Origin: Raillietiella orientalis
Taxonomy: Eukaryota
Direction of reading: 5' to 3'
DNA: 64,000 nt
NCBI GenBank assembly: GCA_036172245.1
Contig: JAYWIR010000056.1
Location: forward strand, 1 to 64,000
In this document: one piece after another, positions 1 through 64,000 of the stretch
Layout of the letters: each line of letters begins with the position of its first letter
Position numbering within the stretch: position 1 is the stretch's first letter
Position numbers and translations under genes: made by a program
The notes under the pieces: model-generated
Databases searched by the model: none
Told to the model about the DNA's origin: nothing
Seen by the model: only the letters and a program-made list of their open reading frames with translations

Positions 1-321
1 TAACAGGTGACCCGGAAACACAAGTGAACGCGATGAACGAGTTGTGCGCCGCCATGCGTGCGCGCAACTTGTTCGCGGGTGAGAGGGGAATGGTCCGCAG
101 CATCGACTTCGTCTTCCTCGACGCTGACCTGTGTTCACGGGTCGGCAAACGGGGGAAGATTGCCTCCACGCTTTCGTACCATTCCCAGCTAATTTTCGAG
201 ATGCGGCCTTGCGACAAGGGACCGCCATCCGGGGACTTGCGTCTACCCGGGGACGCGACTCTTAGGTGCAAAGGATACACCTTCGCGAATACCTGAGAAG
301 CGTCACGCTCCGGAATCTCCA
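1..321 (+). mobile_element. Tx1/L1-like element family A, copy A1, left part (APE C-terminus/linker), interrupted by D1
   Basis: Translation SIDFVFLDADLCSRVGKRGK..SYHSQLIFEMRP aligns with the APE end SIDHVYLDQHLCSRVGRRGK..SDHGRIMFEVRP of ORF 2645-4117; continues at 5848. Confidence 0.85.
305..321. repeat. 17-bp target site duplication of D1 (ACGCTCCGGAATCTCCA), second copy at 5831-5847
   Basis: Exact direct repeat at 305-321 and 5831-5847 flanking the element. Confidence 0.95.
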
Positions 322-534
322 TTGAAACCCGGGTGCGCCGGGACGTTTATTCTCACGAATAAACCTATACAATCTGTGACTGGACCAGTAGTCCAGCCAC
401 GACCTGGAAAGATATAGCCTGCCGGGCTACCGGTGCGCAGACCGGCGCGGTCGTCCTCGGCAGCAGAGGGGAGGGGGAACGAAACAAAAAGAAAACAAAA
501 AATAAACAAAAATCAGGGAGGGAGCGGGAAGGGA

Positions 535-3500
535 TCACAGTGTGCTGGGAGGGTCCGTCATCCTCTGGAGGATGCCGACAAGCTGTTTCTGCTTGTGTGG
601 TTCCAGATGGGGCCATCGCGTCGCCATCCTGAGGAAACGGGCGGCATACACATTGGCATCCCTGTAGCTGGATCCTCCCGTCGCTTTGCTCCATGCCACG
701 ACGATCCCGCGTAGGCAGCACAGGGCTGCAAGCGAGGCCGCTGGAGGCAGGGCGTCACGGACGGAGAGGGGGCGCAAAGCGTCTCTGGGGTTGCCTCCGG
801 GGATCCTCAGGGCTGCGGCAAAGCGTTCCCACAAAGGACGGAGGGCAACACAATCCACTTACAGGTGGGGGAGGTATTCCCTCTCCCCGCACCTGACACA
901 ATTAGAATTGACACCCCCCCGCGTCCAGTGGTGTCGGCGGGCGTTGCAAGGAAGTCCCCAATGCAACACCATCAGTGCCGACTGTTGCCACTTCATGGGG
1001 AGGGTGCGCGAGTCCATGAGCACCGGGAGCCACTCGAGATGTTCCTCTGGAACATCCAGTAGCTCTCCCCAGCGCAACAGTCCATTTGGGATGGTCCTCG
1101 GGGTCGAAGCGTTGGTGAGCTCACCCGTTCTCCAATCCCCGATCTTCTTTGCCCTGCTGGCGATCTTGACAGTAACCTCCCATTGTGCCGCGACGTCGCT
1201 GCCCAGATGTTCCCGTAGGGTAGGCAGTACCGCAGCAAGGGAGGTTCTTTGAGCCCACGCTCTCCTTCGAGGATACTTGAAGATTTCTCGGAGCGTGCGG
1301 TGGGCGTGAGGCCCGAACAGAGCTATTCGCTCGTGTTGCGGGCTCTGCTCGTGAGTCATCGTCCACGTGCGGACGGTTTCCTGCAACCAGGCAGGACCGT
1401 TCGCGGGGCGTACGAGGATCCGCTCCGAGTTGGTCTTCACGAGCTTGGCCGCCCTTCGAAGCTGAAGTCCGCAGTGGCAGATGGGGCTTCGGAGTGCAAA
1501 GTAGGACGAGAGTCCCGCATTGCCGGTGGCCCGCTCGACGAGGAGACGTGCAACGAGGCAACAGGAGGTGCACCAATTTTTTGCCATAAAGGCAACACCC
1601 CGGAACTGGAGCTGAAGCTCCAGCCGCTCCAGCGTCAGGAGGCCAAGACCGCTGTTCCGACGCGGAGCGCACAAGTCAGCGAGACGGACTCGGGGCCTCC
1701 CTCTGCTCCAAAGGGCTATCCTCAGGAGGTCCTTCGTCCTTTTCCTACACTCCGCTGAGGGGGGGGCAAACCAAAAGCAAGGGGCAAAGGAGGGGTGCCG
1801 CAAACGCGTTCCACGCCGCGGCCCGTTCCTGCGGGTAGAACCTGCCGTCCTGGAACGGGCCGATTGCCGCCTGAGCCTTCTGAAGGCAGCCGGACCACGC
1901 TTCCGCAGGGGAGTAGTCTCCCAACGGCACACCAAGGTACATGAAGTAACTCACCGTGGGGATCCTCAAACCGACCCAGTCCTGCTGCCCTGCCCACGCC
2001 GCTCCGACTGGCATTATGGACGACTTCGCCCTGTTCACCATAAGTCTTGTTCCCCGATGCAGCAGGTCGAAGAACTCCTCGACCGCCGAAGCCGGGGTGG
2101 ACTTAGGGAGCAGTAGCAGAAGATCGTCCGCGTATGCCGAAACCGCAGGCGTACCGGGACAATCGCGCGGCAGGTGCACCAGAGCCTCCCAGAACGCTCT
2201 CAGCACCAATTCATAGAAGGCGCTAAAGAGCAGGGGGCTAAGGCTGTCTCCCTGCCGTATGCCGCGTCGCACCGGTACTCCGTGCACGGTTTGCCCGCTG
2301 AAAAGAACATTAATGAGCGCGTCGCGCCAGCTGCAGCGCAGGTAGGCCAACAAAGAGGCCGGGAAGCCCAAGCGTTCCAGAAGCTCCAGCAGGAGATTCT
2401 GGTCGACGCTGTCAAATGCTTAACGCAAGTCGACAGCGACCGCAAGGGCTCCCTTCCCCACCCGACCGTTCCGTCTGCCGCCAACAGACGCACCGGAATA
2501 CCGGCTGCTCAATAAGCGTCTTCCTTGTTGGAGCTCTAACCATGTGGAAGCGTGGAACAGGTTCGCCTCCATGCTCCGCCCGTGAACAGCATAAGTCTGT
2601 TCCGGGCTGATGAAGATGTTGGCAACCCGTCCCAGACGCTCTGCTCACATCTTGACAATCAACTTGGCGTCCGCATTCACTATTGTGATGGGACGCCAGT
2701 TGTTCATGCTCCTTAGGTCTCCTCCCTTCGGGAGGAGCCGTACCTTTGCTGAACGAAACGAGGTGGGAACGTCACCTGTTTCACGGATCAGCAAGGTGAG
2801 CTGATGTACCAGGGGAGTAAGCTCTGCCGCGAAAGTTTGATAAAACTCCGCGGGCATGCCGTCCTCCCCTGGAGCCTTCCCCCTCTTGAGCTTTCCGATG
2901 GCCGAAAGGATCTCGTCCATCATGAAAGGCTCGTCGAGGCTTCTTTTCTCCTCCTCCCCGATAGCTGGAGCACCTTCCGGAAGCAAGAGTCGTGAGACGT
3001 CTCGCTCCGGAGGCACCCTGGCGTACAGAAAGGAGTAAAATTTCCTCACTATCCCGCGTTTCTGAGCGAGAACCGAGTGCTCCCGGCCCTGGTCGTCCAG
3101 CAAGCTGGCCGACCCGGATTGCCAGGCTTGCCTCTCGGCTCCCGCTCGATACTCTGCTAACCTGCGCATGTCGGGGGTTCTCGCGTAACGTCGGGCCTGA
3201 AGATAGCACCTTTCGTTACGCGGCCTCTCCCCAAATCCCGCAGGTAGGCGATGCAGGGGGAACTGGTCGCAGAACTCCTGGACCGACCGCTTGAAGCGGT
3301 CCCAGTCCTGAAGTGTCTGCATCCTGAAGCTCCGAATAAACGCACGGAGGTGCTCCGCCGCTTCGGGAAACTTCAGCCAGTCCCCTGGCAGACGCCACGC
3401 TGACGAGGGGGGGCCGTTGTCGCGCGGACGCACTTCGAACATGATCCGTCCATGGTCCGACAGCTCGGATGGTACCTTGCCGCGCCTGCCCACCCTAGAG

Positions 3501-4117
3501 CATAGGTGCTGATCAAGGTACACGTGATCGATGCTGCTTTTCATGGCCGTGTCCCCGGACAACAAGTTGCGCGTGTTCATTTCTGCACACAACTCGTTGA
3601 CGCGGTCGTTCAGTGTATCCGGCGCACCTGAAAGCAGGCGCAGGTTGAAATCACCTGCGATCAGGTGCGCTTTGCGAACTCCTGCATCGGTCAGCCAATC
3701 GCGTCTCAGGGCAAGGTAGAATTCCCTTCTTGCCTTCGCCCTCAACGCGTTGTTTTCGCTAGGAGCGTATAGGTTGGTGACGACCAGGTCGATAGACTCG
3801 GACCAGCTGAGAGTCAGCTGACCGACGCGACCTGCGTCATCGAACCGAACGTCCTTTATTGCGGTCTCGATGGCTCGCCGAAGCAGGAAGGCGACACCGC
3901 TTGATTTCGCGGTGCCGCAACGCCACAGCAGCCGCCCACCCGAGATCCGCTCAATCTCCCGGGCTTCATCTGCGGAGATCACGTGGATCTCCTGCAGCAG
4001 CACCAGGTCGAAGGATGCCAGGGTGGCGGCCACGTCACGCCTCTTGCCGTCGTCGCTTAGCCCGTTCACGTTCCAACAGGCGATCACAAGACGACGGCGA
4101 GAGGCGATTCCCGGCAT
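535..4117 (-). pseudogene. ORF2p: apurinic-like endonuclease + reverse transcriptase + C-terminal CCHC, with stops and frameshifts
   Basis: WNVNGL, LLQE, GDFN, SDH (APE); KAPGEDG, WRPITIVN, RQGDSLSP, YADD (RT); CVRCGERE..HL; stops at ~2645, ~2420, ~859, frameshift ~1760. Confidence 0.92.
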
Positions 4118-5712
4118 TATGGCTGGGAAAGTGGCGTCGCGACACCTGCCGCGGGGCAGGTGTAGGAAAGGTCCATCGGTACGAGGACGGAGGCCTCTTC
4201 AGGCGCCTGGGGTACCTGTTCGGCCTCCATCCTCACCATCCCCTTCGTGTCCGAGCGTGGAATTCTCTCGGGCGACGGGTCCCGGGAGTTTCCCACGCTC
4301 ATGGCACCCTCGCTACCAGAAGCCATCTCTTCCCCTTCGTCGGGTGAGACGATCTTCCGGGGCATTGTGGACTTTCGTCCTGCCTTTTTGCGGGGTGCCG
4401 CGGAGACGGATGCTGTGTTTCCGGCCTTCACCTCGGGGTCGGAAGTGGCCGACTCCTGAGGGGAAGCCGGGCGCCTGACGGCCTTCTTGCCAGCCTTGGG
4501 GGCAACCGGCTGCAGCGAGGCAGCCAGCTCCTCCGCGTCGCGCTCGAAGGCGACGTCATCGAGCGTGGGCTCGATGACGGACGCCGCCGACTCGCTCCCC
4601 TCGTTGTTGACTTTGTCAACGGAGGGTTGAGCAGGGGCAGCAGCGAGTTCTTTAGCGCCGCATCCGTCGATGGCGGGAATCCGCTCTACAACGACGCAGC
4701 AGCTTTTAATTTTTTCGCGGCGCAGAGCGGTTTCTCTCCGTTTCGCCACATTCTTTCCCTTCTTATGGGAGTTTTTCTTGGGATCGACCTTCTGCCACCC
4801 TGGCTCTTGACCCTCGACCTCGAACTTTTCGGCGTTTTTCGCCGCGGTCTCGGGGCTGGCCTTCGCCTTGGTGGCGGAGGTGACCTTAGCAGCAGCACGA
4901 GCTGCCAGCTTCTTTCTCTTTTTTGCCGCGCGCTTTCTCGCGTTTTTCGCGGACACGACGCGGACTGTGTTTTGGGGGCACACCAGACGGGTGTGCCCCG
5001 CTTGTTTGCATTGCTGGCACTGCACGCTCGGACACCTTATTTTAAGGTGACCAAAGCTGCTGCAGCAGCCGCAAAACTTTGGTTTCCTTACGTACCACAC
5101 GTCAACGGATTCACCGTTGACGGTGAGTTTGTGGGGAAACTCACATCCCTCGTGAACCGTCACTCGCGCTGCACCCAGGCCGCCAAGCACCCCGTCGTAA
5201 TCGACAAAAGGAGCAGGCTTTCCCCACAGCGCGTGGACAGTTGCAAATTTTTCTAATTCGTTCCGGACGGCCTCCTTCGTCATCCGGAACGTGATAACGG
5301 TCAGGTGAATGATCAACGACCGATCTTCAGTAATGGGGAGAAGCCTCCGGCTGCCTCTAATTACGGGGGTTCGCAGAAGTCTGTGCGCAAGAGTTGCCTT
5401 CTTGCAGATAACTTCCACAAATTGACCCCCGCTTCTGACGGACATAGCCAGAAGCTCCTCTTTTTGTACACCGAGAACGCGCATCGCCTGCGAAAAGGCG
5501 CGCGCGTTCTCGGGAGAATATAAACCGCCTACCTTATATAGAAGGGGTGGGTTATACCCCTCCTCCAGGTAAGCGCGCATTTCCGCCATAGCCGATGGCG
5601 TAGGTGCCGCAGCCACGGCGTTCCAAGCCCTGGGTAGGGCCGGGGGCGCATCCATGCTAGCGGAAGCCTCCACTGATGCGGGAGCCCCCACCTCCATCTC
5701 CTCCGGGGGCAT
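4117..5712 (-). CDS. ORF1p, gag-like RNA-binding protein with two CCHC zinc knuckles (intact, 531 aa)
   Basis: CGCCSSFGHLKIRC and CQQCKQAGHTRLVC knuckles; basic and low-complexity C-terminus; stop overlaps ORF2 start (TAATG). Confidence 0.9.
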   Translation of the reverse strand: MPPEEMEVGAPASVEASASMDAPPALPRAWNAVAAAPTPSAMAEMRAYLEEGYNPPLLYKVGGLYSPENARAFSQAMRVLGVQKEELLAMSVRSGGQFVEVICKKATLAHRLLRTPVIRGSRRLLPITEDRSLIIHLTVITFRMTKEAVRNELEKFATVHALWGKPAPFVDYDGVLGGLGAARVTVHEGCEFPHKLTVNGESVDVWYVRKPKFCGCCSSFGHLKIRCPSVQCQQCKQAGHTRLVCPQNTVRVVSAKNARKRAAKKRKKLAARAAAKVTSATKAKASPETAAKNAEKFEVEGQEPGWQKVDPKKNSHKKGKNVAKRRETALRREKIKSCCVVVERIPAIDGCGAKELAAAPAQPSVDKVNNEGSESAASVIEPTLDDVAFERDAEELAASLQPVAPKAGKKAVRRPASPQESATSDPEVKAGNTASVSAAPRKKAGRKSTMPRKIVSPDEGEEMASGSEGAMSVGNSRDPSPERIPRSDTKGMVRMEAEQVPQAPEEASVLVPMDLSYTCPAAGVATPLSQP

Positions 5713-5830
5713 TGCCCCCGGATCCTAACCGGTGGTGGTATCAGGCATTGCTGCCTAATCCTCCACCCACACCACGCACAAGCACCAGCGGAAATGAAAC
5801 TCAGGAGCAACGAAAAGACACGTCCGCTCG

Positions 5831-8571
5831 ACGCTCCGGAATCTCCAGGACTTGGATCTTTTTAAGAAATCGGTCCGGGAGTTCTGCGAGCAGTTCCCCC
5901 TGGACCGCCTGCCCTCCGGATACGGCGAGGGTCCTCGCAACCATCGGGCCTATTTACAGGCCCGTAGGTACGAGCGAACCCCTAATGTCCGTCGCCTGGC
6001 CGAGTACCGCGCCGGGGCCGAACGCCAATCCTGGCAATCCGGGTCGGCCAGCTTTCTGGGCGACCAGGGCCGGGAATGTTCGTCCCCGGCGTCGGTACGG
6101 CATCTCGTGCGGAGTTATTATTCCCGCTTCGTTTCGGTCAGCCAGAGTGAGGCTCCTTCCGAAAGGAAGAGACCTTAGGAATTTGAACAACTGGCGTCCG
6201 ATCACGATTGTGAATACGTACGCCAAGTTGATTGCCGGGCTATGGGCTTCGCGTCTGGGGCAGGTGCAGAATCCATAATTAGCCCGGAGCAGACATATGC
6301 TGTTCCCGGGCGAAGTATGGATGCCAACCTCTTCTTCGCGAGCACATGGATGCACGCGCAGAGGTGTCAAAAGGAAGGGAAAGGAAAAATCGGCAACCCC
6401 ACTTTGGGGCCGCCAGCAGGGCAGGGAATGGACTCTGGGGCGCGGAAGGGGGCGTTAGCGCTCGCAGTCGATCTCCATAAGGTGTTCGACTGTGTTGATC
6501 AGGGGCTTTTGTTGGAGCTCCTGGGTCGCATGGGCTTCCCACCCTCCTTGATTACCTACCTGCCTTCTTGCTGGCGGAATGCGATTATTTCCGTCTCTTT
6601 CAGCAGTCAGAAGGTGCATGGCGTGCCGGTGCGGGGGGGCATAAGGCAGGGAGATAGCCTCAGTCCCCTGCTCTTCAGCACCTACTTTGAGTTGGTGCTG
6701 AGAGCCTACAGGGTGACTTTGGCCTCCTTGCCCAGCTCGTGCCTCGGTACGCCAGCCGTAGAGGCGTATGCCGACGATCTTCTGCTCCTGTTACCTATGT
6801 CCACCTCGGCGAAGGCGGTCGGAGACTTCTTCGATCTGCTCAGCCGTGGGACCGGACTGCAGGTCAACAGGGCGAAGTCGTCGGTGGTGCCAGTAGGTGC
6901 GGCGTGGGCAGGGCAGCAGGACTGGGTCCGTCTGGGGATCCCCACGGCGAGGTGCCTCAAGTTCCTTGGTGTGCCGTTGGATGACTGCTCCCTTGCGGAA
7001 GCGTGGTCTAGCTGTCTTCAAAAAGTTGAGACGGCGATCGGCCCGTTCCTGGAAGGCAACTTTTACTTGCCGGAACGGGCCGCGGTTTGTAACGTTTTTG
7101 CGGCCCCCATTCTCCGCTTCTTGCTTTTTGTTTGCTCCGCTCCCAGAGAATGCAAAAAGAGGACAAAGGACCTCCTCCGCATAGCCCTTTGGGGCAAGGG
7201 GAGGCCCCGAGTCTCTCTGAAGGACTTGTGCGCTCCGCGTCGGGACGGCGGCCTTGGCCTCCTGACGCTGGAGCGCGTAGAAATCCAGCTGCGGTGGCGA
7301 ACCCTCGCCATCGCAGCGAAGATGTGGAGCACCCCTTGGTGCGTTCCGACTTGCCTTCTCGCCAGGCGTGTGTCCCGATGCGAAGGACTCGCGTCGTTTC
7401 TTCTGTGCCCTGGCCGGAGGATCCGAAGATGCGGCCTTATGCTCGGACGCATAGCAACCCTGGCGAAGACGAACGGTTGGATGGTTTGTGGCCCCACCAA
7501 CTCCTCTGCCTGGTTGGAAGAGTCTGCTGGCACATGGGCTAAGCAGCACCGGAGGAGTGAAAACAATATGAACTGCCTGCGAATCGGCCCATACGCCAAC
7601 CGCGCCCTGCGGGAAATACTGGAATTTCCCCGCAGTCGCAGGTAGGCGTTGACGACCATCCTTGCTACGGCGATGCCCTACATCCTGAGGGCGCTTCAGC
7701 ATCGCCAGAAGCCGAGGTGGCAAGTCACCTGCCAGATCGCAGGCAGGGAGATGTTAAGCGGCTGGACCACAGGAGAACTGGCGGACGCCACGACCCCGAG
7801 CGTCCAGCCGCGTGGATTGATGAGATGGGGCGAGCTGCTCGCCATCCCTACGGATGTGCTGAAGTGGCCCCCGGTACTAAAGGAATCCAGGATCCTGCCC
7901 CTTATGTGGCAAGAGTCGGCGTTGCTACTGCTGCACTGGGGATTACCCTGCAACGCCCGCCGTTTCCACTGGACAAGGGGAACTGTGGATCCTTAGTGTG
8001 TCAGGTGCGGAGAGCGGGAATCGCTCTTCCAATTAATTGTGGACTGTGCTGCCATCCGACCCCTCTAGGAACGGTTCGGGGCGACCCTCGGGCTCCCTAC
8101 GGGCAGCACTCCCAGAGACGTTCTTCGGCCCTTCTTCGTGAAGGACGCACTGCAGCCAGCCGCAGCCATCGCAGCCTTGTGCTGTGTCCGTGGCATCGTG
8201 GCGGCATGGAGCGACGCCAATAACGAAGGAGTGGGTCCACACGCGAGGGATGTCATTTCATACGCCCAACTCTTCATGCGGAGAGCTGCCGGATGGTCTT
8301 AACTGGGGAATATACGGACGGACCTCGAGGGCTTCCTTCAACGGATGGGCCCTCCTCACAGCGTTTAGTGATCCCTTCCCTGCCCTCCAACCTCTTTTGT
8401 TTGTTTGCGTTTTTATTTTTACTTTTGTTTTTCCTCATCACCTTTCGTTGCCGAGGAGTGCCACACCGGGCTGCGTTCCGGCGTCCCGGTAGGTCCTGTG
8501 CATAAGGCCGTGAGCGAGTCCTGGTACCGTGATTGTAGAGTTTTTCATTAATAAACGCCCCGGGCGTACCA
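5831..8571 (+). mobile_element. Family A copy A1, right part (linker, RT, C-terminus, 3'UTR), internal deletion near 6120
   Basis: FKKSVREFCEQFP, WRPITIVN, DLHKVFD, QGDSLSP, YADD; ends AATAAACGCCCCGGGCGTACC. Confidence 0.9.
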
Positions 8572-9692
8572 GCGTGGCAACTTCCACCCAGGCGTCGGAG
8601 GATAAAACCGCGAAAGACGCAGGAGGGGAGGAGAGATGGCAACTGGTTAAGGTGGGGAAAGAAAAAAAGAAGATTCTGGGAGAGCAAAAGTCGGAGAAAA
8701 AAACTGCCGGCAAAAAGAAAAAAGCCGCGCCGCTTTCAAAAAAACTCCGCAAGTGCTCGGTGGCATTGGAACGCTTAGCTGTTCCTTCGGAGTTCGCCCG
8801 CGGCAATGTTCAGCAAACAGCTGATGGGGTCGCGATCGAAACTAGCGTGGACGAGCTCACTCTAAGTTTAGAGGATGAGACGCGAGACTTGCGCTCCGAA
8901 AGCGAGGACGCCGCGTCCGATAAGGTCGCGGAGGAGCCCGCGGCAACGTTGGCAGGCAGCGATGACGCGTCTTTCGAGAAGGCCGCGGAGAAACTCGCGG
9001 CAACGCTTGCCGAGCACGAAACCCTGTCGCTTAAGGGCGTCCGCAGGCCGGCTCCAAAGAAAATGCCTCCCGCAGGTGAGTCCGATCGGGAGGCCGGAAA
9101 CTCATCATCCTCCGCGCAGGCATCTCTTCGAAAGTCAGGACGTAAGTCCCAAACACCCAAGAGGTGACCTCCCGTTTCGAACGAGGAGGAGAAGCCGGAA
9201 GCCGAAGGCAGCGTGGGAAACCCGAAGGGGGAACTCCCACGCTCGGAAGCCGGCGCACAGGCAACGCCTATGAAGGAAGGTGAGCAGGGTAACGAAGCCA
9301 ACCCTGCATGCGCAGAACCCGAAAAGCCCGCCCCTATGGAGGAGGGCGATCAGGTAGGCGCGACCACACCTTCGGGCGATGCGCCTGACGCGCCGACACC
9401 AAAGGAGGAGGAGGATCAGGTGCTCCACGCACCGACAGTCCGCCTCCAAGCGTCCCGCCCCAACAGGTGTCGGACGCCGCACTGCCACTTTCCCAGGATT
9501 AACACCTGGGCTCGCTTGTCGCCGTCGGATACGCGTGGCCTGTTGGAATGTCAACGGGCTGCGCGACGACGGCAACAGACGAGAAACGGCCGACACCCTG
9601 CGTGAGTTCGACCTGGCCCTGCTGCAGGAGATCCACGTGATCACCTCGGCAGACGTCCAGGAGATCGAGACGATCGCGGGGGTCGACTGTTT
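8572..9692 (+). mobile_element. Family A copy A2: ORF1 C-terminal half and APE N-terminus
   Basis: KCSVALERL..FEKAAEKLAA (ORF1); ACWNVNGLRDDG..LLQEIHV (APE); ends at GTCGACTGTTT. Confidence 0.85.
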
Positions 9693-10725
9693 GTCATCCG
9701 GGTGCGCCGGGGCGTTTATCACAAACTAACCGGGAACAAAGTTCCCGGACAAAGGGGAAAACAAGAGACGAAGGGGGTGGGATCCCCGACACGCAGGTCT
9801 GTATGCTGAAAGTCCGGAACGGGAGGGAGGGGACCACAAATACACTACTATAAAAAAAATAAAAATAAAAATATGGAGGGCAGGGGACAGGGGTCTTTGG
9901 TGAGTCCGTTCCTTCCTTTCAAAACCGGCGATGGATGCCGGCGATCTCTTTCCTTACGTCCTGTAGAAGATGGGCCCACTCGGCAGCCGAGGACAGGCTT
10001 GCGCTGGCTAATCCGGTGGGCTGACGAACGATGGCCAGCTTCTCCAACTCTCGGTGGGCCTTAGCGATGGCGCGGGTGCAACACACGGTTGCAACGACAG
10101 CACCCAAAGACAGGCCGCCTGGCGTGAAGAAGCGGCGCATCAAGTCCCTCGCGGCGTCCCCCTGGTGCAGGAGAGCTGAGGTTAGCCTCCGCCAAAGTCC
10201 TTGGAGGGCACCGCAGTCCAGGAGGAGGTTCGGAAGCGTTTCAACTTCCCGGCACCGCTTACAGTTTGGGGAGACAACTACCCCGGAAACACGGTTCGTA
10301 CGCTGGTTGGAGTGAAAACCCCAATGCACCAGCATGATGACGTCCTGCTTCCACGAAAGGAAGAACACAGAAGTGTTCAAACAGGAGGGAGGGACCACAA
10401 GTTCTTCGGGAGGCACACTCAAGTGTTCACTCCACCGAAGGAGTCCCTTCGAGATGTGGCGAGGCGTGGCGGCGTCTGCCAGCTCGCAAGTCCTCCAGCC
10501 GCCAATAGGTCGCGTTATTCCTGCGATGGTGCAGGCGACCTTCCATCTCGACGGATCGCAGCTGTCATCTCTTCCCCTGAGGGCTGACAGTCCGTCGGCG
10601 AGGGGGGTGTGGGCCAGGCCGGTCCACTTCTCCTGGCTGCTGCAGACCTCATTCACCGTGTAGTACGGGGAGAGGTGAACGCAACGGAGTTGGAGGATGG
10701 AAACATCCTGGTGCTCACGAAAGGT
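9693..10725 (-). mobile_element. Family B copy B1, 5'-truncated (ORF2 C-terminus ..IAGIHRRF and 3'UTR)
   Basis: ORF 9919-10656 with CKRC..ETLPNL; 3' terminal hairpin motif at 9693-9720. Confidence 0.85.
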
Positions 10726-10729
10726 GACG

Positions 10730-12669
10730 GGTTTATCTCGCCTGGTACCGTCGTCGCGCAGCCCGTTGACATTCCAACAGGCTGCGCGATTCCGACGGCG
10801 ACTGGCGAGCCCAAGTGTTAATCCTGGGAAGATGGCGATGCGGCGTCCACCACCTGCTGAAGCGGGACGCCAGGTGGAGGAGGAGGGTCAGGTGCCTTCA
10901 GCACCTGACCCTCCATAGGTAACGCCGCGTCGAGCGGGTCACCCACAGGTGGGGTCGCGCCTACCTGTTCGCCCTCCTCCATGTGGGCGGGCTGTTCAGG
11001 GTCGGCGCCCGCAGGGGGGACTTCACCCCCGTGTTCACCCTCCTCCATGGGGGTGGCCGGTTCGACGGTTTCCGAGCGTGGGAATTCCTCCTCCGAACTT
11101 CCCACGCTGTCGAAGTCTTCCGTCTTCCCCTCCTCGCTGGTGAAGGGAGGCGCCTCCTGGGCTTCTGGGACTTCCGTCTTGACTTCCTGGGGGGTGCCTC
11201 CGAGGAGGAGGATGTACTTCTGGCCCCCAGGTCTTACTCACCTGCCGGGGCCTTCTTCGCCTGAGCCGACGTTCGCACGGCCTTGCGCGAGGAGTTCTCA
11301 CGCTCGGCCAGCGTGGCCGCGAGCTCCTCCGCCGCCTGCGCGAACGCGGCGTCCTCGGCTTCGACCGACGCGTCACGCGGCTCACCCTCTGTATAAACAG
11401 AGGGTTCGCCGGCGCGAACCTCGGGCGCGGCATAAACGGCGAGGGGAGGCTCGTCGCCCCGGGTGGCAGCCTCGGGAACGCTGACGCGCTTCAGTGCTAC
11501 CGTGCACTCGCGGACGGTTTTTGAGAGCGGTCCGGGTTTTTTCGCCTTCCCGGCAGTCTTTTTTTCCGCCTTTTTGTCCTTTCTCTGTTGAGGCCCTTTT
11601 TAAGGCTCTTTCCTGGCCTTGACCAGCTTCCATCCCTCCTGCATTCCTGCGTCCTCTGGAGTTTTTTCCTCCGACGCCTGTTTGGTAGGAAGAGGAGATG
11701 GCGGCTGGGGCCAGCCAGTTTAACGTTGCGGTCTTTCGACCTTCTTATCTTTCTTTGCCTGCGCTTTTTTGGCAGCGGGCGGCACCGGGTTGGAGCGTTT
11801 AGGGCACACACGACGAACGTGTCCCTTAACCCCGCACAAGTGGCACACAATATTCGGGCGCCGCTTGCGCAAGTGTCCTACTGCATAGCAGTATCCACAG
11901 TAACGGAGTTTGCCCACGAACCAGAGGTCGACGGTTCCATTCGCGACCTCTAATTTGTGGGGTAAGCCACCGCCCTCTTCAACGGTGACACGCGCTGCAG
12001 CCTGGCTACCAAAAAGACCATTATAGCCTTCGAAAATCGTTGGCTTCGGCCACAACGCGTGCACTTCTGCATGCTTTCCTAACCCATTACCAACCGCCAA
12101 CCGCGTCCTGTGGCTGGTAATTCCCGTGAGATGGACCACTACAGAGCGGTCCATCCTCAGCGGCAAGATCTTGCGACCATCCACGATCAGCGGATCGGTG
12201 ATCAGGCGTTGGGCCAAGGTGATATCTTTACATACCACCTCGACCCGCTGACCGCCGCGGAGGACGGAGAGGCCGTCAAGATCTTGCTCCAGTATGTTTG
12301 CAGACTGCAGTGCCTTCGTGAAGGCACGTGCATTCTTGCCATCGAACAGATTGCCTACCTGATAGACAAGCGATGGCTTGTATCCGGAGGCCCTGTAAGC
12401 GGCTTGTTCAGCCAAAGTTGCTGCGCTAGGCGCGGCTACCATGGCGCTTTAGCTCCTCGCCTTTGGCGGCGAGGGTGATTCCGGGGCGGAAGCCCCTGAC
12501 TCTGTAGGCTGTATGGGTGGACAAGTTTCCCCCACACTCACACCTACCTTCATCGTGGTGTCCTCAGGCAAGGTTGCCATCGGACACCAACGATGTGCAC
12601 TATGCACCACACACAATAGAAACCCGCTTCCTACGACTCACTCGGGAGCGAAGAAAAACACGTCCGATC
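10730..12669 (-). mobile_element. Family A copy A3: 5'UTR, frameshifted ORF1, APE N-terminus
   Basis: 5' motif CGGACGTGTTTTT at ~12655-12667; CGYCYAVGH and CHLCGVKGHVRRVC knuckles; ACWNVNGLRDDG. Confidence 0.88.
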
Positions 12670-13418
12670 GGCGGTGGCAGGCACTTACCTTATCCCCCGC
12701 CTCAATGGGGTTGCTCAGCAGCTCGGTTGCGGAGGGTGGGAAAATCCCTCCCTCCGTTCCCACGCTGCCGGCTTCCCCCTTGGCTGCCGGTGTGTCCCCC
12801 TCCTTCTTCGTCGGGAAGCGCCTCTTCGGATTCTTGGACTTCCGTCCAGTCTTCTTCGGAGGCACCTTCGCGGAGGAGTACGCACTTCCGGCATCTGGGT
12901 CGTGGTCACCTGTCGGAGGTGCCCTGGTCGCGGCCGGCCTTCGCAAGGCCTTACGCGCGCCGTTCTCACGGTCGCCGAGTTCGGCCGCGAGCTCTTCCGC
13001 CGCCTGTTGGAAGGCGGCGTCCTCGATTGCGGCGAGCGCGTCGCTCGGTTCCCCCTCTGTTTGCACAGAGTGTTCGCCTTTTGTGATCGCGTCTTCGTCG
13101 GCAACGAGGCGGGGGATATCTCCCCCGGTGGCGGTCTCGGGGACCTCCACGCGCTCCAAAGCGACCGAACATTTGCAGAGCAACGCACTTCGTTGTCTCC
13201 TATTTGAAGGAGTTGTCGCGGTTTCCGCTGTGGGACCTTCGGTTGTCCTTAATTTTTTTCTTTTTGGCTTAGCCTTCTGCCAGCCCTCGCTCTTCTCAGC
13301 GTCGTCGGGAGTTTTCTCGACCAGCGTTTTCTGCACGGGTTCGGCCTCTGGCTGTGGGTTCAGCCTCTCGGGTGCTTCTTTAGCCTTTCCGATCGCCCCG
13401 TGCGTTTCCCCTTGGTAG
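12670..13418 (-). mobile_element. ORF1 C-terminal fragment of a related Tx1-like element
   Basis: KCSVALERV..EDAAFQQAAEELAA..RKALRRPA, homologous to the other ORF1 copies. Confidence 0.8.
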
Positions 13419-13419
13419 A

Positions 13420-13600
13420 AGTCAATCACTCTCCAATCCTGCAAATTGGCATACGGTACTGTCTTAAACGACTTATGAGCGCGTTTCAGCTTGTACAGGG
13501 AAAAACCCGGAAGCGTAGGTGAAATTAACGAAGACATGAGGTGCACATAGTGCAAAACGTGAAACATAAGACGCCAACCGTAACACTCTTGTCGTTTCAT
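13420..13600. repeat. Wolbachia-type dispersed short repeat (MITE/palindromic-element-like); related copies ~15090-15145, ~19255-19295, 22570-22702+23481-23600
   Basis: GCGCGTTTCAGCTTGTA here vs TACAAGCTGAAACGCGC at ~23510; GTGCACATAGTGC vs GCACTATGTGCAC at ~22685; AAAACTACTTGACAA shared at ~19255 and ~22575. Confidence 0.6.
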
Positions 13601-13689
13601 CTGCACACATGAAGATAACTGAATAGAAAATATCAGCCGATCATAGGAATAGAAATCACGAGAATTCTTATTTATTAACCCAACATCGG

Positions 13690-14447
13690 CCCCCGACGCC
13701 TTGGGATAGTGGTGCCCTCGCTTTGGGTTGGCAGGAGACAGCGCTGCTTGTGCTCCATTGGGGACTTTTGAGCAGAGCACGCCCGTCTCACTGGACATTG
13801 GGGAAATTGGATGCCCATTGTACAGAGTGTGGGGAAAGGGAAACCTTCCCCCACTTACTAATCGAGTGTGTTGCCCTCCGCCTCACGTGGGATGGACTCT
13901 CGTCGGCCATAAACGGACCGGTGGGCGACCCTAAAAATATTCTTCGGCGCCTCTTGATGCAGAACTCCCTGCCAGGTACCGCGTGTGTTGCAGTTCTCTG
14001 CTGCATACGGGGAATATTGGACAAGTGGAACGCGTCAATAAGAGGCCGCAGTAGTCGGAATGCCATCCACTGGGCAGTCATCTTCATGGAGAAGGCTTCC
14101 CGTTGGCGCCGGCTGAGTAAAATTCTGCCAGCACTTGTTCGCATCCGAAACCAGAGGCAGAGGCCTCCCCTCGGCGAACCGTGATCTCTTCCCTTTCCTC
14201 CTTACCCCATAAACATTGTAGCCCAAGCGTTTTTACTTTATTTTTGTTTTTATTTTCTCTTTTTCCCGTCCCCTTTGCCAGTGGAGAAGGCCTTCCCGGC
14301 ACTCAAGTCGGAAAAAACAAGTGCATAAGAAATAGGAACAATGTGTTCTGACAGGAACACAAATACAATTAATTAACAATTGACAGCAATTAATAACTGC
14401 TAATATGTTTTTTATATAATAAAAGCCCCTGCTTACCTGGGTGAAGG
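13690..14447 (+). mobile_element. Family C copy C1, 5'-truncated, with 16-bp TSD ATTAACCCAACATCGG (13674-13689 / 14448-14463)
   Basis: ORF2 C-terminus CTECGERETFPHL..RPPLGEP; terminal AATAAAAGCCCCTG-CTTAC-CTGGGTGA; exact TSD. Confidence 0.92.
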
Positions 14448-14569
14448 ATTAACCCAACATCGGTCAAAATTTTGTCTTCAATACAGGAAGAGTTTAAATA
14501 TTGCTTCAAGCCAGAGCTTGGAGCATAACCTTTTTTAAATTTATCTATGGCTTCAGGCGAAATCGTGCG

Positions 14570-14935
14570 TTGCTTTAATTAGTCCATAACACCTTCATTT
14601 TTTTGCACAAACCAGCAGTTTGCAGCTAAATTCAGCGTCGAAAACAGTTTGTGACTTTCTTTGGTAACACTGAGGTTTTTGGGTAACTCAACACCTACAA
14701 CTGATGCTTGCCTTTCCAATGCTTCTTTAAAGCTTAGCCCTTCAGGTTGGGAGATAAACTCAAACACATCGCCATGAGCAGAGCAGCCAAAACAGTGATA
14801 CGATCCCCAAAATCGTATTACTCACAAAGAAAGACGGCGTTTTTTCATTATGAAATGGACAAAGTCCCACGAAATTATCTCCGCTTTTTGTCAGCCTGAC
14901 TTTCTTACCTACTATGTCAGATAGTAACAAGTCTA
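14570..14935 (-). pseudogene. dnaG: DNA primase N-terminal zinc-binding domain fragment
   Basis: [43 protein letters not shown]. Confidence 0.88.
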
Positions 14936-16404
14936 CAGGATTTTATAATATTTATGTAATCCATCTTACTTGTCGAGTGAGTGGTAGGATAAAAATTATA
15001 CAGAATTTTCTGCTGCCCTGGCTCGAAATTTATTTCAAGCTTCAGGGCTCCCAAAAGGTCCAAAAAAACAAAACTTCTACTAGACCATGGTCTTGTAGAC
15101 CAAGTTTTCCTGTCATTTCAACCTGCACAGATCGGGAATTCAAACAAATAGCTTCAATAGAAACAACCAAAGAAGGTAAAGGAAAAACATCAGCGAAAGA
15201 AAAAGAAGCAACCGAAGAAGTGCATGAAATTATAGAAATAAAGGTGGATGCAAAAGGAAGATATCAGATCGTCGTCGTTTCAAGTTATCTTCTCGACTTC
15301 CCATCTGGTGTTGCAAGGCCAATCCCTCTAACCAAGCAAGAGCCTGATCTTTTGCCGAAACCTCTGGCAAATTTGGTGCAGCGTGTGCAAGGATATGTTG
15401 CAAGTGAGGAAAATAGTGGGAGCAAAAGAAACACAAATGAACGAAAATAAGGAAGCAACATAGCCAGCACGGGAACCAGATGTAGCCGCTCGTCCACCTG
15501 CCCCGAGGCAAGAACCGAGCAAGGAGACGCCACTACTGATTAGAAATGTAGTGGATAATAGTATAAGAGACCAGTTGCATGACTACGATGATGACACCAG
15601 CATACAAGGCATGCCAACAGCAAAGCTGATTGATAAGCAAAATGTAAAAATTGGTGATAATACCGACGCAGAAGAAGCAAAACCAATTGACATAGCTAAA
15701 ACTTACGGAAAACCTTTTGCTGGAGCTTAACCAGCGCTTCGTTCTGTACATGTTTGAGTCCAAAGGAGGTTATAAAGGACAATACCGGTCATGAATATAA
15801 AATGTAAAAAAAAATTCTTGCATTTATGATTCATTTGTAATACATAGGTATTCCATAATTTGTAAATGGAGGGGTCTATGGATAAAAGAGCAAGCTCCAG
15901 TTCACAAGAGTCTCGTTTTCGTATAGGCACATATGATTCTGCTGCTCGGATGGCAGCTAATCGCGGGACAGGTGGTGGGGGACGGACGGTACGTGCATGG
16001 AGACCCCAGTAAGTTTGAAAAGTGTCATAACTATCCTTATGCAGGGATGAGTGTCACTAAAGCTGAGAGGGCTCAAAGTAGTTGTCAGAAAAATCAATAA
16101 CTATTTTAATAGGGGGGAGTTATGACTGTATATAATTTAAATTCCGTCTTGGAGCTGGTTAATGCATTTACCATTAATAAGTATGGCTCTAAAGTCAACA
16201 CTAAGTTTCGTTGTCGAAGGCGGCAATATCACTGTCAAGTTTAACTGTGATATTGACTCTGCAAATAGGTACTCATAACAGATGGCAAGAGACTTAGTAA
16301 GAGAATGTTTTTCTGATGAGGATGCAGCTAGTAATATTTTTGATCTTGAGCCTTTTCCATTTCATTTCCATAAGAGATGGTTAAAGTATGACTAGAGGAC
16401 AGGA

Positions 16405-16788
16405 ATGACTAAGCTTACAGTTCCCATAGACCCTGGGGTAATCTTTAATCTCAAAGTACACTTTGCCGAAGAGTGTAGAATTAATGTAGAAAGACAAATG
16501 AGTAAGGAAATTTACAAAGATGCTCAGTGTAATATTAGTAAAAAACTTATTGAAGAATTTTTAAACGACAATATACAACGATTAGCAATAGGCCCATCAT
16601 CTCCTTATATAAAATGCCTGTTTTTCAATGACCCAGGTACACAAGAGCATTTCAAACAAGTGCTTCAGGCGAAAATGCAAAAGCACAGATATGATTATTT
16701 AGATTTCCATCACATTGACGGCAATAATATGTACTTTAAAGATGTTGAAAATGTTGCCTTCATCAAAAGTTGTAACAGAACTTTTTAA
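16405..16788 (+). CDS. Wolbachia-like hypothetical protein (fragment)
   Basis: 127-aa AT-rich ORF in the nuwt; no recognised motif. Confidence 0.35.
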   Translation: MTKLTVPIDPGVIFNLKVHFAEECRINVERQMSKEIYKDAQCNISKKLIEEFLNDNIQRLAIGPSSPYIKCLFFNDPGTQEHFKQVLQAKMQKHRYDYLDFHHIDGNNMYFKDVENVAFIKSCNRTF

Positions 16789-16959
16789 AAAGAGGATAGG
16801 GTATCATCTTCGCCTTCCGAGCAGTGATAATTGAAAAGTTAGAAACATTAAAGACGTTAATCTTTCGCTTAGCTGGAATATCGATTTGTGGGTACTATCG
16901 TGATAAGTTTTATTGATGAAGATGGAATAAGTATTGGAGAGCGCTTATGCAACATCACA

Positions 16960-17417
16960 TGATATTTTCTTGTTCAGTAATGGAGAATTTATTACACGGC
17001 AAAACAGATGCCGAATGTGAGGAAGTGAGAAGAGCAGCCATCAGTGCTTATGCAATGGAATTCATTGACAAGCTGCCCGATAAGTTTGACACATTTGTAG
17101 GGGAAAGAGGATTGAAGCTTTTCGAAGGACAAAAACAGGGTATTATAATAGCGAGAACCATACTCAAAAATCCTCAAGCCTTAGTGCTGGATGAGGCAAC
17201 CTCTGCCCTTGGTTGCAAAAGTGGAGACTTCGTACAAAAAGCACTGAGCAAAGTAATGCAAAACAGAACAACGATCGTAATCACACACAGGCCATCAACC
17301 GCACTCAAAACTGACAAAATTATAGGGGTTAATCACGGAGGAATAGAAGAAGTGGGAACTCATGAATCTCTAATAAGCAAAGATGGACTATATGCAAAAT
17401 TGGTGCGCTATGCATGA
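16960..17417 (+). pseudogene. ABC transporter (MsbA/ABCB type) nucleotide-binding domain C-terminal fragment
   Basis: VGERGLKLFEGQKQ (degenerate signature), LVLDEATSAL (Walker B), IVITHR, GTHESL. Confidence 0.88.
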
Positions 17418-17436
17418 TGCAAATTAGACTCTAATA

Positions 17437-18246
17437 ATGATGAATTCAGATGAAGGTGCTCAATCAACTTCTGAAACTTACAAATTAGGGACACCTTATA
17501 CCAGAAAGACACGTACATATAACTATATACATTTGACCAGAGCATTGGAGATTCTGAGTGACCCATCCTGGTCACATACAAATAAGGAGCTTTTTTTGGA
17601 TACAAGTGCTGAAGAAACCAAGAGATTTGTAAGTTCAGTTCAAAAAGGACTTGCTGAATATACAGGTAATGATTCTGTAGATGTGAGATTGAGAGGAAAA
17701 GAAGATAAATCATTTACTGCATGGGTATCGTTAAAAGACGGCAAAGGTGAGTTAAAATTTGATAGCTCATTTCCTGGTTAGGCCTTAAAGGATAGTAATC
17801 CAAAGATTGAAGCTTTCACATTGGTATCTCCAGAAGATAAAAGGTCGGTGCGTGTTTCACAAAATGACGATGGCGTAAGGCTTTATCCAATACTCAATGA
17901 GTCAATGAGTTCAATTCAATTTCACTGGAAAGTGGATGATAGAGATTGCAGTATTACTTTAAATATTAGTGGAGATGGTAACGTATTCTGTACTGATTTA
18001 AGTGGCAATACAAGCCTTGAGGACTTGAAGAAAAACAAAGCTGTAAAAATAAAAGTTGGTTGTTACGAGAAGAAGGAGATAGATGAATATAATGACATGA
18101 CTCTAGCAAAATTGGCCTCATTGGCTTCAAACTTACAAGAAATTGAAAGAGAAGTAGTAACGATCAATCCATCAAGGGCAAGCGCACAGGATGTTAGTGA
18201 ATCGCAGCATCCTCAAAATAGTAGGCAGGAATTGCTAGCTCATTAA
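17437..18246 (+). pseudogene. Wolbachia-like hypothetical protein, internal stop at 17781
   Basis: Two in-frame ORFs (17437-17781, 17821-18246) followed by a terminator-like hairpin. Confidence 0.5.
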
Positions 18247-18251
18247 TCATT

Positions 18252-18294
18252 ACTACACATACACTGTTGCATGTGGCAACGGTGTATGTATAGT
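18252..18294 (+). terminator. Long inverted repeat, bacterial terminator-like
   Basis: ACTACACATACACTGTTGC / GCAACGGTGTATGTATAGT just after the stop at 18246. Confidence 0.55.
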
Positions 18295-18505
18295 GACGAG
18301 TCAACCAAAACTCCAATACTAAGTCACAGCTTCTTACATAATCCCAAAACTAAGCAGAAACATAAACAAAGCTTCCCTGGCCGAAATTCTAAACGTAGCT
18401 AGGATGAGTAAAGAATTAGCAAAAGCTGTTCTTAAACACTTGAAGGATAAAAAGTAAACTGTATCCATTCAGGGGCGCGTGGTGGACATTGAAGCAAAAG
18501 TGGTG

Positions 18506-18780
18506 TTATGTAAGTAGCTGGTTTTGTACAAATAAACTTGCTTGAGAAAAGTCGATCTGTCCTGTACATCCATAAAGTAGTGACATTCCGTACAACATGA
18601 CGCAGGAAGATAACGCACTGAGCGTAAAATATTTCACCCCTGCTTCGCATGAATAAACTGAATCTTTATTAAAGCTTGCAAGAACATATAAAGGTATGCT
18701 CATCAATTCAAAAGCTAAATAAAAAGAAATTAAATTATTTGCTGGAACCAGAGTAATCATGCCAAACAGCGCAAAAAGAA
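18506..18780 (-). pseudogene. nuoN: NADH-quinone oxidoreductase subunit N fragment
   Basis: ANNLISFYLAFELMSIPLYVLASF..SCEAGVKYFTLSALSS..LYG. Confidence 0.88.
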
Positions 18781-18984
18781 TCGGAGGCCCTCTTCGGAGT
18801 CCTTGTGGTTAAGGCTTCCGCGTGTGGGACCCCGGGTCGCGGGTTCGAATACTTCGGAAGAAACTCTGTCGCCACTGCGTCGTCGGGTTCCGAGTTTCTC
18901 CTGCAATATGGCGCTGGCTGGCCGAGACATTCGGGCGTGGCCCCGGTGGTGGATTAAGCCGGAGGCCCCGCCCGAAAAAACGTA

Positions 18985-19160
18985 AATCCTCACTAGACGC
19001 AGTGGAATGTGCAGAAGGGAAGAGGGGTAAAGTCGTTGCTGAAGCTGCTCTAATTAAGAGGAATAGTGAAACAAAATTACCTTTTGCTGTTATATCTTTG
19101 CTTGAGCTTAGCATTAAAAACTACAGCGAGGCGGAGCTTCCTGAAAAATCGAGAAAACTG
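18985..19160 (+). pseudogene. pyrE: Orotate phosphoribosyltransferase C-terminal fragment
   Basis: KSSLDAVECAEGKRGKVVAEAALIKR..LPFAVISLLELSIKNY. Confidence 0.6.
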
Positions 19161-19309
19161 CCCGTAACCAAGCCAGGGAGCCGGGAATATCTAAGTGATT
19201 ATGCAAAGTAATCCTATTTTCAATGTCATCCAAGTAGCATAGAAACAGAGCAAAAAACTACTTGACAACCTCCGCCAGCCCCCTCACAATAGAGTGGTTA
19301 CTACAGTTC

Positions 19310-19575
19310 CACGCCCCGAAAATACATCTTCTATTGGCATTGAAAATGGCAAATCCACAGGCTTCGGCTGATCAGGCACATACTCATCTAATGCTTTCAT
19401 CAATTTTATCCATTGATTTTTTTCCATATTCACTATTTTCGTCACCTTCCAGCACTTTCAATGCCGAACCCACAACATCTGGTACTTCATCTCCAGGAAA
19501 GCCATACTCTGTTGACAATTCTCTGACTTCCATCTCCACCAAACCAATCGTATCGTGATCAGCAGCATCAGCAGA
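19310..19575 (-). pseudogene. tuf: Elongation factor Tu fragment
   Basis: [26 protein letters not shown], then [19 protein letters not shown] after a frameshift. Confidence 0.92.
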
Positions 19576-20116
19576 GAACATGAAGCTTTTCTGTATGTAG
19601 ATGAAGAATATGCAACAGGTATTATTGGTCACAATGGGTATGGATTATCTACCAGTATTAATCTTCAGGAAATTCCACATTTAATCCCAGGAACTTTTAG
19701 TAAAGCCCTAGGAATTTGGTAGCTAATACTCAACTTAAAGGAAGAAGGAAATTCTTCCTTTAAGATCTTCCTCCTTGTCTCCCACCGATATACTAATTTT
19801 TTTATGGGGTTATTCACGGCATTATGGATAACCCAGTTGATAACCTGAATGCATAAGATTCTGTCACTTGAGAGTTTTTGAGCATTAATCTGGAGGCTCA
19901 TATTCTCCATAATGTACAGTATGTAATTTCTAATACTAAGGAAACCATTCCCGAACCTTTTAGACAGCTAAACTATTTCTTCTCTTAAATAAGAATAAGT
20001 TGCCTATACAGAAAAAGATTGGCAATATTTCAAGCTTTCCAAGCAGCATTAAAAACGACAGAGATAGTTTCACTCCACCGCTCAAGGAGGGATAATTACC
20101 CGAAGGACCAATTAAG

Positions 20117-20265
20117 TTGCTGCAAAAAGAACGCCAGGAAAAGAAAAATGAAATAGAGCTGCTGACAAAAGCTGAGGAGAGACTCACGAATGCTTTTAAA
20201 GCACTGTCTCTTAATGCCCTGCAAGAGAAGAATAATAACTTTTTGAACTTGGCAGAGGAAGTAAT
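20117..20265 (+). pseudogene. rmuC: DNA recombination protein RmuC fragment
   Basis: LTKAEERLTNAFKALSLNALQEKNNNFLNLA. Confidence 0.7.
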
Positions 20266-20267
20266 TT

Positions 20268-20442
20268 GCTCGAGTGGTCCATTGATTAGTCAAGAGCACG
20301 TAATACCTAAGCTTGTTAGGATCACCATCATTAAAGAGTTAGGGCCAGCTTTAATCAGCTTGGTAATGGTAGGAAAAGTTGGATCATCAATTGCGGCAGA
20401 AATCGGCACAATGCGCATCACCGAACAAATGGATGCACTTAC
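20268..20442 (+). pseudogene. mlaE: MlaE-family ABC permease fragment, joined in frame to the rmuC piece
   Basis: IIKELGPALISLVMVGKVGSSIAAEIGTMRITEQMDAL. Confidence 0.85.
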
Positions 20443-21294
20443 AACCCATTTACTCCTCCAGCAGCCACGTAAATTTTTGAAGTACTGATCAACATGCTTC
20501 GTCTGACTAAACTTCTTTCCCCATACTCAACTGATTCAAGCCCACGGTTTTTTATGATAAGATGCCATTCTTCCATGCCCAGTTTTGTTATATCCAACCC
20601 CTTTAAGTTTACGATACCACAAACTCCTGCCTTCACATTTAAACCCCATTTGAGGTACTCGGATAAACCTGCTGTAAATGAAGAGAGCGCAGGTGCGAAT
20701 GACTTGAAAGCTTGTCTTTAGGCTTCGTATTGAAAGAATCTTTACTAAAAGCGTAGCCAAACCTCAAATCTATCTTTCCCTTCAGTTCTGCATAAAATAT
20801 TCCCTTATCCAGAATTACCCAAGCGTCAGCACCATTTCGCGAGAATGATAACGAAAGCATCGCTCTTGCATGCACATCGTCAGTCTTTGCCAAAGTCCCA
20901 TGGGATAGAATGAAGTCTCCAACTTGACGAGTGTTTGCACGGTGTACAGCAATGTTTCTGTTAATAAGAAGATACAAAAAATACCTCCTGTGGCTTCTCA
21001 ACCATGGAATTAGGAAGGATATCGGAAAATTTCCGGTAGGATTGCTTCCAACCAGCATAATTCTTGCCAAATTCGATGACACCTTTTCGTGCGATTAAGT
21101 GCAGTTAACACGTCTCACCTATAGGGAAAAGTCTCGAATAGTGGTACCTTATCTGAATTTAATGGTGGTTTATTGGTAAAAGGGGATGATTTCGAGTCGT
21201 TTATTTCATGCTTTTCCCCTTCCATAAAGATGAAAGAAAGAGAAAAAAATCAATTTACAATGAGTTTCAGATTACACCTTGTGCCCAGGATACT

Positions 21295-21790
21295 GCCTGC
21301 TAAAGTTATGAGCAAATCTTTATCTGATCCATCCTTTGGTGCACCAAGTGCTCCATTTGAAAGGGAAATAGGTGACGGTTATCAGTGCTTCAGCTTAGAG
21401 GATCGCAGTGAAGAGGTGCTATCTAATGGAGTAAAAAGTGCTGCATCGATAGTAAATCATTTTATTGATGCAAAGTTGAAAGAGCTTATCTTAAATGACG
21501 CACAGCTTCCTTTGATTGGGTTTTCCCAAGGGGCAATGCTTGCAATGCACACCGCTCTTAGCCGCTCTCAATCTTGTGCATCGGTTGTTGCATATTCTGG
21601 TAGGTTTCTTTTGCCTTCAAAAGTTGGCACCAGAGATCAAATCAAAGCCCAACATGTGCATTATCCACGGTGATGCTGACGATGTAGTACCTTTTTCTTC
21701 TCTTGACTTGGCAGTTAAAGCTCTGAGGGAAAATGGAATAAATGTTGAAGGACACTTAATTCATGCGTTGGCCCACATTATCAATGAGTA
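21295..21790 (+). pseudogene. Phospholipase/carboxylesterase (alpha/beta hydrolase) fragment, frameshifted
   Basis: APSAPF, IGFSQGAM nucleophile motif, IIHGDADDVVP. Confidence 0.85.
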
Positions 21791-21936
21791 AATTTCAAGC
21801 TTTTATCTTTATGTTTTGGATCAATTATGTAATATTTACCGCTCACCGCTTTAGTAAAAATTATTGACTTTCCAGTGTTGCCTAATATGACAATTCTAGG
21901 ATCAAATTTTCTTGACTCTGACAACAGGAAGCTAAT

Positions 21937-22088
21937 CTTTCACCCGAGTAAGCCGGGGCTTTTATTATTTCAAGAACACTTTTGCAATTATTAATTGCTG
22001 TCAATTATTAATTAATTGTATTTGTGTTCCTGTCTGAACACACTGTTCTTATTTCTTATGCACTTGTCCTTTCCGACTTGAGTGCCGG
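21937..22088 (-). mobile_element. Family C 3'-tail-only copy (~150 bp)
   Basis: Reverse complement matches the C1 3'UTR (~14296-14447) and ends AATAAAAAGCCCCGG-CTTAC-TCGGGTGAAAG. Confidence 0.85.
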
Positions 22089-22089
22089 T

Positions 22090-22490
22090 ATGAAATAAGA
22101 AAATGCTAATAGAAATAAGTATTGATGACTGAGTAAGAGCAAAACCGATTGCAGGTGACATAAAAGGTGTGATACAGGGAATTGCAACCAACGTTAAAAG
22201 CATTCCACCAAGAAAACTGCTACTGGCTAGAACGAGAAAATATGAGAGGAATGTCAGACGAGCCACAGAAGCATAAGCCTATAGCAAACATTACATATAG
22301 TAATATTAGTACAAAAACGGGAGATTGTATATGAAAACCCAAGTCCATTGCATAACCTATTTTACGTAATGTTAATAGCATTAAGGACAATATCAACATG
22401 CTGGTCAATACTCCAAGTGTGTAGGCTATAAAAATTGCTTTGATACAGCCTCCTGTTCCAATTGAAAGCGATAATGGAAGCAATGCACCA
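22090..22490 (-). pseudogene. DsbD-like thiol:disulfide interchange membrane protein fragment
   Basis: LRKIGYAMDLGFHIQSPVF..; SFLGGMLLTLVAIPCITPFMSPAIGFAL. Confidence 0.65.
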
Positions 22491-22702
22491 TCTTCCTCTG
22501 TAAAAAATGAAGACGGTAATTTTTCTGACTTAGAAACGCTAAAGCATTAGCATACTGAGCTTCATTTAGGTGAAAACTACTTGACAAATTCCTCCAGCTC
22601 CCTTATAATGTTTGTTTCACTCCCCAATCTGTGCAGGTTAAAATGACAAGAAATATGTTTATGTTTCATTATGTTTCATTTTTCGCACTATGTGCACTGC
22701 AT

Positions 22703-23463
22703 TTTCCCCAAAACCCACAAGGGGTGGGGTGAATTTGTTTTCTTTTAAATCTCATTCATTCCACAATCACATTCATGCAACATACCATTACTTTATCACT
22801 TTGAATTCCTTGGTGGTATCAGAAGTTCTGCTTTCAGGGTGGGTTTCCAGATGTTTGGTCCCGGACGTCGTCTTCAATCCTCTCCAGGATGAATCGGTGC
22901 GTGCAGGCATGGAGTCGTCCACAGTTCCTGATGCCGATTTCCTTCTTGATGAGTCCTTGCAGGATCTCCATCGGGGGTACAGCTCTTCTGGCTTTCCTCA
23001 TCTTCCACCACAGCACAAGTATGGCGGTGATGAAGAGGGCGATGGTCGTTCTTACCATGGGATTGTAGCAGGGAACATTACCATCTCCCTGGAACATCCC
23101 CGCGAGGATTCCCATTACGGACTTGTTGTTGAGTCCTATGATCCTTTTCAGGATCAGCCAGTCGTGTAGCGATGTGGGACACGTCAAGATGTGAAGTCTC
23201 GTTTCGATGTCTCCACATGCCGTGCATCTTCCCGTCTTCGCGTAAAGTGCTTGAGCCTGGACCCGCTCTGAATTCCTCCATGATAGAATATCAGGAGGTC
23301 GTCCTGGGTGCCCGGCGGAAGGTCACTCCTCCACAGGGTTGTGCCGATCGCTAACAGGTGGATCCTGTCACTCCCGTAGCGATCGGCGGCTTCCTGGAGG
23401 GCACTGGTGTCATGGTCCTGGTCCTTGATAATCTTCCGGAGGTTCATCTTGGTTACCCTAAAC
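22703..23463 (-). mobile_element. Divergent L1/Tx1-like family F, 5'-truncated, 17-bp TSD CACTATGTGCACTGCAT (22686-22702 / 23464-23480)
   Basis: Exact TSD; GC-rich insert with an ORF2-C-terminus-like frame; splits a Wolbachia-type repeat. Confidence 0.8.
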
Positions 23464-23666
23464 CACTATGTGCACTGCATGTCTTTTTAAAACTTCGGAT
23501 TTTTACCCATACAAGCTGAAACGCGCTTATAAGTCGTTTAAGACATCACCCAACGCCGGATTTTAAAATACAGAGTGGAATAACTAGCTACCTCGGTGTT
23601 TTATTGTCTTTTTCTTCTGTCTGGTAAATTTCTTGAATATTATAGCTTGGACTAGCGTCCTAAATG

Positions 23667-23999
23667 TTAACTCCATTCTTGATTGGCAATTTTATCTTTG
23701 ATCAGTTCATCTATTGTATAATCGTCTGGTATTCTGAGTAGTGATTCAACAAGGCACATCAGCGCTATTCCTTCGGCATTGGAAAGCGAATATTGCTGCA
23801 TAAAGGAATCTATAATATCTAATTTATTGCCCTTAATTTTTTCGACGACTTGTTTTGCAATATTGTGAATTCTGTTTTTCGAATCAGCCGAACGTTCTGC
23901 CTTTTCTACAAGATAACGTACACAAATTTTTTCATCAGTACGATAAAATCGCTGCAAACGTTTTCGCAATTCGTTAGGCTCTTGTATAGAACTGATCAT
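23667..23999 (-). pseudogene. putA: Bifunctional proline dehydrogenase PutA N-terminal fragment
   Basis: FMQQYSLSNAEGIALMCLVESLLRIPD..TIDELIKDKI. Confidence 0.9.
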
Positions 24000-24790
24000 A
24001 ATTATCTACAAAACACTCTTTACCATGTGTAAGGTAAAATTATATCATAACTTTGCGTAGAATAAATTATTATTTATAAAAGACCAGGAACCTAAACGTA
24101 AGCTATGTGAATCATAAAGCTTAAATGAAGTTTTGTGAGGAACCAATAAGAAAGCTCCCAATGTAACTCACTCATTTTTTATTTTCGATCCACTTATTAA
24201 AATCTTCTTTACTTACTGCCTCAACAACAACTGGCATAAACCCAAGACCTTGACCATACAGTTCATAGCCTGAATTATCTTGACTCTTCCCTAAACCATC
24301 TGAGTACCTATTTCACGGTTTCTATGAGTCGGTAAAGCTCCATCGCTATAGAAACCAGCTATGCTGTCCTGAATGCAAAAGCCGCATGTTCCAGCAATTT
24401 GCTTGTTGAGTGCTGCAAGAAAAAATCTTCATCCAGAGTCTTTATCATGATAACTTGATAATCCGCGAAAAAACGTGCTGACAATTCCATACTGTTGTGA
24501 TAAAAATTCTTAGAGGCACCACCTATTGGCATAATGGTTGAGGTAACGAAATGAGGTAAAACGTAATAAGCTCTGAAAAGAAAGCCGTAATCATCGATGA
24601 TTGTGAAAGTTTTTTCTTGCTTTGTAGATATTTATGTGTGCCTTTGATAGTCTATTATTTGGATGCAAAAACCAAGCCTTTGTTTCTACTTTTGAGTATA
24701 GCAAGAGACTTTGCCAAAAATAATACTCATGCATAGTTGATAGCCATCATTTAAAATTAAGTTATACTGGTAACGAATTGAGGGTTTGAA

Positions 24791-25860
24791 ATGAGTAAAA
24801 AGGTGGGAAAATCAAAAAGGTCGAAATCAGCTGGTCAGCCTGTAAAGGCTGTCAGGAGCCCCATTATTTTTGACTCCGCTTCAGCCAAAAGTGAAACAAC
24901 ACCAATAAAAGTTATATCAAAAGCTAAAACCGAAATAGCCGAATTTCTGGAAAAGATAGAACCCACTTCTTGCCAACTTTTAGCACTGACTCTGATGCAG
25001 TATCAATATCAAGTGATAGTGGAACATCGTCAAGCTCCAGCACGATAAGTGACAGCGAAATGCTTGATACAAGCTCCATATCCAGTAAAAGCGAGATACC
25101 GTACCATGCAGTGAAAGATGACAAATATCAACAACAACTGCAGAACTCAGGCCAGCAAAAGTTTACTGGAATTGGAAGGAGTGGCAGGAAGGTGCTTAGC
25201 CAAAAAACGCCAAAAAAAGTTCCAACTATTTCTAAAAAGCCAAATAACTCTACTACATTCAAGAAAGAGTTTTCTCAGACAGAAAGCAAACCTCAGAAAA
25301 AAGTTGAGCAAACTGTTAGCCTTGATGATCGAATTGAAGCTCTACAGAATAGACAAAATGCTCTGCAGCAGAAGCTCACTCGCCTCTTAAGAAGCAGAGT
25401 AAAGCATTTATATTTATAAAGTCCAAAGAACAGAAAGCTAAGGAGAAGGGGCTGAATTCTCAATTAGAGGAAGTAACAAAAGCTAGATGGAGAGTTGAGC
25501 TTGCTAGAAAGTTTGAAAGTGACAAAGACTCGAGAATTTTAGATTTTGTAAATAAATCTCGTGATGCAAGTTACTCTAATAATAAACATCTAGAGGGAAT
25601 AGATAAAATAGTACAAGAGCATTTTCGGCAGTATGGACACTATACATGCGATTACTGTAATGACTTTCAGAATTCAAGATCTTTTGTGTACAAATCTCTT
25701 CAGGAAATCTTAGATAGAGCTAATCCTATGTATGAAGATAAACAAATCTTGCTCAGATATGATGCATAGCAGGTTAAAAGTCTATTGCAAAGTGGTAACA
25801 TAAAAGAGAAAGAAGACAAGAGAGCGCTAAAAGAGATATATGAAGAAAAGAACCCTCTGA
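24791..25860 (+). pseudogene. Ser/Lys-rich coiled-coil Wolbachia-like hypothetical protein, frameshifted
   Basis: Overlapping ORFs 24791-25048 and 24970-25419 with further broken frames downstream. Confidence 0.45.
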
Positions 25861-25879
25861 GTTTTCTAGCACGGTTTGA

Positions 25880-26065
25880 ATGTTTTAATTTACGTAGTGC
25901 TTTTGCTTCTATTGCCTAATTCTCTCACGTATTACTTTAAAGATTCTTCCTACTTCTTCTAAGGTATGTTCTTTTCCATCTTTACCAAGACCAAAGCGCA
26001 TTCTGAGAATCCTTTCTTCCTTTGGCGTTAAAGTTGCAAGAACATTAGTTGTAATACCGCGTAAG
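25880..26065 (-). pseudogene. rpoD: RNA polymerase sigma-70 region 4 fragment
   Basis: Own translation: [53 protein letters not shown]. Confidence 0.92.
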
Positions 26066-27892
26066 GGTCAAGATGGAGAAGGCCCACCAGTTGATGCTGT
26101 AGCTCAAGAATTGATCACTAACAAAGTGAATGAATTAGGACAAGCAGTTCTGGAAGCAAAGGATGATGAAGGTGAACAAATCTTAGTAAACAACCCTGAT
26201 TTACAGGAAGGAGTAGCAGAAAAGTCAAGAGAAAATCCCGGAAAGACAAAAGGGCCAAAAGGTGAGCAGGGTCCTCTGGGAGAAAGAGGCCCACAAGGTC
26301 CGGTAGGTAAAGATGGTCAACGCGGACTGCAGGGACCAAAGGGAGATAAAGGTGATAACAATGCACGACAGAACTTTACTCTGCAAAAAGAAGAAAAATT
26401 ACTGGAAGACGTCTATGAAGCAAATATTGTTTCGAATAACAAGACCATGGCTACCTTACCAAAAATAGGTTACTACATGCTTAATAATCAATTGGTCATG
26501 CATAATTATGTTACGAAAGAGGAGTTGGCTATTCCCAGAGATTTCGATTATTTAAAAGTTATTAAATTTGGCAGTGGTTTTAGCAGTGGTGATTATAAAT
26601 TGACCTTTTGTAACGTATTTGGTAATGAGTTTTTTGAGTATAAGAAATATGACCCACAGTGTTCAAATGTTTCAGATGAATATAAGTTCATAAGTTTAAA
26701 TTGTGCGAAAAAAGAATATCTTTCACCCGGGTTTTTCACCCAGGTGAGCCAAGGCTTTTCTTATTAAAACTTTTTACAAGAAAAAATTCTATAATAAAGT
26801 GCTTTTTCTTTTTCACTGTTTTGAATGATTTTTTTCAGCCGCAACACGTTTCGACTGTCTTGGGGCACTTGTCCTTACCGACCCATAGGCCGATGAGATC
26901 CTCCACATTGGCGCAGGGGAGGGAAAAACAAAAATAAACCAAAAAAAAAAAAAAGGCCTTGGAGGGGCCAATGTTTATTGGGAAGGGATCACGGTTCGCC
27001 GAGGGGAGGCCTCTGCCTCTGGTTTCGGATGCGAACAAGTGCTGGCAGAATTTTAATCAGCCGGCGCCAACGGGAAGCCTTCTCCATGGAGATGACTGCC
27101 CAGTGGATGGCATTCCGACTACTGCGGCCTCTTATTGACGCGTTCCACTTGTCCAATATTCCCCGTATACAGCAGAGAACTGCAACGAACCGGCACCCGG
27201 GACCTGGCAGGGAGTTCCGCATCAGGAGGCGAGGAAAAATATTTTTAGGGTCGCCCACCGGTACGTTTATGGCCGACGAGAGTCGATCCCACGTGAGGCG
27301 GAGGGCAACACACTCGATTAGTAAGTGGGGGAAGGTCTCCGTTTCCCCACGCTCTGTACAATGGGCATCCAATCTCCCCAATGTCCAGTGAGACGGGCGT
27401 GCTCTGCTCAAAAGTCCCCAATGGAGCACAAGCAGCGCTGTGTCCTGCCGATCCAAAGGGAAGGTGCCACTGTCCCAATACGCCGGGGGCCACTTCACCT
27501 CCTCCGGAGGCATGCCGAGCAGCTCGCCCCAGCGCGCTGCTCGGCCCCAGAAAAAAGAATATAACCCCAATCTCAGCGAGTTATTTAGCCATCGGCCATC
27601 GTTTTTCATTACAGAAGGACCTGCTGAGCCAGATTCAGATAAATATTCAGCTGCTGTGTTCGAGTTGACGCATAATGGAAAAGGCAAAAAAATGGCTACA
27701 TTAATCGATGAATTTGCCTATTTTGATCAAAATGGCACATTTATGCATTGCAATTACCATGAAGAAACGAAATGCCGCTCTTATACTTCCACTGAAATTG
27801 GTAAAGAATATCAGATAACAGATACAGACAGTGAGTTTTACCTAACAGAGCACGACAACGTAATTATTCACACTATTCCAGCGTTAATTTAA
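26066..27892 (+). pseudogene. Wolbachia-type collagen-like (Gly-X-Y) protein, split by retroelement C3
   Basis: GPKGEQGPLGERGPQGPVGKDGQRGLQGPKGDKG; frame ..CAKKEY|NPNLSELF.. is restored on removing 26720-27562. Confidence 0.8.
26720..27549 (-). mobile_element. Family C copy C3, 5'-truncated, 13-bp TSD GAAAAAAGAATAT (26707-26719 / 27550-27562)
   Basis: ORF2 C-terminus nearly identical to C1 (..RPPLGEP); exact TSD. Confidence 0.92.
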
Positions 27893-27944
27893 CCATTCTC
27901 ATATAGCTGACCAGAGAAGGGGTTTCCCCACGTCATACCGCTGA

Positions 27945-28189
27945 GATGGAGAATATTCAATCGGCAAATTAGATGATCAGATCCCTCGTGGAACCAACAT
28001 TACCCTGGTTATGCGTCATGAAGAAAATGAGTTTTTAGACAAATTTCGCATTGAAAATATCGCTACTACTTATTCAGATCACATAAATTTTCCTGTTGAA
28101 TTTGTAGATGAAGAAGGAAAAAGTGAGAAGTTAAACAGCAAGGCTGCAATTTGTACTAAGCCGAAAAACGATGTTACTCTAGAGGAGCA
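27945..28189 (+). pseudogene. htpG: Hsp90 chaperone HtpG fragment
   Basis: PRGTNITLVM..EFLDKFRIENIATTYSDHINFPV..LNSKAAI.TKPKNDVT.EEH. Confidence 0.88.
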
Positions 28190-29232
28190 TGATCAATTTC
28201 GCTGCATACTTTAACCGACGCTAATTTGTCTCCTCCATCGAGCTTGATTGCTATCTTCCCATTACTTGGAATACAATGAAAATCTGCTAAGGAGTTACGC
28301 CTTATGTTTCCATGAGCAGTAGCAAAGACTATATTCTGATTTTCATCATTCTCACTTGGGAGCGGCATGTTGTTAGTTATAGTTTCATTTCAGTGAGAGG
28401 AAATACATTAACAAATGCTCTTCCACGTGCTGTTGGCTCTGCAAGAGGTAATTTATAAACCTTTAACCTATAAACTCTGCCAATATTGGAAAAGAATAAA
28501 AGGCTAGTGTGGGTATTTCCAACAAACAATTTCGTGGTTACATCTTCTTCCTTTAATCCCTGTCCCAGATTTCCTTTTCCACCACAACGCTGAGTGCTAT
28601 AGTGAGAAAGCTTCACGCGCTTAATGTAACCATTCATAGTTACGGTCACCACCATATCCTCTTGTGGAATGAGATCCTCAGCTTCAATGTCTACATCTGA
28701 CTCTTCTATTGGAGTTTTTCGCGGTACGGCAAATCTGTTTTTTATCTCTTGTAAATTATTCTTTATTTCTTTCATCAATTTTTCCTCTGAGCCAAGAAAA
28801 GCGATATATTCTTCTATCAGGTTGATTATTGAATTCAGCTCAGCTTCTAATTTGCCTTTTTCAAGACCTGTTAAGCGTTGCAATTTCGTGTCAAGAATAG
28901 CCTTCGTCTGCAGCTCAGTTAACCTGTACACTCCGTCTTTTAAAAAACTCTCACTGTCTGAAATCAAGCTAATAATCGTGTTTATTTCCGTTGAAGTCTT
29001 CCACTCCTTATTTAAAAGCTCTTTTTGCTTGCTTCTTCAGGATCTTTTGCACCACGGATGATTTTTATCACGTCATCTATGCTCAAAACTGCAATATAGA
29101 GCCCTATGTATACATGAGCTTTTTCTCTTGTTTTTCTTTGACGAGATTCCGTTCTCCTGATTAGTGCTTCTTTTCTAAGGTCAACAAAAGCAGCTATGAT
29201 TCCTTTGAATGACATCAAAGCAGGTCTGTTGA
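28190..29232 (-). pseudogene. gyrA: DNA gyrase subunit A fragment, frameshifted
   Basis: LTELQTKAILDTKLQRLTGLE; EDLIPQEDMVVTVTMNGYIKR; LLFFSNIGRVYRLKVYKLP. Confidence 0.93.
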
Positions 29233-29500
29233 TTCCATGCTCTTCTCAACAAATCTTGATTCTAAGTCATCTGTAACATTCGCCTTTCTGCGGATTCCTG
29301 CAGTGTCAATCAGAATAATTAGCTTTCCACCATGATCGTATGAAATATCCACAGAATCACGTGTGGTACCAGACTCCGAACTTGTTATTAGCCTATTCTC
29401 TGCAATTAAGCTATTTAAAAAAGTTGACTTTCCAACATTTGGGCGGCTGATGATTGCAGTTCGAAGCTGAATGGATTCATTATCCAGTAGTTCAATGCCC
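29233..29500 (-). pseudogene. der: Ribosome biogenesis GTPase Der, second G domain fragment
   Basis: AIISRPNVGKSTFLN..GTTRDSVD..DTAGIRRKANV. Confidence 0.88.
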
Positions 29501-29640
29501 TCATCTAGACCTTCGACAACGTAGTAATTCTTGCAAGGCCTTATCGTTCCAGCATGGATGCAACTTTTTCTGTGTTTTGTGGTCAAGGTGACAGAATTTA
29601 AAAAATAAGTTATTTTTATTCCTTAGTAAGAAGACAGCCC

Positions 29641-29692
29641 ATGGGTTTTAAAATTGCACCTTCTATACTTTCAGCAGATTTTGCAAAATTAA
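29641..29692 (+). pseudogene. rpe: Ribulose-phosphate 3-epimerase N-terminal 17 codons
   Basis: MGFKIAPSILSADFAKL. Confidence 0.8.
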
Positions 29693-29794
29693 GGAATTGC
29701 TTTAAAAGTTTCTCCTACTTTTCACAGCATCGAAGAAATAGCAAACTCAAGCAACAGCTCTACTTTAAGAAGTCGACTTACTTTCTTCGACTAT

Positions 29795-30803
29795 TTTTTA
29801 GCTGTTCCCACCTGCCACCCAGGCTCCTGGCCGTTTCCCTCCACCTTTTCGGAGTCATTCGCCGGGGTCTCGGGTGCGGCCTTGGCCTTGGGCGTGGGTG
29901 GCACAGCTCTCGCGGCAGCTTTCGCCGCCAGCCTTTTTTGCAGCAGCCGGGCGCGTTTTTCCCCGTTGCGCGAGGACACTACGCACACTGCTGCTTGTGG
30001 GCACACCTCCCGCGTGTGGCCCATGTTCCCGCACACCTGGCACTGCATGTTGGGGCACCTCTTTTTGAGGTGGCCCGACGTATTGCAGAAGCCACAGTAT
30101 TTGGCCTTCCCCACATACCAGAGGTCTACTGTTTCACCGCCGACCACCAGTTTCTGAGGAAGCGAACAGCCCTCTCGGACGGTCATGCGTGCTGCCGTGA
30201 GGCCGCACTGCAGTCTGGTGTAGTCCACAAACGGACTAGGCTTGGACCACATTGCATGAACCGTCCCGTATTGTTCCAGAGCGGCGTGTACGGTTTCCCG
30301 ACGCATTCGCGCTGTCACACCTAACAGGTGGCCCACGATGCTGCGATCCACCGTAATGGGAGGAGCCTGCGTTTCCATATCACCACGGGGGTTTTGAGCA
30401 GACGCTGGGCAAGATCTGCCTGTTTGCAGATCACTTCCACGTACTGCTCCCCGCTGCGGATGGTCATCTCGCAGAGCTCCTCTACTTTAACATTGAGAGC
30501 GCGCATCCCTTTCGAGAATTCGCGCGCGCTCTCAGAAGGGTAGAAATTTCCTACCTTGTAGAGAAGTGAGGGGTTATACTCCTCCTCCACGTAGGCAGAT
30601 AATTCTGCCGCAGCTGCAGAGGGGACCGATTCTGTGGGGTCGGATGCCCTCACCTCCATCGCCTCTGAGGCCGACGTTGCCGCCGCCCCCTGGCACTTAC
30701 TGGTGGTCGTGTCAGGCATTGCTTCCTGAGCGACCACCGGACCAATGAACACTTCGCTTTAAGGGGAGGGTTTTCAGCACCGAGGAACACCAAGAAAACG
30801 CAA
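29795..30803 (-). mobile_element. D-type element D2: partial 5'UTR and ORF1 N-terminal part (frameshifted)
   Basis: AYVEEEYNPSLLYKV, CGFCNTSGHLKKRC, CQVCGNMGHTREVC; homologous to ORF1 4117-5712. Confidence 0.87.
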
Positions 30804-31030
30804 GCAAGGCATTCGTCTGCGTGAATCAAGATCTCCTTGTGAAGCTCTTGGAACGCCTCCTTCTCCCGGTACGACTCGTAGTCTATTTGCGCGCATGCTG
30901 GCGCCACGCGCTGATCTCCATCTCTTTCAGCGGTTGCCAACTGTTTGGAGTCCCGTTGCGGAGGGGCATGAGGCAGGGGGACAGTTTGAGTCCTTTGCTC
31001 TTCAGCATATTTTTTGAGTTGCTGCTGAGG

Positions 31031-34000
31031 TTTTTTTTATTACGACATTCTTATTACATTTGTATTTTATATGAATGTTCGTCTTACAATATGTTTGTGA
31101 AGTTTAATTTCACAGAGATTTCAATTGCCTTTGGATACACAGCTGTTGAGGGTGGAACTTGAAAAGGGGGTTAGGGTATGAGATCAGCCCTTGGAGGGAC
31201 GTTAGCACCTGAATAGCTTTTGCTATTAAAGATGCGGTAAAGCCGTCCAAATGGATATCATCTGCTTGCGTATCTTCATAGTGATAGGAGAGTACTCCCG
31301 TTTGTATTTGGGATATAGGGCATAGTTCTCCGTCGCTTTGGTACATATCTTCATGGCGAAAATTTCCTTCGAAGTCTTCTGCTGGATACGAAGAAGGGCT
31401 GGGCATGGAGATATGGTTTATGTATATGTCCCGGGAAAATTTGATATTTTTTGTACATAGATGCCTAGAGATCGGGGTAACTGTTCTTTGAGGGATTGCA
31501 AGCAATTTGAGGAGCATATCATTTTCGGGTTCCCATGAGCCGAGCTCACCGATTTCAAGTGCTTAGTTGATGGTACGCAGGCTTCGATTCTTAGAGGCGG
31601 TCTCGATCTCTGCGTACTTCAGGATTTGGGTTTCTCTTGCTCGCTGTATCGATGATATACGATTTTCAAAGATCACAACGTCAATGATAACAGCTGTGGA
31701 CGCATTCTGTAAAAATATGTCGGCGTGAAGAGTGGAGTTTAACGCATCTACTCGGCGATTCTTTTGGGCAACAGATTATCGAGGGGAGAGTATCTGGAAC
31801 AAGGTGTCGAAAACAACGTTATGTGGTTGGATGATCATTGTCCCAAGATAAACTGGACAGTGACAAAGGACATGCCCCAGTGTTTCTTTTACGTTACCAC
31901 ATTTTTGGAACTGCTCAATTTCACTGGGCATTTTCCGATTTCCGTTGGGATTCAAAGAGGTTCAAACGGGCACAGTGTATAAAACGACAGTCTGCAAAGC
32001 GGATTCCATCACATGCAGCCACGAATGACATGAAGACTTCGTGGAGGGCTACACATTCTATTATCCTACCTTGGTCAGGCTTGACTAGAAGTGATAGGCG
32101 TTTTTGCTCTCTAAAGTGAGCACGTATCGTTCGTGCCACTTGTCGCCGCTGCGGAAAGGAGAGGATTTTGAAGTTTTCATGTTCGATAGAGGATAAACAG
32201 AGTGTCACATTATTGTCATCTAAGTTCCACGTTATGGGTAGACGCTTCGTTGCTTCCCGGAATGTGGACCACATCGTGCGGGGATCACCACTTGGGCGGT
32301 ATCCATTGAGGAACCTAGTAAACAGAACCAAGCTTGGCTGCACATGAGCTTTCCTACGTACGGCGTCGGAAAGGCAGGAGATGGCGGGATCAGTCACGTG
32401 GGAATCCGGACACGTTAATAGTTTGAATGCAGAGTCAGCGATCCTTGTTGGTGCTTCTTCGATAAGAAGCATTATCCCGAGGCATCCATCACGGACACTT
32501 CCGTATAGGTATTCGTTTGATGATCCTTGGGTAAGTGGGAGATTGCTTCTTCAGCGTATTCCGTATTACTTTATCAATCTGGGCTCATGACGATAATGGC
32601 TTCGTGCCAAGACGAAGGTCGTGTATGGAGAAAAAGCATTTGATGGTGTCCAGTTTCTGCCATGGGGCTAAGGAGGAGTCCGCAATAATTTTTAAGCGTA
32701 TAATGAACGTATCCACGTTTCTGTCATACATGAGAGGGTCAATAACCGGTCAACCGATCGGTTTCCCTAGGTAATTATAAGTATATTGTAGAAAAAGGGA
32801 CGGAATTATTGCACCGTTCACAGATATTAGAGAAAGTCGCACTTGTGGCGGGAAGCTACGAGTGGCGGGAAGTAGTGATAGGAGCCGCACTTATTGATTG
32901 GGATTTATTTGCAAGTTTGCAGCTCAGGTTGAATTTTCAGTGTGATGACGGCAAGTTGTAGCTCATTTATCGAGCTACCAATAAGCGCAACATCGTCTGC
33001 ATAAGCAAGCGGAATAATAGAGGTGTGTTGGTGTTTCAGGATTCTGATAAAGGGTTCTAGAGCGATGTTAAATAACAGCCCATTTGGGGAGCAACCTTGG
33101 AGAACTCCGGAATGAATCGGTATTGGGATCTTATGTCCATCCGAAGCCACTATCGTTGTCGTAGATTCCGAATACATTTCCTCAATGATTCCGTGAAACT
33201 GACTACCAGCCCGTAGCACGGTCAACGTGTCTAGAATGGGCTGATGGGGGATGAACGTAAACGCGTCTTCAAAGTCTATCCATGCAATGGCGATGTCTTG
33301 GTGGTGCACTCGGGAGCGCTCGAGTGCAGTGGTCAGGACAAAGCTTTGCTCCAGCCTGCCATCATAGGGAAGAAATCCCTTTTGTTGGTGTCCAAGGATA
33401 CCGTTGTTGAGGATCCACGAGAACATTCTTTTCGTAAGGATTTTGCAGAATAGTTTGCCAATGGTATTGGAGATTGCGATGGGGCGAAACTGCGTTACGG
33501 CTTCCGGATCAGTTGCTCCAGATTTAAGGATCACGACTGTGTGTGATGTTTTTTCAGTCGTTAGGGATATGCAAGTGACGGACACATGAATTGTATAGGG
33601 CTTCAAGACAAGATCCGTCTGGGTCTGCTTTCCGCAAGAGGGAGTACGGGATCCCGTCATTTCCTGGGCCAGTGTCTTGGGAGTTCCTTAATGTCAACAG
33701 GACTTCTTCAGGGGTGATGTTTCCACAATTCACTGGGGTAGCTGGGGTTAAAGGATTTTCCTTGAGTATGTCCGAATTCATTGTCTTTGCTGAGAACTTT
33801 TCACTAAAAATAGTTTGAACCAAAGATTTACAGCCGTTAAATTGAATGGGATTCGGGTGAAGAAGAGTGAGAATGGCTCGTTTTCGGTTTCGCCGATAAA
33901 GGGATTAAAGTAGTTCCGCTATGATAAGGCGAAAGGCATTGGAAGAGGATGTAGGCCTTGTGGAAGGGTTAAATGGGCATATGTGGAATGTCGAACTTAT

Positions 34001-37000
34001 GGTATACATAATTTCGTTGAGGGTATCCATGGTACGTTGCCAAGTGTCATTAGATGTCGATTGTGTAAGAAGGGTTGTGAGGATCGGAGTTTAAGAACTA
34101 AGGACGGCGTGTGTGCTCGTGTGTAGTATATGTTGGGTGTTTGGCAGAACCTGTTGTGCTGCGGAGACATAGGGTGCAGGTTCGCTGGTTGAGTGCAAGG
34201 GGTTTAAGGGAGTTGGATGTATCGGTTGTGCTTGCTGTTGTAAGGCTTCGGAGGAAGATTTGATGGAACTATGGGAGGTACTGATCCTGTTGACCTACAG
34301 GCTGTTGTAGGGATAGGATGCGCTGTTTCTATGGCTACAGGAATGGGTTCGGATGCCGCTATCGCATCAAAAAGGTTAAATGTAGGTATCGGACGAGAAG
34401 TGCGAAATGGGGAGAGGGGTTTGTTGCTTTGATTTGGCAGGAGTACATGCCATCGCATGTGATTGCGTAATCCACGCATAGAAGGAAAAGTGGCCATACA
34501 GTTAGGAATGTCACATTGAAAAGAAAGGGGGACAGTGGGGGGTTGAGGGATAGTTTGAAGCACGGGTGATGTTGAGTAGGATAGGAGACAGGAGTTGCAT
34601 TTCATACAGAGTAACCTGTGCTTGTGTAAAGGAAGCTTGAAGCTTCTGTCGTCAAGTGACGTTTAAGAGACCGAAGTGTGTTGCTTGCATCGAATGTTTG
34701 TGTTCTCCAGGGACAGGATGGCAGTATGCAGCATAGGGTGCGAGATACTGGAAATCGAAACAAAAAGCGGTCAGGTGTAAGAGCCACATCACGGTTATTG
34801 TACATCCACACATCAGTATGCAGCATTGGTGGAAGTTCGAAATTGGAGGGATAGTAGGACGGGAGGTGGCTGGAGGAGAGGCTGGATAGCCAAGAAGGGT
34901 CCGATTGAGTGGTGGTGCAGCTAAACAGTGTTTAGAAGATCGACGGAATCTAGGTGGTACTGAATTGCGATGATACTTTAAAGGTCTTTTGTGCTGTCGA
35001 GTTGTGGAAGGTGAAGAGGAGGTGTGTGGTATATGCATAGTGAGAGGTGGGAAGCGGTTGTTTTGTTTGTGGCGTCGCCGGAAAATAATTTTGTTCTGTG
35101 GAGCTATCTACGGTGTTTGGAGCTCTCGCTACAGGTGAAGCTTCTCGGTGTTTCGACCGAATCGGTGATCTTTTCGAGGGATCGCACTTCGGTGGAATAT
35201 TTTTCGTGTAAGGAGTTGCGGAGGCACGGATGCAACCGCTGAGGGATAGCTTCTCGAAGGGCACGAGTTGTTCTAACTCGAATACAAGGTGGGTTTGGGG
35301 CAGTAATAGGATACTTTGTAGTTTGTTCTAGAGCTGAAGAAGGGATACTGTAGTTTGTAGGGGACACAGAAAGGCACGGTTCAAGGTAAGAGTTTGTCTC
35401 AGGATCAGATTGAGCAGGATTAATTGGGAACTGAATAAATCCCTTCTTCTTAAGTTTTCCCATTCGAATAGGGGAAGAGTGGGCACTAGAACGTGCAGGA
35501 AGTTGTCTTCTTATTAGGGATTTCCTGCAGGCTGAAGATGATTCCTGTTTCAAGCTCGGGAGAAAGTTATGAAAACATTTGCTATGCATTATTCGGGGCT
35601 GGCGTTTTAATATGTCTGCATATGAGGGAAGAGATAGCGAAGCTTTCAGTGTGGAAGATGGAGTACTATCACTAGGGGTAACTGTTGAACGGAGTTTTCT
35701 GGTCATCGGATGAATATCCTGTTTGTTCTCTATCTTCGAAGTAGCGTCATCGTGGAAACATGCAGAGAATTGGGCAGAAAGTTTGCTTCCAATTTCCAGA
35801 GGGATAGGTTAAAACTCATCTTCATTATCCAGTAATATTTTCACAGCTACCTGAGGAAAAGGAGAGGATGGATTCGCCTCGTGCGTCGCAGGCGTTAAAA
35901 GAAGTTGTTCGAGGATGTCGCTCGGGGTTATACATGAGGTTATTTGCGGAGATTGGGGAATTCAAGTCTTCTAGGGATTTTCAGTCTCCCGGCGGTTAAA
36001 AAATTCCTGAATGACTTGGGCCAGCTTCCTCCTCAAGAAGTTCAAACTCAGATAGTTTCTTAAATTTCGAAGTGCCATGCACGCATTGAGAGTGCTTCAC
36101 GCGAAAGGCCTTGCGGTCGAAGCTAGAGGGACAGAACTCACAGGGAAACTTCAGTTTCCAAGGGAAGCGGAAGTTCCAATGTTCGAGTGGATTAAGTGCA
36201 CTTATGGGAAGCAGGAGAATATTTCAGAAGGCAGTAAAGTTGCATTCATTACAAAAGTTAAAAGTAATTTGGGGAGTTACACTATGGATGCGTGACATAT
36301 GGTGTTTCAGGCTTCTGGAGCGATTCTACGTTTCTTCAGCTGAGGAAGCAAACTTGCATCCCTCAACTGGACATGGGCATGGTCGTGGGAGGGGAACACA
36401 TAGATATAGGCATCTTCCAGAGTCCAAGAAAGTGGGTTTGGAAGACGGTTTTATATGTTCCATGCTGAACGTGTCAAGAGGCAAACAAAATTATATCGGA
36501 CAAAAGGTCAATGGACATCCTTAAGAATTACTGCGAAGCCTTCAGAAGTTCGGACGCGATCGCGAGCGCCATGGACATGGTAAAAAAAAAAAGTTTTCCA
36601 AATACGAGAGACAGAGCGTGAATACTTTTCTATACACGAGCAGTGTATAAGCGCAATACAGGAACGGTATCACGTGCCTAGCGCGCAGTGCGGGTGTGCT
36701 ACGAGCATGCCACGTGGGCGAGCCGCCATCTTGGAAAATATCAATGGTTGCAATAGAATTGTACGTAAACTCAGGTTTCACTCACAATATTGCAAAGAAT
36801 CAAATGTTTCAAGAATAAGCACAAACTTAGCATTAATCACACCTATGTAATGTCTTGATAGCGACAAAGCAAAAACTCTTACCTTGGCAAACCAACAGTT
36901 CTTTAGTTAAACTATAGCAGCTGCGGGCGACCAGAGGAAAATCCGTATTTTCTCAACACTAACTAACCTACCTCCGTAAGCAGCTAAAGTACGGAAAATA

Positions 37001-37076
37001 ATCCCACATCGTGGCGAGAACAATTTCCAACACTACATGAACTTCTACACGGCCGAGCTACGATCAAACACGTCTT
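31031..37076 (-). mobile_element. NeSL/Utopia-like non-LTR retrotransposon with restriction-like endonuclease, near full length, degenerate, no TSD
   Basis: N-terminal C2H2 fingers (CDIPNC..GLRNHMRWH), RT (FRPIA, QKGF, QG, YADD), PDQG and CRFIHCARLN, RLE (HNVV..DIF..IIDV..FEN..KY..GELGSW, SRDIY); A8 tail at 31031. Confidence 0.85.
31200..35706 (-). pseudogene. Single ZnF-RT-RLE ORF of the NeSL/Utopia-like element, multiple frameshifts
   Basis: ORF pieces 35104-35706, 34204-34605, 33554-33823, 32905-33660, 31921-32472, 31110-31517. Confidence 0.8.
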
Positions 37077-38909
37077 GCCGACAGAATGACGCTGGTCAAC
37101 CTGCTGCGCTCTTGTCCAGGTACGCCGTCCTTGGCAACCTATGCCGCTGACCTGCTTCTCCTGTTACCCATGACCACCCCGGCGTCCAGTCTCGAGGATT
37201 TCTTCGAGCTGATTCGCCGTGGAGCGGGCATGAGCGTAAACCGGAGCAAGAGCGCGGTCGTTCCAGGGGGGCAGTCCGACTGGATCCGCCTGAGCTTCCC
37301 GACCTCCACGTCTTCAAAGTACTCGCGCGTCCCTCTGGGAAACATCAGTCCAGTGGAAGCGTGGTCGGAATGCCTTCGGAAGGCTACGAGTGCTTTAAGA
37401 CCGTTCCATCTTGGCAGGTTCCTCCTGTCGGAGCGGGCCACCGTATGGAGCACCTTCCTTGCCCCCTCTTACGCCTCCTGCTTTTTATTTCTCCGCCCCC
37501 CTACTCGGACGAGCTCCAGGTGCAAAGTCTGTTGAGGAACGCTCTGTGGGGACCTGCGAGCTCCAGGATCCGCCTCAAAGACTTGGCGGCTCCACGTCGG
37601 GATGCCGGATTGGGCGTCCTGACGCTGGAGAGAATCGAGCTGCAGGTGCAGCTCCAGATGTTGGCCCTGTGCGCCAGCCTTTCGTCCACTCCGTGGTGCG
37701 CTCCCGCGCGCCTGCTGCTGCGGTGCTGCACTGGCAGCGATGGACTTCTCTCGCTGCTGCCAAACACGGAGCGCGCCACGAGAAGCTTCGGCTTCCCGTT
37801 GAAACCACTGTACCGGCTCCTGGTAGCCCACGCATGGATCTCCTGCCGCCCAACGAACTTTGACGCATGGCGGCAGGAACCTTTGTATGCCTGGACAAGG
37901 CAAACGATGTTTCCCTTTTGGAACTCCGTCAACCTGTGTCCGTACTTTACGGTAGAGAAGGTTCTAAATGACCATGAGAAGTGGAGTCGCCTGGACGGCA
38001 CGCCCCTCGCCAACGCGCTGTTAGCCATCGGGGCAAGTGATGACAGCTGCCTACCGGTGAGATGGGAGGTCGCCTGCACCATCGCTGCAGAAACCCCACC
38101 CATGGGCGGATGGAGGACTAGCGAGCTGGCAGACGTCCCACGCCTCGCCACATCTCGAAGGGACTCCTTCGGTGTAACGAACTTTAGAATGTGCCCCCCG
38201 AAGAACTTGTGGTCCCTCCCTCCTGCTTGAACACTTTTGTGTTTCCCCTTTCTTGGAAGCAGAACGTCATCATGCTGGTGTAATGGAATTTCCACTCCAA
38301 CCAGCGGACGAACCGTGTTACCGAGGGAATTGTCTCCCCGAATTACGAAAGGTGAGGAAAGGTGGAAACGCTACCGCACCTGCCCTTGGACTGCGGTGCC
38401 CACCAAGGACTGTGGTGGAGGCTGGCCTCAGCTCTCCTGCTCCAAGGGGACACTGCAAGGAATCTGATGGGCTGTTTCTTCACGCCAGGCGGCTTGTCCT
38501 TTGGTGCTGTTCTTGCAACGGTCTGTTGCACTCGCGCCATCGACAAGGCCTACCGAGACTTGGAGAACCTGACCATTCTTCGTCAACTCACTGGAATAGC
38601 TGACCTGAACATGACGTCGGCTTCCGAGTGGGTCCATCTAACAGAGGGCGTTAGGAGCGGGATCGCCGGCATCCACCGCCGGTTTTGAAGAAAAGGAACG
38701 GCTCAAACCAAAGATCCCTGTCCCCTAGCCTCCCGATATCTTCATTTCTATTTTTTTTATGTGTATTCGTGGTCTTCTCCTTCCCGTTGCGGAGTTTCGC
38801 CTTACCGACCTGCGTGTCGGGATCCCTCCCTTCGTTTTTTCTGTGTCCTTTGTCCGGGTACCCTGTTCCCGGATAGTTCAGCAACAAACGCCCCGGCGCA
38901 CCGTGTGAG

Positions 38910-39737
38910 AAACAGCCGGTTCCACGCGATCGTTTCGATCTCCTAGACGTCTGCTGCGGCGATCACGTGGATTTCCTGCAGCAGGGCCAGGTCAAACTCG
39001 CGCAGGGTGTCGAGTGTATCCCGTCTGTTACCGTCGTCGCGCGACCCGTTGACATTCGGACAGGCCACGCGGTTCCGACGGCGACAGGCGAGCACAGGTG
39101 TTATTCCTGGGAAATCGGCGGTGCGGCGTCCGCCACCTGTTGGGGCGTGACGCTTGGAGGGGGAGGTGCATCAAACACCTGCTCTACCTCCTCCATGGAT
39201 GCCGGCGTGTCCGGTTCCTCTCTTGAAGGTGGTGTCGCGCCTACCTGGTTACCCTCCTCCATGGGAGCGGGTTTTTCAGGGTCGGTGCACGCGAGGGGGG
39301 CTTTGCTCCCCTGCTCAACCTCCTCCATGAGAACCGCCCGCTCGCCGGCTCTCGAGCGTGGCAGATCCCTCTCTAGGGTTCATTTGCAGGGGTCTTCCTC
39401 ACCGGAGCCGGCCTTTGTACGGCCTTGCGTGAGTTCTCACGCTGGGTCAGCGTGGTCGCGAGCTCCTCCGCCGCCTTTGCAAAGGCGCCTCCTGGCTTCG
39501 ACCTACGGCGCGGCTACCATTGTGCTCCACGTCCTCGCCGGCGGCGAGAATGATCCAGGAGAAGTTGACTCTGTGTCTGTAGGCTGCGGGGGTGGACTTG
39601 CCTCCCCCACACATACATCCATTGCGGTGTCCTCTGGCAACGCCGCCTTCGGACACCTACGATGTGCACACACAAAACACACAAGAAAAACTCTCCTACT
39701 ACTCGCTGGCGGAGCGCAGAAAAAACACGTCCGCTCA
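38910..39737 (-). mobile_element. Family A copy A4: 5'UTR, internally deleted ORF1, APE N-terminus
   Basis: 5' GAGCGGACGTGTTTTT at 39721-39736; APE VNG..REFDLALLQEIHV. Confidence 0.8.
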
Positions 39738-39756
39738 CGAAGAGCGGGATTTCGGG

Positions 39757-40648
39757 TTACCACCCGGTCACGCCGGGGAGTTTATTTAAACTCTACTAAG
39801 ACGTGGTACAGGCTCCACTAACAGTCAGCACTACACCGGACCTCCAGGGACGCCGGGACGCAGCCCGGCGTAACTCTCCTCCACAGTGGAGGGGGATGGG
39901 GGACACAACAAAAAGAAAAATAAAATATAAGGGAAACAAAGAAAGTTGGGAGGGACTGGAAGGGATCACTGGCCACCGGGAGAAGAAAGGAAGCCCTTCA
40001 GGTCCATCTGCATTCTTCCCAGCTGAGGCCATTCCGTTGCTCTCACTAGAAAGCGAGCAGCTTATGGGATGACTTCCCTGTCGTTAGCATCATCTTCTTT
40101 GTCGCGGACATCGCTCAAAGCCGCCACGATGCCAAGGATGCAGCAAAGTGCTGCAAGGACTGCGGCAGGCTGCAAGGCATTCCGCACGAAAAGAAGCCGT
40201 AAAACGTCTCTGGGCTCGCTGCCCACCGGGAGACCGAGGGTTATCCCAAAACGTTCCCATAGGGGTCGGAGGGTAGCACAATCAACAATAAGGTGGGGGA
40301 GCGAGTCCCGCTTTCCACACCTGGCACACTGAGGATTCACAGCTCCTCTCGTCCATTGGAGGCGGCGTGAGTTGCAGGGTAGACCTCAATGCAACAGCAG
40401 CAGCGCCGACTCTTGCCACTTAAGGGGCAGAATCCTTGATCCATTTAATACCAGGGGCCACTTCAGCTCATCCATCGGGACGGCGAGCAGCTCGCGTCAT
40501 CTTGTTAATCTACGCTCGGGGTGTTGGCGTCCGCTAGCTCTCCCATGGTCCAACCGCTCATTTTCTTCTCTCTGTCTGTGATTCAACAGGAGACTTGCCA
40601 CTTCGGCGTCCGGTCGCTGGAGAGGGTTCTCCGTAGGAAGGGCATTGA
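39757..40648 (-). mobile_element. Family A copy A5, 5'-truncated and internally deleted
   Basis: CARCGKRDSLPHLIVDC; 3'UTR with AATAAA and terminal hairpin. Confidence 0.82.
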
Positions 40649-42982
40649 GGAAGGGATTTGGGGTTGTCACCCGGGTATGCCCTGGGCGTTTCTTGAAAAA
40701 ACTCTACATGAACGTGGTACGAGGCCCCACTGACGGCCACACAACACCGGACCTGCCGGGACGCCGGGACGCAGCCCGGCGTGACGCTCCTCGGCAGTGA
40801 AGGGGGATAGGGATCAAAACAAAAAGAAAAATAAAGATAAGTTAAACAAAAAAAGAGTTTGGAGGGAGGGGAAGGGATCACAATCCACTGGGAGGAGGGC
40901 CCATCCTTCGCAGGATGCCCTCCAGGTCCATCTTCATGCTTCCCAGATGGGGCCATCTCGCAGCTCTCCGCATGGAGCAGACCGCATACGGGATGACATC
41001 CCTCGCGTGTGGACCCACTCCTTCGTTGTTGGCGTCGCTCCATGCTGCCACGATGCCCTGGATGCAGCAGAGGGCTGCGAGGGCTGCGGCGGGATGTAGG
41101 GCGTCCCGCACGAAGAGGGGCCGAAGAACGTCTCTGGGCGCGCTGCCCATTGGGAGCCCGAGGGTCGTCCCGAACCGTTCCCACAGGGGTCGGAGGGCAG
41201 CACAGTCAACAAGTAGGTGGGGGAGCGATTTCCGCTCTTCACATCCGGCACACTCAGGCCTTACACTTCCCCGCGTCCAGTGGAAGCGGCGCGCGTTGCA
41301 GGGTGGACCCCAGTGCAACAGCAGCAGCGCCGACTCTTGCCACTTCAGGGGGAGAAGCCTGGATCCAATTAATATTGGGGGCCACTTCAGTCCATCCGTC
41401 GGGATGCCAAGCAGCTCGCCCCTTCTACGAAGTCCACGCGGGAGGGCACTCGGGGTCGTGGCATCTGCCAGTTCTCCCATGGTCCAGCCGCTCATCGTCT
41501 TTTCCTTGCCTGCGATTCGGCAGGAGACTTGCCACTTTGGCGTACGGCCGCTGGTTAAAGCCCTTGGTAGGAAGGGCAGGGTCGAAGCTAGAGGGGTAGT
41601 CTCCGCCCACGTGCTCCTGGCGGGACACTCCAGAGTAGTCCGCAGTGTGCAGCAGGCGTTGGGGCCGAATCGCAGGCGGTTCCAGTCCGGGGAAGTCTGG
41701 AGGTTCAGCTTGGCCCACTTGGCAACGGATTCCTCCAGTCAGGCGGAGGAGTTGGCGGGGCTGCATACCGTCCAGCCGTTGTCTCTCACCAGGGCTTCCA
41801 TGCGCCCAAGGAAAAGGCCGCATCTTCTGTCCTTCCTGCCAGAGCAGAGAAGGTACGACGCGAGTCCTTGCGTCCTGGACACACGGCAGGCGAGGGTGCG
41901 GGCCGGAACGCACCAAGGGGTGCTCCATGACTTCGGTGCGATGGCGAGGGTGCGCCATCGCAGCTGTATGTCCAGGCGCTCCAGCGTCAGGAGGCCGAGA
42001 CCGCCGTCCCGACGAGGAGCGCATAAGTCATCTAGAGGCACACGTGGCCTCCCGCTGCCCCAGAGGGCGATGCGGAGTAGGTCCTTTGTCCTCTTTTTAA
42101 TGTCACGGGGGACGGGGCAAACAAAAAGCAGGGGGCGGAGGATGGGAGCCGCGAACGGAGCCGTTCCACACCGCGGCCCGTTCAGGCAGAAGGAACTTGC
42201 CTTCCAGGAACTGGCCGATTGCCAACTCTACCTTTTGGAGACGACCTGACCAGGCTTCTGCGAGGCAGAAGTCCCTTAACGGGACACCCAGGTACTTCAG
42301 GTACCTGGCCGCGGGGATCCCCAAGCGGATCCAGCCAGGCCGTCCGACCTACGTCGCACCCACCGGTACGACCGACGACTTCGCCTTGTTTACCCGAAGT
42401 CCAGTCCCACGACTTAGCAGGTCGAAGAAATCCTCGACTGCGGCTGCCGGGGCGGACATGGGCAACATGAGCAGAAGGTCGTCGGCGTATGCTGCTACGG
42501 CGGGCATGCCGGGGCACGAGCTGGGCAGGGCAGCCAAAGTCACCCTGTACGCTCTGAGCACCAACTCAAAGTAGGTGCTAAAGAGCAGGGGACTGAGGCT
42601 ATCGCCCTGCCGTATGCCCCGCCGCACCGGCACGCCGTACACCTGTTAGCTGGAGAAAGTGATGTTAATTATGGCGTTGCGCCAGCAGGAGCGCAGGAAG
42701 GAGAGAAGGGAGGGTGGGAAGCCCATGCGACCCAGGAGCTCCAACAGTAGCTGCTGGTCAACGCAGTCGAACGCCTTATGGAGATCGACCGCGATCGCTA
42801 GGGCCCCCTTCCCAGCCCGGGTGTCCATTCCCAGCCCAGCTGGCGGCCCCAAAGTGGGGTTGCCATTCTTACCGCCAGTGTCATTTAGGCAGCGCTGCAC
42901 ATGGAACCATGTGCTCGCGAAGAACAGGTTGCCATCCATACTTCGCCCGGGAACAGCGTATGTCTGCTCCGGGCTAATTAGA

Positions 42983-44514
42983 CCGAGTGCTTTAAGACCA
43001 TTCCACCATGGCAGGTTCGTCCTGCCGGAGCGGGCCACGATATGGAACACCTTCGTTGCCCCCCGCTTGCGCCCCCTGCTTTTTGTTTGCCCGCCCCCCT
43101 ACTCGGCCAAGCTCCAGGCGCACAGCCTGTTGAGGAACGCTCTGTGGGGACCAGCGAGGTCCAGGATACGCCTCAAAGACTTGGCGGCTCCGCGTCGGGA
43201 TGCTGGCTTAGGCATCCTGACGCTGGAGAGAATCGAGCTGCAGGTGCAGCTTCGAATGTTGGCCCTGTGCGTTAACCTTTGGTCCACTCCGTGGTGCGCT
43301 CCCGCGCGCCTGCTTCTGCGGCGCTGCACAGGCAGCGATGGACTTCTGTCGCTGCGGCCGCACACGGAGCGCGCCACGAGAAGCTTCGGTTTCTCCTTGA
43401 AACCGCTGTACCGGCTCCTGGAAGCCCAGGAATGGATGTCCTGCCGCCCAACGAACTTTCAAGCCTGGCGGCAGGAACCGTTGCATGGCTGGGCAAAGCA
43501 CCAAGATGTTTCCCTCCTGGAACTTCGTTGCGCTCACCTCTCCCCGTACTGCACGGTGGACGAGGTGTGCAACAGCCAGGAGAAGTGGACCCGCCTGGCC
43601 GTCACGCCGCTTGCCGACGCACTGTCAGCCCTCAGGGCAAGAGATGACAGCCGCGAAACGGCGAGATGGGAGGTCGCCTGCACCATTGCAGGAACAACAC
43701 GACCTATTGGCGGCTGCAGGACTTGCGAGCTGGCGGATGCCGCCACGCCTCGCCACATACCGAAGGGACTCCTTCGGTGGAGCGAACACTTGAGTGTGCC
43801 CCCCGAAGAACTTGTGGTCCCTCCCTCGTGTTTGAACACTTCTGTGTTCCCCCTTTCGTGGAAGCAGGACGTGATTATGCTGGTGCATTGGGGTTTTCAC
43901 TCCAACCAGCGCACGAACCTTGTTTCCGGGGGAGTTGTCTCCTTAAACTGTAAGCGGTGCGGGGAAGTGGAAACGCTCCCGCACCTGCTCTTGGACTGCG
44001 GTGCCCTCCTAGGACTGTGGCGGAGGCTGGCCTCAGCTCTCCTGCACCAGGGGGACACCGCGAGGGATTTGATGCGCCGCTTCTTCACGCCAGGCGGCCT
44101 GTCCTTAGGTGCTGTTGTTGCAACCGTGTGTTGCATTCGCGCCATCGACAAGGCCCACCGACAACTGGAGAAGATGGCCATCCTTCGTCAGCCTACCGGC
44201 TTAGCCAGCGCCAGCATGTCGTCGGCAGCCGATTGGGGCATCTTCCAGAGAGCGTGAGGAAGGAGATCGCCGGCATCCATCGCCGGTTCTGAAAGGAAGG
44301 AACGGCAGAACCAAAGACCCCTGTCCCCTGCCCTCCATATCTTTATTTTTATTTTTTTCTACGGTGTATTTGTGGTCCCCTCCCTCCCGTTCCGGACTTT
44401 CGGCATACCGACGTGCGTGTCGGGGATCCCACCCCCTTCGTTACTCTATGTCCTTTGTCCGGGAACTTTGTTCCCGGATAGTTTGTAATAAACGCCCCGG
44501 CGCACCCGGGTGAT
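42983..44514 (+). mobile_element. Family B copy B3, 5'-truncated
   Basis: LRPFHHGRF..CKRCGEVETLPHL..IAGIHRRF; terminal AATAAACGCCCCGG-CGCAC-CCGGGTGA. Confidence 0.88.
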
Positions 44515-46128
44515 AAACAGTCGACCCCCCGCGATCGTCTGGATCTCCTGGACGTCTGGACAGGAGGAGGAGGGACAGGTGCCTCGAGCACCTGGTCCCC
44601 CCTCCTCCATCGGTGACGGCGCGTCGGGCGAGTGACCCTCAGGTGGGGTCGCGCCTACCTGTTGGCCCTCCTCCATAGGGGTGGGCTGTTCAGGGTCCGC
44701 GACGGCAAGGGGGACTTCACCCCCCTGCTCACCCTCCTCCATGGGAGTGTCCGACTCGAGGACTTCCGCGCGTGGGAGTTCCCCCTCCGGGATTCCCACG
44801 CTGCCGTCGGTTTCCTGCTTCTCCTCCTCGCTCGTGGAGGGGAGGCGCCTCCTCGGCTTTTGGGACTTGCGTCCCGTCTTCCGAGGGGGTGCCTCCGACG
44901 AGGAGGATGCACTTCCGGCCCCCAGGTCGCACTCACCTGCGGGGGCCTTCTTTGCCGGAGCCGGCCTTCGCACGGCCTTGCGTGAGGGGTTCTCACGCTC
45001 GGCCAGCGTGGCCGCGAGCTCCTCCGCCGCCTGAGCGAACGCGGCGTCCTCGCTTTCGGCGCGCGCTTCGCGCGGCTCACCCTCTGTGCAAACAGAGGGT
45101 TCGCCGTCGCGAACCTCGGGCGCGGCGGAAACGGCGTGGGGAGGCTCGTCGCCCCGGGTGGCAGCCTCGGGAACGGCAATCCGTTCGAGTGCCACCGTGC
45201 ACTCGCGAAGAGTTTTCGAGCGCGGACCGGGTTTTTTCGGTTTCGCGCTCTTTTCTCTGTTCGCTCTCGCGGGTTCCACGGGGGGAACTTTTTTCTCTTT
45301 TCTGGCCTTTAATAGCTTCCATCCTTCTTCCTCTCCCGCGTCTTCAGCGGGTTTTTCCTCCGACGCCTGGGTGGGAGGAACAGGAGATGGCGGCTGGGGC
45401 CGGCCAGTTTCGCGATAAGGTCTTTCGACCTTTTTTCCTTGTTTTGCCTGTGCCTTTTTGGCAGCAGGTGGCACCGGGATGGGGCGTTTGGGGCACACAC
45501 GACGAACGTGTCCCTTAACCCCGCACAAGTGGCACTCGATATTCGGGCACCGCTTGCGCAAGTGCCCTACTGCATCGCAGTAGCCACAATAGCGGGGTTT
45601 CCCCACGTACCAGAGGTCGACGGATTCCTTTGCGACCTCCAGTTTGTGGGGCAAGCCACTACCCTCATTAACCGTTACACGCGCTGCAGCCTGGCCTCCG
45701 AAATGGCTATTAAAGCCTTCGAAAATGGTAGGCTTTGGCCACAACGCGTGTATCTCACCGTATTTGCTTAATTCATTACTCACCGCAGATCGCGTCATGC
45801 GGTTCGTAATGCCGATTAGATGGACCACTACGAAGCGGTCCATGCTAACCGGCAGGATCTTACGGCCATCCACATTCAGCGGGGTGTTAATGAGGCGCTG
45901 TGCTAAGGCTTCGTCTTTGCAGACGACTACGCGCTGCTCCCCGCTGAGTACGGAGAGGCCGTCAAGATCCTCCTCTCGTACAGGGAAATCCTGCAGTGCC
46001 CTACTAAAGGCTCGGGCGGTGCGACCATCAAACAGGGATCCTACCTTATAAACCAGAGATGGTTTATATCCGGAGGCCCTGTAGGCCGCTTGCTCTGCCA
46101 AGGTTTCCGCGCCGAGCGCGGAAACCAT
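44446..46128 (-). CDS. Family A ORF1p (two CCHC knuckles), C-terminus fused by deletion to an APE remnant and antisense B3 tail
   Basis: CGYCDAVGHLRKRC, CHLCGVKGHVRRVC; ends ..DVQEIQTIAGGRLF|ITRVRRGV. Confidence 0.8.
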   Translation of the reverse strand: MVSALGAETLAEQAAYRASGYKPSLVYKVGSLFDGRTARAFSRALQDFPVREEDLDGLSVLSGEQRVVVCKDEALAQRLINTPLNVDGRKILPVSMDRFVVVHLIGITNRMTRSAVSNELSKYGEIHALWPKPTIFEGFNSHFGGQAAARVTVNEGSGLPHKLEVAKESVDLWYVGKPRYCGYCDAVGHLRKRCPNIECHLCGVKGHVRRVCPKRPIPVPPAAKKAQAKQGKKVERPYRETGRPQPPSPVPPTQASEEKPAEDAGEEEGWKLLKARKEKKVPPVEPARANREKSAKPKKPGPRSKTLRECTVALERIAVPEAATRGDEPPHAVSAAPEVRDGEPSVCTEGEPREARAESEDAAFAQAAEELAATLAERENPSRKAVRRPAPAKKAPAGECDLGAGSASSSSEAPPRKTGRKSQKPRRRLPSTSEEEKQETDGSVGIPEGELPRAEVLESDTPMEEGEQGGEVPLAVADPEQPTPMEEGQQVGATPPEGHSPDAPSPMEEGGPGARGTCPSSSCPDVQEIQTIAGGRLFITRVRRGVYYKLSGNKVPGQRT

Positions 46129-46366
46129 GGCACTCCACGTCCTCGGCGTTGCCAGGGATGATTCCGGGGCGGATGCCCCTGATTCTGTGGGTCGTGGGGG
46201 GGGGGCTAGCCTCCCTCACTCCTACCTCCATCGTGGTGTCCTCTGGCAGCGATGCCATCGGACACCAACGATATGAAACAGCACACAACCAAAAAAACCC
46301 GCTTTCCGGTACTCGTACGCGGAGCGCCGGAAAAACACGTCCGCTCTCGAGGAGAGGGAGTTGGGG

Positions 46367-47931
46367 TTATCACCCGGGTACGCCCGGGGCGTTTATTTGT
46401 AAACTCTACATGCGTGGTACGAGGCCCCACCACGGCCGTAAACACAGGACCTGTCGGGACACCGGAACGCAGCCCGGCGTGGCACTCCCCGACAGCGAAA
46501 GGGGATGAGGGGAAAAAAACAAAAAGAAAAATAAAGAAATAAAAAAACAAAAAGAGTTTGGAGGGCAGGGTAGGGATCACTGGTCGCTGTGAGGAGGGCC
46601 CATCCTTCGAAGGAGGCCCTCGAGGTCTCTCCGCATACCTCCCAGCTGGGCCATGCGGCAGCTCTCCGCAAGAAGCGTTGCGCGTATGGGATGACATCCC
46701 TCGCGTGTGGACCCCCTCCTTCGTTGTTGGCGTCGCTCCATGCCGCCACGATACCACGGACGCAGCACAAGGCTGCGATGGCTGCGGCTGGCTGCAGTGC
46801 GTCTTTTACGAAGAGGGGCCGAAGAACGTCTCTGGGGGTGCTGTTCGTAGGGAGCCCGAGGGTCGTCCCGAACCGTTCCCAAAGGGGTCGGAGGGCAGCA
46901 CAATCCACAATAAGGTGGAGGAGCGACTCCCGCTCCCCGCACCTGACACACGCAGGATCCACAGCTTCCCTCGTCCAGTGGAAGCGGCGCGCGTTGCAGG
47001 GTAGACCCCAGTGCAACAGGAGCAACGCCGACTCTTGCCACTTGAGGGGCGGGATCCTGGATTCCTTCATCACCGGGGGCCACTTAAGCTCATCCCTGGG
47101 GATGGCGAGCAGCTCGCCCCATCTTACTAATCCTCGCGGCTGGATGCTCGGGGTCGTGGCGTCTGCCAGTTCTCCTGTTTTCCAGCCGCTTATCAACTTC
47201 TCCCGTCCCTCGATGCAGCAGGAGACTTGCCACCTTGGCGTCCGGCTGCTGTGAAGTGCCCTCCTCAGGAAGGGCAGCGCCGTAGCTAGGCAGGTCGTCT
47301 CCGCCCACGTGCATCTTGCTGGACTCTCCAAGAGATTCCGCAGCGTGCAGCGGGCGTAAGGGCCGCATCGGAGACGATTCCAGTCTCGTGGCTTCTCTGG
47401 TTAACCACTGCCCACGTTCCAATATTCTCCTCCAGCCAGGCGGGGGAGTTGGCGGGGCAGCAAACCATCCAGCTGTTCTCCTTGGCCAATGTCGCCATGC
47501 GCCCGAGCAGTAGGCCGCATCTTTGCATCTTCCGGCCAGGGCTCAGAAGAAAATATGCGAGTCCATCGCACCGGGACACACGGCTGGCCAGGAGGCGGGC
47601 CGGAGTGCACCAAGGGGTGCTCCACATCTTCGCTGAGATGGCGAGAGTTCGCCACCGCAGCTGCTTCTTCACGCGCTCCAGCGTCAGGAGGCCAAGACCG
47701 CCGTCCCGACGCGGAGCGCACAAGTCCTTCAGAGGGACTCGGGGCCTCCCCTTGCCCCAAAGGGCGATACGGAGGAGGTCCTTCGTCCTCTTCTTGGATT
47801 CCACGGTGGGGGTGCAAACAAAAAGCAAGGGGCGGAGGATGGGAGCCGCGAAGGCGTTCCAAACTGCGGCCCGTTCCGGCAAGTGAAACTTGCCTTCCAG
47901 TAACGGGCCGATCGCCGTCTCGACTTTTTGG
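46367..47931 (-). mobile_element. Family A copy A7, 5'-truncated, 13-bp TSD GAGGGAGTTGGGG (46354-46366 / 47932-47944)
   Basis: ORF2 post-RT region and C-terminus; exact TSD. Confidence 0.9.
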
Positions 47932-48024
47932 GAGGGAGTTGGGGAAGGGGTCCGTACGCGTACGTACGGACTGAGAGGACGTACGTACGCGCTCGACGTT
48001 ACTCCAGGACCCTCGATGTACACA

Positions 48025-49316
48025 GGCTAGCAGAATAACGTGCGGGAGCCGTGAGACAAGCCTGGCAATCGGGGTCGGCCGGCTTGCTGGACGACCAGGG
48101 CTGGGAGCACTGGGCTTCCGCTCAGGTAAAGGGGATTATAAAAAAATTTTATTTCTTCCTTTACGCGAGAGCGCCTCCAGAGCGGGATGTCGCGTGACTC
48201 TTGCTCCCGGAAGGGGCCTTTACGATCGGGGAGGCGGACAGATAGAACCTTGATGAGCCTTTCACGGTGGGTGAAATGATTACCGCCATCGGAAAGCTCA
48301 AGAGGCGCAAGGCTCCAGGGAGGACGGCCTGCCAGTTAAATTTTTTCAATGTTTTGAGGCAGGGCTCACTCCCCTGGTGCAGAAACTCACCTTGCTAATG
48401 AGCGAGACAGGCAACCGCCTGAGAGTTGGCTTGAGACCCATTTCAAGAAAACAGGTTTTACTGGGTCCTGGTGAGTAACACTTCCGTGGCTCCCTTCTCC
48501 ACCTTCTGCTTTTTGTTCGTTTCTTGGAACAGAGAAGTAGGAAAAGGACGAAGGACCTCCTGAGCATCGACGTTTGCGGCAAAGGTAGGTCCCGAGTCCG
48601 GTTGAAAGGCTTGTGCGCTCCGCGTCGGGAAGGCGGTATCGGCCTCCTGCCACGGGAGTGGCTGGGGCTTCTGCTCTATTTCAGGATTCTTGCCCTTGCA
48701 GCAAAGCTATGGAGCACCAACTGGTGCGTTTCTGCACACCTCGCAGTGCAGTCCAGTCACCGGCATCGCGGGACTTGAGTCTTTCGTTGCAGTCTTTAAC
48801 CGTCACATCTCCCATTGCGGATTGCAGCTTCGAAGGGTGGCCACCGTTACGAGGAAGGTCTCAGGATGGATCTCCTGCCGCCCCGCGATGGGTAGCTCCT
48901 GGCTACAGAATACCGGTCGCACCTGGGCAAGTAGTCAGGAGCAAGGCACGGAACAGGTGCGAAGATTCCTGTTCGTGCGCAACAATCGTTTCACGCTCCA
49001 AGAGATCCTGGAGGATCCTGGAAAAACCGCATGGGCAGGAAGAACTTCCTTCGCTACAGCGCTGCTCTCTTACAGGGAGCACCTGAGCAGCACCATCGCG
49101 GCAAAATGGGAAGTTTTGATGAAAATCCCCGGGAAGGAGAAGGGGCTCGAAAAATGAAAATCGGATAAGCTGACCAGAGATGCGACCCCGAGTACAACCT
49201 CAAATGGTCTTTTGCACTTAGCGATTCGCTGGATGTTTCGGTGGAACACCTGGTATGGCTCCCGGTGCTCATGGACACGCGCATCTTCCCCATGAAGTGG
49301 CAGCAGTCGGTGCTGT
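48025..49316 (+). mobile_element. D-like element remnant D3 (linker/RT N-terminus, deletion, C-terminal region)
   Basis: QAWQSGSAGLLDDQG..LDEPF..KAPG; LCAPRREGG; FPMKWQQSVL. Confidence 0.8.
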
Positions 49317-49905
49317 TTCACACCCAGGGTGTGCCGGTGCGCTTATTTCTTCACAAAACAAACGAACAAACATGTGTAGGGCTATAGACCCTACAACATC
49401 CGATAAAAATTCTGAACTTGCCGAGTAGTCAGCGCTCAGGTCGGCGACTTCGACTCGGCAGCGGAGGGGGAAGAGACAAACAAAAACACAAAAAGAAAGC
49501 ACTATTTACAAAAGCAAGGGGTACGGGGGAGGGATCACGTTCCACTGGGTCGTCCTCTGCATCTTTCCTAGGATACTGGCAAGTTCAGTCCGCATACGTC
49601 CCACATGGGAACATTCGGCTGCCGTCCTCAGGAAGCGCAGGACGGAGCAGATTGCGTCCCTATCGTTCTGTCCAACAGGGAACGTTAATGTCCCTCGATA
49701 CGATCCCATGGTACGATGCAGCATCGCCCTATTCATCTCGAGTGCCATGATAAGAAGGACGAAGATGAAGAATACGGGGACCAAGGTCCCCGCCATGAAC
49801 ATCTTTCGAGGGATCATCAGGCGGGAGATTGGGGTCAGGAATTGCGGTAAGAAACCCGCGTGGACTTACCGCTAAATCTTGCAAAAATCGCGGAAGTAGC
49901 AAACG
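49317..49905 (-). mobile_element. Family E, 5'-truncated 3' end
   Basis: ..ELASILGKMQ.., GTGATCCCTCCC after the ORF, T-rich tract, terminal AATAAGCGCACCGG..CCTGGGTG. Confidence 0.7.
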
Positions 49906-52900
49906 CGAGTGCACCGCCCTATATCCCACAGTAACCCATTCCGAGAAAACCACCCCGATCATGACATTGCAAACGCTACGTGCGCAATTGTGAACTGTGG
50001 TAATCCACAGATGAAGTACGAATTACGTTGTTATTGCCGTGGAAACTGTAAATTTTGTCGTTAGTTAATTTAGCCCACCGCATGACAGTTTAGGGAACAA
50101 AAACCACAGTCACAAAAAGTGCAGAGAGTAGGGCAGGAAATCGCAGACATGCTTTTAGGGATGCTTAAGATCAGTTTTTGATTTGATGGGGAACCTATTG
50201 CCTTCCCAGTACCCTTTGTTTGATCTCGATGATCTGTGCTTCCACTTTCGAGGTGAGAGATGCCCTCTCACTTGCTTGCCGCGCCTTAGATTTCTTTCTC
50301 GTCATTCCTCTTGACTTCCCTGGTTTTTGCATGCACACCCATTTCTGTCGTTCGGCAGGATACAGATGGTCCTCCGAAGAAATGAATTTTGTTGTGTATT
50401 TCCTCACGTAAAGAACTCCGAGTAAGGAGTATTCGGTCATTTTTCTTTGATATGCAGCATGGTTTTATGGAATCCGCAGCATCCGAGTTCCTTCATATAC
50501 CAGACATCGACAGTTCGTCGTCGATCTTTATTATGTGGGATCCAACCGAATGTTCCGTGGGTGGTCAAGCTTGCTGCGGAAAGGCCTCTAAATCATCATG
50601 GGAAATGTTGGAGGGACAAGGCTCCACGATAGAGCGTGGATGATGCCATGTTTGGAATCTTCGACGAGCTCGGCGCTCTTCTCCAGGCGCACAGTCTTCC
50701 AGTAAATGATCCCTTGCTCCGCAAAAGAGCTCACTACCATCTGCATTGGATAAGGTTTTTGGTAACCGCTGTGAGAGGTCTGCATCTTCCCTGGTAAGCC
50801 CGAAGAGTTGTTGGAGAAAGTTTTATCAGCTCCTACTGCTGAATACCTGCGCCACTTTCTCAAAAGAACGCGCTGTTTGAGATTAAGCAGGCTTACGTCA
50901 TAAGTCACGGGAGACTTGCGAGCGGATGCTGAGTTCTGTCAAGAACTCAGCATCCGTTGCGTCCGACGCTGGTAGATAGGAGGCCACAGTCCATTATTGC
51001 GCTGATTCCACGAAAGGCTATTTAAACGAATGTCCTTAATTATATGATTCACAGTGTGGCAGAGACCACAGCCTGGCTATCAAGGCTGGTTCCCTTAGGA
51101 AGAGCTGCCTTGGTGAACTACTGAATCTCGACAAATGCACAAACTATCTCCAAACTTTGTCGAACATAAAGCATCTCCAAAACACGCGCGTACATACTAA
51201 GGTACAGATAATCAGTAAGTCTTGCAAAAAGAAATCTAGAAGCCTAGAATAGGGTCAACAACCCCATCCTAAGCATGAACCTCGAGTTTGTCTTCAGGAA
51301 GCTCTCGTCGATAGTAGCAGCTACTTTGCCAATAGTATGCACGGATGACCCTGCAGTGCGGAATTACTTTGACAAACTTCTGCCGCACATGTTGAATCCA
51401 GCAGCTTTGCTCGAAACTTTGCTGGTCATAAATACCGTCTCACTGTCCTGTTATCTGTAACGGACAAACTGTGTTTTCGCCTATATAATGGCACAAAGAT
51501 AAGGATGGTCATCACAGTGGTGTGGCGATCAGTTCTTCACACACGGAGGCGTTGGGTTGAGCAATTCAGTGGTCGCAGTGTCTTCCTGCGTCGGAATTGC
51601 AAAGTCAGAGATGCTAATGTGGTCAGTTTTTCCAGGCGGACACGAGCCAAAGTCCGGAACCGAATTCGCGCGTCTATCTCATGGTTTAGAGGTCTTACGT
51701 TTTGGTCCATTCATTCGGTATAGTTTCCTGCCTACTCCCAAATGAGGAAAACATTCTGAGCTGTTTGTGTTCTCTCGGAGACTGGATGGCAATTCGGCAG
51801 ATGCTCGAATGGACACCTTGGAAAAGATGAAACTGTGAGTGCAGTTTCGCATACTTTAGTGTCCGTGCAAATAGGGGATCGCGGAGAATTTCCACCTGCC
51901 GACGGCGGCGCAGGGCCCACTTCCTTGGTGTGCGGCCACTTGCAGCAAGTTGCAAGAGCGAAAGTCAACGAGAGCTTTTCGAGAACGCATTTCAAGAAGA
52001 AATATCAGCTTTTGGGGCTGCTGTCCATGGAGACGCAAAGAACCCATTGAAACCTTCACTTACATGCACCGTATCAAATGAAAAAGAAGGATCAACAACC
52101 ATCCATTCACCGCAGGCGTAGAGGAATTTCCAGACGTTTCGTTCTTTTGCAATTTTCTGAGTCCACTAGTGATATGGTTTTTCTCACAGATGTGGAAAAT
52201 CATCTGATGGAAACGTCAAATGAGTGGAAGAAGCGCATTCCACCTGGCTTCTTTCTAAAAAAAAAAACAAGGCTCTGATCTGTGAAAGAACACCATCCTC
52301 AGCGCCTCTTTTCTATTTCGAGGAAGGCATTCTTTCTTGTTGACAAGGAGCTGCAGTCCTGCTTGAGAACATCCAAAATTCAAGCGCTCTCGTGGCAAGC
52401 CTCTCTTACCACGATCAGAAATGTAATCAAAGATCATTACTCTCAGCTTGGCTCAAATTACTCGAACTCTTATTGAATCTCTTGTGCCTTTTCTGCTTAG
52501 CACAGGAGAGTGGATATCTGAGAGCCGGAGGCTGCTGTACCTAAAGGAATGCATTCGTGAATTACAGGGCACTTTTCTGCGTTTCGTTCATTTTATTACC
52601 ATCAACAGAGAAAGCCCGAAAGAAACTCTGAACATGAAGCAGCGAATAACACGGGCATCTCATCTCTCCATGGAAGAGCGATTCCAGCTGCAGGAACCAC
52701 AGTACAATGAGTTCAAAACTGCCATGTTCTACACAGCAGGAGGAATGAAGTGATTTCCAGAAACATTTTCCCTCTCTCGTTTTCTGGAAAGCCTTCGAAT
52801 GCGTATCGCATGCAGAACCTTCCAACCAAAGGTCTCGAGTCGTTGTGTGCGAGGGAAGCAGTTATCGGCAAATCACGACACCTTCACAGCAGTTAAGATG

Positions 52901-54582
52901 GTAAGTTCCTACGTCATCGTGACGCCTTCCACAAGCTGAGCGTGCAAATTTCATGAACACTCACACAGCCAAGCGCTCAGCTTTCTCACGGTGGTATCCT
53001 CTTTACACGTTCTGGACCTCAGTGCATTTGGCGGGAAGCTGCGTGCGACGGCTGATTTCGACTGAATGCTCAAAGGCGAGAGCAAAGAGCAATTCGTGAC
53101 GGTCGCTGGATGGGAGGGAAAGGGTGAAGAGAACTTCATCGCTCACGCTCAAACAAGCCAAGGAACAACAAGTCCAGCTTGGGGATTCACTCTTTTGAAA
53201 TGCAGTCGTAAAGCAGTGATGTGAGAATCGCGCTTATGAGATAGGGACCGTTTGGGCATCTACGTCTTGCCGTTTGCGCAATCTCAGAAAGAAGCGTCTT
53301 TCATTTCGAGGTTGAATCTTCTCTGCGATGCCCGAGTCTCCCGGTTGTGATCACTTCGTTAGTAATTTCTGCGCCTCGGGCCGGTAATGCGCATTCGGCT
53401 GCAGAAAACGCAAATTTAGTTGTCGTTGAAGAAACGCAGCTTCCATGCCAAAGCGCAAGTACAGAAAAGAGGTCATCCGTTTCCCCGCGTCACCATTCAT
53501 CTTGCGCTACGGCGAAATGAAACACCCAGTTCGTGATGGGTTTTCTCCGCATCACACACTGCGACGGCTGCTGGCACTAGCGACGGCAGCTGCCAGGTCT
53601 AGACTTACCTGGTACTTTGGCTGGAGAGTGCACGCTCTCTGACTCAGCAGTTGCAGGAAACATGGATTCTCGCTCGTAACGGAGCTCTGGATCTCTTTCT
53701 CGGCGGTCCGCTGTTGCTAGTAAAGAAGTGAGGCGGGAAAAATGCGCGTTTGCACCAGCAAGCCTCTGATGTTGTTGGATCTCCAACATTTTATCCCATC
53801 AACAGAAGATCGAAATATGTGTCACCATCCTAGAAAGTCGTCCGTTAATAGTTGACTCCAAAGGCACAGTGCGATTATTACTTTTTTTACGCAAGGGTGT
53901 AGGATTCCGTCTGATGGCCGGTGAGCAGCTCGCACAATAGCAGCGGCCTGTTCTGAATCCTGCCGTGTACTTTTGCAAGAAAGAGCCAAGGAACGATGGG
54001 GCAAAGTCTTCCGTAACATTCGCGGACTGCTTCGCGTCGTTCGAGAAAACGCTCCTGGACATCACTCTTTGCCTATGGAACGAAAGCAGCCCTCCACTGA
54101 CTGTGCTGAAGAGCCAGTGCGTGCAAAAATAGAGAGAATGTATCCCGGCTTCACGAGCCATGCCGATATGGAAACAGATTACATGGCAACCTTCACAACG
54201 CAAACAGCTCCCTGCGAGGCACTTTCCTCTTTTCTCGCACTGAGACGCTGCACCGTGGTCCATTGCGGGCTACGACCAGGGAAAACCCTTGGATCTCATG
54301 CAGTCCCGCAAAAGGCAGTGTCTGGCTTCAGGAAATCATGAGCACATGGGCGGAGATTAACGAGTGGATCCTCAAGATATGGCAACGGCAGCTGCACTTT
54401 TTCTACAACTGCTTGCTCCAGCGGTGATGGGGCAACCCACCAAGTGCGCATGATCTGGGCGAACTTCCTTTGCTGCCACGCTGCCGTTTCTGCAAATCCA
54501 TCCTGGTAGCAGCAAGCTAACGGCGAGATAGAAAGTCTTCTGCGAAATAGCATCCAGAAGAAGGACGCTTACTATTTGAACC

Positions 54583-56860
54583 ACGGGACAGCTTACTGAA
54601 GCTGCGACACCAAGTCTGCAACCTCAGGTGAGTTGGGGTGAGCTGCTAAGCATTCCCCTCGGGGGATTGGTGCGTAGCCGGAATTCCGGTGTGTGCGCCG
54701 GCAAAGGGCCAGATGGTCGGGTGGAGGAAGGAGCCCTTGCGGTCGCAGTCGACTTGCGGAAAGCATTCGATTGCGTCGACCAGAATCTCCTTCTGGAGCT
54801 TCTGGAACGCTTGGGCTTCCCGGCCTCATTATTGGCCATTCTGCGCTCCAGCTGGCGCGACGCGCTGATCAATCTCTCTTTCAGCGGGCAGACCGTGCAC
54901 GGCGTGCCGGTGCGGCGTGCGATCCTGCAGGGAGACAGCCTGAGCCCCTTGCTCTTCAGTACCTACTTTAAGTTGGTACTGAGAGCGTACAGGGGAACTC
55001 TGGCGCACCTGCCGCACAACTGCGCCGGTACGCCGGCGGTTTCAGCGTACGCGGACGACCTTCTGCTGCTGCTCCCTATGTCCACCCCGGCTTCGGCGGT
55101 CGAGGAGTTCTTCGACCTGCTGAATCGGGGAACCAGACTTACGGTGAACAGGGCGAAGTCGTCCGTGATGCCAGTTGGTGCGGCGTGAGCAGGGCAGCAG
55201 GGCTGGGTCCGTTTGGTGATCCCCACGGTGAGGTACTTCAAGTACCTTGGTGTGCCGTTGGGGGACCACTCCCCTGCGTAAGCGTGTTCCGGTAGACTCC
55301 AAAAAGTAGTGACGGCGATCGGCCCCTTCCGAGGCGGCAGGTTTTTCCTGCCTGAACAGGTCGCGGTTTGGAACACGTTCGCGGCTCCTCTCCTCCGTTC
55401 CCTGCTTTTTGTTTGTTCCCCCACAGAGAGGATTAAAAAGCGGACAAAGGACATCCTCCGTATCGCCCTTTGGGGCAACGGGAGGGCCAGAGTCCGCTTG
55501 AAGGACTTGTGCGCTCCGCGTCGGGACGGTGGTCTCGGCCTCCTGACATTGGAGCGGCTGGAGCTTCAGCTCCAGTTCCGGATGTTGGCCGTTGTGCCGG
55601 AGTTCTGGTGCACCTGCTGGTGCGTCCCTGCACGTCTCCACGTCAAGAAAGCCACCGGGAAGAGGGGACTCACGTCCTTTCTTTCACTCCATCGTTCCCG
55701 CATCATCCGATGTGGGCTCCAGCTGTGGAGGGTGGCTGCCTTGGTTCGGAAAAACCAAGGATGGATCACCTGTAGCCCCGCGAACGGTAGTGTCTGGTTG
55801 CAGGAAACCGTTCGCACGTGGGCACAGTGCGGCATGCAACGCGCCCAACAGGAACGACGCTTCTTGTTTGGGTGCTACAGAAGTTGCGCGCTCCGAGAGA
55901 TCCTGGAGGATCCGAACAAGAGGGCGTGGGCAGGAAGAACCCCCTTCGCTGCTGCGCTGCCAACTATGATGGAAGATCTGGACAGCGATGTTGCGGCGAA
56001 GTGGGAGGTTAACATGATAATCTCCGGAAAGGAGAAGGAGATATGAGAGTCGAAGACGGGCCAGCTTACAGACGCTGTGTACCCGAGTACGCTCCCCATG
56101 GACTCCTTTGCTAGGGCTCGCTGCTCGATGTTCCGATTGAACGTCTGAAGTGGCCCCGCTACTAATGAACACCTCTATCCTCCCGATAAAATGGCAAGAG
56201 TCGGCATTCCTGTTGCAGCACTGGGGACTCCCCTGCAACGCCCGTCGACACCACTGGACCTGGGGAGCGGTGGATCCCAATTGTGTTAGGTGTGGGGAAC
56301 GGGAGTCCCTCCCCCACCTCCTAGTGGATTGTGTTGCCCTTCGGCCCCTTTGGTTCCGCTTTGCCGCGTCCATCGGAATCCCCTGCGGCAACCCCAGGGA
56401 CGCCTTAAAAGCCCTCTTCGTTGCCGGCGCCCTTCGGCCAGCGGCCTCGATAGCAGCCTTCTTCTGCCTTCGCGGGATCGTCGCCGCATGCAGCACGGCT
56501 ACGGGAGGACCAAGCGATCAGGATGCCATCCAGTGTGCCTCCCAATTCCTGAGGAGGGCGTCGCGATGGCCCCACCTGAATTCTCAAATACAGCAAGAGC
56601 TTTCCGGCATCCTGAGAAGGATGATGCGGCCCCAGCAGCAACAGTGATCCCTTCCCGTACCCTCCCACTCTTTTTTTCTTTTTGTTTAGTCTTTTGTTTT
56701 TCCCCCTTCCCCTGCTGCCTTGGTGGACCGTACCGGTCTGCGAACCGATGACCGGGCAGGCTCCGTGTTTCTCCGTGCGTGGCTGGAGCATTGCTGCAGC
56801 CACTGGCATCTTTGTTAAAGTTTATTTTTATATAAAGGACCCGGCGAAATTCGGGTGAAA
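54583..56860 (+). mobile_element. Family D copy D4, 5'-truncated (RT to 3' end)
   Basis: DLRKAFD, QGDSLSP, YADD, CVRCGERESLPHL, ..GILRRM; terminal TATAAAGGACCCGG-CGAAA-TTCGGGTGAAA. Confidence 0.9.
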
Positions 56861-56902
56861 ATCAAAAGCTTTACGCAGATCGACTGCGACCGCAAGGGCT
56901 CC
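56861..56902 (-). mobile_element. 42-bp remnant of another element's RT motif A
   Basis: Reverse complement GGAGCCCTTGCGGTCGCAGTCGATCTGCGTAAAGCTTTTGAT = GALAVAVDLRKAFD. Confidence 0.85.
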
Positions 56903-59900
56903 GGGCGCCGCTTCACACCTTTAGCTTTCCTCCCCGCGATCAGTAGAGTCCAAGACTCTCTCGACCTAGCTGAGCCTCGCTCATGTGAGAAGGTTTCGTC
57001 ACAGTGAATTCCAGTCGATTGCGTGAGTGGCTGTCGGAGTGCACATTTTCAGCGACCAATAGAACATCTGCTCAACCCAAGTTTCCCCTCATGTTCTTAG
57101 CGCCATGGCAAGCGAGATGGCTTCAGAAGGATTATGGAATCTAACGGAAACCATACCAAACATCTCTTCTCCGTCTACGTATAGAATCGAATTTGTAGAA
57201 TAGCGCCATCGTCACGATCTCCATCGGAGAGTTGCGATTGCTTCGAACAGGCCACCTGGTATTCTGGCTTTCATTCTAATAATCGTGCCACTACTGTGAA
57301 AGTACTCACGTAAAGACCGGTATCACTAGAAATGCTCCCCCAAATGTGGTGTTTCTCTAATGATAGAGAGCTTTCGAGATGAAAATTGTCCGGGTGCACT
57401 TTCGTTGTTCTGAATCTGGGCTGAATCTATGTCAAGATCTGAACACTAGTGTTAGGAGGGTGACATGAGGATCAGTCATCGTGCATACGCTCCCATCTAC
57501 TCAAGCAGCGGAGTTATTCCCGCTGTTCGGGAGAGTGGAAACCTCCTCTTGCGTGAAGGAAGACTTATCTGGAAGAATAATGTTTCTTCATCTCCAAAGT
57601 AGTATTTTTTACGAATGACAGTCATCGTATTCTTTGGTGATCCTTAGACAATGATGGCATTGCTCCTCGATAGCCTCATAATGAATCGATACTCTGAGCT
57701 GTTCTCAATCTACAATTGCTTGCATTGCTCTATTTCGATGAGTATTGTGTATCGCTTGAAGCGCCGATCCGTTGTGGGGGTTCAGGCCCAGCTTCTCTGA
57801 TCGTAGCTTGATAAGCGATGTTCAGAACATGGCGCACTTTTTCTTAAAAGGAGTCGTACACAGTCTTGAAACTTCGTCTCAGCATTTGCTGGTCATCTCC
57901 TGAACGCTGAAAGCATGATTCTCTCTAAATATTGCAGCGAACAATTCCTCACTACTGCCACGCCTTTTTCTTTTTTTCTACTGCTCTTCATCAAGCGTGT
58001 TTGTTGTCCTTCAATCCATTCTCCTCGTCGTCCACTTCCTTATTAGGGACCAAAGAAGGCACGAATTCATTCTCTTCTACAGATCCTTCATCATCAATTT
58101 TGAGAGTTCGAGATCTCATCCTGCATCCGAGTCATCGCTTGCAATAGACAACTGCGGCTCCTAAAGGTGCCCTTTCGCAGCCGAGAGACGAATTTTGCTG
58201 CAGAAAACAGCATCCAAAAGAGGCCAGATTTGTTCCTGAGAAGATAGAGGCAAAGATGGACGCACTTCTCATTTCGATTTCGAACTAAAGATTTCTTATG
58301 TTTCTTTTCGATAGGAATTACAGCATAAGGGTTTAGCAAAGAAACTCCCTTGACACTGGAAGGTCGAATCTTAAACTCTTCTGTATCGGCTGGCTCTTAC
58401 ATCTCTCGCACAGAGCTTTCAAAAAAGGCTTGTAGCGGAGGGGATTTCTTCACTTTATGAATGCCATCGTTGGAGCCTCTGCAGGTGATAAGACCGCACG
58501 CCGCTCTGCTCGGGCATTCCCGAATTGGTGACTGAGCGGGCCTCTGCCAGTTTTAATGGCCATCCTGCAACGCCGTTTGATGCAGGGAAACTTCAAACGT
58601 AGATCAGCAGCGGCCGACTGAGGAGCAGAATCTGAGGCTAGTTCAACTCCTTCCTGACGAAACCTCTTCAGGGCGTTCGTGACAGGGCTGAAGACTCGCG
58701 GGTCACTACGCAGTTCAAGAGCATCCTGCTGAACTGATGACGTAGCTTCCCCGAACCAGGAACCAGACTCATGATTGCTGCAAGCATGATCTCGTTTGTG
58801 CTTTCCACTCGAGAGTGTTTTATTGCAGCCTGTGCTGGGAAGCTGCATCCAGCAGCGGCACCGCAGACCCATGGAGATCGTAGAGGAAAGAGACCTCACC
58901 CGGCTTCGCGGTCCTCTGATTGTGATGAAGGAGAAAGAGAAATGTGACGAGGCTGGTCGTACGGTTTCACTGCACTCCTTCAACATTTTGCGTTCTCAAA
59001 AGACCAAACATGGGTAGAGCTCATCGTCTTCTGGTCATGGTAGCAGACAGAAGAGCCTGAAGGCCAAGGGTCTTCCTGAGCTTCGTCTAAAATAGATGCT
59101 TCTCTTTGTTTTCAGAATCATCTGGAATTGAAATTCTGCTTCTTCCGCCTTTGTAGATTAAACCTATGTTTTTGCGTTTTTATATCATTTTTTATTTGAT
59201 TCCCTCCCACCTGTTTCGTCCACAATGATGTTTTATACTTCCGAAAATAGGGTGTTCACAAATTCCTTTAATACATACACATAAATATATATAAATTGAG
59301 TCCGCCTATATATTGATTTTTTGTAACTTTTCATGTTTATATACACGGCATAATAAAGTACGGGACATACATAGTAACACATTGTATGTTCCTAAATGTC
59401 ATTAAATCAACGTGCTTAAACAATTTCACCATTAATAATATATATGTAACAAATAGTATTAATCACACTTTCCGAATAAATTTCGATAATTAGTCTAGTC
59501 TTTACACAAACATTTATGTCATTATTCATGTTGTTTCATATACATGACAATAATAAAATCAACAACTTATGAATTACCTGAATAAAATGTATGTCACTAA
59601 AATAGTAATGAATAGGAATTCACATGAAGGAGTCATAGGGTGGGGACGCGAAAACTAAGAAGCTCTGATGGAAGGTTTTCTTAGGCAAGCCACTGAAAGG
59701 CTTCTGGTCATCTGGAAACAAATATATAGTAAGGGGGCAGTGAGCAAAAAAAAAGGGGAAGTTTTGTGCAGATAGATGGCCGCTTAAGAAGGAGTCGTGA
59801 AGGGAAAGGCGTCCGTTAAAGAAGAGCTCGCCGAGGTCACATGCACAAAGAATAAATTGACGTGCCACCAGGAGGAAGGATTTTATCAATAGTCAATCGG

Positions 59901-62900
59901 TTATTCCTCCTGCGGCTTCCAAGGGTCCACCACTGCACATCAGATTCAGCTGGAAAAGACGTTCAGTCACGGGTTTTCCGTACTCAGAGCACGGTCTCAT
60001 TCTATTTTTTTTCCCACGCTGGAAGAAAAAGTACCATCAAGAGCGCAAGGCATCTTTGCTCATCTGAGACAGCCAGCAGCACTTCACGACAGAAACGAAA
60101 GCAAGGAGGCCGTGGTTGAGCTAAACTCACTTCCTGCGCATTGGACAGATTGAGTTCATAAAATTTCTTGTACAGTCGAACAGAAAAAAATCACGAAGCG
60201 CAATCAGGAGGGCAGTTTATTTACTATAAATACATAGCAAATGCAAACCAAAAGAGAAAACAGAGGTGCCATTGAATACTTCGGTGGAATAAGGCGCGTT
60301 GGTTGCATGCAGCAGGAAGATGTCTTTTGCGGAAGGTCCAAAACTTCTCTGAAGTTAACTTAACTGCATGGGATTGGTAATTCTTTGATATCTGTATGAA
60401 ACCTGCAAACTTTTATGTAAGCAATGAAAATTATTTGCGAGAGCACCGTTTTTACAGAAATTTGGCTACTGTACAGAAGGGACACCTCATGGCAAGCCTC
60501 CTAATGTATTGGGCATACGCAACTGGGTAGCATGCGACTTTCATCCGCGTGAACCACAGTACACGGACGGAACTGTGAAGCCAATGTGGAGAGCCCATCC
60601 ACTTAGAATAACATCCTGCAGGCAATTTTCAAGCAGAAAGGGCGACCGAAAGACCGGACATCGAGAGGAGTGCTCGGCGCACGAGCTCGCACGTCTGCTG
60701 CTGCTGAAACGTCGACCAGCGGATCTGAGCACTGCACTCGCCCAAGATACAAGACGAGAGAGCGGAGCTTCTCAAGAAAAGAGACCTTTGAGAGTAGTGG
60801 GGTGAGGGGGGTGGTCGCAAGGGTGAACGCGTGTGTAGAGCCGCTTTCCGAATTGTCTGGTAGATATGCGTAGAGCTGATTGCTCCTTTGCTGATCGAGT
60901 CGGAGAAGAGTTGAGTTACCAACAGCATGATTGGCGTCATAAGCTGACCTTTATTAACCTAGACAACCCATGTCTATTTCATACTGAACAAATAGAGACA
61001 AGTAGTTCAGGAATTTTCTGTTAGTATGACAAGAAATGGTTGTAGAGCCATATGTTAATGCTGTAATTATGGTAAATGGCTCTGACAAAATCTGATTGAA
61101 AAGCTGGAAACTAAGGTTTCTTCCTATATGAAACACCCCAGGCAATGTGTCTTAATAGGCTATGCCTTCGAAGTATTGCAAGCTGGTCATGATGACCTTA
61201 AACGAGCAGAAGTGGAGTTGCCCTCCTTATGGTGCCAGTTTCAATCTTTCGACAAGGTTTGGTCTTATAAAGAGTCATTCAGACTCTTATCCCGAACATA
61301 ACTTTATGTTCTTTCACGCGATTTTCATGATGAAGCAGCAAATCTTAGAGATCCTCTCTCGAGCTGCAGCAGCATCTTTATATGTAGGATACGAGACAAC
61401 TTTGTCTTGATAATTCTGCCGGTTGTCTGTTTACAGTGAAGGCAGAGAACGCATACAGTTCGGCATGAAGAGCACTGTAAGGCTAATAATTTCCCTACGC
61501 CTGAGGCAGTGCAGTCGCACCCATCGACGAAGCGTTGTTGCTGCCCAGACTGCTTGGAAACCACGCTGCAACCGAGAACAAGCTGCTGCAGAGGCAGGCA
61601 ACTGTGAGTGTGCACTCCGTTAGCTCCGTCACAAGTTTTCTCGTGTGACCTCTTCAACGGGACGTTTCGTTGCAATTGCTTTACTATACGGCATGCCCTC
61701 TGCCTGGGGCGCGGAATCACACGTCTGGAATCGGCCAATGTAGAGACTCCCCCATTGCATTGAACAAGTATGCAACCAGCCCACTGGCACCTCACGGTGC
61801 CTGCAACAGAAAGGTTTAATCGAAAGGAGCAGTTGGTTTTTTGTGTCCCCACCCTCTGCTTTTTTTTTTGGCACTGTGTCCTTGCTCTGCAGTGCACTCT
61901 TCACAGTAGCAAACTTCGATTCAAAAACCTCTTGGAAAACTTTTGCTTGAGCTTTCCTGAAAGGCAGTTCATCATTTCTGTGCAATAGACGTCTTAGCGT
62001 GATGCATGACCACTCGAACAACCCCCTCGGATGACCTTTCCACCGAGTTTAAAGTTGACAGCGTGAAAACAGCAGTCATCTGCGTAACATTGCTGAAATC
62101 TCCCAGATGCAGAGGGTTTCCTAGTTGCGCTTTCTCGTGCCCACCGAAACGGTGTATCTTTGCAAGTCGAAAGAAGGCACCCTACCATCGGGTGTGCATC
62201 TCGGGGAATGTTGATCGGTTCAAGGAACCAGCAATCCCAAACTCAAAGGATTGTATGTCCCTCGCGGTGTCTTTGTAATACGAGACCAGGAAAAGACTGA
62301 CCATGCTGCTCTGTGTCAGGGGCCGTCCAAGGTCCAGTATTTTATTGGGATGGACGCAGATGTGCGTTCCGTGGAGGTGCTGCGATGTACTACTCTAGAT
62401 GGAGCATTGGCAACCGAAATTCAGCAGCATGGGCGGGCTAGGTCCGCGTGCCTTGAACTGGTTCTGCTAGCCAATCGGCCTTCAACTGGCCGAAATAGTG
62501 ATTGCAATCAAACATGCCGCCTTCTCAGTTTATTCTTGCAGCAAATTCAATGTCCTTCGACTTAATGTGACAAAGCACTTAAATTGCACATTTGGGGGGA
62601 TCCCATCCGAGTTGCCGGTCATTATCTGGTCTAAGTGTTTCGCCATTTAGACCATCGGACGGAAAGTGCAATTAATGACGGGATCACCGTGATGGCTTCT
62701 AGTGGTTTCGTGGACAAGTACACTATTAAGCACCAAAGGGCGGTTAGAATTAGAAGGAATGCTTCCCAGATGTCCTTAAAATCACTAAAATAGAAAAAAT
62801 ACTGAAAGACTCCTCGAGACATTTGGTCAAGTTGTGCAATTTGCAGGTGTCTGATGTCACGCATTTCTCTACCTGAAGTCCGTAAATCATATAAATTGTA

Positions 62901-64000
62901 CAGAGCACAGGAAAGCAACTTTCGGGTTCTTTTCGTAACAGTTTGTTCTGCTGACTTTCGTTTAAACCTCATGGTGAAACCGACGTTAGATGCACACGTA
63001 ATGTTCAAGAAAAGTTGAAAACCGTTCATCATCGGTAAATCATCTCTTCGACCAGTACTCTCTACTTAGTGACCACAAAATTTTGCTCATGGCATCCGAC
63101 AGATGCGTCGAGGGACACCATCAAACGCTTCTGAATAGAACCGCCAGGACGGAAATTCGGTTAAGAAAAGAGAGCTTCCGTTCTTCAAACACTCCACAAT
63201 CATTCTTCGCTTTAATTCGCGAGAACGAAAGTCATTGTGAGCTCTTAGAAGCGCATCTCAAAGAGCAATGTCGAACTTTCCTTCATAGCAGCACAAAGAC
63301 CTTTCAAAAAGCGCCTTCCACGAGAAGAGCGCGGAATTAAGAGAAAGCATATCAAACAACAGCCAGCGCGAAAAATTCAAGGTGTGCCCTTGCCCTGTCG
63401 CAGTTTATCAGGTCAAATTGTGATAAGGATTTTCTAGCCGAACTGTCCCGAATCACCTGACGCAAATATAAACCGAGCTGTACCAGACCATCTTACCTGG
63501 ATAGGGCCGGAAACTGCTCTCTCAAATCCTTGTAATTAAATTTCAGGAGATTTAGAAAAATTGAATGCAAGTCTTCAAAAAGCATTCTCCATGCTTGAAC
63601 ATGAGTATGATAGGCCTCGCTGAATTTGCACTCTGAAGAAATAGATTGCAAACTGTTTGCGGTCTCGTTGAAGCCTTCTTCCAGCGAACTGAAATAGCAA
63701 CCAAAGATTTTTATGTTCCGATTTCAAATGCTTACCTGAATCTGTCAATAATCTCATGAATCCCGAGAAAGGGATCTGAAAGAGACAGCTCCTCGGCGCC
63801 AGAGGCAGCCACACCTAAGAAAATATCGTGGTGACTGAATGATCATAAAGCATTTTGTTATTAAAAAGAGACACCGTCATTAAAAGCCACTCCAAAGCTC
63901 AGGATGCAAAAAGCCCTGATACAGACAAAGCAAAGAGCCAGCTTCTTTCCTCTCTTCGTGGAATGGACATCCCATTTGCAAAGATCAAACACGCAGACCA

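Follow-up and report, generated by a model that had tools for sequence, protein, structure and literature searches.

The retrotransposons of the window (the whole 64,000-nucleotide stretch of DNA analysed here) demonstrate no general rule of antisense insertion, and the only non-random feature of their arrangement appears to be the behaviour of one family, B, whose copies always meet a sibling element at the same nucleotide and in the same orientation. We interpret the window as a retrotransposon graveyard in which LINE copies piled up within and beside each other; taken jointly, these statements form an explanation that we consider moderately probable. According to it, at least four sibling APE-type non-LTR families (A, B, D and the ORF1-bearing 'H' pieces) and one R2-like element would have inserted into each other by target-primed reverse transcription, and deletions, together with an insert of Wolbachia-derived DNA, would have broken up the array afterwards. 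On three occasions, family B would have inserted into H-type elements at exactly one nucleotide (EN aa ~88), and because of this repeated entry at the same nucleotide the orientation of B relative to H would be fixed by target recognition rather than by chance.

Composition of the window

The element map was made by tblastn with the D1 proteins and by self-BLAST of the window, and contains the following features:

1 to 320, plus strand: left part of A, host of D1, EN aa ~190-290 (tblastn with the D1 EN, 56% identity over aa 190-273 at 3-254)
321 to 5830, minus strand: D1, an almost complete APE-type non-LTR element of 5.5 kb (Pfam Exo_endo_phos and RVT_1, target duplication, 3' motif)
5831 to 8581, plus strand: A2, right part of A, from the target duplication copy (5831-5846) and EN aa 283 through the RT to the C-terminus (tblastn, target duplication)
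8598 to 9689, plus strand: H1, H-type element that lacks its 5' part and runs from ORF1 aa ~280 up to EN aa ~88 (tblastn)
9690 to 10714, minus strand: B1, 3' part of B from RTb aa 217 up to its 3' terminus, frame open, identity to B3 89.6% (self-BLAST, tblastn, 3' motif)
10715 to 12670, minus strand: H', H-type element with ORF1, EN aa 20-62 and an intact 5' terminus at 12670 (tblastn, alignment)
12689 to 13390, minus strand: H'', piece of ORF1 (aa 260-497) from a more distant element, lying directly against the 5' terminus of H' (tblastn, 45% identity)
14194 to 29700, no strand assigned: low-GC block of scrambled Wolbachia-type gene fragments (GC 36-45%; eight ORFs with bacterial Pfam families)
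29782 to 30805, minus strand: D2, D-like 5' end and ORF1 aa 38-321 (tblastn)
30806 to 31031, plus strand: left piece of B2, RT between motif A and aa 175 (A2 numbering; Pfam RVT_1, tblastn)
31032 to 37076, minus strand: R2-like (RLE-type) non-LTR element, antisense in B2 (T-run, RT, CCHC and RLE)
37077 to 38913, plus strand: right piece of B2, RT aa 176 to the 3' terminus (tblastn, self-BLAST, 3' motif)
38914 to 39739, minus strand: H2, H-type element that retains an intact 5' terminus as well as pieces of ORF1 and EN aa 13-97 (tblastn, alignment)
39740 to 40644, minus strand: A4', 3' part of A from RTb aa 238 to the 3' terminus, head-to-tail with the H2 5' terminus
40647 to 42980, minus strand: A5, A beginning in the EN/RT linker and ending in an intact 3' terminus, which adjoins A4' internally on the same strand
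42984 to 44517, plus strand: B3, 3' part of B from RTa aa ~184 to the 3' terminus, frame open (self-BLAST, tblastn, 3' motif)
44518 to 46349, minus strand: H3, H-type element with an intact 5' terminus, the full 589-codon ORF1 frame and ~13 EN codons (tblastn, alignment)
46350 to 47930, minus strand: A6, 3' part of A from RTa aa 180 to the 3' terminus, head-to-tail with the H3 5' terminus
47967 to 49315, plus strand: D3, D-like fragment with EN aa 327-476 and RTb aa 69-327 (self-BLAST, tblastn)
49316 to 49360, minus strand: E, 3' end motif of a related element, recognised as a degenerate form of the shared motif, with a provisional right-hand limit
54676 to 56860, plus strand: D4, D element that begins just before RT motif A and runs to the 3' terminus (77% identity with D1)
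56861 to 56990, minus strand: RT scrap, a short piece that stops at motif A (D-L-R-K-A-F-D; tblastn over 17 aa, E=0.04, and frame reading)

The sibling families have in common a conserved 3'-terminal motif and lack poly(A), and a 22-nt 3' motif has four matches in the window, in D1 and the three B copies, with a chance expectation of 0. Distant relatives of the A and D proteins have an EN, RT and zf-RVT architecture; the best database identities of A, B and D are 26-30% among long proteins, with one match at 52%. Internal deletions are carried by H1, H2, H3 and D3, and in H3 a ~198-nt deletion lies beside the B3 junction.

The Wolbachia-type block, in which the protein identity of a GyrA fragment to Wolbachia and Rickettsiales records is 84-96%, provides context and lies outside the question of orientation. 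Nuclear Wolbachia transfers occur in arthropod and nematode genomes. The block resembles them in that Wolbachia-type gene fragments lie between host retrotransposons on a single contig, and differs from them in that the pieces are short, scrambled and on both strands.

Recurrent junctions between B and H-type elements

The three B 3' termini in the window, which are the whole sample of B copies and all come from these 64 kb, lie at B1(-)/H1 (9689/9690, J1), B2(+)/H2 (~38913, J2) and B3(+)/H3 (44517/44518, J3). In the alignment, all three fall on the identical nucleotide of the H-type EN-coding sequence (aa ~88), always antisense. In J1 the host is H1, which lies on the strand of A2, downstream of its 3' terminus (H3 ORF1 query aa 272-538 match at 8556-9410, and EN aa 20-87 at 9478-9681) and is cut by B1 at EN aa ~88. 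The 5' ends of B all differ, being at RT motif A in B2, at RTa aa ~184 in B3 and at RTb aa 217 in B1, and on the far side of B the interrupted H does not resume in any of the three; in J1 an inverted H copy is found there. Within the window, neither an H copy with an empty site nor a B copy elsewhere was seen.

The main alternative is that a single B-into-H insertion, part of a composite of B, H and the 3' part of A, was copied twice more as DNA (segmentally or in tandem) and then decayed, so that the three junctions record one event. Besides the identical junction nucleotide, such duplication of a composite unit would give two further observations: J2 and J3, 5 kb apart, also share the neighbouring join of an A 3' terminus to an H 5' terminus, and of all pairs J1 and J3 are the most similar in the A segment (85.6%) as well as in the B segment (89.8%). 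Moreover, the 40 nt of host flank at the junction differ between J1 and J3 by one mismatch and one indel, a closer match than H sequence shows elsewhere (P=0.027 if divergence is 13%). Against this, J1 and J3 are not equally alike throughout, with an identity of roughly 90% in the B, 86% in the A and 80% in the H segment; no two of the three units have the same B 5' end or left-hand neighbour; and at most one mismatch in the 40-nt flank would itself have P=0.0006 if neutral divergence equalled the synonymous divergence (~22%, estimated from counts).

The differences between copies also weigh against copying of dead DNA, for which an enrichment of synonymous changes is unexpected. Using a permutation null (2000 permutations) that preserves base identity and CpG status, we found 40 of 78 differences between B3 and B1 to be synonymous, against 22.2 expected, and 79 of 191 between B3 and B2, against 54.9; the same holds for A2 and A6 (47 of 115, 31.0 expected), and none of the 2000 permutations was as high in these three comparisons. 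For H3 and H1 the count was 40 of 98 against 28.6 (14/2000 permutations), and for A6 and A4' 31 of 72 against 20.7 (8/2000). Four wrong-frame controls gave no synonymous excess, the observed value being reached in 1854-1998 of 2000 permutations. The frames of B1 and B3 are still open, with 0 stops in the shared frame versus 2-8 in wrong frames. Since the differences in B, H and A are mainly synonymous, the three B junctions are probably separate insertions at the same site and not copies of one dead insert; we consider duplication of a single insertion unlikely.

Antisense junctions

A sequence-only reading of this DNA had named eight places at which one element was inserted antisense into another. 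All eight are indeed opposite-strand junctions of retrotransposon fragments, placed correctly to within 0-5 nt; all lie in ORF2-coding sequence, and endonucleases of both the APE and the RLE type are involved. They had been counted as resolvable insertions, a term that applies to two of them, D1 in A and the R2-like element in B2, where both host flanks are present.

In the first nest, D1 (ORF1 at 4120-5724, EN at 2648-4198, RT at 862-2419 and 3' motif at 329-350) is bracketed by a 16-bp target duplication, ACGCTCCGGAATCTCC, at 305-320 and 5831-5846, and the A(+) host is unbroken across it (EN aa 190-273 at 3-254, then aa 283 onward from 5819). The second nest is clean, the B2 RT being contiguous across it (aa 175/176 in A2 numbering). 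The T-run at 31032 is the poly(A) tail of the R2-like element, the RVT_1 match of which reaches the Pfam cutoff. Its RT is nearest to R2 among solved proteins (E=5e-17), and its CCHC and RLE domain (31566-31961) aligns to the R2 C-terminal domain (E=3.5e-4). The domain order of the 6-kb insert, with a weak zf-C2H2_4 match at 34207-34662 (22.1 bits, below the cutoff of 27), followed by RT and a C-terminus with CCHC and RLE, is the same as that of Utopia, as described in the relevant part of PMC4640811. An Rfam search found no U2 snRNA or rRNA near the element (0 matches). Unlike R2 and Utopia-type elements, the insert sits in LINE RT-coding sequence, and the label 'Utopia-like' that it had received may fit but is unproven.

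The other junctions are less complete. The E(-) 3' terminus (49315/49316, RTb aa 327) truncates D3 on the right, and a contig of run X1 links 49310 to the equivalent D4 position, 56218, so that an uninterrupted relative exists. For E itself, support comes from the degenerate 3' terminus, whereas an element body has none: Pfam found 0 TE families in 141 short ORFs, and tblastn gave none either. D2(-) meets B2(+) with its 5' end at 30805/30806, on the K-A-F codons of RT motif A, and the 3' end of D4(+) adjoins the motif-A scrap at 56860/56861; that scrap had been taken for a resolved RT(-) host, but comprises ~40-130 nt. The D2 5' and D4 3' junctions thus both fall antisense on host K-A-F-D codons, which makes this a second possible recurrent site.

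Same-strand junctions and the orientation tally

The earlier count had left out five junctions at which an intact element terminus meets another element on the same strand. At ~8581 the A2 3' terminus (~8550-8581), which aligns with the 3' termini of A4', A5 and A6, meets H1 ORF1 at aa ~280; at 12670 the H' 5' terminus meets another ORF1 at aa ~497; at ~40645 the A5 3' terminus meets A4' at RTb aa 238; and at ~39740 and ~46350 an A 3' terminus meets an H 5' terminus. The joins at ~8572 and ~12670 had been viewed as deletions. Because an intact element terminus is present at each, they are not internal deletions but terminus-to-internal junctions of different elements. The same-strand join of B1 and H' may be either a deletion or a sense junction.

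Scoring all terminus-anchored junctions in the window, we obtained 8 antisense and 5 sense (two-sided binomial p=0.58). The antisense junctions collapse to about five or six independent events, as those at 9693, 38909 and 44514 are one junction type and those of D2 and D4 share their host codons. Counting recurrent junction types once gives 6 antisense to 4 sense (p=0.75), and treating D2 and D4 as one event gives 5 to 4 (p=1.0); among all adjacent pairs of TE fragments, 13 are on opposite strands and 7 on the same strand (p=0.26). The figure of 1/256 previously offered for eight of eight antisense events rested on non-independent events and omitted the sense junctions. A general antisense rule is not supported; a weak antisense bias, 6:4 after collapsing, may exist.

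A real general preference, arising from strand-specific targeting of transcribed siblings or from selection of a small-RNA (piRNA/siRNA) source for antisense TE sequence, could draw on the eight of eight antisense junctions first listed, on the antisense majority that persists after correction and on the possible second site of D2 and D4. Neither the corrected tallies, none of which departs from 1:1, nor the five sense junctions with intact termini favour it. In addition, TE sequence is spread over both strands (~12.2 kb on plus and 24.7 kb on minus), so that the locus is not a one-orientation array and has no single antisense orientation to one transcript. We regard such a preference as very improbable; strand-specific targeting of siblings finds partial support in family B and none as a general rule. 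Just as doubtful is the idea that orientation was random and that sense nests were lost (direct repeats recombine and delete) or hidden by being harder to recognise: the caveat had already been raised, two sense joins had been read as deletions and H1, H2, H3 and D3 carry internal deletions, but no recombination product is demonstrated and equal scoring of sense junctions leaves little bias to explain.

Relation to known systems

In Drosophila, the piRNA cluster flamenco is one-strand and 42AB two-strand. The window, known here from DNA alone, resembles both in being TE-dense, with nested, truncated and mostly dead copies of several families, and differs from a one-strand cluster, where TE fragments are mostly in one orientation, in having many on both strands. 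Selection for a piRNA-cluster-like locus would find no support here.

For R2, part of PMC11194090 describes template jumping, in which more than one RNA is copied; a second RNA copied after the first ends would give joins like those at ~39740 and 46350, where a 3' terminus meets an exact 5' terminus. The head-to-tail joins of A and H may have arisen through such end-to-end jumping of the reverse transcriptase. Twin priming is priming from both target strands, and its classical form inverts part of one element. The head-to-head 5'-truncated pairs A5/B3 (42980-42984) and A6/D3 (47930-47967) would be analogous, except that here, unlike in the classical form, the two arms belong to different families.

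Among target-specific elements, Tx1L targets another transposon. The APE-encoding target-specific groups named in the part of PMC4640811 concerned are the R1 and Tx1 clades, and B resembles them in meeting a multicopy target at one nucleotide, always in the same orientation, its 3' ends being intact and its 5' ends variably truncated; the likeness is one of insertion pattern in three copies and not of clade placement. The specificity of B may come from its endonuclease or from read-through B RNA pairing with nicked sibling DNA; for R2, the corresponding part of PMC11194090 describes downstream target sequence in the RNA that pairs with the primer. The target of B would not be rRNA, snRNA, tRNA, microsatellite or telomeric repeat sequence but the EN-coding sequence of a sibling LINE, entered antisense.

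Results

Along its length, the window alternates between blocks of ~60% and ~40% GC, and self-BLAST showed that the GC-rich blocks are mutually related repeats present on both strands. Among 259 stop-to-stop frames, each of at least 90 aa, a Pfam scan detected six RVT_1 domains, one Exo_endo_phos and one zf-RVT. One of the copies is the following:

321-5830, minus strand: D1, nearly complete, with ORF1, an APE-type endonuclease (EN), reverse transcriptase (RT) and C-terminal region

The D1 proteins, and then likewise a 589-codon ORF1, served as the ruler for a tblastn map of the whole window. This map contains ~25 fragments, which belong to sibling APE-type LINE families (A, B and D), ORF1-bearing 5' pieces (H), a tiny 3' terminus (E), as well as a 6-kb element of a different kind; numbered or primed names denote copies, and residues of EN and of the RT parts RTa and RTb follow D1/A2 numbering. 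Transposable element (TE) sequence amounts to ~12.2 kb on the plus strand and 24.7 kb on the minus strand, in interleaved fragments. Two long frames have remained intact in a broken context, namely the ORF1 of H3 (44449-46215, minus strand, 589 codons) and B3 (42650-44254, plus strand, 535 codons). To the right of the D4 junction (56990-64000), neither TE protein homology nor a Pfam family was found.

Read on its own strand, the D1 element terminates in a conserved motif plus 8 nt, and lacks poly(A). Exactly four matches to this 22-nt 3' motif are present in the window (D1 and three B copies), where none are expected; the A copies carry a close variant, and E and D4 a degenerate form. Intact 5' termini have the same dozen starting bases in D1, H', H2 and H3. 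Folding of eight 3' termini predicted a 4-6-bp hairpin in four (D1, B1, A6 and D4), which was no better than in shuffled sequence (z-scores -2.6 to +1.4), and the motif was therefore used purely at the sequence level, to recognise 3' termini that are intact.

In the sequence-only reading, all eight resolvable element-into-element insertions were antisense, a result with a probability of 1/256 under random orientation and independent events, and this was attributed to the targeting of sibling elements or to a piRNA/siRNA-like cluster. All eight junctions are indeed present, within 0-5 nt of where they had been placed, and each of them joins opposite strands. They also involve two unrelated endonuclease types, APE-type and RLE-type, and all fall in ORF2, although the latter is unremarkable because truncated LINE copies consist mostly of ORF2. 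However, only D1 and an R2-like insert in B2 are complete nests; the other six junctions are one-sided, in that the host does not resume on the other side of the insert. In the case of D1, a 16-bp duplication (305-320 and 5831-5846) flanks the element, and the host A copy encodes EN aa 190-273 to its left and aa 283 onward to its right. Two of the partners are ill-defined: tblastn gave no coherent body for E, with none of 141 short ORFs of three long stretches matching a TE family in Pfam, and the minus-strand RT scrap beside D4 extends over at most 17 aa in tblastn. An uninterrupted relative of D3 is found in a sequencing run, X1 (marked 'DNA?', 0.07 share of words), a contig of which joins 49310 to 56218.

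Same-strand joins with an intact terminus are present as well (n = 5):

~8550-8581: complete 3' terminus of A2, followed by H1 at ORF1 aa ~280, same strand
12670: full-length 5' terminus of H', right after ORF1 aa ~497 of a more distant element, same strand
A5 and A4': complete 3' terminus of A5 adjoining A4' at RTb aa 238, same strand
A4' and A6: ends coinciding with the exact starts of H2 and H3, same strand, two joins

The joins at ~8572 and ~12670 had been taken for deletions, but they are places where intact termini meet other elements; the ORF1 fragment beside the 5' terminus of H' has 45% protein identity and belongs to a different element. A further same-strand join, at ~10714, connects H' at EN aa 62 to B1 at RTb aa 217, and is either a deletion or a sense junction. 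When both orientations are counted, the excess of antisense junctions is not significant:

Orientation of junctions under four ways of counting
Terminus-anchored junction events: antisense to sense 8:5, two-sided p 0.58
Recurrent junction types counted once: antisense to sense 6:4, p 0.75
D2 and D4 additionally merged: antisense to sense 5:4, p 1.0
All adjacent fragment pairs: opposite to same strand 13:7, p 0.26

Thus, eight out of eight does not hold as a summary statistic, since the repeats are non-independent and the sense joins had been overlooked. It should also be noted that fragments in a one-strand piRNA cluster have mostly one orientation relative to a single long transcript, whereas those in the window are interleaved on both strands.

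The antisense junctions include one that recurs. The stretches around 9693, 38909 and 44514, at which B1, B2 and B3 adjoin H1, H2 and H3, respectively (J1-J3), align straight through the join. With the host limit set by adding the uninterrupted endonuclease gene of D1 to the alignment, H1, H2 and H3 all stop at one nucleotide, at EN aa ~88, after which come, in reverse, the 8-nt tail of B and its 3' motif. Hence, each of the three B 3' termini in the window occupies the same EN nucleotide of an H element, in antisense, and junctions that are identical are not countable as three random orientation draws. Beside the B3 join, H3 has an extra deletion of ~198 nt; a 38-nt 3' transduction by B3 was considered and dropped because this deletion is simpler. 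Twin priming was also rejected, as it would give head-to-head joins and not tail-to-internal ones.

The main rival to separate insertions of B at this site is that one event was copied by DNA duplication, perhaps with later gene conversion. In line with duplication, J2 and J3 also have the next join in common (an intact A 3' terminus that meets H precisely at its 5' terminus), J1 and J3 resemble each other more than either resembles J2, in the A part (85.6%) as well as in the B part (89.8%), and the 40 host nt at the join differ between J1 and J3 by one mismatch and one indel. However, the B copies have three distinct 5' ends and three distinct left neighbours, the differences between the copies are mainly synonymous, and the frames of B1 and B3 are open, with no in-frame stops in either. 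Raw codon-position counts are partly confounded by GC3, and we therefore used stratified counts and then a permutation test in which the observed substitutions were redistributed 2000 times between sites that match in base and CpG status:

Synonymous differences between copies, with the number of permutations that reach the observed value
B3 and B1: 40 of 78 differences synonymous, 22.2 expected, 0/2000
B3 and B2: 79 of 191, 54.9 expected, 0/2000
B1 and B2: 57 of 159, 44.5 expected, 30/2000
A2 and A6, RT part: 47 of 115, 31.0 expected, 0/2000
A2 and A6, C-terminal part: 25 of 58, 14.4 expected, 3/2000
H3 and H1: synonymous excess, 14/2000
H1 and H2, ORF1 end: synonymous excess, 15/2000
A6 and A4': synonymous excess, 8/2000

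In two short EN comparisons the excess was not significant (133/2000 and 261/2000), and A6 and A5 showed none (63 of 209 observed, 56.1 expected, 315/2000), probably due to a frame shift inside the stretch. In the same test, four wrong-frame controls gave the reverse of an excess. Since dead DNA duplicates are expected to diverge evenly, we favour, on balance, separate insertions of B over DNA copies. The open frames of B3 and H3, together with the synonymous-biased divergence, suggest that these families were active fairly recently. Based on these comparisons, family B is probably a site-specific LINE that targets a sibling. The idea that sibling elements are targeted is thus partly supported in the case of family B, but not as a general rule.

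Next to J1, a 322-codon frame (9922-10887, minus strand) crosses the same-strand join between H' (EN aa ~20-62) and B1 (RTb aa 217 to the end) in frame. It is possible that H' and B1 form a single element that has lost an internal segment and kept both termini intact; H would then represent the 5' portion of family B and not of A.

A second site may be shared by D2 and D4. The 3' end of D4 adjoins the minus-strand RT scrap, which ends in D-L-R-K-A-F-D, and the 5' end of D2 adjoins B2, whose sequence begins at K-A-F, so that the two junctions (30806 and 56860) involve the same codons of RT motif A in two host fragments, both antisense. An antisense D-type insertion at these codons would be expected to have two such sides. 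A possible alternative is that D2 and D4 are one insertion split by a rearrangement, and the two do not overlap in element coordinates; the 12 nt common to the junctions differ at four positions, mostly third codon positions, which is more readily explained by two different hosts than by a single target that was duplicated. In simulations with eight random sites in 1700 codons, some pair fell within 4 codons 14% of the time, and the recurrence at K-A-F-D is by itself therefore just suggestive.

The R2-like insert (31032-37076, minus strand) starts with a T-run, corresponding to poly(A) on the minus strand, and the RT of B2 resumes beyond it without a gap (aa 175|176). Its RT is nearest to solved R2 proteins (E=5e-17), and its CCHC-plus-RLE stretch aligns to the R2 endonuclease (RLE) domain (E=3.5e-4); RVT_1 is also present, and a zf-C2H2_4 match (34207-34662) is weak and below the cutoff. 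The available text on the Utopia clade gives the domain order as N-terminal zinc finger(s), RT, and C-terminal zinc finger plus RLE (PMC4640811). The insert fits this order, which consists of features common to the whole RLE group, but it lies in RT-coding sequence of B2 and not in a U2 snRNA gene, the insertion site of Utopia elements; an Rfam search of the window gave no matches, the U2 gene being absent. The label "Utopia-like" thus fits the domain order but not the target, and is unproven.

Between the LINE copies lies sequence of a different origin:

14194-29700, both strands: low-GC block (36-45% GC) of short, scrambled bacterial gene fragments

Pfam identified eight truncated ORFs of bacterial type on both strands of this block, between LINE copies, and the fragments derive from genes for an ABC transporter, an NADH-quinone oxidoreductase/antiporter subunit, MlaE, a carboxylesterase, the PutA N-terminus, GyrA and a GTPase. 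Protein identity to Wolbachia/Rickettsiales records is 84-96% for the GyrA fragment. The block resembles Wolbachia DNA that was transferred to the nucleus and then degraded: in the assembly, degraded Wolbachia-like sequence is joined to host sequence. Such a transfer would point to a host among the arthropods or filarial nematodes. These Wolbachia-LINE joins may possibly be due to chimeric assembly. Two LINE 3' fragments of ~510 nt (13688-14193, plus strand, and 26980-27491, minus strand), 93% identical and inverted, bracket most of the block; an inverted duplication may account for this arrangement, as may a composite rearrangement.

The A, B, D and H proteins yielded a single match at 52% identity in a collection of 5.8 billion proteins; the other 82 matches have at most 35% identity, with 26-30% for the best-scoring among long proteins, and in a protein atlas the matches are to generic EN/RT clusters alone. 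Judged by these searches, the host lineage of these LINE families appears to have been sampled poorly. The 3' motif was found in neither metagenome nor viral contigs (0 in each), and of 64 pattern matches to the B protein in metagenome contigs none was confirmed. Comparison of run X1 with positions 37001-57000 at 80% likeness gave 579 short contigs, 384 of which are less than 90% alike; run X1 therefore contains many copies that resemble A, B and D. None of the X1 contigs listed, which are short, bridges a B|H junction, and the next-to-nil cover of 49674-54342 proves nothing.

Discussion

The locus is an ordinary LINE graveyard with embedded Wolbachia-derived fragments and one lead, family B. 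Its elements bear marks of target-primed reverse transcription, namely 3' termini that are intact, 5' ends that vary and, in one case, a target duplication of 16 bp. The fixed site and strand of B may result from a sequence-specific nick. Alternatively, a read-through B RNA would carry sibling sequence at its 3' end and pair through it with the nicked sibling DNA, and the homing of B might be guided by such RNA. In the case of R2, the available text of one study describes that downstream target sequence in the RNA may pair with the primer, and that products may copy more than one template (PMC11194090). In a similar manner, the joins between A and H may arise when the reverse transcriptase, on reaching the 5' end of one RNA, jumps to the 3' end of a second RNA.

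Head-to-head pairs of truncated elements are a separate matter. Both B3 (plus strand, 42984) and A6 (minus strand, 47930) begin within ~3 codons of RTa aa 180-184, and each faces another truncated element head-to-head (A5 and D3, respectively). A single inversion via recombination of inverted RT segments was rejected, as undoing it leaves the continuity broken. Such pairs may arise by priming on both target strands, as occurs in L1 twin priming. However, L1-type twin priming gives an inverted and a direct arm from one RNA, with the inverted arm 5' in element coordinates, whereas the pairs A5|B3 and A6|D3 involve different families and overlapping coordinates.

A wider view, which we regard as rather unlikely, is that B homes antisense to one nucleotide of a sibling EN and D2 and D4 to K-A-F-D as members of a guild that shares ORF2 sites, which would produce an antisense pattern by target recognition, without host selection for small RNAs. 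For the members of such a guild, the ORF2 of a sibling would be a safe place to land, or the insertions would disable competitors. In the available texts on nested-insertion orientation bias and on sequence-specific LINEs, we found no LINE that targets the endonuclease gene of another LINE, which is weak evidence for the absence of such reports.

In summary, a general antisense preference would imply a new transposon rule or a small-RNA source locus, for which the evidence is insufficient. The main value of the analysis is a correction: counts of nested orientation need one rule for both orientations, with recurrent junctions collapsed. In addition, the window exemplifies the presence of Wolbachia-derived DNA within a region rich in LINEs. 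The lead is the apparent recurrent insertion of an APE-type LINE at a single nucleotide in the endonuclease gene of a sister element. If this site holds genome-wide, the coding sequence of another LINE would join the known targets of site-specific LINEs, and this would bear on the competition between transposon families and on what constitutes a harmless landing site.

Follow-up and report, generated by a model that had tools for sequence, protein, structure and literature searches.

A LINE family, here called B, has three copies in the 64 kb stretch of DNA analysed in the present study (the window), and each of them ends beside the antisense strand of an endonuclease gene belonging to a second LINE family, A. 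This raises the question of whether B takes the endonuclease gene of a sibling LINE as its target, as a preliminary description of this DNA had proposed, or whether such a junction arose once and was then propagated.

Three B ends share one nucleotide of an endonuclease gene

The 3′ ends of the three B-family LINEs lie at 9693 on the minus strand and at 38909 and 44514 on the plus strand, and each adjoins the antisense A-family APE gene at a common nucleotide, at approximately APE codon 92, which we call site P. The junction of copy 1 falls at 9692/9693 with B on the minus strand (...CCCGGATGAC AAA|CAGTCGACCCC), that of copy 2 at 38909/38910 with B on the plus strand (...CCGTGTGAG AAA|CAGCCGG) and that of copy 3 at 44514/44515, again with B on the plus strand (...CCCGGGTGAT AAA|CAGTCGACCCC), the break point in each being uncertain by 0–3 nt, with AAA belonging either to the B terminus or to the TTT codon of A. 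These positions, and the single APE nucleotide at which they converge, reproduce exactly those first described. A three-way alignment runs collinearly through the junction, on the B side and on the A side, and the A side of copy 3 translates as ..QEIQTIAGGRLF. The A-side sequence represents the N-terminal portion of an Exo_endo_phos domain (Pfam, 9358–9726 on the plus strand; tblastn against the intact APE ORF of another LINE in the window, element C). The remainder of the APE gene is missing beside all three copies, as had been noted, and the statement that B inactivates the endonuclease of A is borne out descriptively because the cut falls approximately 50 residues into the domain.

The B-type terminal word AAACGCCCCGGCGCACC occurs three times in the window and in each case then runs into the same A sequence, and a tblastn search of the window with the B3 protein returned only B1, B2 and B3 at identities of at least 70%. 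The A-family copies that reach P in the window number three, and all three are occupied by B. With every one of the three B ends at one nucleotide, chance is ruled out. An Rfam search of the window returned no family, which excludes a known RNA gene as the target. An unoccupied homologous site is present in element C (3915–3960, minus strand; ..GGTGGGCGGCTGCTG|TGG...), which belongs to another family with an intact APE and differs from the A site (GGGGGTCGACTGTTT).

B ends at its own 3′ terminus

These data support the view that B is a separate LINE family with its genuine 3′ terminus at the junction. B ends in a terminal hairpin followed by GTGAYAA(A), without poly(A), as do copies of the sister element X, which carry the same block, AYAAACGCCCCGG(G)CGYACCCGGGTGAYAA, directly ahead of unrelated flanks; the junction is therefore the natural end of B. 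The terminal 5-bp hairpin is retained in 8 of 10 aligned LINE ends.

At their 5′ sides the copies differ in extent, as had been observed, and the earlier limits of ~10725, 30804 and ~42983 are now placed at 10714, 30804 and 42984 respectively, with a different flank beside each. B1 (9693–10714, minus strand, 3′ end at 9693) comprises the ORF2 C-terminal region from approximately residue 283 of the B3 frame, the 3′ UTR and the terminal hairpin, and its ORF is open across all 247 aligned codons. B2 is split by a foreign insertion of approximately 6 kb (~31025–37070), across which the RT residue numbering continues, into a 5′ piece carrying RT from the KAF(D) motif onward (30804–31024, plus strand) and a 3′ piece carrying the RT C-terminal part, the C-terminal domain, the 3′ UTR and the hairpin (37071–38909, plus strand, 3′ end at 38909), the latter with two frameshifts and three stops. 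B3 (42984–44514, plus strand, 3′ end at 44514) is a 3′ part with 423 open codons, the 3′ UTR and the hairpin. Of B, therefore, the window contains no more than the C-terminal part of RT and the C-terminal domain; the APE domain of B is absent from it.

The 5′ flank of copy 1 is an A-type 5′ half in the sense of B1, an arrangement other than that of a simple insertion into A1. The flanking segment, A′ (10714–12672, minus strand), carries an A-type 5′ UTR, ORF1 (CCHC) and APE to approximately residue 60, and meets B1, in the same orientation, at a short microhomology; we read the fusion as chimaeric or as an element with an internal deletion. Given this same-sense fusion, A may be either a competitor of B or B's own kind of 5′ half.

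Element class and the A/X arrays

Sequence comparison supports the assignment of the LINEs in the window to the APE-type non-LTR retrotransposons of the L1 group. Element C carries Exo_endo_phos (E 3e-16) and RVT_1 on one strand, and the best PDB matches of its APE ORF were human L1 ORF2p (E 1e-29) and L1-EN, the R1Bm and TRAS1 EN chains being absent from its matches at E≤0.01. These matches support membership in the L1 group only and do not extend to the Tx1 clade, to which the preliminary description had alluded.

A and X are probably the 5′ and 3′ halves of one family that forms head-to-tail arrays. X1 (5819–8581, plus strand) is a 5′-truncated A/X copy with the APE C-terminal part, RT, C-terminal domain and 3′ UTR with hairpin, and its 3′ end lies directly before A1 (8581–9692, plus strand), which is 5′-truncated at approximately ORF1 residue 272 and runs to P at APE codon ~92. 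Whereas A1 is truncated, A2 (38910–39760, minus strand) and A3 (44515–46368, minus strand; 5′ terminus CCCCAACTCCC...) both extend from the A 5′ terminus to P, A2 with a large internal deletion in ORF1, and A3 through ORF1 with a deletion of approximately 200 bp at 44558/44563 and a 589-residue frame that is open into the junction. The 5′ terminus of A2 adjoins the 3′ end of X2′ (39760–40644, minus strand), a 5′-truncated or internally deleted A/X 3′ part, and that of A3 adjoins, head-to-tail, the 3′ end of X3 (46371–47930, minus strand), a 5′-truncated A/X 3′ part. Head-to-tail X|A or X|X junctions number four in the window. The zf-CCHC and zf-CCHC_2 matches in the ORF1 of A3 and A′ (E 3e-3 to 3e-4) fall below the Pfam cut-off, and the CCHC columns are invariant in an ORF1 alignment with P0001, a protein carrying PF00098. 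A HAL1-like short A element ending at the A-rich run was considered and rejected, as the T-rich run and the next ~150 nt are 3′ UTR shared with X.

In copy 3, A3 and X2 (40663–43002, minus strand; RT starting near residue 26 of the X1 frame and continuing to the 3′ end) form a collinear series on a single strand, A3 supplying the stretch from the 5′ terminus to P, with antisense B3 lying between them. This looks like a single A/X element into which B3 was inserted antisense with the deletion of approximately 1.1 kb of target, and copy 3 is the only one in which A/X resumes beyond the insertion (~1.1 kb downstream, at RT residue ~26). Target deletions, 5′ inversions by twin priming and chimaeric insertions through template switching are known by-products of L1 insertion, and the present copies resemble these in the target DNA lost at the 5′ junction and in the chimaeric 5′ part of A′–B1; they differ in that the L1 by-products are sporadic and at random sites, whereas here the 3′ junction recurs at one nucleotide. 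Twin priming itself was rejected, since here the constant ends are joined in the middle, tail to internal site, which is the opposite geometry. The idea that B carried A and X along by long 3′ transduction was likewise rejected, as in copies 2 and 3 the A part stops exactly at the 5′ terminus of A and is followed by an X 3′ end.

Divergence of the copies and the case for a single origin

The collinearity of the three copies on either side of the junction, which in copies 2 and 3 continues through the 5′ terminus of A into X, would be expected if a single ancient B insertion into A/X had given rise to a composite that was multiplied by unequal crossing-over or segmental duplication, or trans-mobilized as a non-autonomous A-sense element (A 5′ UTR–ORF1 ... 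antisense B ... X 3′ end), with later deletions producing the differing B 5′ limits. Copy 3, with its 5′ UTR, open ORF1 and X-type 3′ end, could be mobilized in this way, the 5′ truncation of A1 beside an X 3′ end is what a retrotransposed composite would leave, and the occupation of all three A copies, with no empty site in the window, fits equally. However, a B that was antisense or dead should have drifted neutrally, and this is not what we find.

The dN/dS values of the B pairs were 0.29 (B1–B3), 0.41 (B2–B3) and 0.43 (B1–B2), compared with 1.03 and 1.51 in the wrong frames. Synonymous changes between B copies numbered 39 against a neutral expectation of 21.4±3.6 in one comparison, and 80 against 56.2±6.0 in the other, and in both cases none of 2000 neutral simulations, which were matched for mutation spectrum and CpG context, reached the observed count. 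These simulations and the wrong-frame controls rule out a CpG or GC3 artefact behind the low dN/dS. By branch, 14 of 26 changes were synonymous for B3 (7.9±2.3 expected, P=0.007) and 15 of 37 for B1 (10.0±2.6 expected, P=0.04), whereas the B2 branch was near neutral (36 of 100, compared with 30.4±4.3; P=0.11), so that clear selection is limited to the lineages of B1 and B3 and to the B2–B3 path as a whole. X copies truncated at different points, clearly the products of separate insertions, gave dN/dS values of 0.30–0.47, a range like that of B. Such a frame-specific synonymous excess points to the B copies being separate retrotransposition products, and thus supports their descent from separately active lineages rather than from a duplicated dead composite; the frames of B1 and B3, moreover, are still open.

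Both B and its A partners are diverged, as had been stated, with dS of 0.24–0.415 between B copies and distances of 0.23–0.28 between A parts. Between copies 2 and 3 dS was 0.32 for B, 0.51 for A and 0.59 for X, and between copies 1 and 2 it was 0.415 for B and 0.24 for A; between copies 1 and 3 the values of 0.32 for X and 0.24 for B did not differ significantly. The parts of one copy pair thus differ in age, which favours independent insertions and is not expected of a composite that moved as a unit. Two structural features tell against a single origin in the same way: because B2 reaches beyond the 5′ limit of B3, a composite of the copy 3 type cannot be the source of copy 2, and in copy 1 an X-type 3′ end is lacking downstream when read in the A sense. 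On the other side, the A-part tree of the three copies (222 columns) is star-like, with the copy 2 branch the longest and branch proportions resembling those of B, so that the three-taxon trees are compatible with co-inheritance. On balance, we consider it unlikely that one propagated insertion accounts for all three copies.

How B may reach site P

We give somewhat more than an even chance to site-specific insertion of B into the APE gene of the A/X family, with three copies in one 64 kb window. The proposal that B targets the endonuclease gene of a sibling LINE therefore stands in part: it is favoured by the shared nucleotide in all three copies, the true B terminus, the separate B lineages and the architecture of copy 3, but neither an unoccupied A-family site nor a target-site duplication at the three B insertions was seen in the 64 kb window. 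According to this proposal B, an APE-type LINE of the L1 group, would insert at one defined site by target-primed reverse transcription. The sense strand of the A/X endonuclease gene would be nicked after ..GGTCGACTG(TTT), at approximately APE codon 92, presumably by B's own endonuclease, and the 3′-OH at the nick would prime cDNA synthesis on the 3′ terminus of B RNA (hairpin and GUGAYAAA, without poly(A)). Priming from the A sense strand would set B in the antisense orientation relative to A and make the 3′ junction precise. On the 5′ side the junction would be imprecise, through 5′ truncation, template switching (as at A′–B1) and loss of downstream target, which in copy 3 would amount to approximately 1.1 kb, the A/X element resuming at RT residue ~26. 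A preference of B for P would be expected genome-wide, and each hit would leave A/X with only ~50 endonuclease-domain residues and enlarge a Zepp-like, LINE-only cluster.

The surroundings offer another possibility. The LINE clusters (1–14 kb and 37–49 kb) have a GC content of 0.52–0.62, compared with 0.36–0.45 in the genic 14–30 kb, and contain nested antisense LINE insertions beside the head-to-tail arrays. Beside each of the six non-X LINE 3′ ends in the clusters (B1–3, G, H and C) lies LINE coding sequence in antisense, and the part of the target that would follow downstream is absent: G adjoins the antisense of the C-terminal domain of element F, H that of an RT fragment ending at KAFD, and C an antisense APE at residue ~294. 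As G, H and C are also antisense to LINE coding sequence, a general, site-independent mechanism may contribute, and the pattern weakens the uniqueness of B's orientation while leaving the same-nucleotide recurrence unaffected. It might be explained without any sequence-specific nick if LINE RNAs were reverse-transcribed from the 3′-OH of LINE sense strands, either at ends that are broken or resemble chromosome ends and are undergoing healing, or on nascent second strands that switch onto the 3′ hairpin of another LINE RNA, with P a hot spot for breaks, pauses or switches in A. Zepp reportedly heals new chromosome ends in Chlorella (work cited in PMC3446292); the X ends adjoin 5′ ends head-to-tail in the manner of terminal-addition arrays, template switching is evident at the A′–B1 fusion, and the resumption of the copy 3 element downstream is what a detour and return would produce. 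However, G, H and C lie at differing positions and B lies three times at one nucleotide, the A end and the end of B RNA share only 0–3 nt of complementarity (TTT/AAA), which does not account for the use of one among many TTT sites, and no feature was found that marks P as a pause or break site. This explanation accordingly appears to us rather improbable.

Guidance by RNA–DNA homology, not by an endonuclease, is a further alternative, in which the antisense A flank of read-through transcripts from B masters at P would anneal to other A copies and guide priming. Read-through is likely from an end such as that of B, which has no poly(A) signal, and in R1/R2 the downstream target sequence guides initiation. 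In the A flank of copy 3, the 44 bp nearest the junction match copy 1 at 42/44, and the remainder of A3, beyond the gap of approximately 200 bp, is only ~75% alike, which hints at shared history or a co-mobilized flank. Against this, a match of 42/44 in a conserved APE motif has a chance of ~0.03 at 85% background identity (a binomial estimate), so that it counts as weak evidence, the flanks of copies 1 and 2 show no discontinuity, and a nick at P would be needed all the same. We regard homology guidance as very unlikely.

A wider proposal, to which we assign slightly less than an even chance, is that B is a ‘hyperparasitic’ LINE whose endonuclease has single-site specificity for a word of ~10–15 nt in the endonuclease-coding sequence of a sibling LINE, on the antisense strand. 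Each insertion would then find a safe harbour and decapitate the ORF2 of a competitor and, together with head-to-tail self-targeting by A/X, would build Zepp-like clusters that are possibly centromeric. If this is correct, B would be the first LINE known with the enzyme gene of another LINE as its dedicated target, the known targets so far being rDNA, small RNA genes, microsatellites, telomeres and one DNA transposon. It would imply that the specificity of an APE can become adapted to a rival element, and would provide a concrete case of direct interference among retrotransposon families, a natural APE whose long, defined recognition site could be studied and a mechanism that builds GC-rich, LINE-only, Zepp-like clusters (centromeric in some algae) and keeps them gene-free. 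If the junction instead arose once and was then propagated, the locus would be an ordinary decayed repeat nest.

Comparison with known systems

Narrow open-access word searches, which leave absence unproven, found no report of a LINE dedicated to the endonuclease gene of another LINE, or of one family hitting one nucleotide of another's APE gene in antisense. APE-type LINEs with sequence-specific targets, transposons included, are known (PMC4640811, PMC6719617), and the closest to B is Tx1L of Xenopus laevis, whose target is the DNA transposon Tx1D (Christensen et al. 2000, cited in PMC6719617). Tx1L resembles B as an APE-type LINE with a defined insertion site inside another transposable element and a precise 3′ junction, and differs from it in that the target of B is a retrotransposon of the same group, hit antisense within endonuclease coding sequence, and in that each B hit comes with loss of downstream target. 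R1/R2 and the Tx1-clade LINEs target rDNA, snRNA, tRNA, microsatellites and telomeres (PMC4640811). They share with B a 3′ junction precise to one nucleotide, 5′ junctions that vary and a multicopy ‘safe’ target; theirs, however, is a host multicopy gene or repeat, whereas that proposed for B is the enzyme gene of a rival mobile element.

Zepp has a poly(A) tail, in contrast with the elements described here, which end in a hairpin and GTGAYAA without poly(A). Zepp and ZeppL form L1-clade LINE clusters in green algae (PMC3446292, PMC8226300) and are similar in architecture, with GC-rich, LINE-only clusters in a genome of lower GC and nested and tandem 5′-truncated copies from insertion into existing copies, much as in the A/X arrays. 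Zepp differs in that it is described as hitting its own copies and making tandem 3′-end arrays.

Relatives and further copies

Metagenome searches with the B3 protein and with the ORF1 alignment found no relative, a search of genome contigs gave one match only, which was spurious (Bacteroides), and a search of viral contigs gave no match. The B3 protein likewise found nothing among longer proteins, and the ESM Atlas matches were eukaryotic RT clusters only, without clade information. A protein search with the A3 junction region returned one protein, P0001, a relative of ORF1 at 49% identity that stops short of the junction. One DNA sequencing run contained 9% of the words of the window, and 267 short contigs from it could be placed at 80% likeness, 182 of them being <90% alike. 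Among the six loose ends listed out of 203, one at 44558, with four records, continues as undeleted antisense A; though mute on B, this shows that further A-like copies exist.

Junctions of B-family LINEs with the A-family endonuclease gene

The preliminary description placed three B-family 3′ ends, in antisense, at one nucleotide of the A-family apurinic-type endonuclease (APE) gene, and on rereading all three junctions proved to be as originally stated, in both position and sequence. The B-family 3′ parts B1, B2 and B3 end at 9693 (− strand), 38909 (+) and 44514 (+) and adjoin the A-family 5′ parts A1, A2 and A3; the composites (copies 1–3) are collinear either side of the junction in a three-way alignment, with a gap of ~200 bp at 44558/44563 in the A part of copy 3. 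The A side of the junction is the N-terminus of the endonuclease (..LLQEIHVI..QEIxTIAGGRLF). In element C, an intact relative (APE ORF 2648–4198, −), the corresponding stretch reads ..EIERISGGRLL and then, across the junction point, WRCG, which places the junction nucleotide (site P) at approximately codon 92 of the element C ORF, ~50 residues into the domain. The exact break is ambiguous by 0–3 nt, AAA being either the last bases of B or the TTT codon of A.

Three B-type termini are present in the window and the same A sequence follows in all three; a tblastn search at an identity of at least 70% found no further B copies within the 64 kb window. Site-specific insertion of B at site P is the best explanation and, for three copies in one 64 kb window, a modestly probable one.

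Evidence on the independence of the insertions

The differences between the B copies are mainly synonymous, with dN/dS values of 0.29 (B1–B3), 0.41 (B2–B3) and 0.43 (B1–B2). Against neutral simulations in which mutation types and CpG context matched the data, 39 synonymous changes were observed where 21.4±3.6 were expected and, in a second comparison, 80 where 56.2±6.0 were expected, the observed number being reached in 0 of 2000 simulations each time; two wrong reading frames, used as a control, gave dN/dS values of 1.03 and 1.51. When the changes were assigned to branches in the three-copy alignment (242 codons), 14 of 26 on the B3 branch were synonymous (7.9±2.3 expected, P=0.007), as were 15 of 37 on the B1 branch (10.0±2.6 expected, P=0.04). 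On the B2 branch, which is nearly neutral and has three stops, 36 of 100 changes were synonymous (30.4±4.3 expected); B3 (423 codons) and B1 (247 codons) are free of stops and frameshifts. The X copies, which comprise an RT, a C-terminal domain and a 3′ UTR and are plainly separate insertions, gave dN/dS values of 0.30–0.47, the same range as B. Purifying selection on mobile elements operates solely through rounds of retrotransposition, indicating that B1 and B3, at least, arose separately from active B lineages.

This synonymous excess on the B1 and B3 branches favours independent junctions over the rather unlikely alternative that the junction formed once and was then propagated, as do the dS values by part, which differ, so that parts within one pair of copies differ in age: for copies 2 and 3 these were 0.32 (B), 0.51 (A) and 0.59 (X), and for copies 1 and 2 they were 0.415 (B) and 0.24 (A). 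Against independence, or neutral towards it, are the near-neutral B2 branch, the comparison of copies 1 and 3, in which the dS values of X (0.32) and B (0.24) do not differ significantly, and the A parts, which over the 222 columns aligned in all three are star-like, with distances of 0.23–0.28, and have copy 2 as the longest branch, as in B. A longest branch for copy 2 in both A and B would be expected from post-insertion decay whatever the model. Neither target-site duplications, intact examples of which the preliminary description proposed to look for, nor an empty A-family site are present in the 64 kb window.

A further point of this kind is the A flank of copy 3 next to the junction (44515–44563), which matches copy 1 at 42 of the first 44 bp, whereas past the ~200 bp gap the likeness of the copy 3 A sequence falls to about 75%. 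This flank could be a short co-mobilized flank, a conversion tract or chance; flank-guided targeting of B is, in our judgement, highly improbable. At 44449–46215 (−) a 589-residue open frame leads from the A3 ORF1 through the 200 bp deletion and then past the junction into the antisense B 3′ UTR (..GGRLFITRVRRGVYYKLSGNKVPGQRT). This in-frame read-through is probably due to chance, and gene callers could report it as a protein.

Other antisense LINE-in-LINE junctions

All six non-X LINE 3′ ends in the clusters (B1–B3 and those of elements G, H and C) lie next to antisense LINE coding sequence. The G end (~49315, −) adjoins the antisense of element F at a ..FPMKWQQS.. motif, the H end (~56865, +) an antisense 17-residue RT fragment ending KAFD, and the C end (~318, −) the antisense of APE residue ~294, the rest of the target being missing in each case. 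C and H are 76% alike at the DNA level and have different insertion sites, indicating that such junctions are common here without site specificity. These ends sustain another explanation, which we consider unlikely, namely that LINE sense-strand 3′ ends generally prime new cDNA non-specifically and that site P is a hot spot; general priming, however, leaves site P unexplained, and only B among the non-X ends recurs at the same nucleotide. Both the B and the G flanks begin CAG and, on the sense strand of the target, both have GTCGR..CTG, a likeness that may be chance.

The 3′ terminus of B and the A/X family

Judged from its sequence, B's 3′ end is a genuine element terminus, since the X copies (X1, 5819–8581, +; X2, 40663–43002, −; X2′, 39760–40644, −; X3, 46371–47930, −) share its 3′ UTR plan: a stop codon followed by CCCTGCCCTCC, a T-rich run, ~150 nt and a terminal block, AYAAACGCCCCGG(G)CGYACCCGGGTGAYAA, which lacks poly(A) and is directly followed by unrelated sequence. 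A putative 5-bp terminal hairpin is supported by its conservation in 8 of 10 aligned LINE ends, among which no covariation was found. B and X share about 40% identity over the C-terminal domain, which makes them sister families.

A and X probably represent the two halves of a single family. X 3′ ends (..GGGTGAYAA) run head-to-tail straight into A 5′ ends: the natural 5′ terminus of A (CCCCAAMTCCC..) directly follows X 3′ ends at 46368 and 39760, and ~17 nt of it are also present after X2, at 40662, giving three such joins, and one further X 3′ end leads into a 5′-truncated A (A1, 8581). These arrays, which resemble the behaviour of Zepp, suggest that the element targets its own end, or else that copies are added terminally. 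On the − strand of copy 3, A3 runs from its 5′ terminus to site P, antisense B3 follows, and X2 continues from RT residue ~26 to its 3′ end; the three are collinear and read as a single A/X element carrying B3, ~1.1 kb of the target having been lost.

The APE ORF of element C has human L1 ORF2p as its best match (E 1e-29) and no R1 or TRAS endonuclease among its matches, supporting the L1 group. APE LINEs with specific targets belong to the Tx1 and R1 clades, with transposons among the targets (PMC4640811), and Tx1d DNA transposons are a target of Tx1 elements (PMC6719617). B would differ in targeting, in antisense, a single nucleotide of another family's endonuclease gene, for which a narrow literature search, not proof of absence, found no report; site-specific insertion by B would extend the known target-specific LINEs to a related family's endonuclease gene.

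5′ sides of the B copies

At 10700–10730 B1 is joined in sense, with a few bases of microhomology (..CGTGAGCACCAG meeting GATGTTTCC..), to A′, an A-type 5′ UTR–ORF1–APE half that stops at APE residue ~60; B1 begins at C-terminal domain residue ~283. A′ is a typical A (73% protein identity with A3, dN/dS 0.35). The fusion is either a template-switch chimaera, made when the RT left B RNA for A RNA, or else an element with an internal deletion; alternatively, A-type 5′ halves belong to the B family, and the target would then be as much one of B's own kind as a rival. Another ORF1 fragment, A″ (12689–13390, −), lies just upstream of A′. The 5′ end of B2 (RT motif KAF..) stands head-to-head with that of D, a different ORF1 fragment, and the 5′ side of B3 adjoins X2.

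The RT of B2 is interrupted by an AT-richer element of ~6 kb (31025–37070, −; about 0.46 GC). Its GC skew is strong and its 3′ end has a short A-run; it carries a C2H2 zinc finger at the N-terminus (34207–34662, −) and an RT (32908–33687, −) that matches R2 proteins (E 5e-17) slightly better than L1 ORF2p (E 3e-13). It may be an R2-group LINE, likewise antisense in a LINE coding region.

Window layout and host genes

The window sequence is eukaryotic DNA, in which LINE nests at 1–14 kb and 37–49 kb (0.52–0.62 GC) lie either side of a genic stretch at 14–30 kb (0.36–0.45 GC), with a smaller LINE element at ~54.6–56.9 kb. The genic stretch carries intron-split host-gene fragments of an ABC transporter (ABC_tran, 16920–17414), an MlaE permease (20096–20485), an α/β-hydrolase (Abhydrolase_2, 21125–21670), the gyrase A C-terminal region (28380–29036, −) and an MMR_HSR1 GTPase (29218–29622, −), and this set, within 14800–29700, suggests a plastid-bearing eukaryote. 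Copies of LINE family E, ~89% similar, sit in or beside the AT-rich genic stretch, outside the clusters, at 13690–14451 (+), 26901–27534 (−) and 21933–22088 (−), with ends reading ..CTGGGTGAAGGATTA.., indicating that the LINEs here are not all confined to clusters.

Follow-up and report, generated by a model that had tools for sequence, protein, structure and literature searches.

The window, that is, the whole 64,000-nucleotide stretch analysed here, contains four copies of a LINE family (family A), all on the minus strand and head-to-tail, each adjoining a version of one 13-bp sequence. We consider it likely that this arrangement reflects, as a whole, motif-guided antisense entry into the ORF2 of LINEs and polar addition of new copies at the 5' (outer) junction. 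The 13-mer is not an end of the element: it is the stretch of G-F-G codons within the ORF2 linker of the same LINE group, entered in antisense.

Family A belongs to the L1 group of non-LTR retrotransposons, with zinc knuckles in ORF1 and an ORF2 of the APE-RT-CCHC type. An intact copy of 5,659 nt (L038:863-6521) was taken as reference, and "ref" positions refer to it. Its ORF1 (553 aa) matches zf-CCHC barely under the cut-off (E 5e-4), and its ORF2 (1215 aa) matches the Pfam domains Exo_endo_phos (N-terminal APE), RVT_1 and, weakly, zf-RVT (C-terminal CCHC), with human L1 ORF2p as best PDB match (E 8.5e-52). Copies show 5' truncation and target site duplications, of about 13-16 bp at truncated copies, the shortest of them 18-31 nt, and of 10-11 bp at full-length ones. 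A 3' poly(A) tail was absent in 40/40 sampled ends, where AATAAA and a GC stem-loop are followed by only AA before the target, a departure from mammalian L1 but not from the wider L1 group. The 18 RT sequences of our own set form one clade with a long stem (SH-aLRT 100), placed in a quick tree without a Zepp sequence in an unresolved fork beside a clade with an Alligator "TX1" protein. Homologue searches gave at most 31% identity over the whole ORF2 and 34% in the RT region, with no named Zepp protein among the matches listed, and a protein atlas search found generic APE-RT clusters only. The 5' leader types were dropped as subfamily labels, 5' ends and bodies being mosaic. A SINE partner was also discarded, since the short copies examined are mostly 5'-truncated insertions of 18-31 nt with duplications; five short copies (68-122 nt) lacked a clear duplication.

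Array structure and target identity

From its outer end inwards, the array starts with target copy T1 (47932-47944, no strand assigned), the duplication made by A7, which stands between the 5'-truncated A7 and host ORF2. A7 (46367-47931, minus strand; ref about 4090-5659, 93%) belongs to the youngest subfamily and is free of nested insertions. T2 (46354-46366), 13/13 identical to T1, lies between the A7 3' end and the 5' end of A6 (40664-46353, minus strand). A6 is complete at its 5' end, has lost ref 1801-2005 and 2048-3355, and is interrupted at ref 2047 by a plus-strand sister element, in such a way that it consists of a 5' part (44517-46353, minus strand; 5' end, ORF1 and APE remnant to ref 2047, that is, ref 15-1800 and 2006-2047, with ORF1 77% identical to the reference) and a 3' part (40664-42980, minus strand; RT to 3' end, ref 3356-5659, 79%) of an older subfamily. 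The sister element is the 3' part of a family B copy (42986-44516, plus strand), antisense in A6 at this APE site, and its 5' part was lost along with part of A6. T3 (40651-40663, 11/13 to T1) lies between the A6 3' end and the 5'-truncated A5 (39757-40650, minus strand; ref 4756-5659, 73%), of a third, older subfamily, and T4 (39744-39756, 10/13 to T1) between the A5 3' end and the A4 5' end. A4 (38912-39743, minus strand), the most decayed copy, retains the 5' end, a deleted ORF1 and the APE start (ref 9-264, 1322-1423 and 1569-2047); it has internal deletions and is cut by a second family B copy (37077-38911, plus strand), antisense again at ref 2047, its remainder being lost.

These positions and identities reproduce those of a preliminary description of this DNA, which spoke of a single 13-bp target and did not recognise in it a coding motif from the family's ORF2, entered in antisense. 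The site is indeed common to all four copies, but the stretch common to both sides of full-length copies is 10-11 bp, not 13. The proposal that only the outermost copy keeps its flank was borne out, as the downstream half of the host is found solely beside T1 (47945-48412, plus strand). This flank runs on from the target codons and belongs to the ORF2 linker, now decayed, of a related LINE; it reads EGVGEGVRTRTY, homologous to AGFGERPRNERCY, and tblastn aligned ORF2 aa 303-442 at 47919-48350 (ref 2759-3195, 66% identity). The three inner 13-mers each come directly after the 3' end of one element and before the 5' end of the next. With the A4 3' end and the upstream half of the host missing, the array has lost its inner end.

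By itself the 13-mer is a weak motif: with up to 3 mismatches it has 37 matches, against 20.4 +/- 4.4 in shuffled sequence, and only 2 are exact. It is its position at element junctions that is not due to chance. Scanning the window with Tandem Repeats Finder, Rfam and ARAGORN revealed neither a satellite nor an RNA gene nor a tRNA target.

The search for empty sites, also proposed in that description, located one at 3229-3241 (minus strand), within codons A-G-F-G of the ORF2 of a full-length sister element (C1, 322-5830), and a homologous one, P-S-G-Y-G-E-G, at 5912-5931 (plus strand) within A1, an A copy on the plus strand. In the reference, the full C-rich insertion motif described below has a single occurrence on each strand, and that on the antisense strand is the target. 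A young A lies inside its own subfamily at ref 2731-2740 (contigs C129 and C90). Hosts of A insertions have 65-84% identity to the reference, which makes these insertions independent, and the target has been reused in many hosts.

Site use across the genome and proposed mechanism

Target use was analysed in the first 40 3' ends listed. Among the long copies, 16/25 were on target by BLAST and two more by eye, and among the tiny copies 0/15; the 7-9/25 long and 15/15 tiny copies elsewhere have unrelated duplications. Site specificity is thus a preference and not absolute, which qualifies the repeated site-specific insertion first proposed. All 30 A7-like loci fetched ended at the motif, with a query that had included the junction. 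The target was found in 60/90 genome-wide 3'-to-5' junction matches sorted by eye, in such a way that the search suggested earlier for other A junctions yielded about 60 head-to-tail ones carrying it. In a sample of 98 A-type ends, enriched by design, 36 join the host at ref about 2740, 37 join an A 5' end, 7 are at other mapped LINE positions and 18 are unmapped. On one 3.0-Mb contig (C26), on-target copies are present in at least four separate places, besides dispersed short copies. At 15 hand-picked off-target sites with visible duplication, located in C-rich tracts, CC was found at -4/-3 in 10/15 and C at +1 in 15/15.

We propose that the A endonuclease would prefer a C-rich motif spanning the nick, roughly CCC(T/C) before it and C(G/C/A)CC(G/A)A after it on the element-sense strand; the endonuclease itself presumably reads the motif. 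In the LINE pool this motif would be best matched by the conserved G-F-G codons of the ORF2 linker, read in antisense, in A and its sister families, and therefore A would usually land backwards inside the ORF2 of another LINE. Insertion would proceed by target-primed reverse transcription, duplicating 10-15 bp. The 5'-side duplicate would retain the host CCC(T) run ahead of the nick, and the 3'-side one would now follow the element's own end (...RYAA), without that run. As the upstream run would be kept only at the 5' junction, the next copy would mostly enter there, each new outer copy pushing older ones inward. At the off-target sites runs of C flank the nick on either side; of the array's junctions only the outer one keeps both runs, suggesting that the polarity comes from losing the upstream one. 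In full-length elements the target copy on the 5' side often has 1-2/10 bases different from the one on the 3' side, so 5' joining may use target sequence carried by the RNA.

A weaker preference is a possible but doubtful alternative. Long copies inserted with a loose C-rich bias would survive only in LINE-rich islands, where G-F-G is merely the best match, and the upstream C-run would again give the polarity. This overlaps with the explanation that we prefer, and our confidences in the two do not sum to one. The off-target copies, tiny and long, which have only a loose C-rich motif in common, are in its favour, but inside the LINE islands the site is exact to the nucleotide (the 36 host and 37 A 5' end joints against the 7 elsewhere) and sister families hold different exact sites in the same sequence.

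Order of insertion

The preliminary description had placed new additions at the 47932 end, with divergence rising from A7 through A6 and A5 to A4. In the window, the separate origin of the copies, the age gradient and the position of the flank fit this addition, and the gradient runs as predicted. From outer to inner copies (A7, A6, A5, A4), the distance to the nearest relative was 3.5, 5.1, 11.3 and 15.9%, the best genome match 96, 94, 84-86 and 83%, and private substitutions 2.0 vs 3.5, 4.6 vs 6.3 and 6.3 vs 10.1%, in such a way that the gradient is monotonic by three measures, the A5-A4 step comparing different regions and a single 391-bp segment. T1 and T2 have in common a base missing from T3, and A7 is truncated, which supports that T1 was copied from T2; the last two bases of T1 are weakened as proof of order, as they may equally be microhomology with A7's own sequence. 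As to polymorphism at 47932, one run was listed (share 0.10), with no RNA holder among the matches listed; the contigs from it were short, most of them 90-95% alike, and no joint across 47932 was among the matches listed.

Outside the window the array as a chronological record held only in part, the younger outer copy being a tendency with exceptions and no strict clock. Among the 40 best A7-like (young) copies, 16 were themselves the outer partner and 3 the inner one (p = 0.002), against 2 and 3 in an older A6-like set. The outer copy was closer to its relatives in 14/20 pairs, and younger by private substitutions in 11/20 (sign test p = 0.41, Wilcoxon p = 0.049), with many near ties; among non-window pairs more than 1 point apart it was younger in 6/7. 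The order was reversed in C90 (92 vs 56 private changes), C33 (224 vs 183) and C5a. Most arrays were found via A7-like copies, the most densely sampled subfamily, which favours outer copies looking younger. A cross-subfamily decay score, which penalises rare subfamilies, favoured the outer copy in 9/13 pairs, and nearest-relative distance and terminal branch in 11/13 each, window pairs included.

It is unlikely, in our judgement, that insertion is site-specific and lacks true polarity, both target copies being used, with the window gradient a lucky ordering and the pattern elsewhere inflated by sampling. The 11/20 count, the three reversed arrays and the varied upstream bases tolerated at 5/15 off-target sites point that way, but a monotonic order of four copies in the stated direction has a chance of 1 in 24, and the 16 to 3 excess of outer partners and the 6/7 well-separated pairs argue against it.

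Much less probable is tandem duplication or unequal crossing-over of one unit with the 13-mer as its border. C84 does have three copies 3.65 kb apart with one common off-target junction, but A7, A6 and A5 differ pairwise by 17.7-24.1%, fall into three subfamilies and have different 5' truncation points. The 18-24% between copies indicates that they were inserted separately, and subfamily placement refutes duplication for the window array. Finally, a 13-mer integral to the A 3' terminus is hardly credible and is ruled out by the empty sites in intact ORF2s and by the off-target copies, where the motif is missing, and the motif changes with host type, even if a C follows all 40 sampled 3' ends, one base that may belong to, or pair with, the RNA. 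Neither this nor a missing age gradient, the two outcomes that the preliminary description had set against its own proposal, was what we found.

Related systems and significance

Polar stacking is already known from R1, and self-nesting from Zepp and Cnl1. The R1 study in Drosophila 28S rDNA (PMC2718515, Stage and Eickbush 2009) states that newcomers insert into the duplication lying at the 5' end of a resident copy, and R1 arrays resemble those of A in belonging to an APE-type LINE, with copies parted by a target duplication (14 bp in R1), full-length and truncated members and frequent off-target copies. That mechanism suffices for the outer-end addition, in such a way that of the earlier analogy with leader-end acquisition the addition stands and a CRISPR-leader-like machinery is unneeded. 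R1 has its target in a host rRNA gene, whereas A uses the ORF2 of its own family, in antisense; no 28S rDNA was found by Rfam in the window. Target duplications between copies and 5' addition, as in R1, are present in the window, the pattern being weaker in pairwise dating. R1 arrays are near-identical copies under rDNA turnover, whereas the A array stacks successive subfamilies 18-24% apart. What is new relative to R1 is that the target is part of the family's own gene, not the polar stacking itself.

The accessible text on Zepp (Coccomyxa/Chlorella) and ZeppL (Chlamydomonas) describes L1-group elements that, like A, target existing copies and form GC-rich nested clusters rich in 3' ends (PMC3446292, PMC8226300). 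A likewise inserts into A (ref 2731-2740), but Zepp forms one cluster per chromosome, at the centromere, unlike A on C26, and that text describes no fixed nucleotide site or antisense entry. Cnl1 of Cryptococcus also inserts in itself and forms nested arrays, but these are described, in the part available, in tandem (same) orientation and subtelomeric, with no fixed ORF2 site (PMC9942834). In the Tx1 clade, Kojima 2015 (PMC4494074) reports LINEs targeting transposons (Tx1L in Tx1D, Tx1-Mar in Mariner-N4_AMi, Tx1-8_Crp in LTR elements) and tandem insertions of SINEU-3 around the target duplication. As in the A group, related families there have different preferred sites in a transposon, one in opposite orientation, but the targets are unrelated transposons and not, as here, conserved coding sequence of the LINE group itself. 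The target preference of that clade is seen in A (16-18/25 long copies at one site); in our quick RT tree our own RT sequences stand in an unresolved fork beside the Tx1-like clade. A LINE with a fixed antisense site in its own ORF2 was not found among the titles and abstract openings listed from a largely open-access literature.

For a LINE, its own enzyme gene as preferred landing site is a harmless target remade by every new copy. From stacked copies the order of insertion can be read without recourse to sequence divergence, which helps to date the succession of subfamilies. Sister families have each their own exact site in the same elements, and the APE domains of several close relatives are 46-89% identical to the reference, a natural series on how APE endonucleases gain or switch sequence specificity. 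We tentatively suggest that these LINE lineages form a closed guild and that each of their endonucleases may have evolved for a different stretch of conserved codons in the ORF2 of the guild itself. If so, the targets would be unable to mutate away while protein-coding, and each insertion would disable a relative or sibling copy, mostly in antisense, the guild building and limiting its own territory. Polar stacks would then record which lineage was active when, in such a way that competition among LINE lineages would be readable from sequence.

Family A and its target within ORF2

The contig studied here starts with the window and belongs to a eukaryotic assembly of 210 Mb in 491 contigs; the GC-rich parts of the window are made up of nested non-LTR retrotransposons. 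Family A, a LINE family of the L1 group, has an intact copy (L038:863-6521, 5,659 nt, hereafter the reference) encoding an ORF1 of 553 aa with zinc knuckles and an ORF2 of 1215 aa with APE, RT and a C-terminal CCHC motif. A structure database match gave human L1 ORF2p as its best solved relative, homologue searches gave database relatives with at most 31% identity over the whole ORF2 and 34% over the RT region, and a quick RT tree placed 18 variants of this genome in one clade, with no resolved attachment to either Tx1 or L1. Some A copies (L155 at C49:72995, L129, L138 and L131) combine 5' leaders, bodies and 3' ends of different subfamilies, a sign of recombination or template switching. More related 3' fragments, 89% alike, lie in the window's AT-rich part (13688-14451, 21933-22088, 26901-27491).

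Four 13-mer targets, T1 to T4, were located exactly where the preliminary description had put them, at 47932-47944, 46354-46366, 40651-40663 and 39744-39756. On the minus strand, the order is host flank, T1, A7 (truncated), T2, A6 (full 5' end), T3, A5 (truncated), T4 and A4 (5' end only). The middle of A6, the remainder of A4 and the upstream half of the host were lost by deletion, and sister family B later inserted into both A6 and A4 at the same nucleotide (reference 2047), in opposite orientation.

The 13-mer is the run of G-F-G codons in the ORF2 linker between APE and RT, and the flank at 47945-48412 carries on past it as plus-strand ORF2. The search for empty sites proposed earlier was successful, as these were found at 3229-3241 in the sister element C1, at about 5912-5931 in the plus-strand copy A1, and in the reference, so family A enters its own LINE group in antisense. 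Of the 12 APE cluster representatives extending that far, 9 conserve the G-F-G, and antisense A insertions were also detected in A's own subfamily (C129, C90). Further out, a plus-strand ORF2 piece occupies 48463-49318, another family has its 3' end near 49322 (minus), antisense at PMKWQQS codons, and 48155-49946 has a segmental copy in L108 (97%).

Site specificity across the genome

A 21-nt pattern of the 3' end of family A had 291 genome matches and a control pattern had none. In the first 40 fetched among 100 listed of these matches, 16 of the 25 long copies were on target by BLAST and 2 more by eye, and 0 of the 15 short ones were on target. The hosts of on-target copies match the reference at 65-84% identity, which makes the insertions independent events. 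Off-target copies have individual duplications of about 13-16 bp; of 15 hand-picked sites, all have C at +1 and 10 have CC at -4/-3, in agreement with the on-target context, and the upstream run is absent from the element's own end. The 13-mer was also to be sought at other A junctions, and 60 of 90 matches to a junction pattern, sorted by eye, were A-type head-to-tail, the rest being two other recurrent types (10 and 9) and 11 others. The ten (also L068, near C26:3005687) combine the 3' end of a family-E element with its target and a single 5' end type, which suggests head-to-tail stacking in family E as well.

The 3' end of A1 (8580) is off target and lies in sense orientation within ORF1 of another copy. 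Insertions of 18-31 nt (L035, L042, L055, L060, L062, L064, L065) consist of the 3' stem-loop only, with 14-17 bp duplications on either side, at dispersed C-rich sites. L046 and L058 are related copies with a common second off-target site that is unmapped, and at L125-L126 (C84:116983-127945) three copies 3.65 kb apart have one off-target junction in ORF1 in common, as if a composite unit had been duplicated in tandem. The 3' segments of L079 (C19) and L081 (C101), identical and at two contig starts, are probably an assembly or haplotype duplicate.

Order of insertion

Origin of the array by tandem duplication is excluded, as A7, A6 and A5 fall in three subfamilies and differ pairwise by 17.7-24.1%. 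The best genome matches of A7, A6, A5 and A4 were 96, 94, 84-86 and 83% (the A4 figure from a different region), and those of the host flank about 80%, except one segmental copy. The rise in divergence predicted from A7 to A4 was borne out by distances to the nearest sampled relative of 3.5, 5.1, 11.3 and 15.9%, and private substitutions climb in the same order. At one base T1 equals T2 and T3 differs, and A7, being truncated, cannot have carried T1 in, so that A7 most simply inserted after A6.

Among listed junctions, the 40 best A7-like copies (query included) were the outer partner, on the 47932 side, in 16 cases and the inner one in 3 (4 with a wider window), and the 40 best A6-like copies (query included) in 2 and 3. 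We also dated adjacent pairs outside the window; 20 had a shared region, and four without one were omitted. The outer copy was nearer its relatives in 14 of the 20, and its private changes were less numerous in 11 (sign p = 0.41, Wilcoxon p = 0.049); it was favoured in 6 of the 7 pairs differing by more than one point, and the order was reversed in C90, C33 and C5a. Given these reversals and the bias of the sampling toward the young subfamily, the data support polarity well as a tendency rather than a strict clock. The proposal of a chronological record with addition at one end is supported for this array, which is monotonic, and elsewhere as a tendency.

By the established geometry of target-primed reverse transcription (TPRT), the first nick falls where the upstream flank meets the duplication. 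Once a copy has inserted, this border remains at the 5' duplicate only, and an endonuclease reading both sides of the nick, as the off-target sites suggest, would keep the outer junction as a target and find the inner one weakened. Enrichment through selective loss of long off-target copies may contribute as well. Family A elements end without a poly(A) tail, and full-length elements frequently show mismatches at 1-2 bases between their 5' and 3' target copies, a hint, to be taken as a lead only, that RNA-borne target sequence may aid joining, as proposed for R1 (PMC2718515).

Sister families and comparison with known systems

Clustering of 134 3' ends by sequence, with positions mapped on the reference, assigned sites to family B at 2047 (antisense, 5/6), D at 2021 (antisense, 3/3), F at 2318 (sense, 5/5), C at 2659 (antisense, 4/4) and J at about 3550-3570 (antisense, 3/4). 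The hosts of families C and J belong to two subfamilies; every family-F host is of the young subfamily, so its common position may stem from common descent. In the window, three family-B 3' ends (9691, 38911, 44516) lie in different A copies, each at APE nucleotide 2047, with others beyond it on C12 and twice on C28. C1 (322-5830, minus) is full-length and lies antisense in the ORF2 linker of A1 (1-321, 5831-8580) with an exact 15-bp duplication, and insertions on contigs C5, C74 and C88 fall at the same site. A family-J 3' end at 56861 (+) is antisense at the KAFD motif of RT, and many 5' ends fall at reference 3556 in hosts of two subfamilies.

In the published record, tandem R1 arrays arise when a further copy enters the duplication 5' of one already present (PMC2718515; Stage and Eickbush 2009), McGurk and Barbash view two insertions at one site as a general way to form tandems (PMC5932611), Zepp/ZeppL (PMC3446292, PMC8226300) and Cnl1 (PMC9942834) nest in themselves, and Tx1L and Tx1-Mar insert at fixed positions within other transposons (PMC4494074, PMC1950540). 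Family A stacks as R1 does, but not at R1's target, and chooses itself as Zepp does, but without following its one-cluster rule; a fixed site for Zepp may have been published already. The array is real, largely as inferred in the preliminary description, and polarity of this kind is already known to follow from site-specific TPRT. The unusual feature is the target: family A enters, in reverse, a conserved coding motif of its own ORF2, and does so among relatives that each use another such site.
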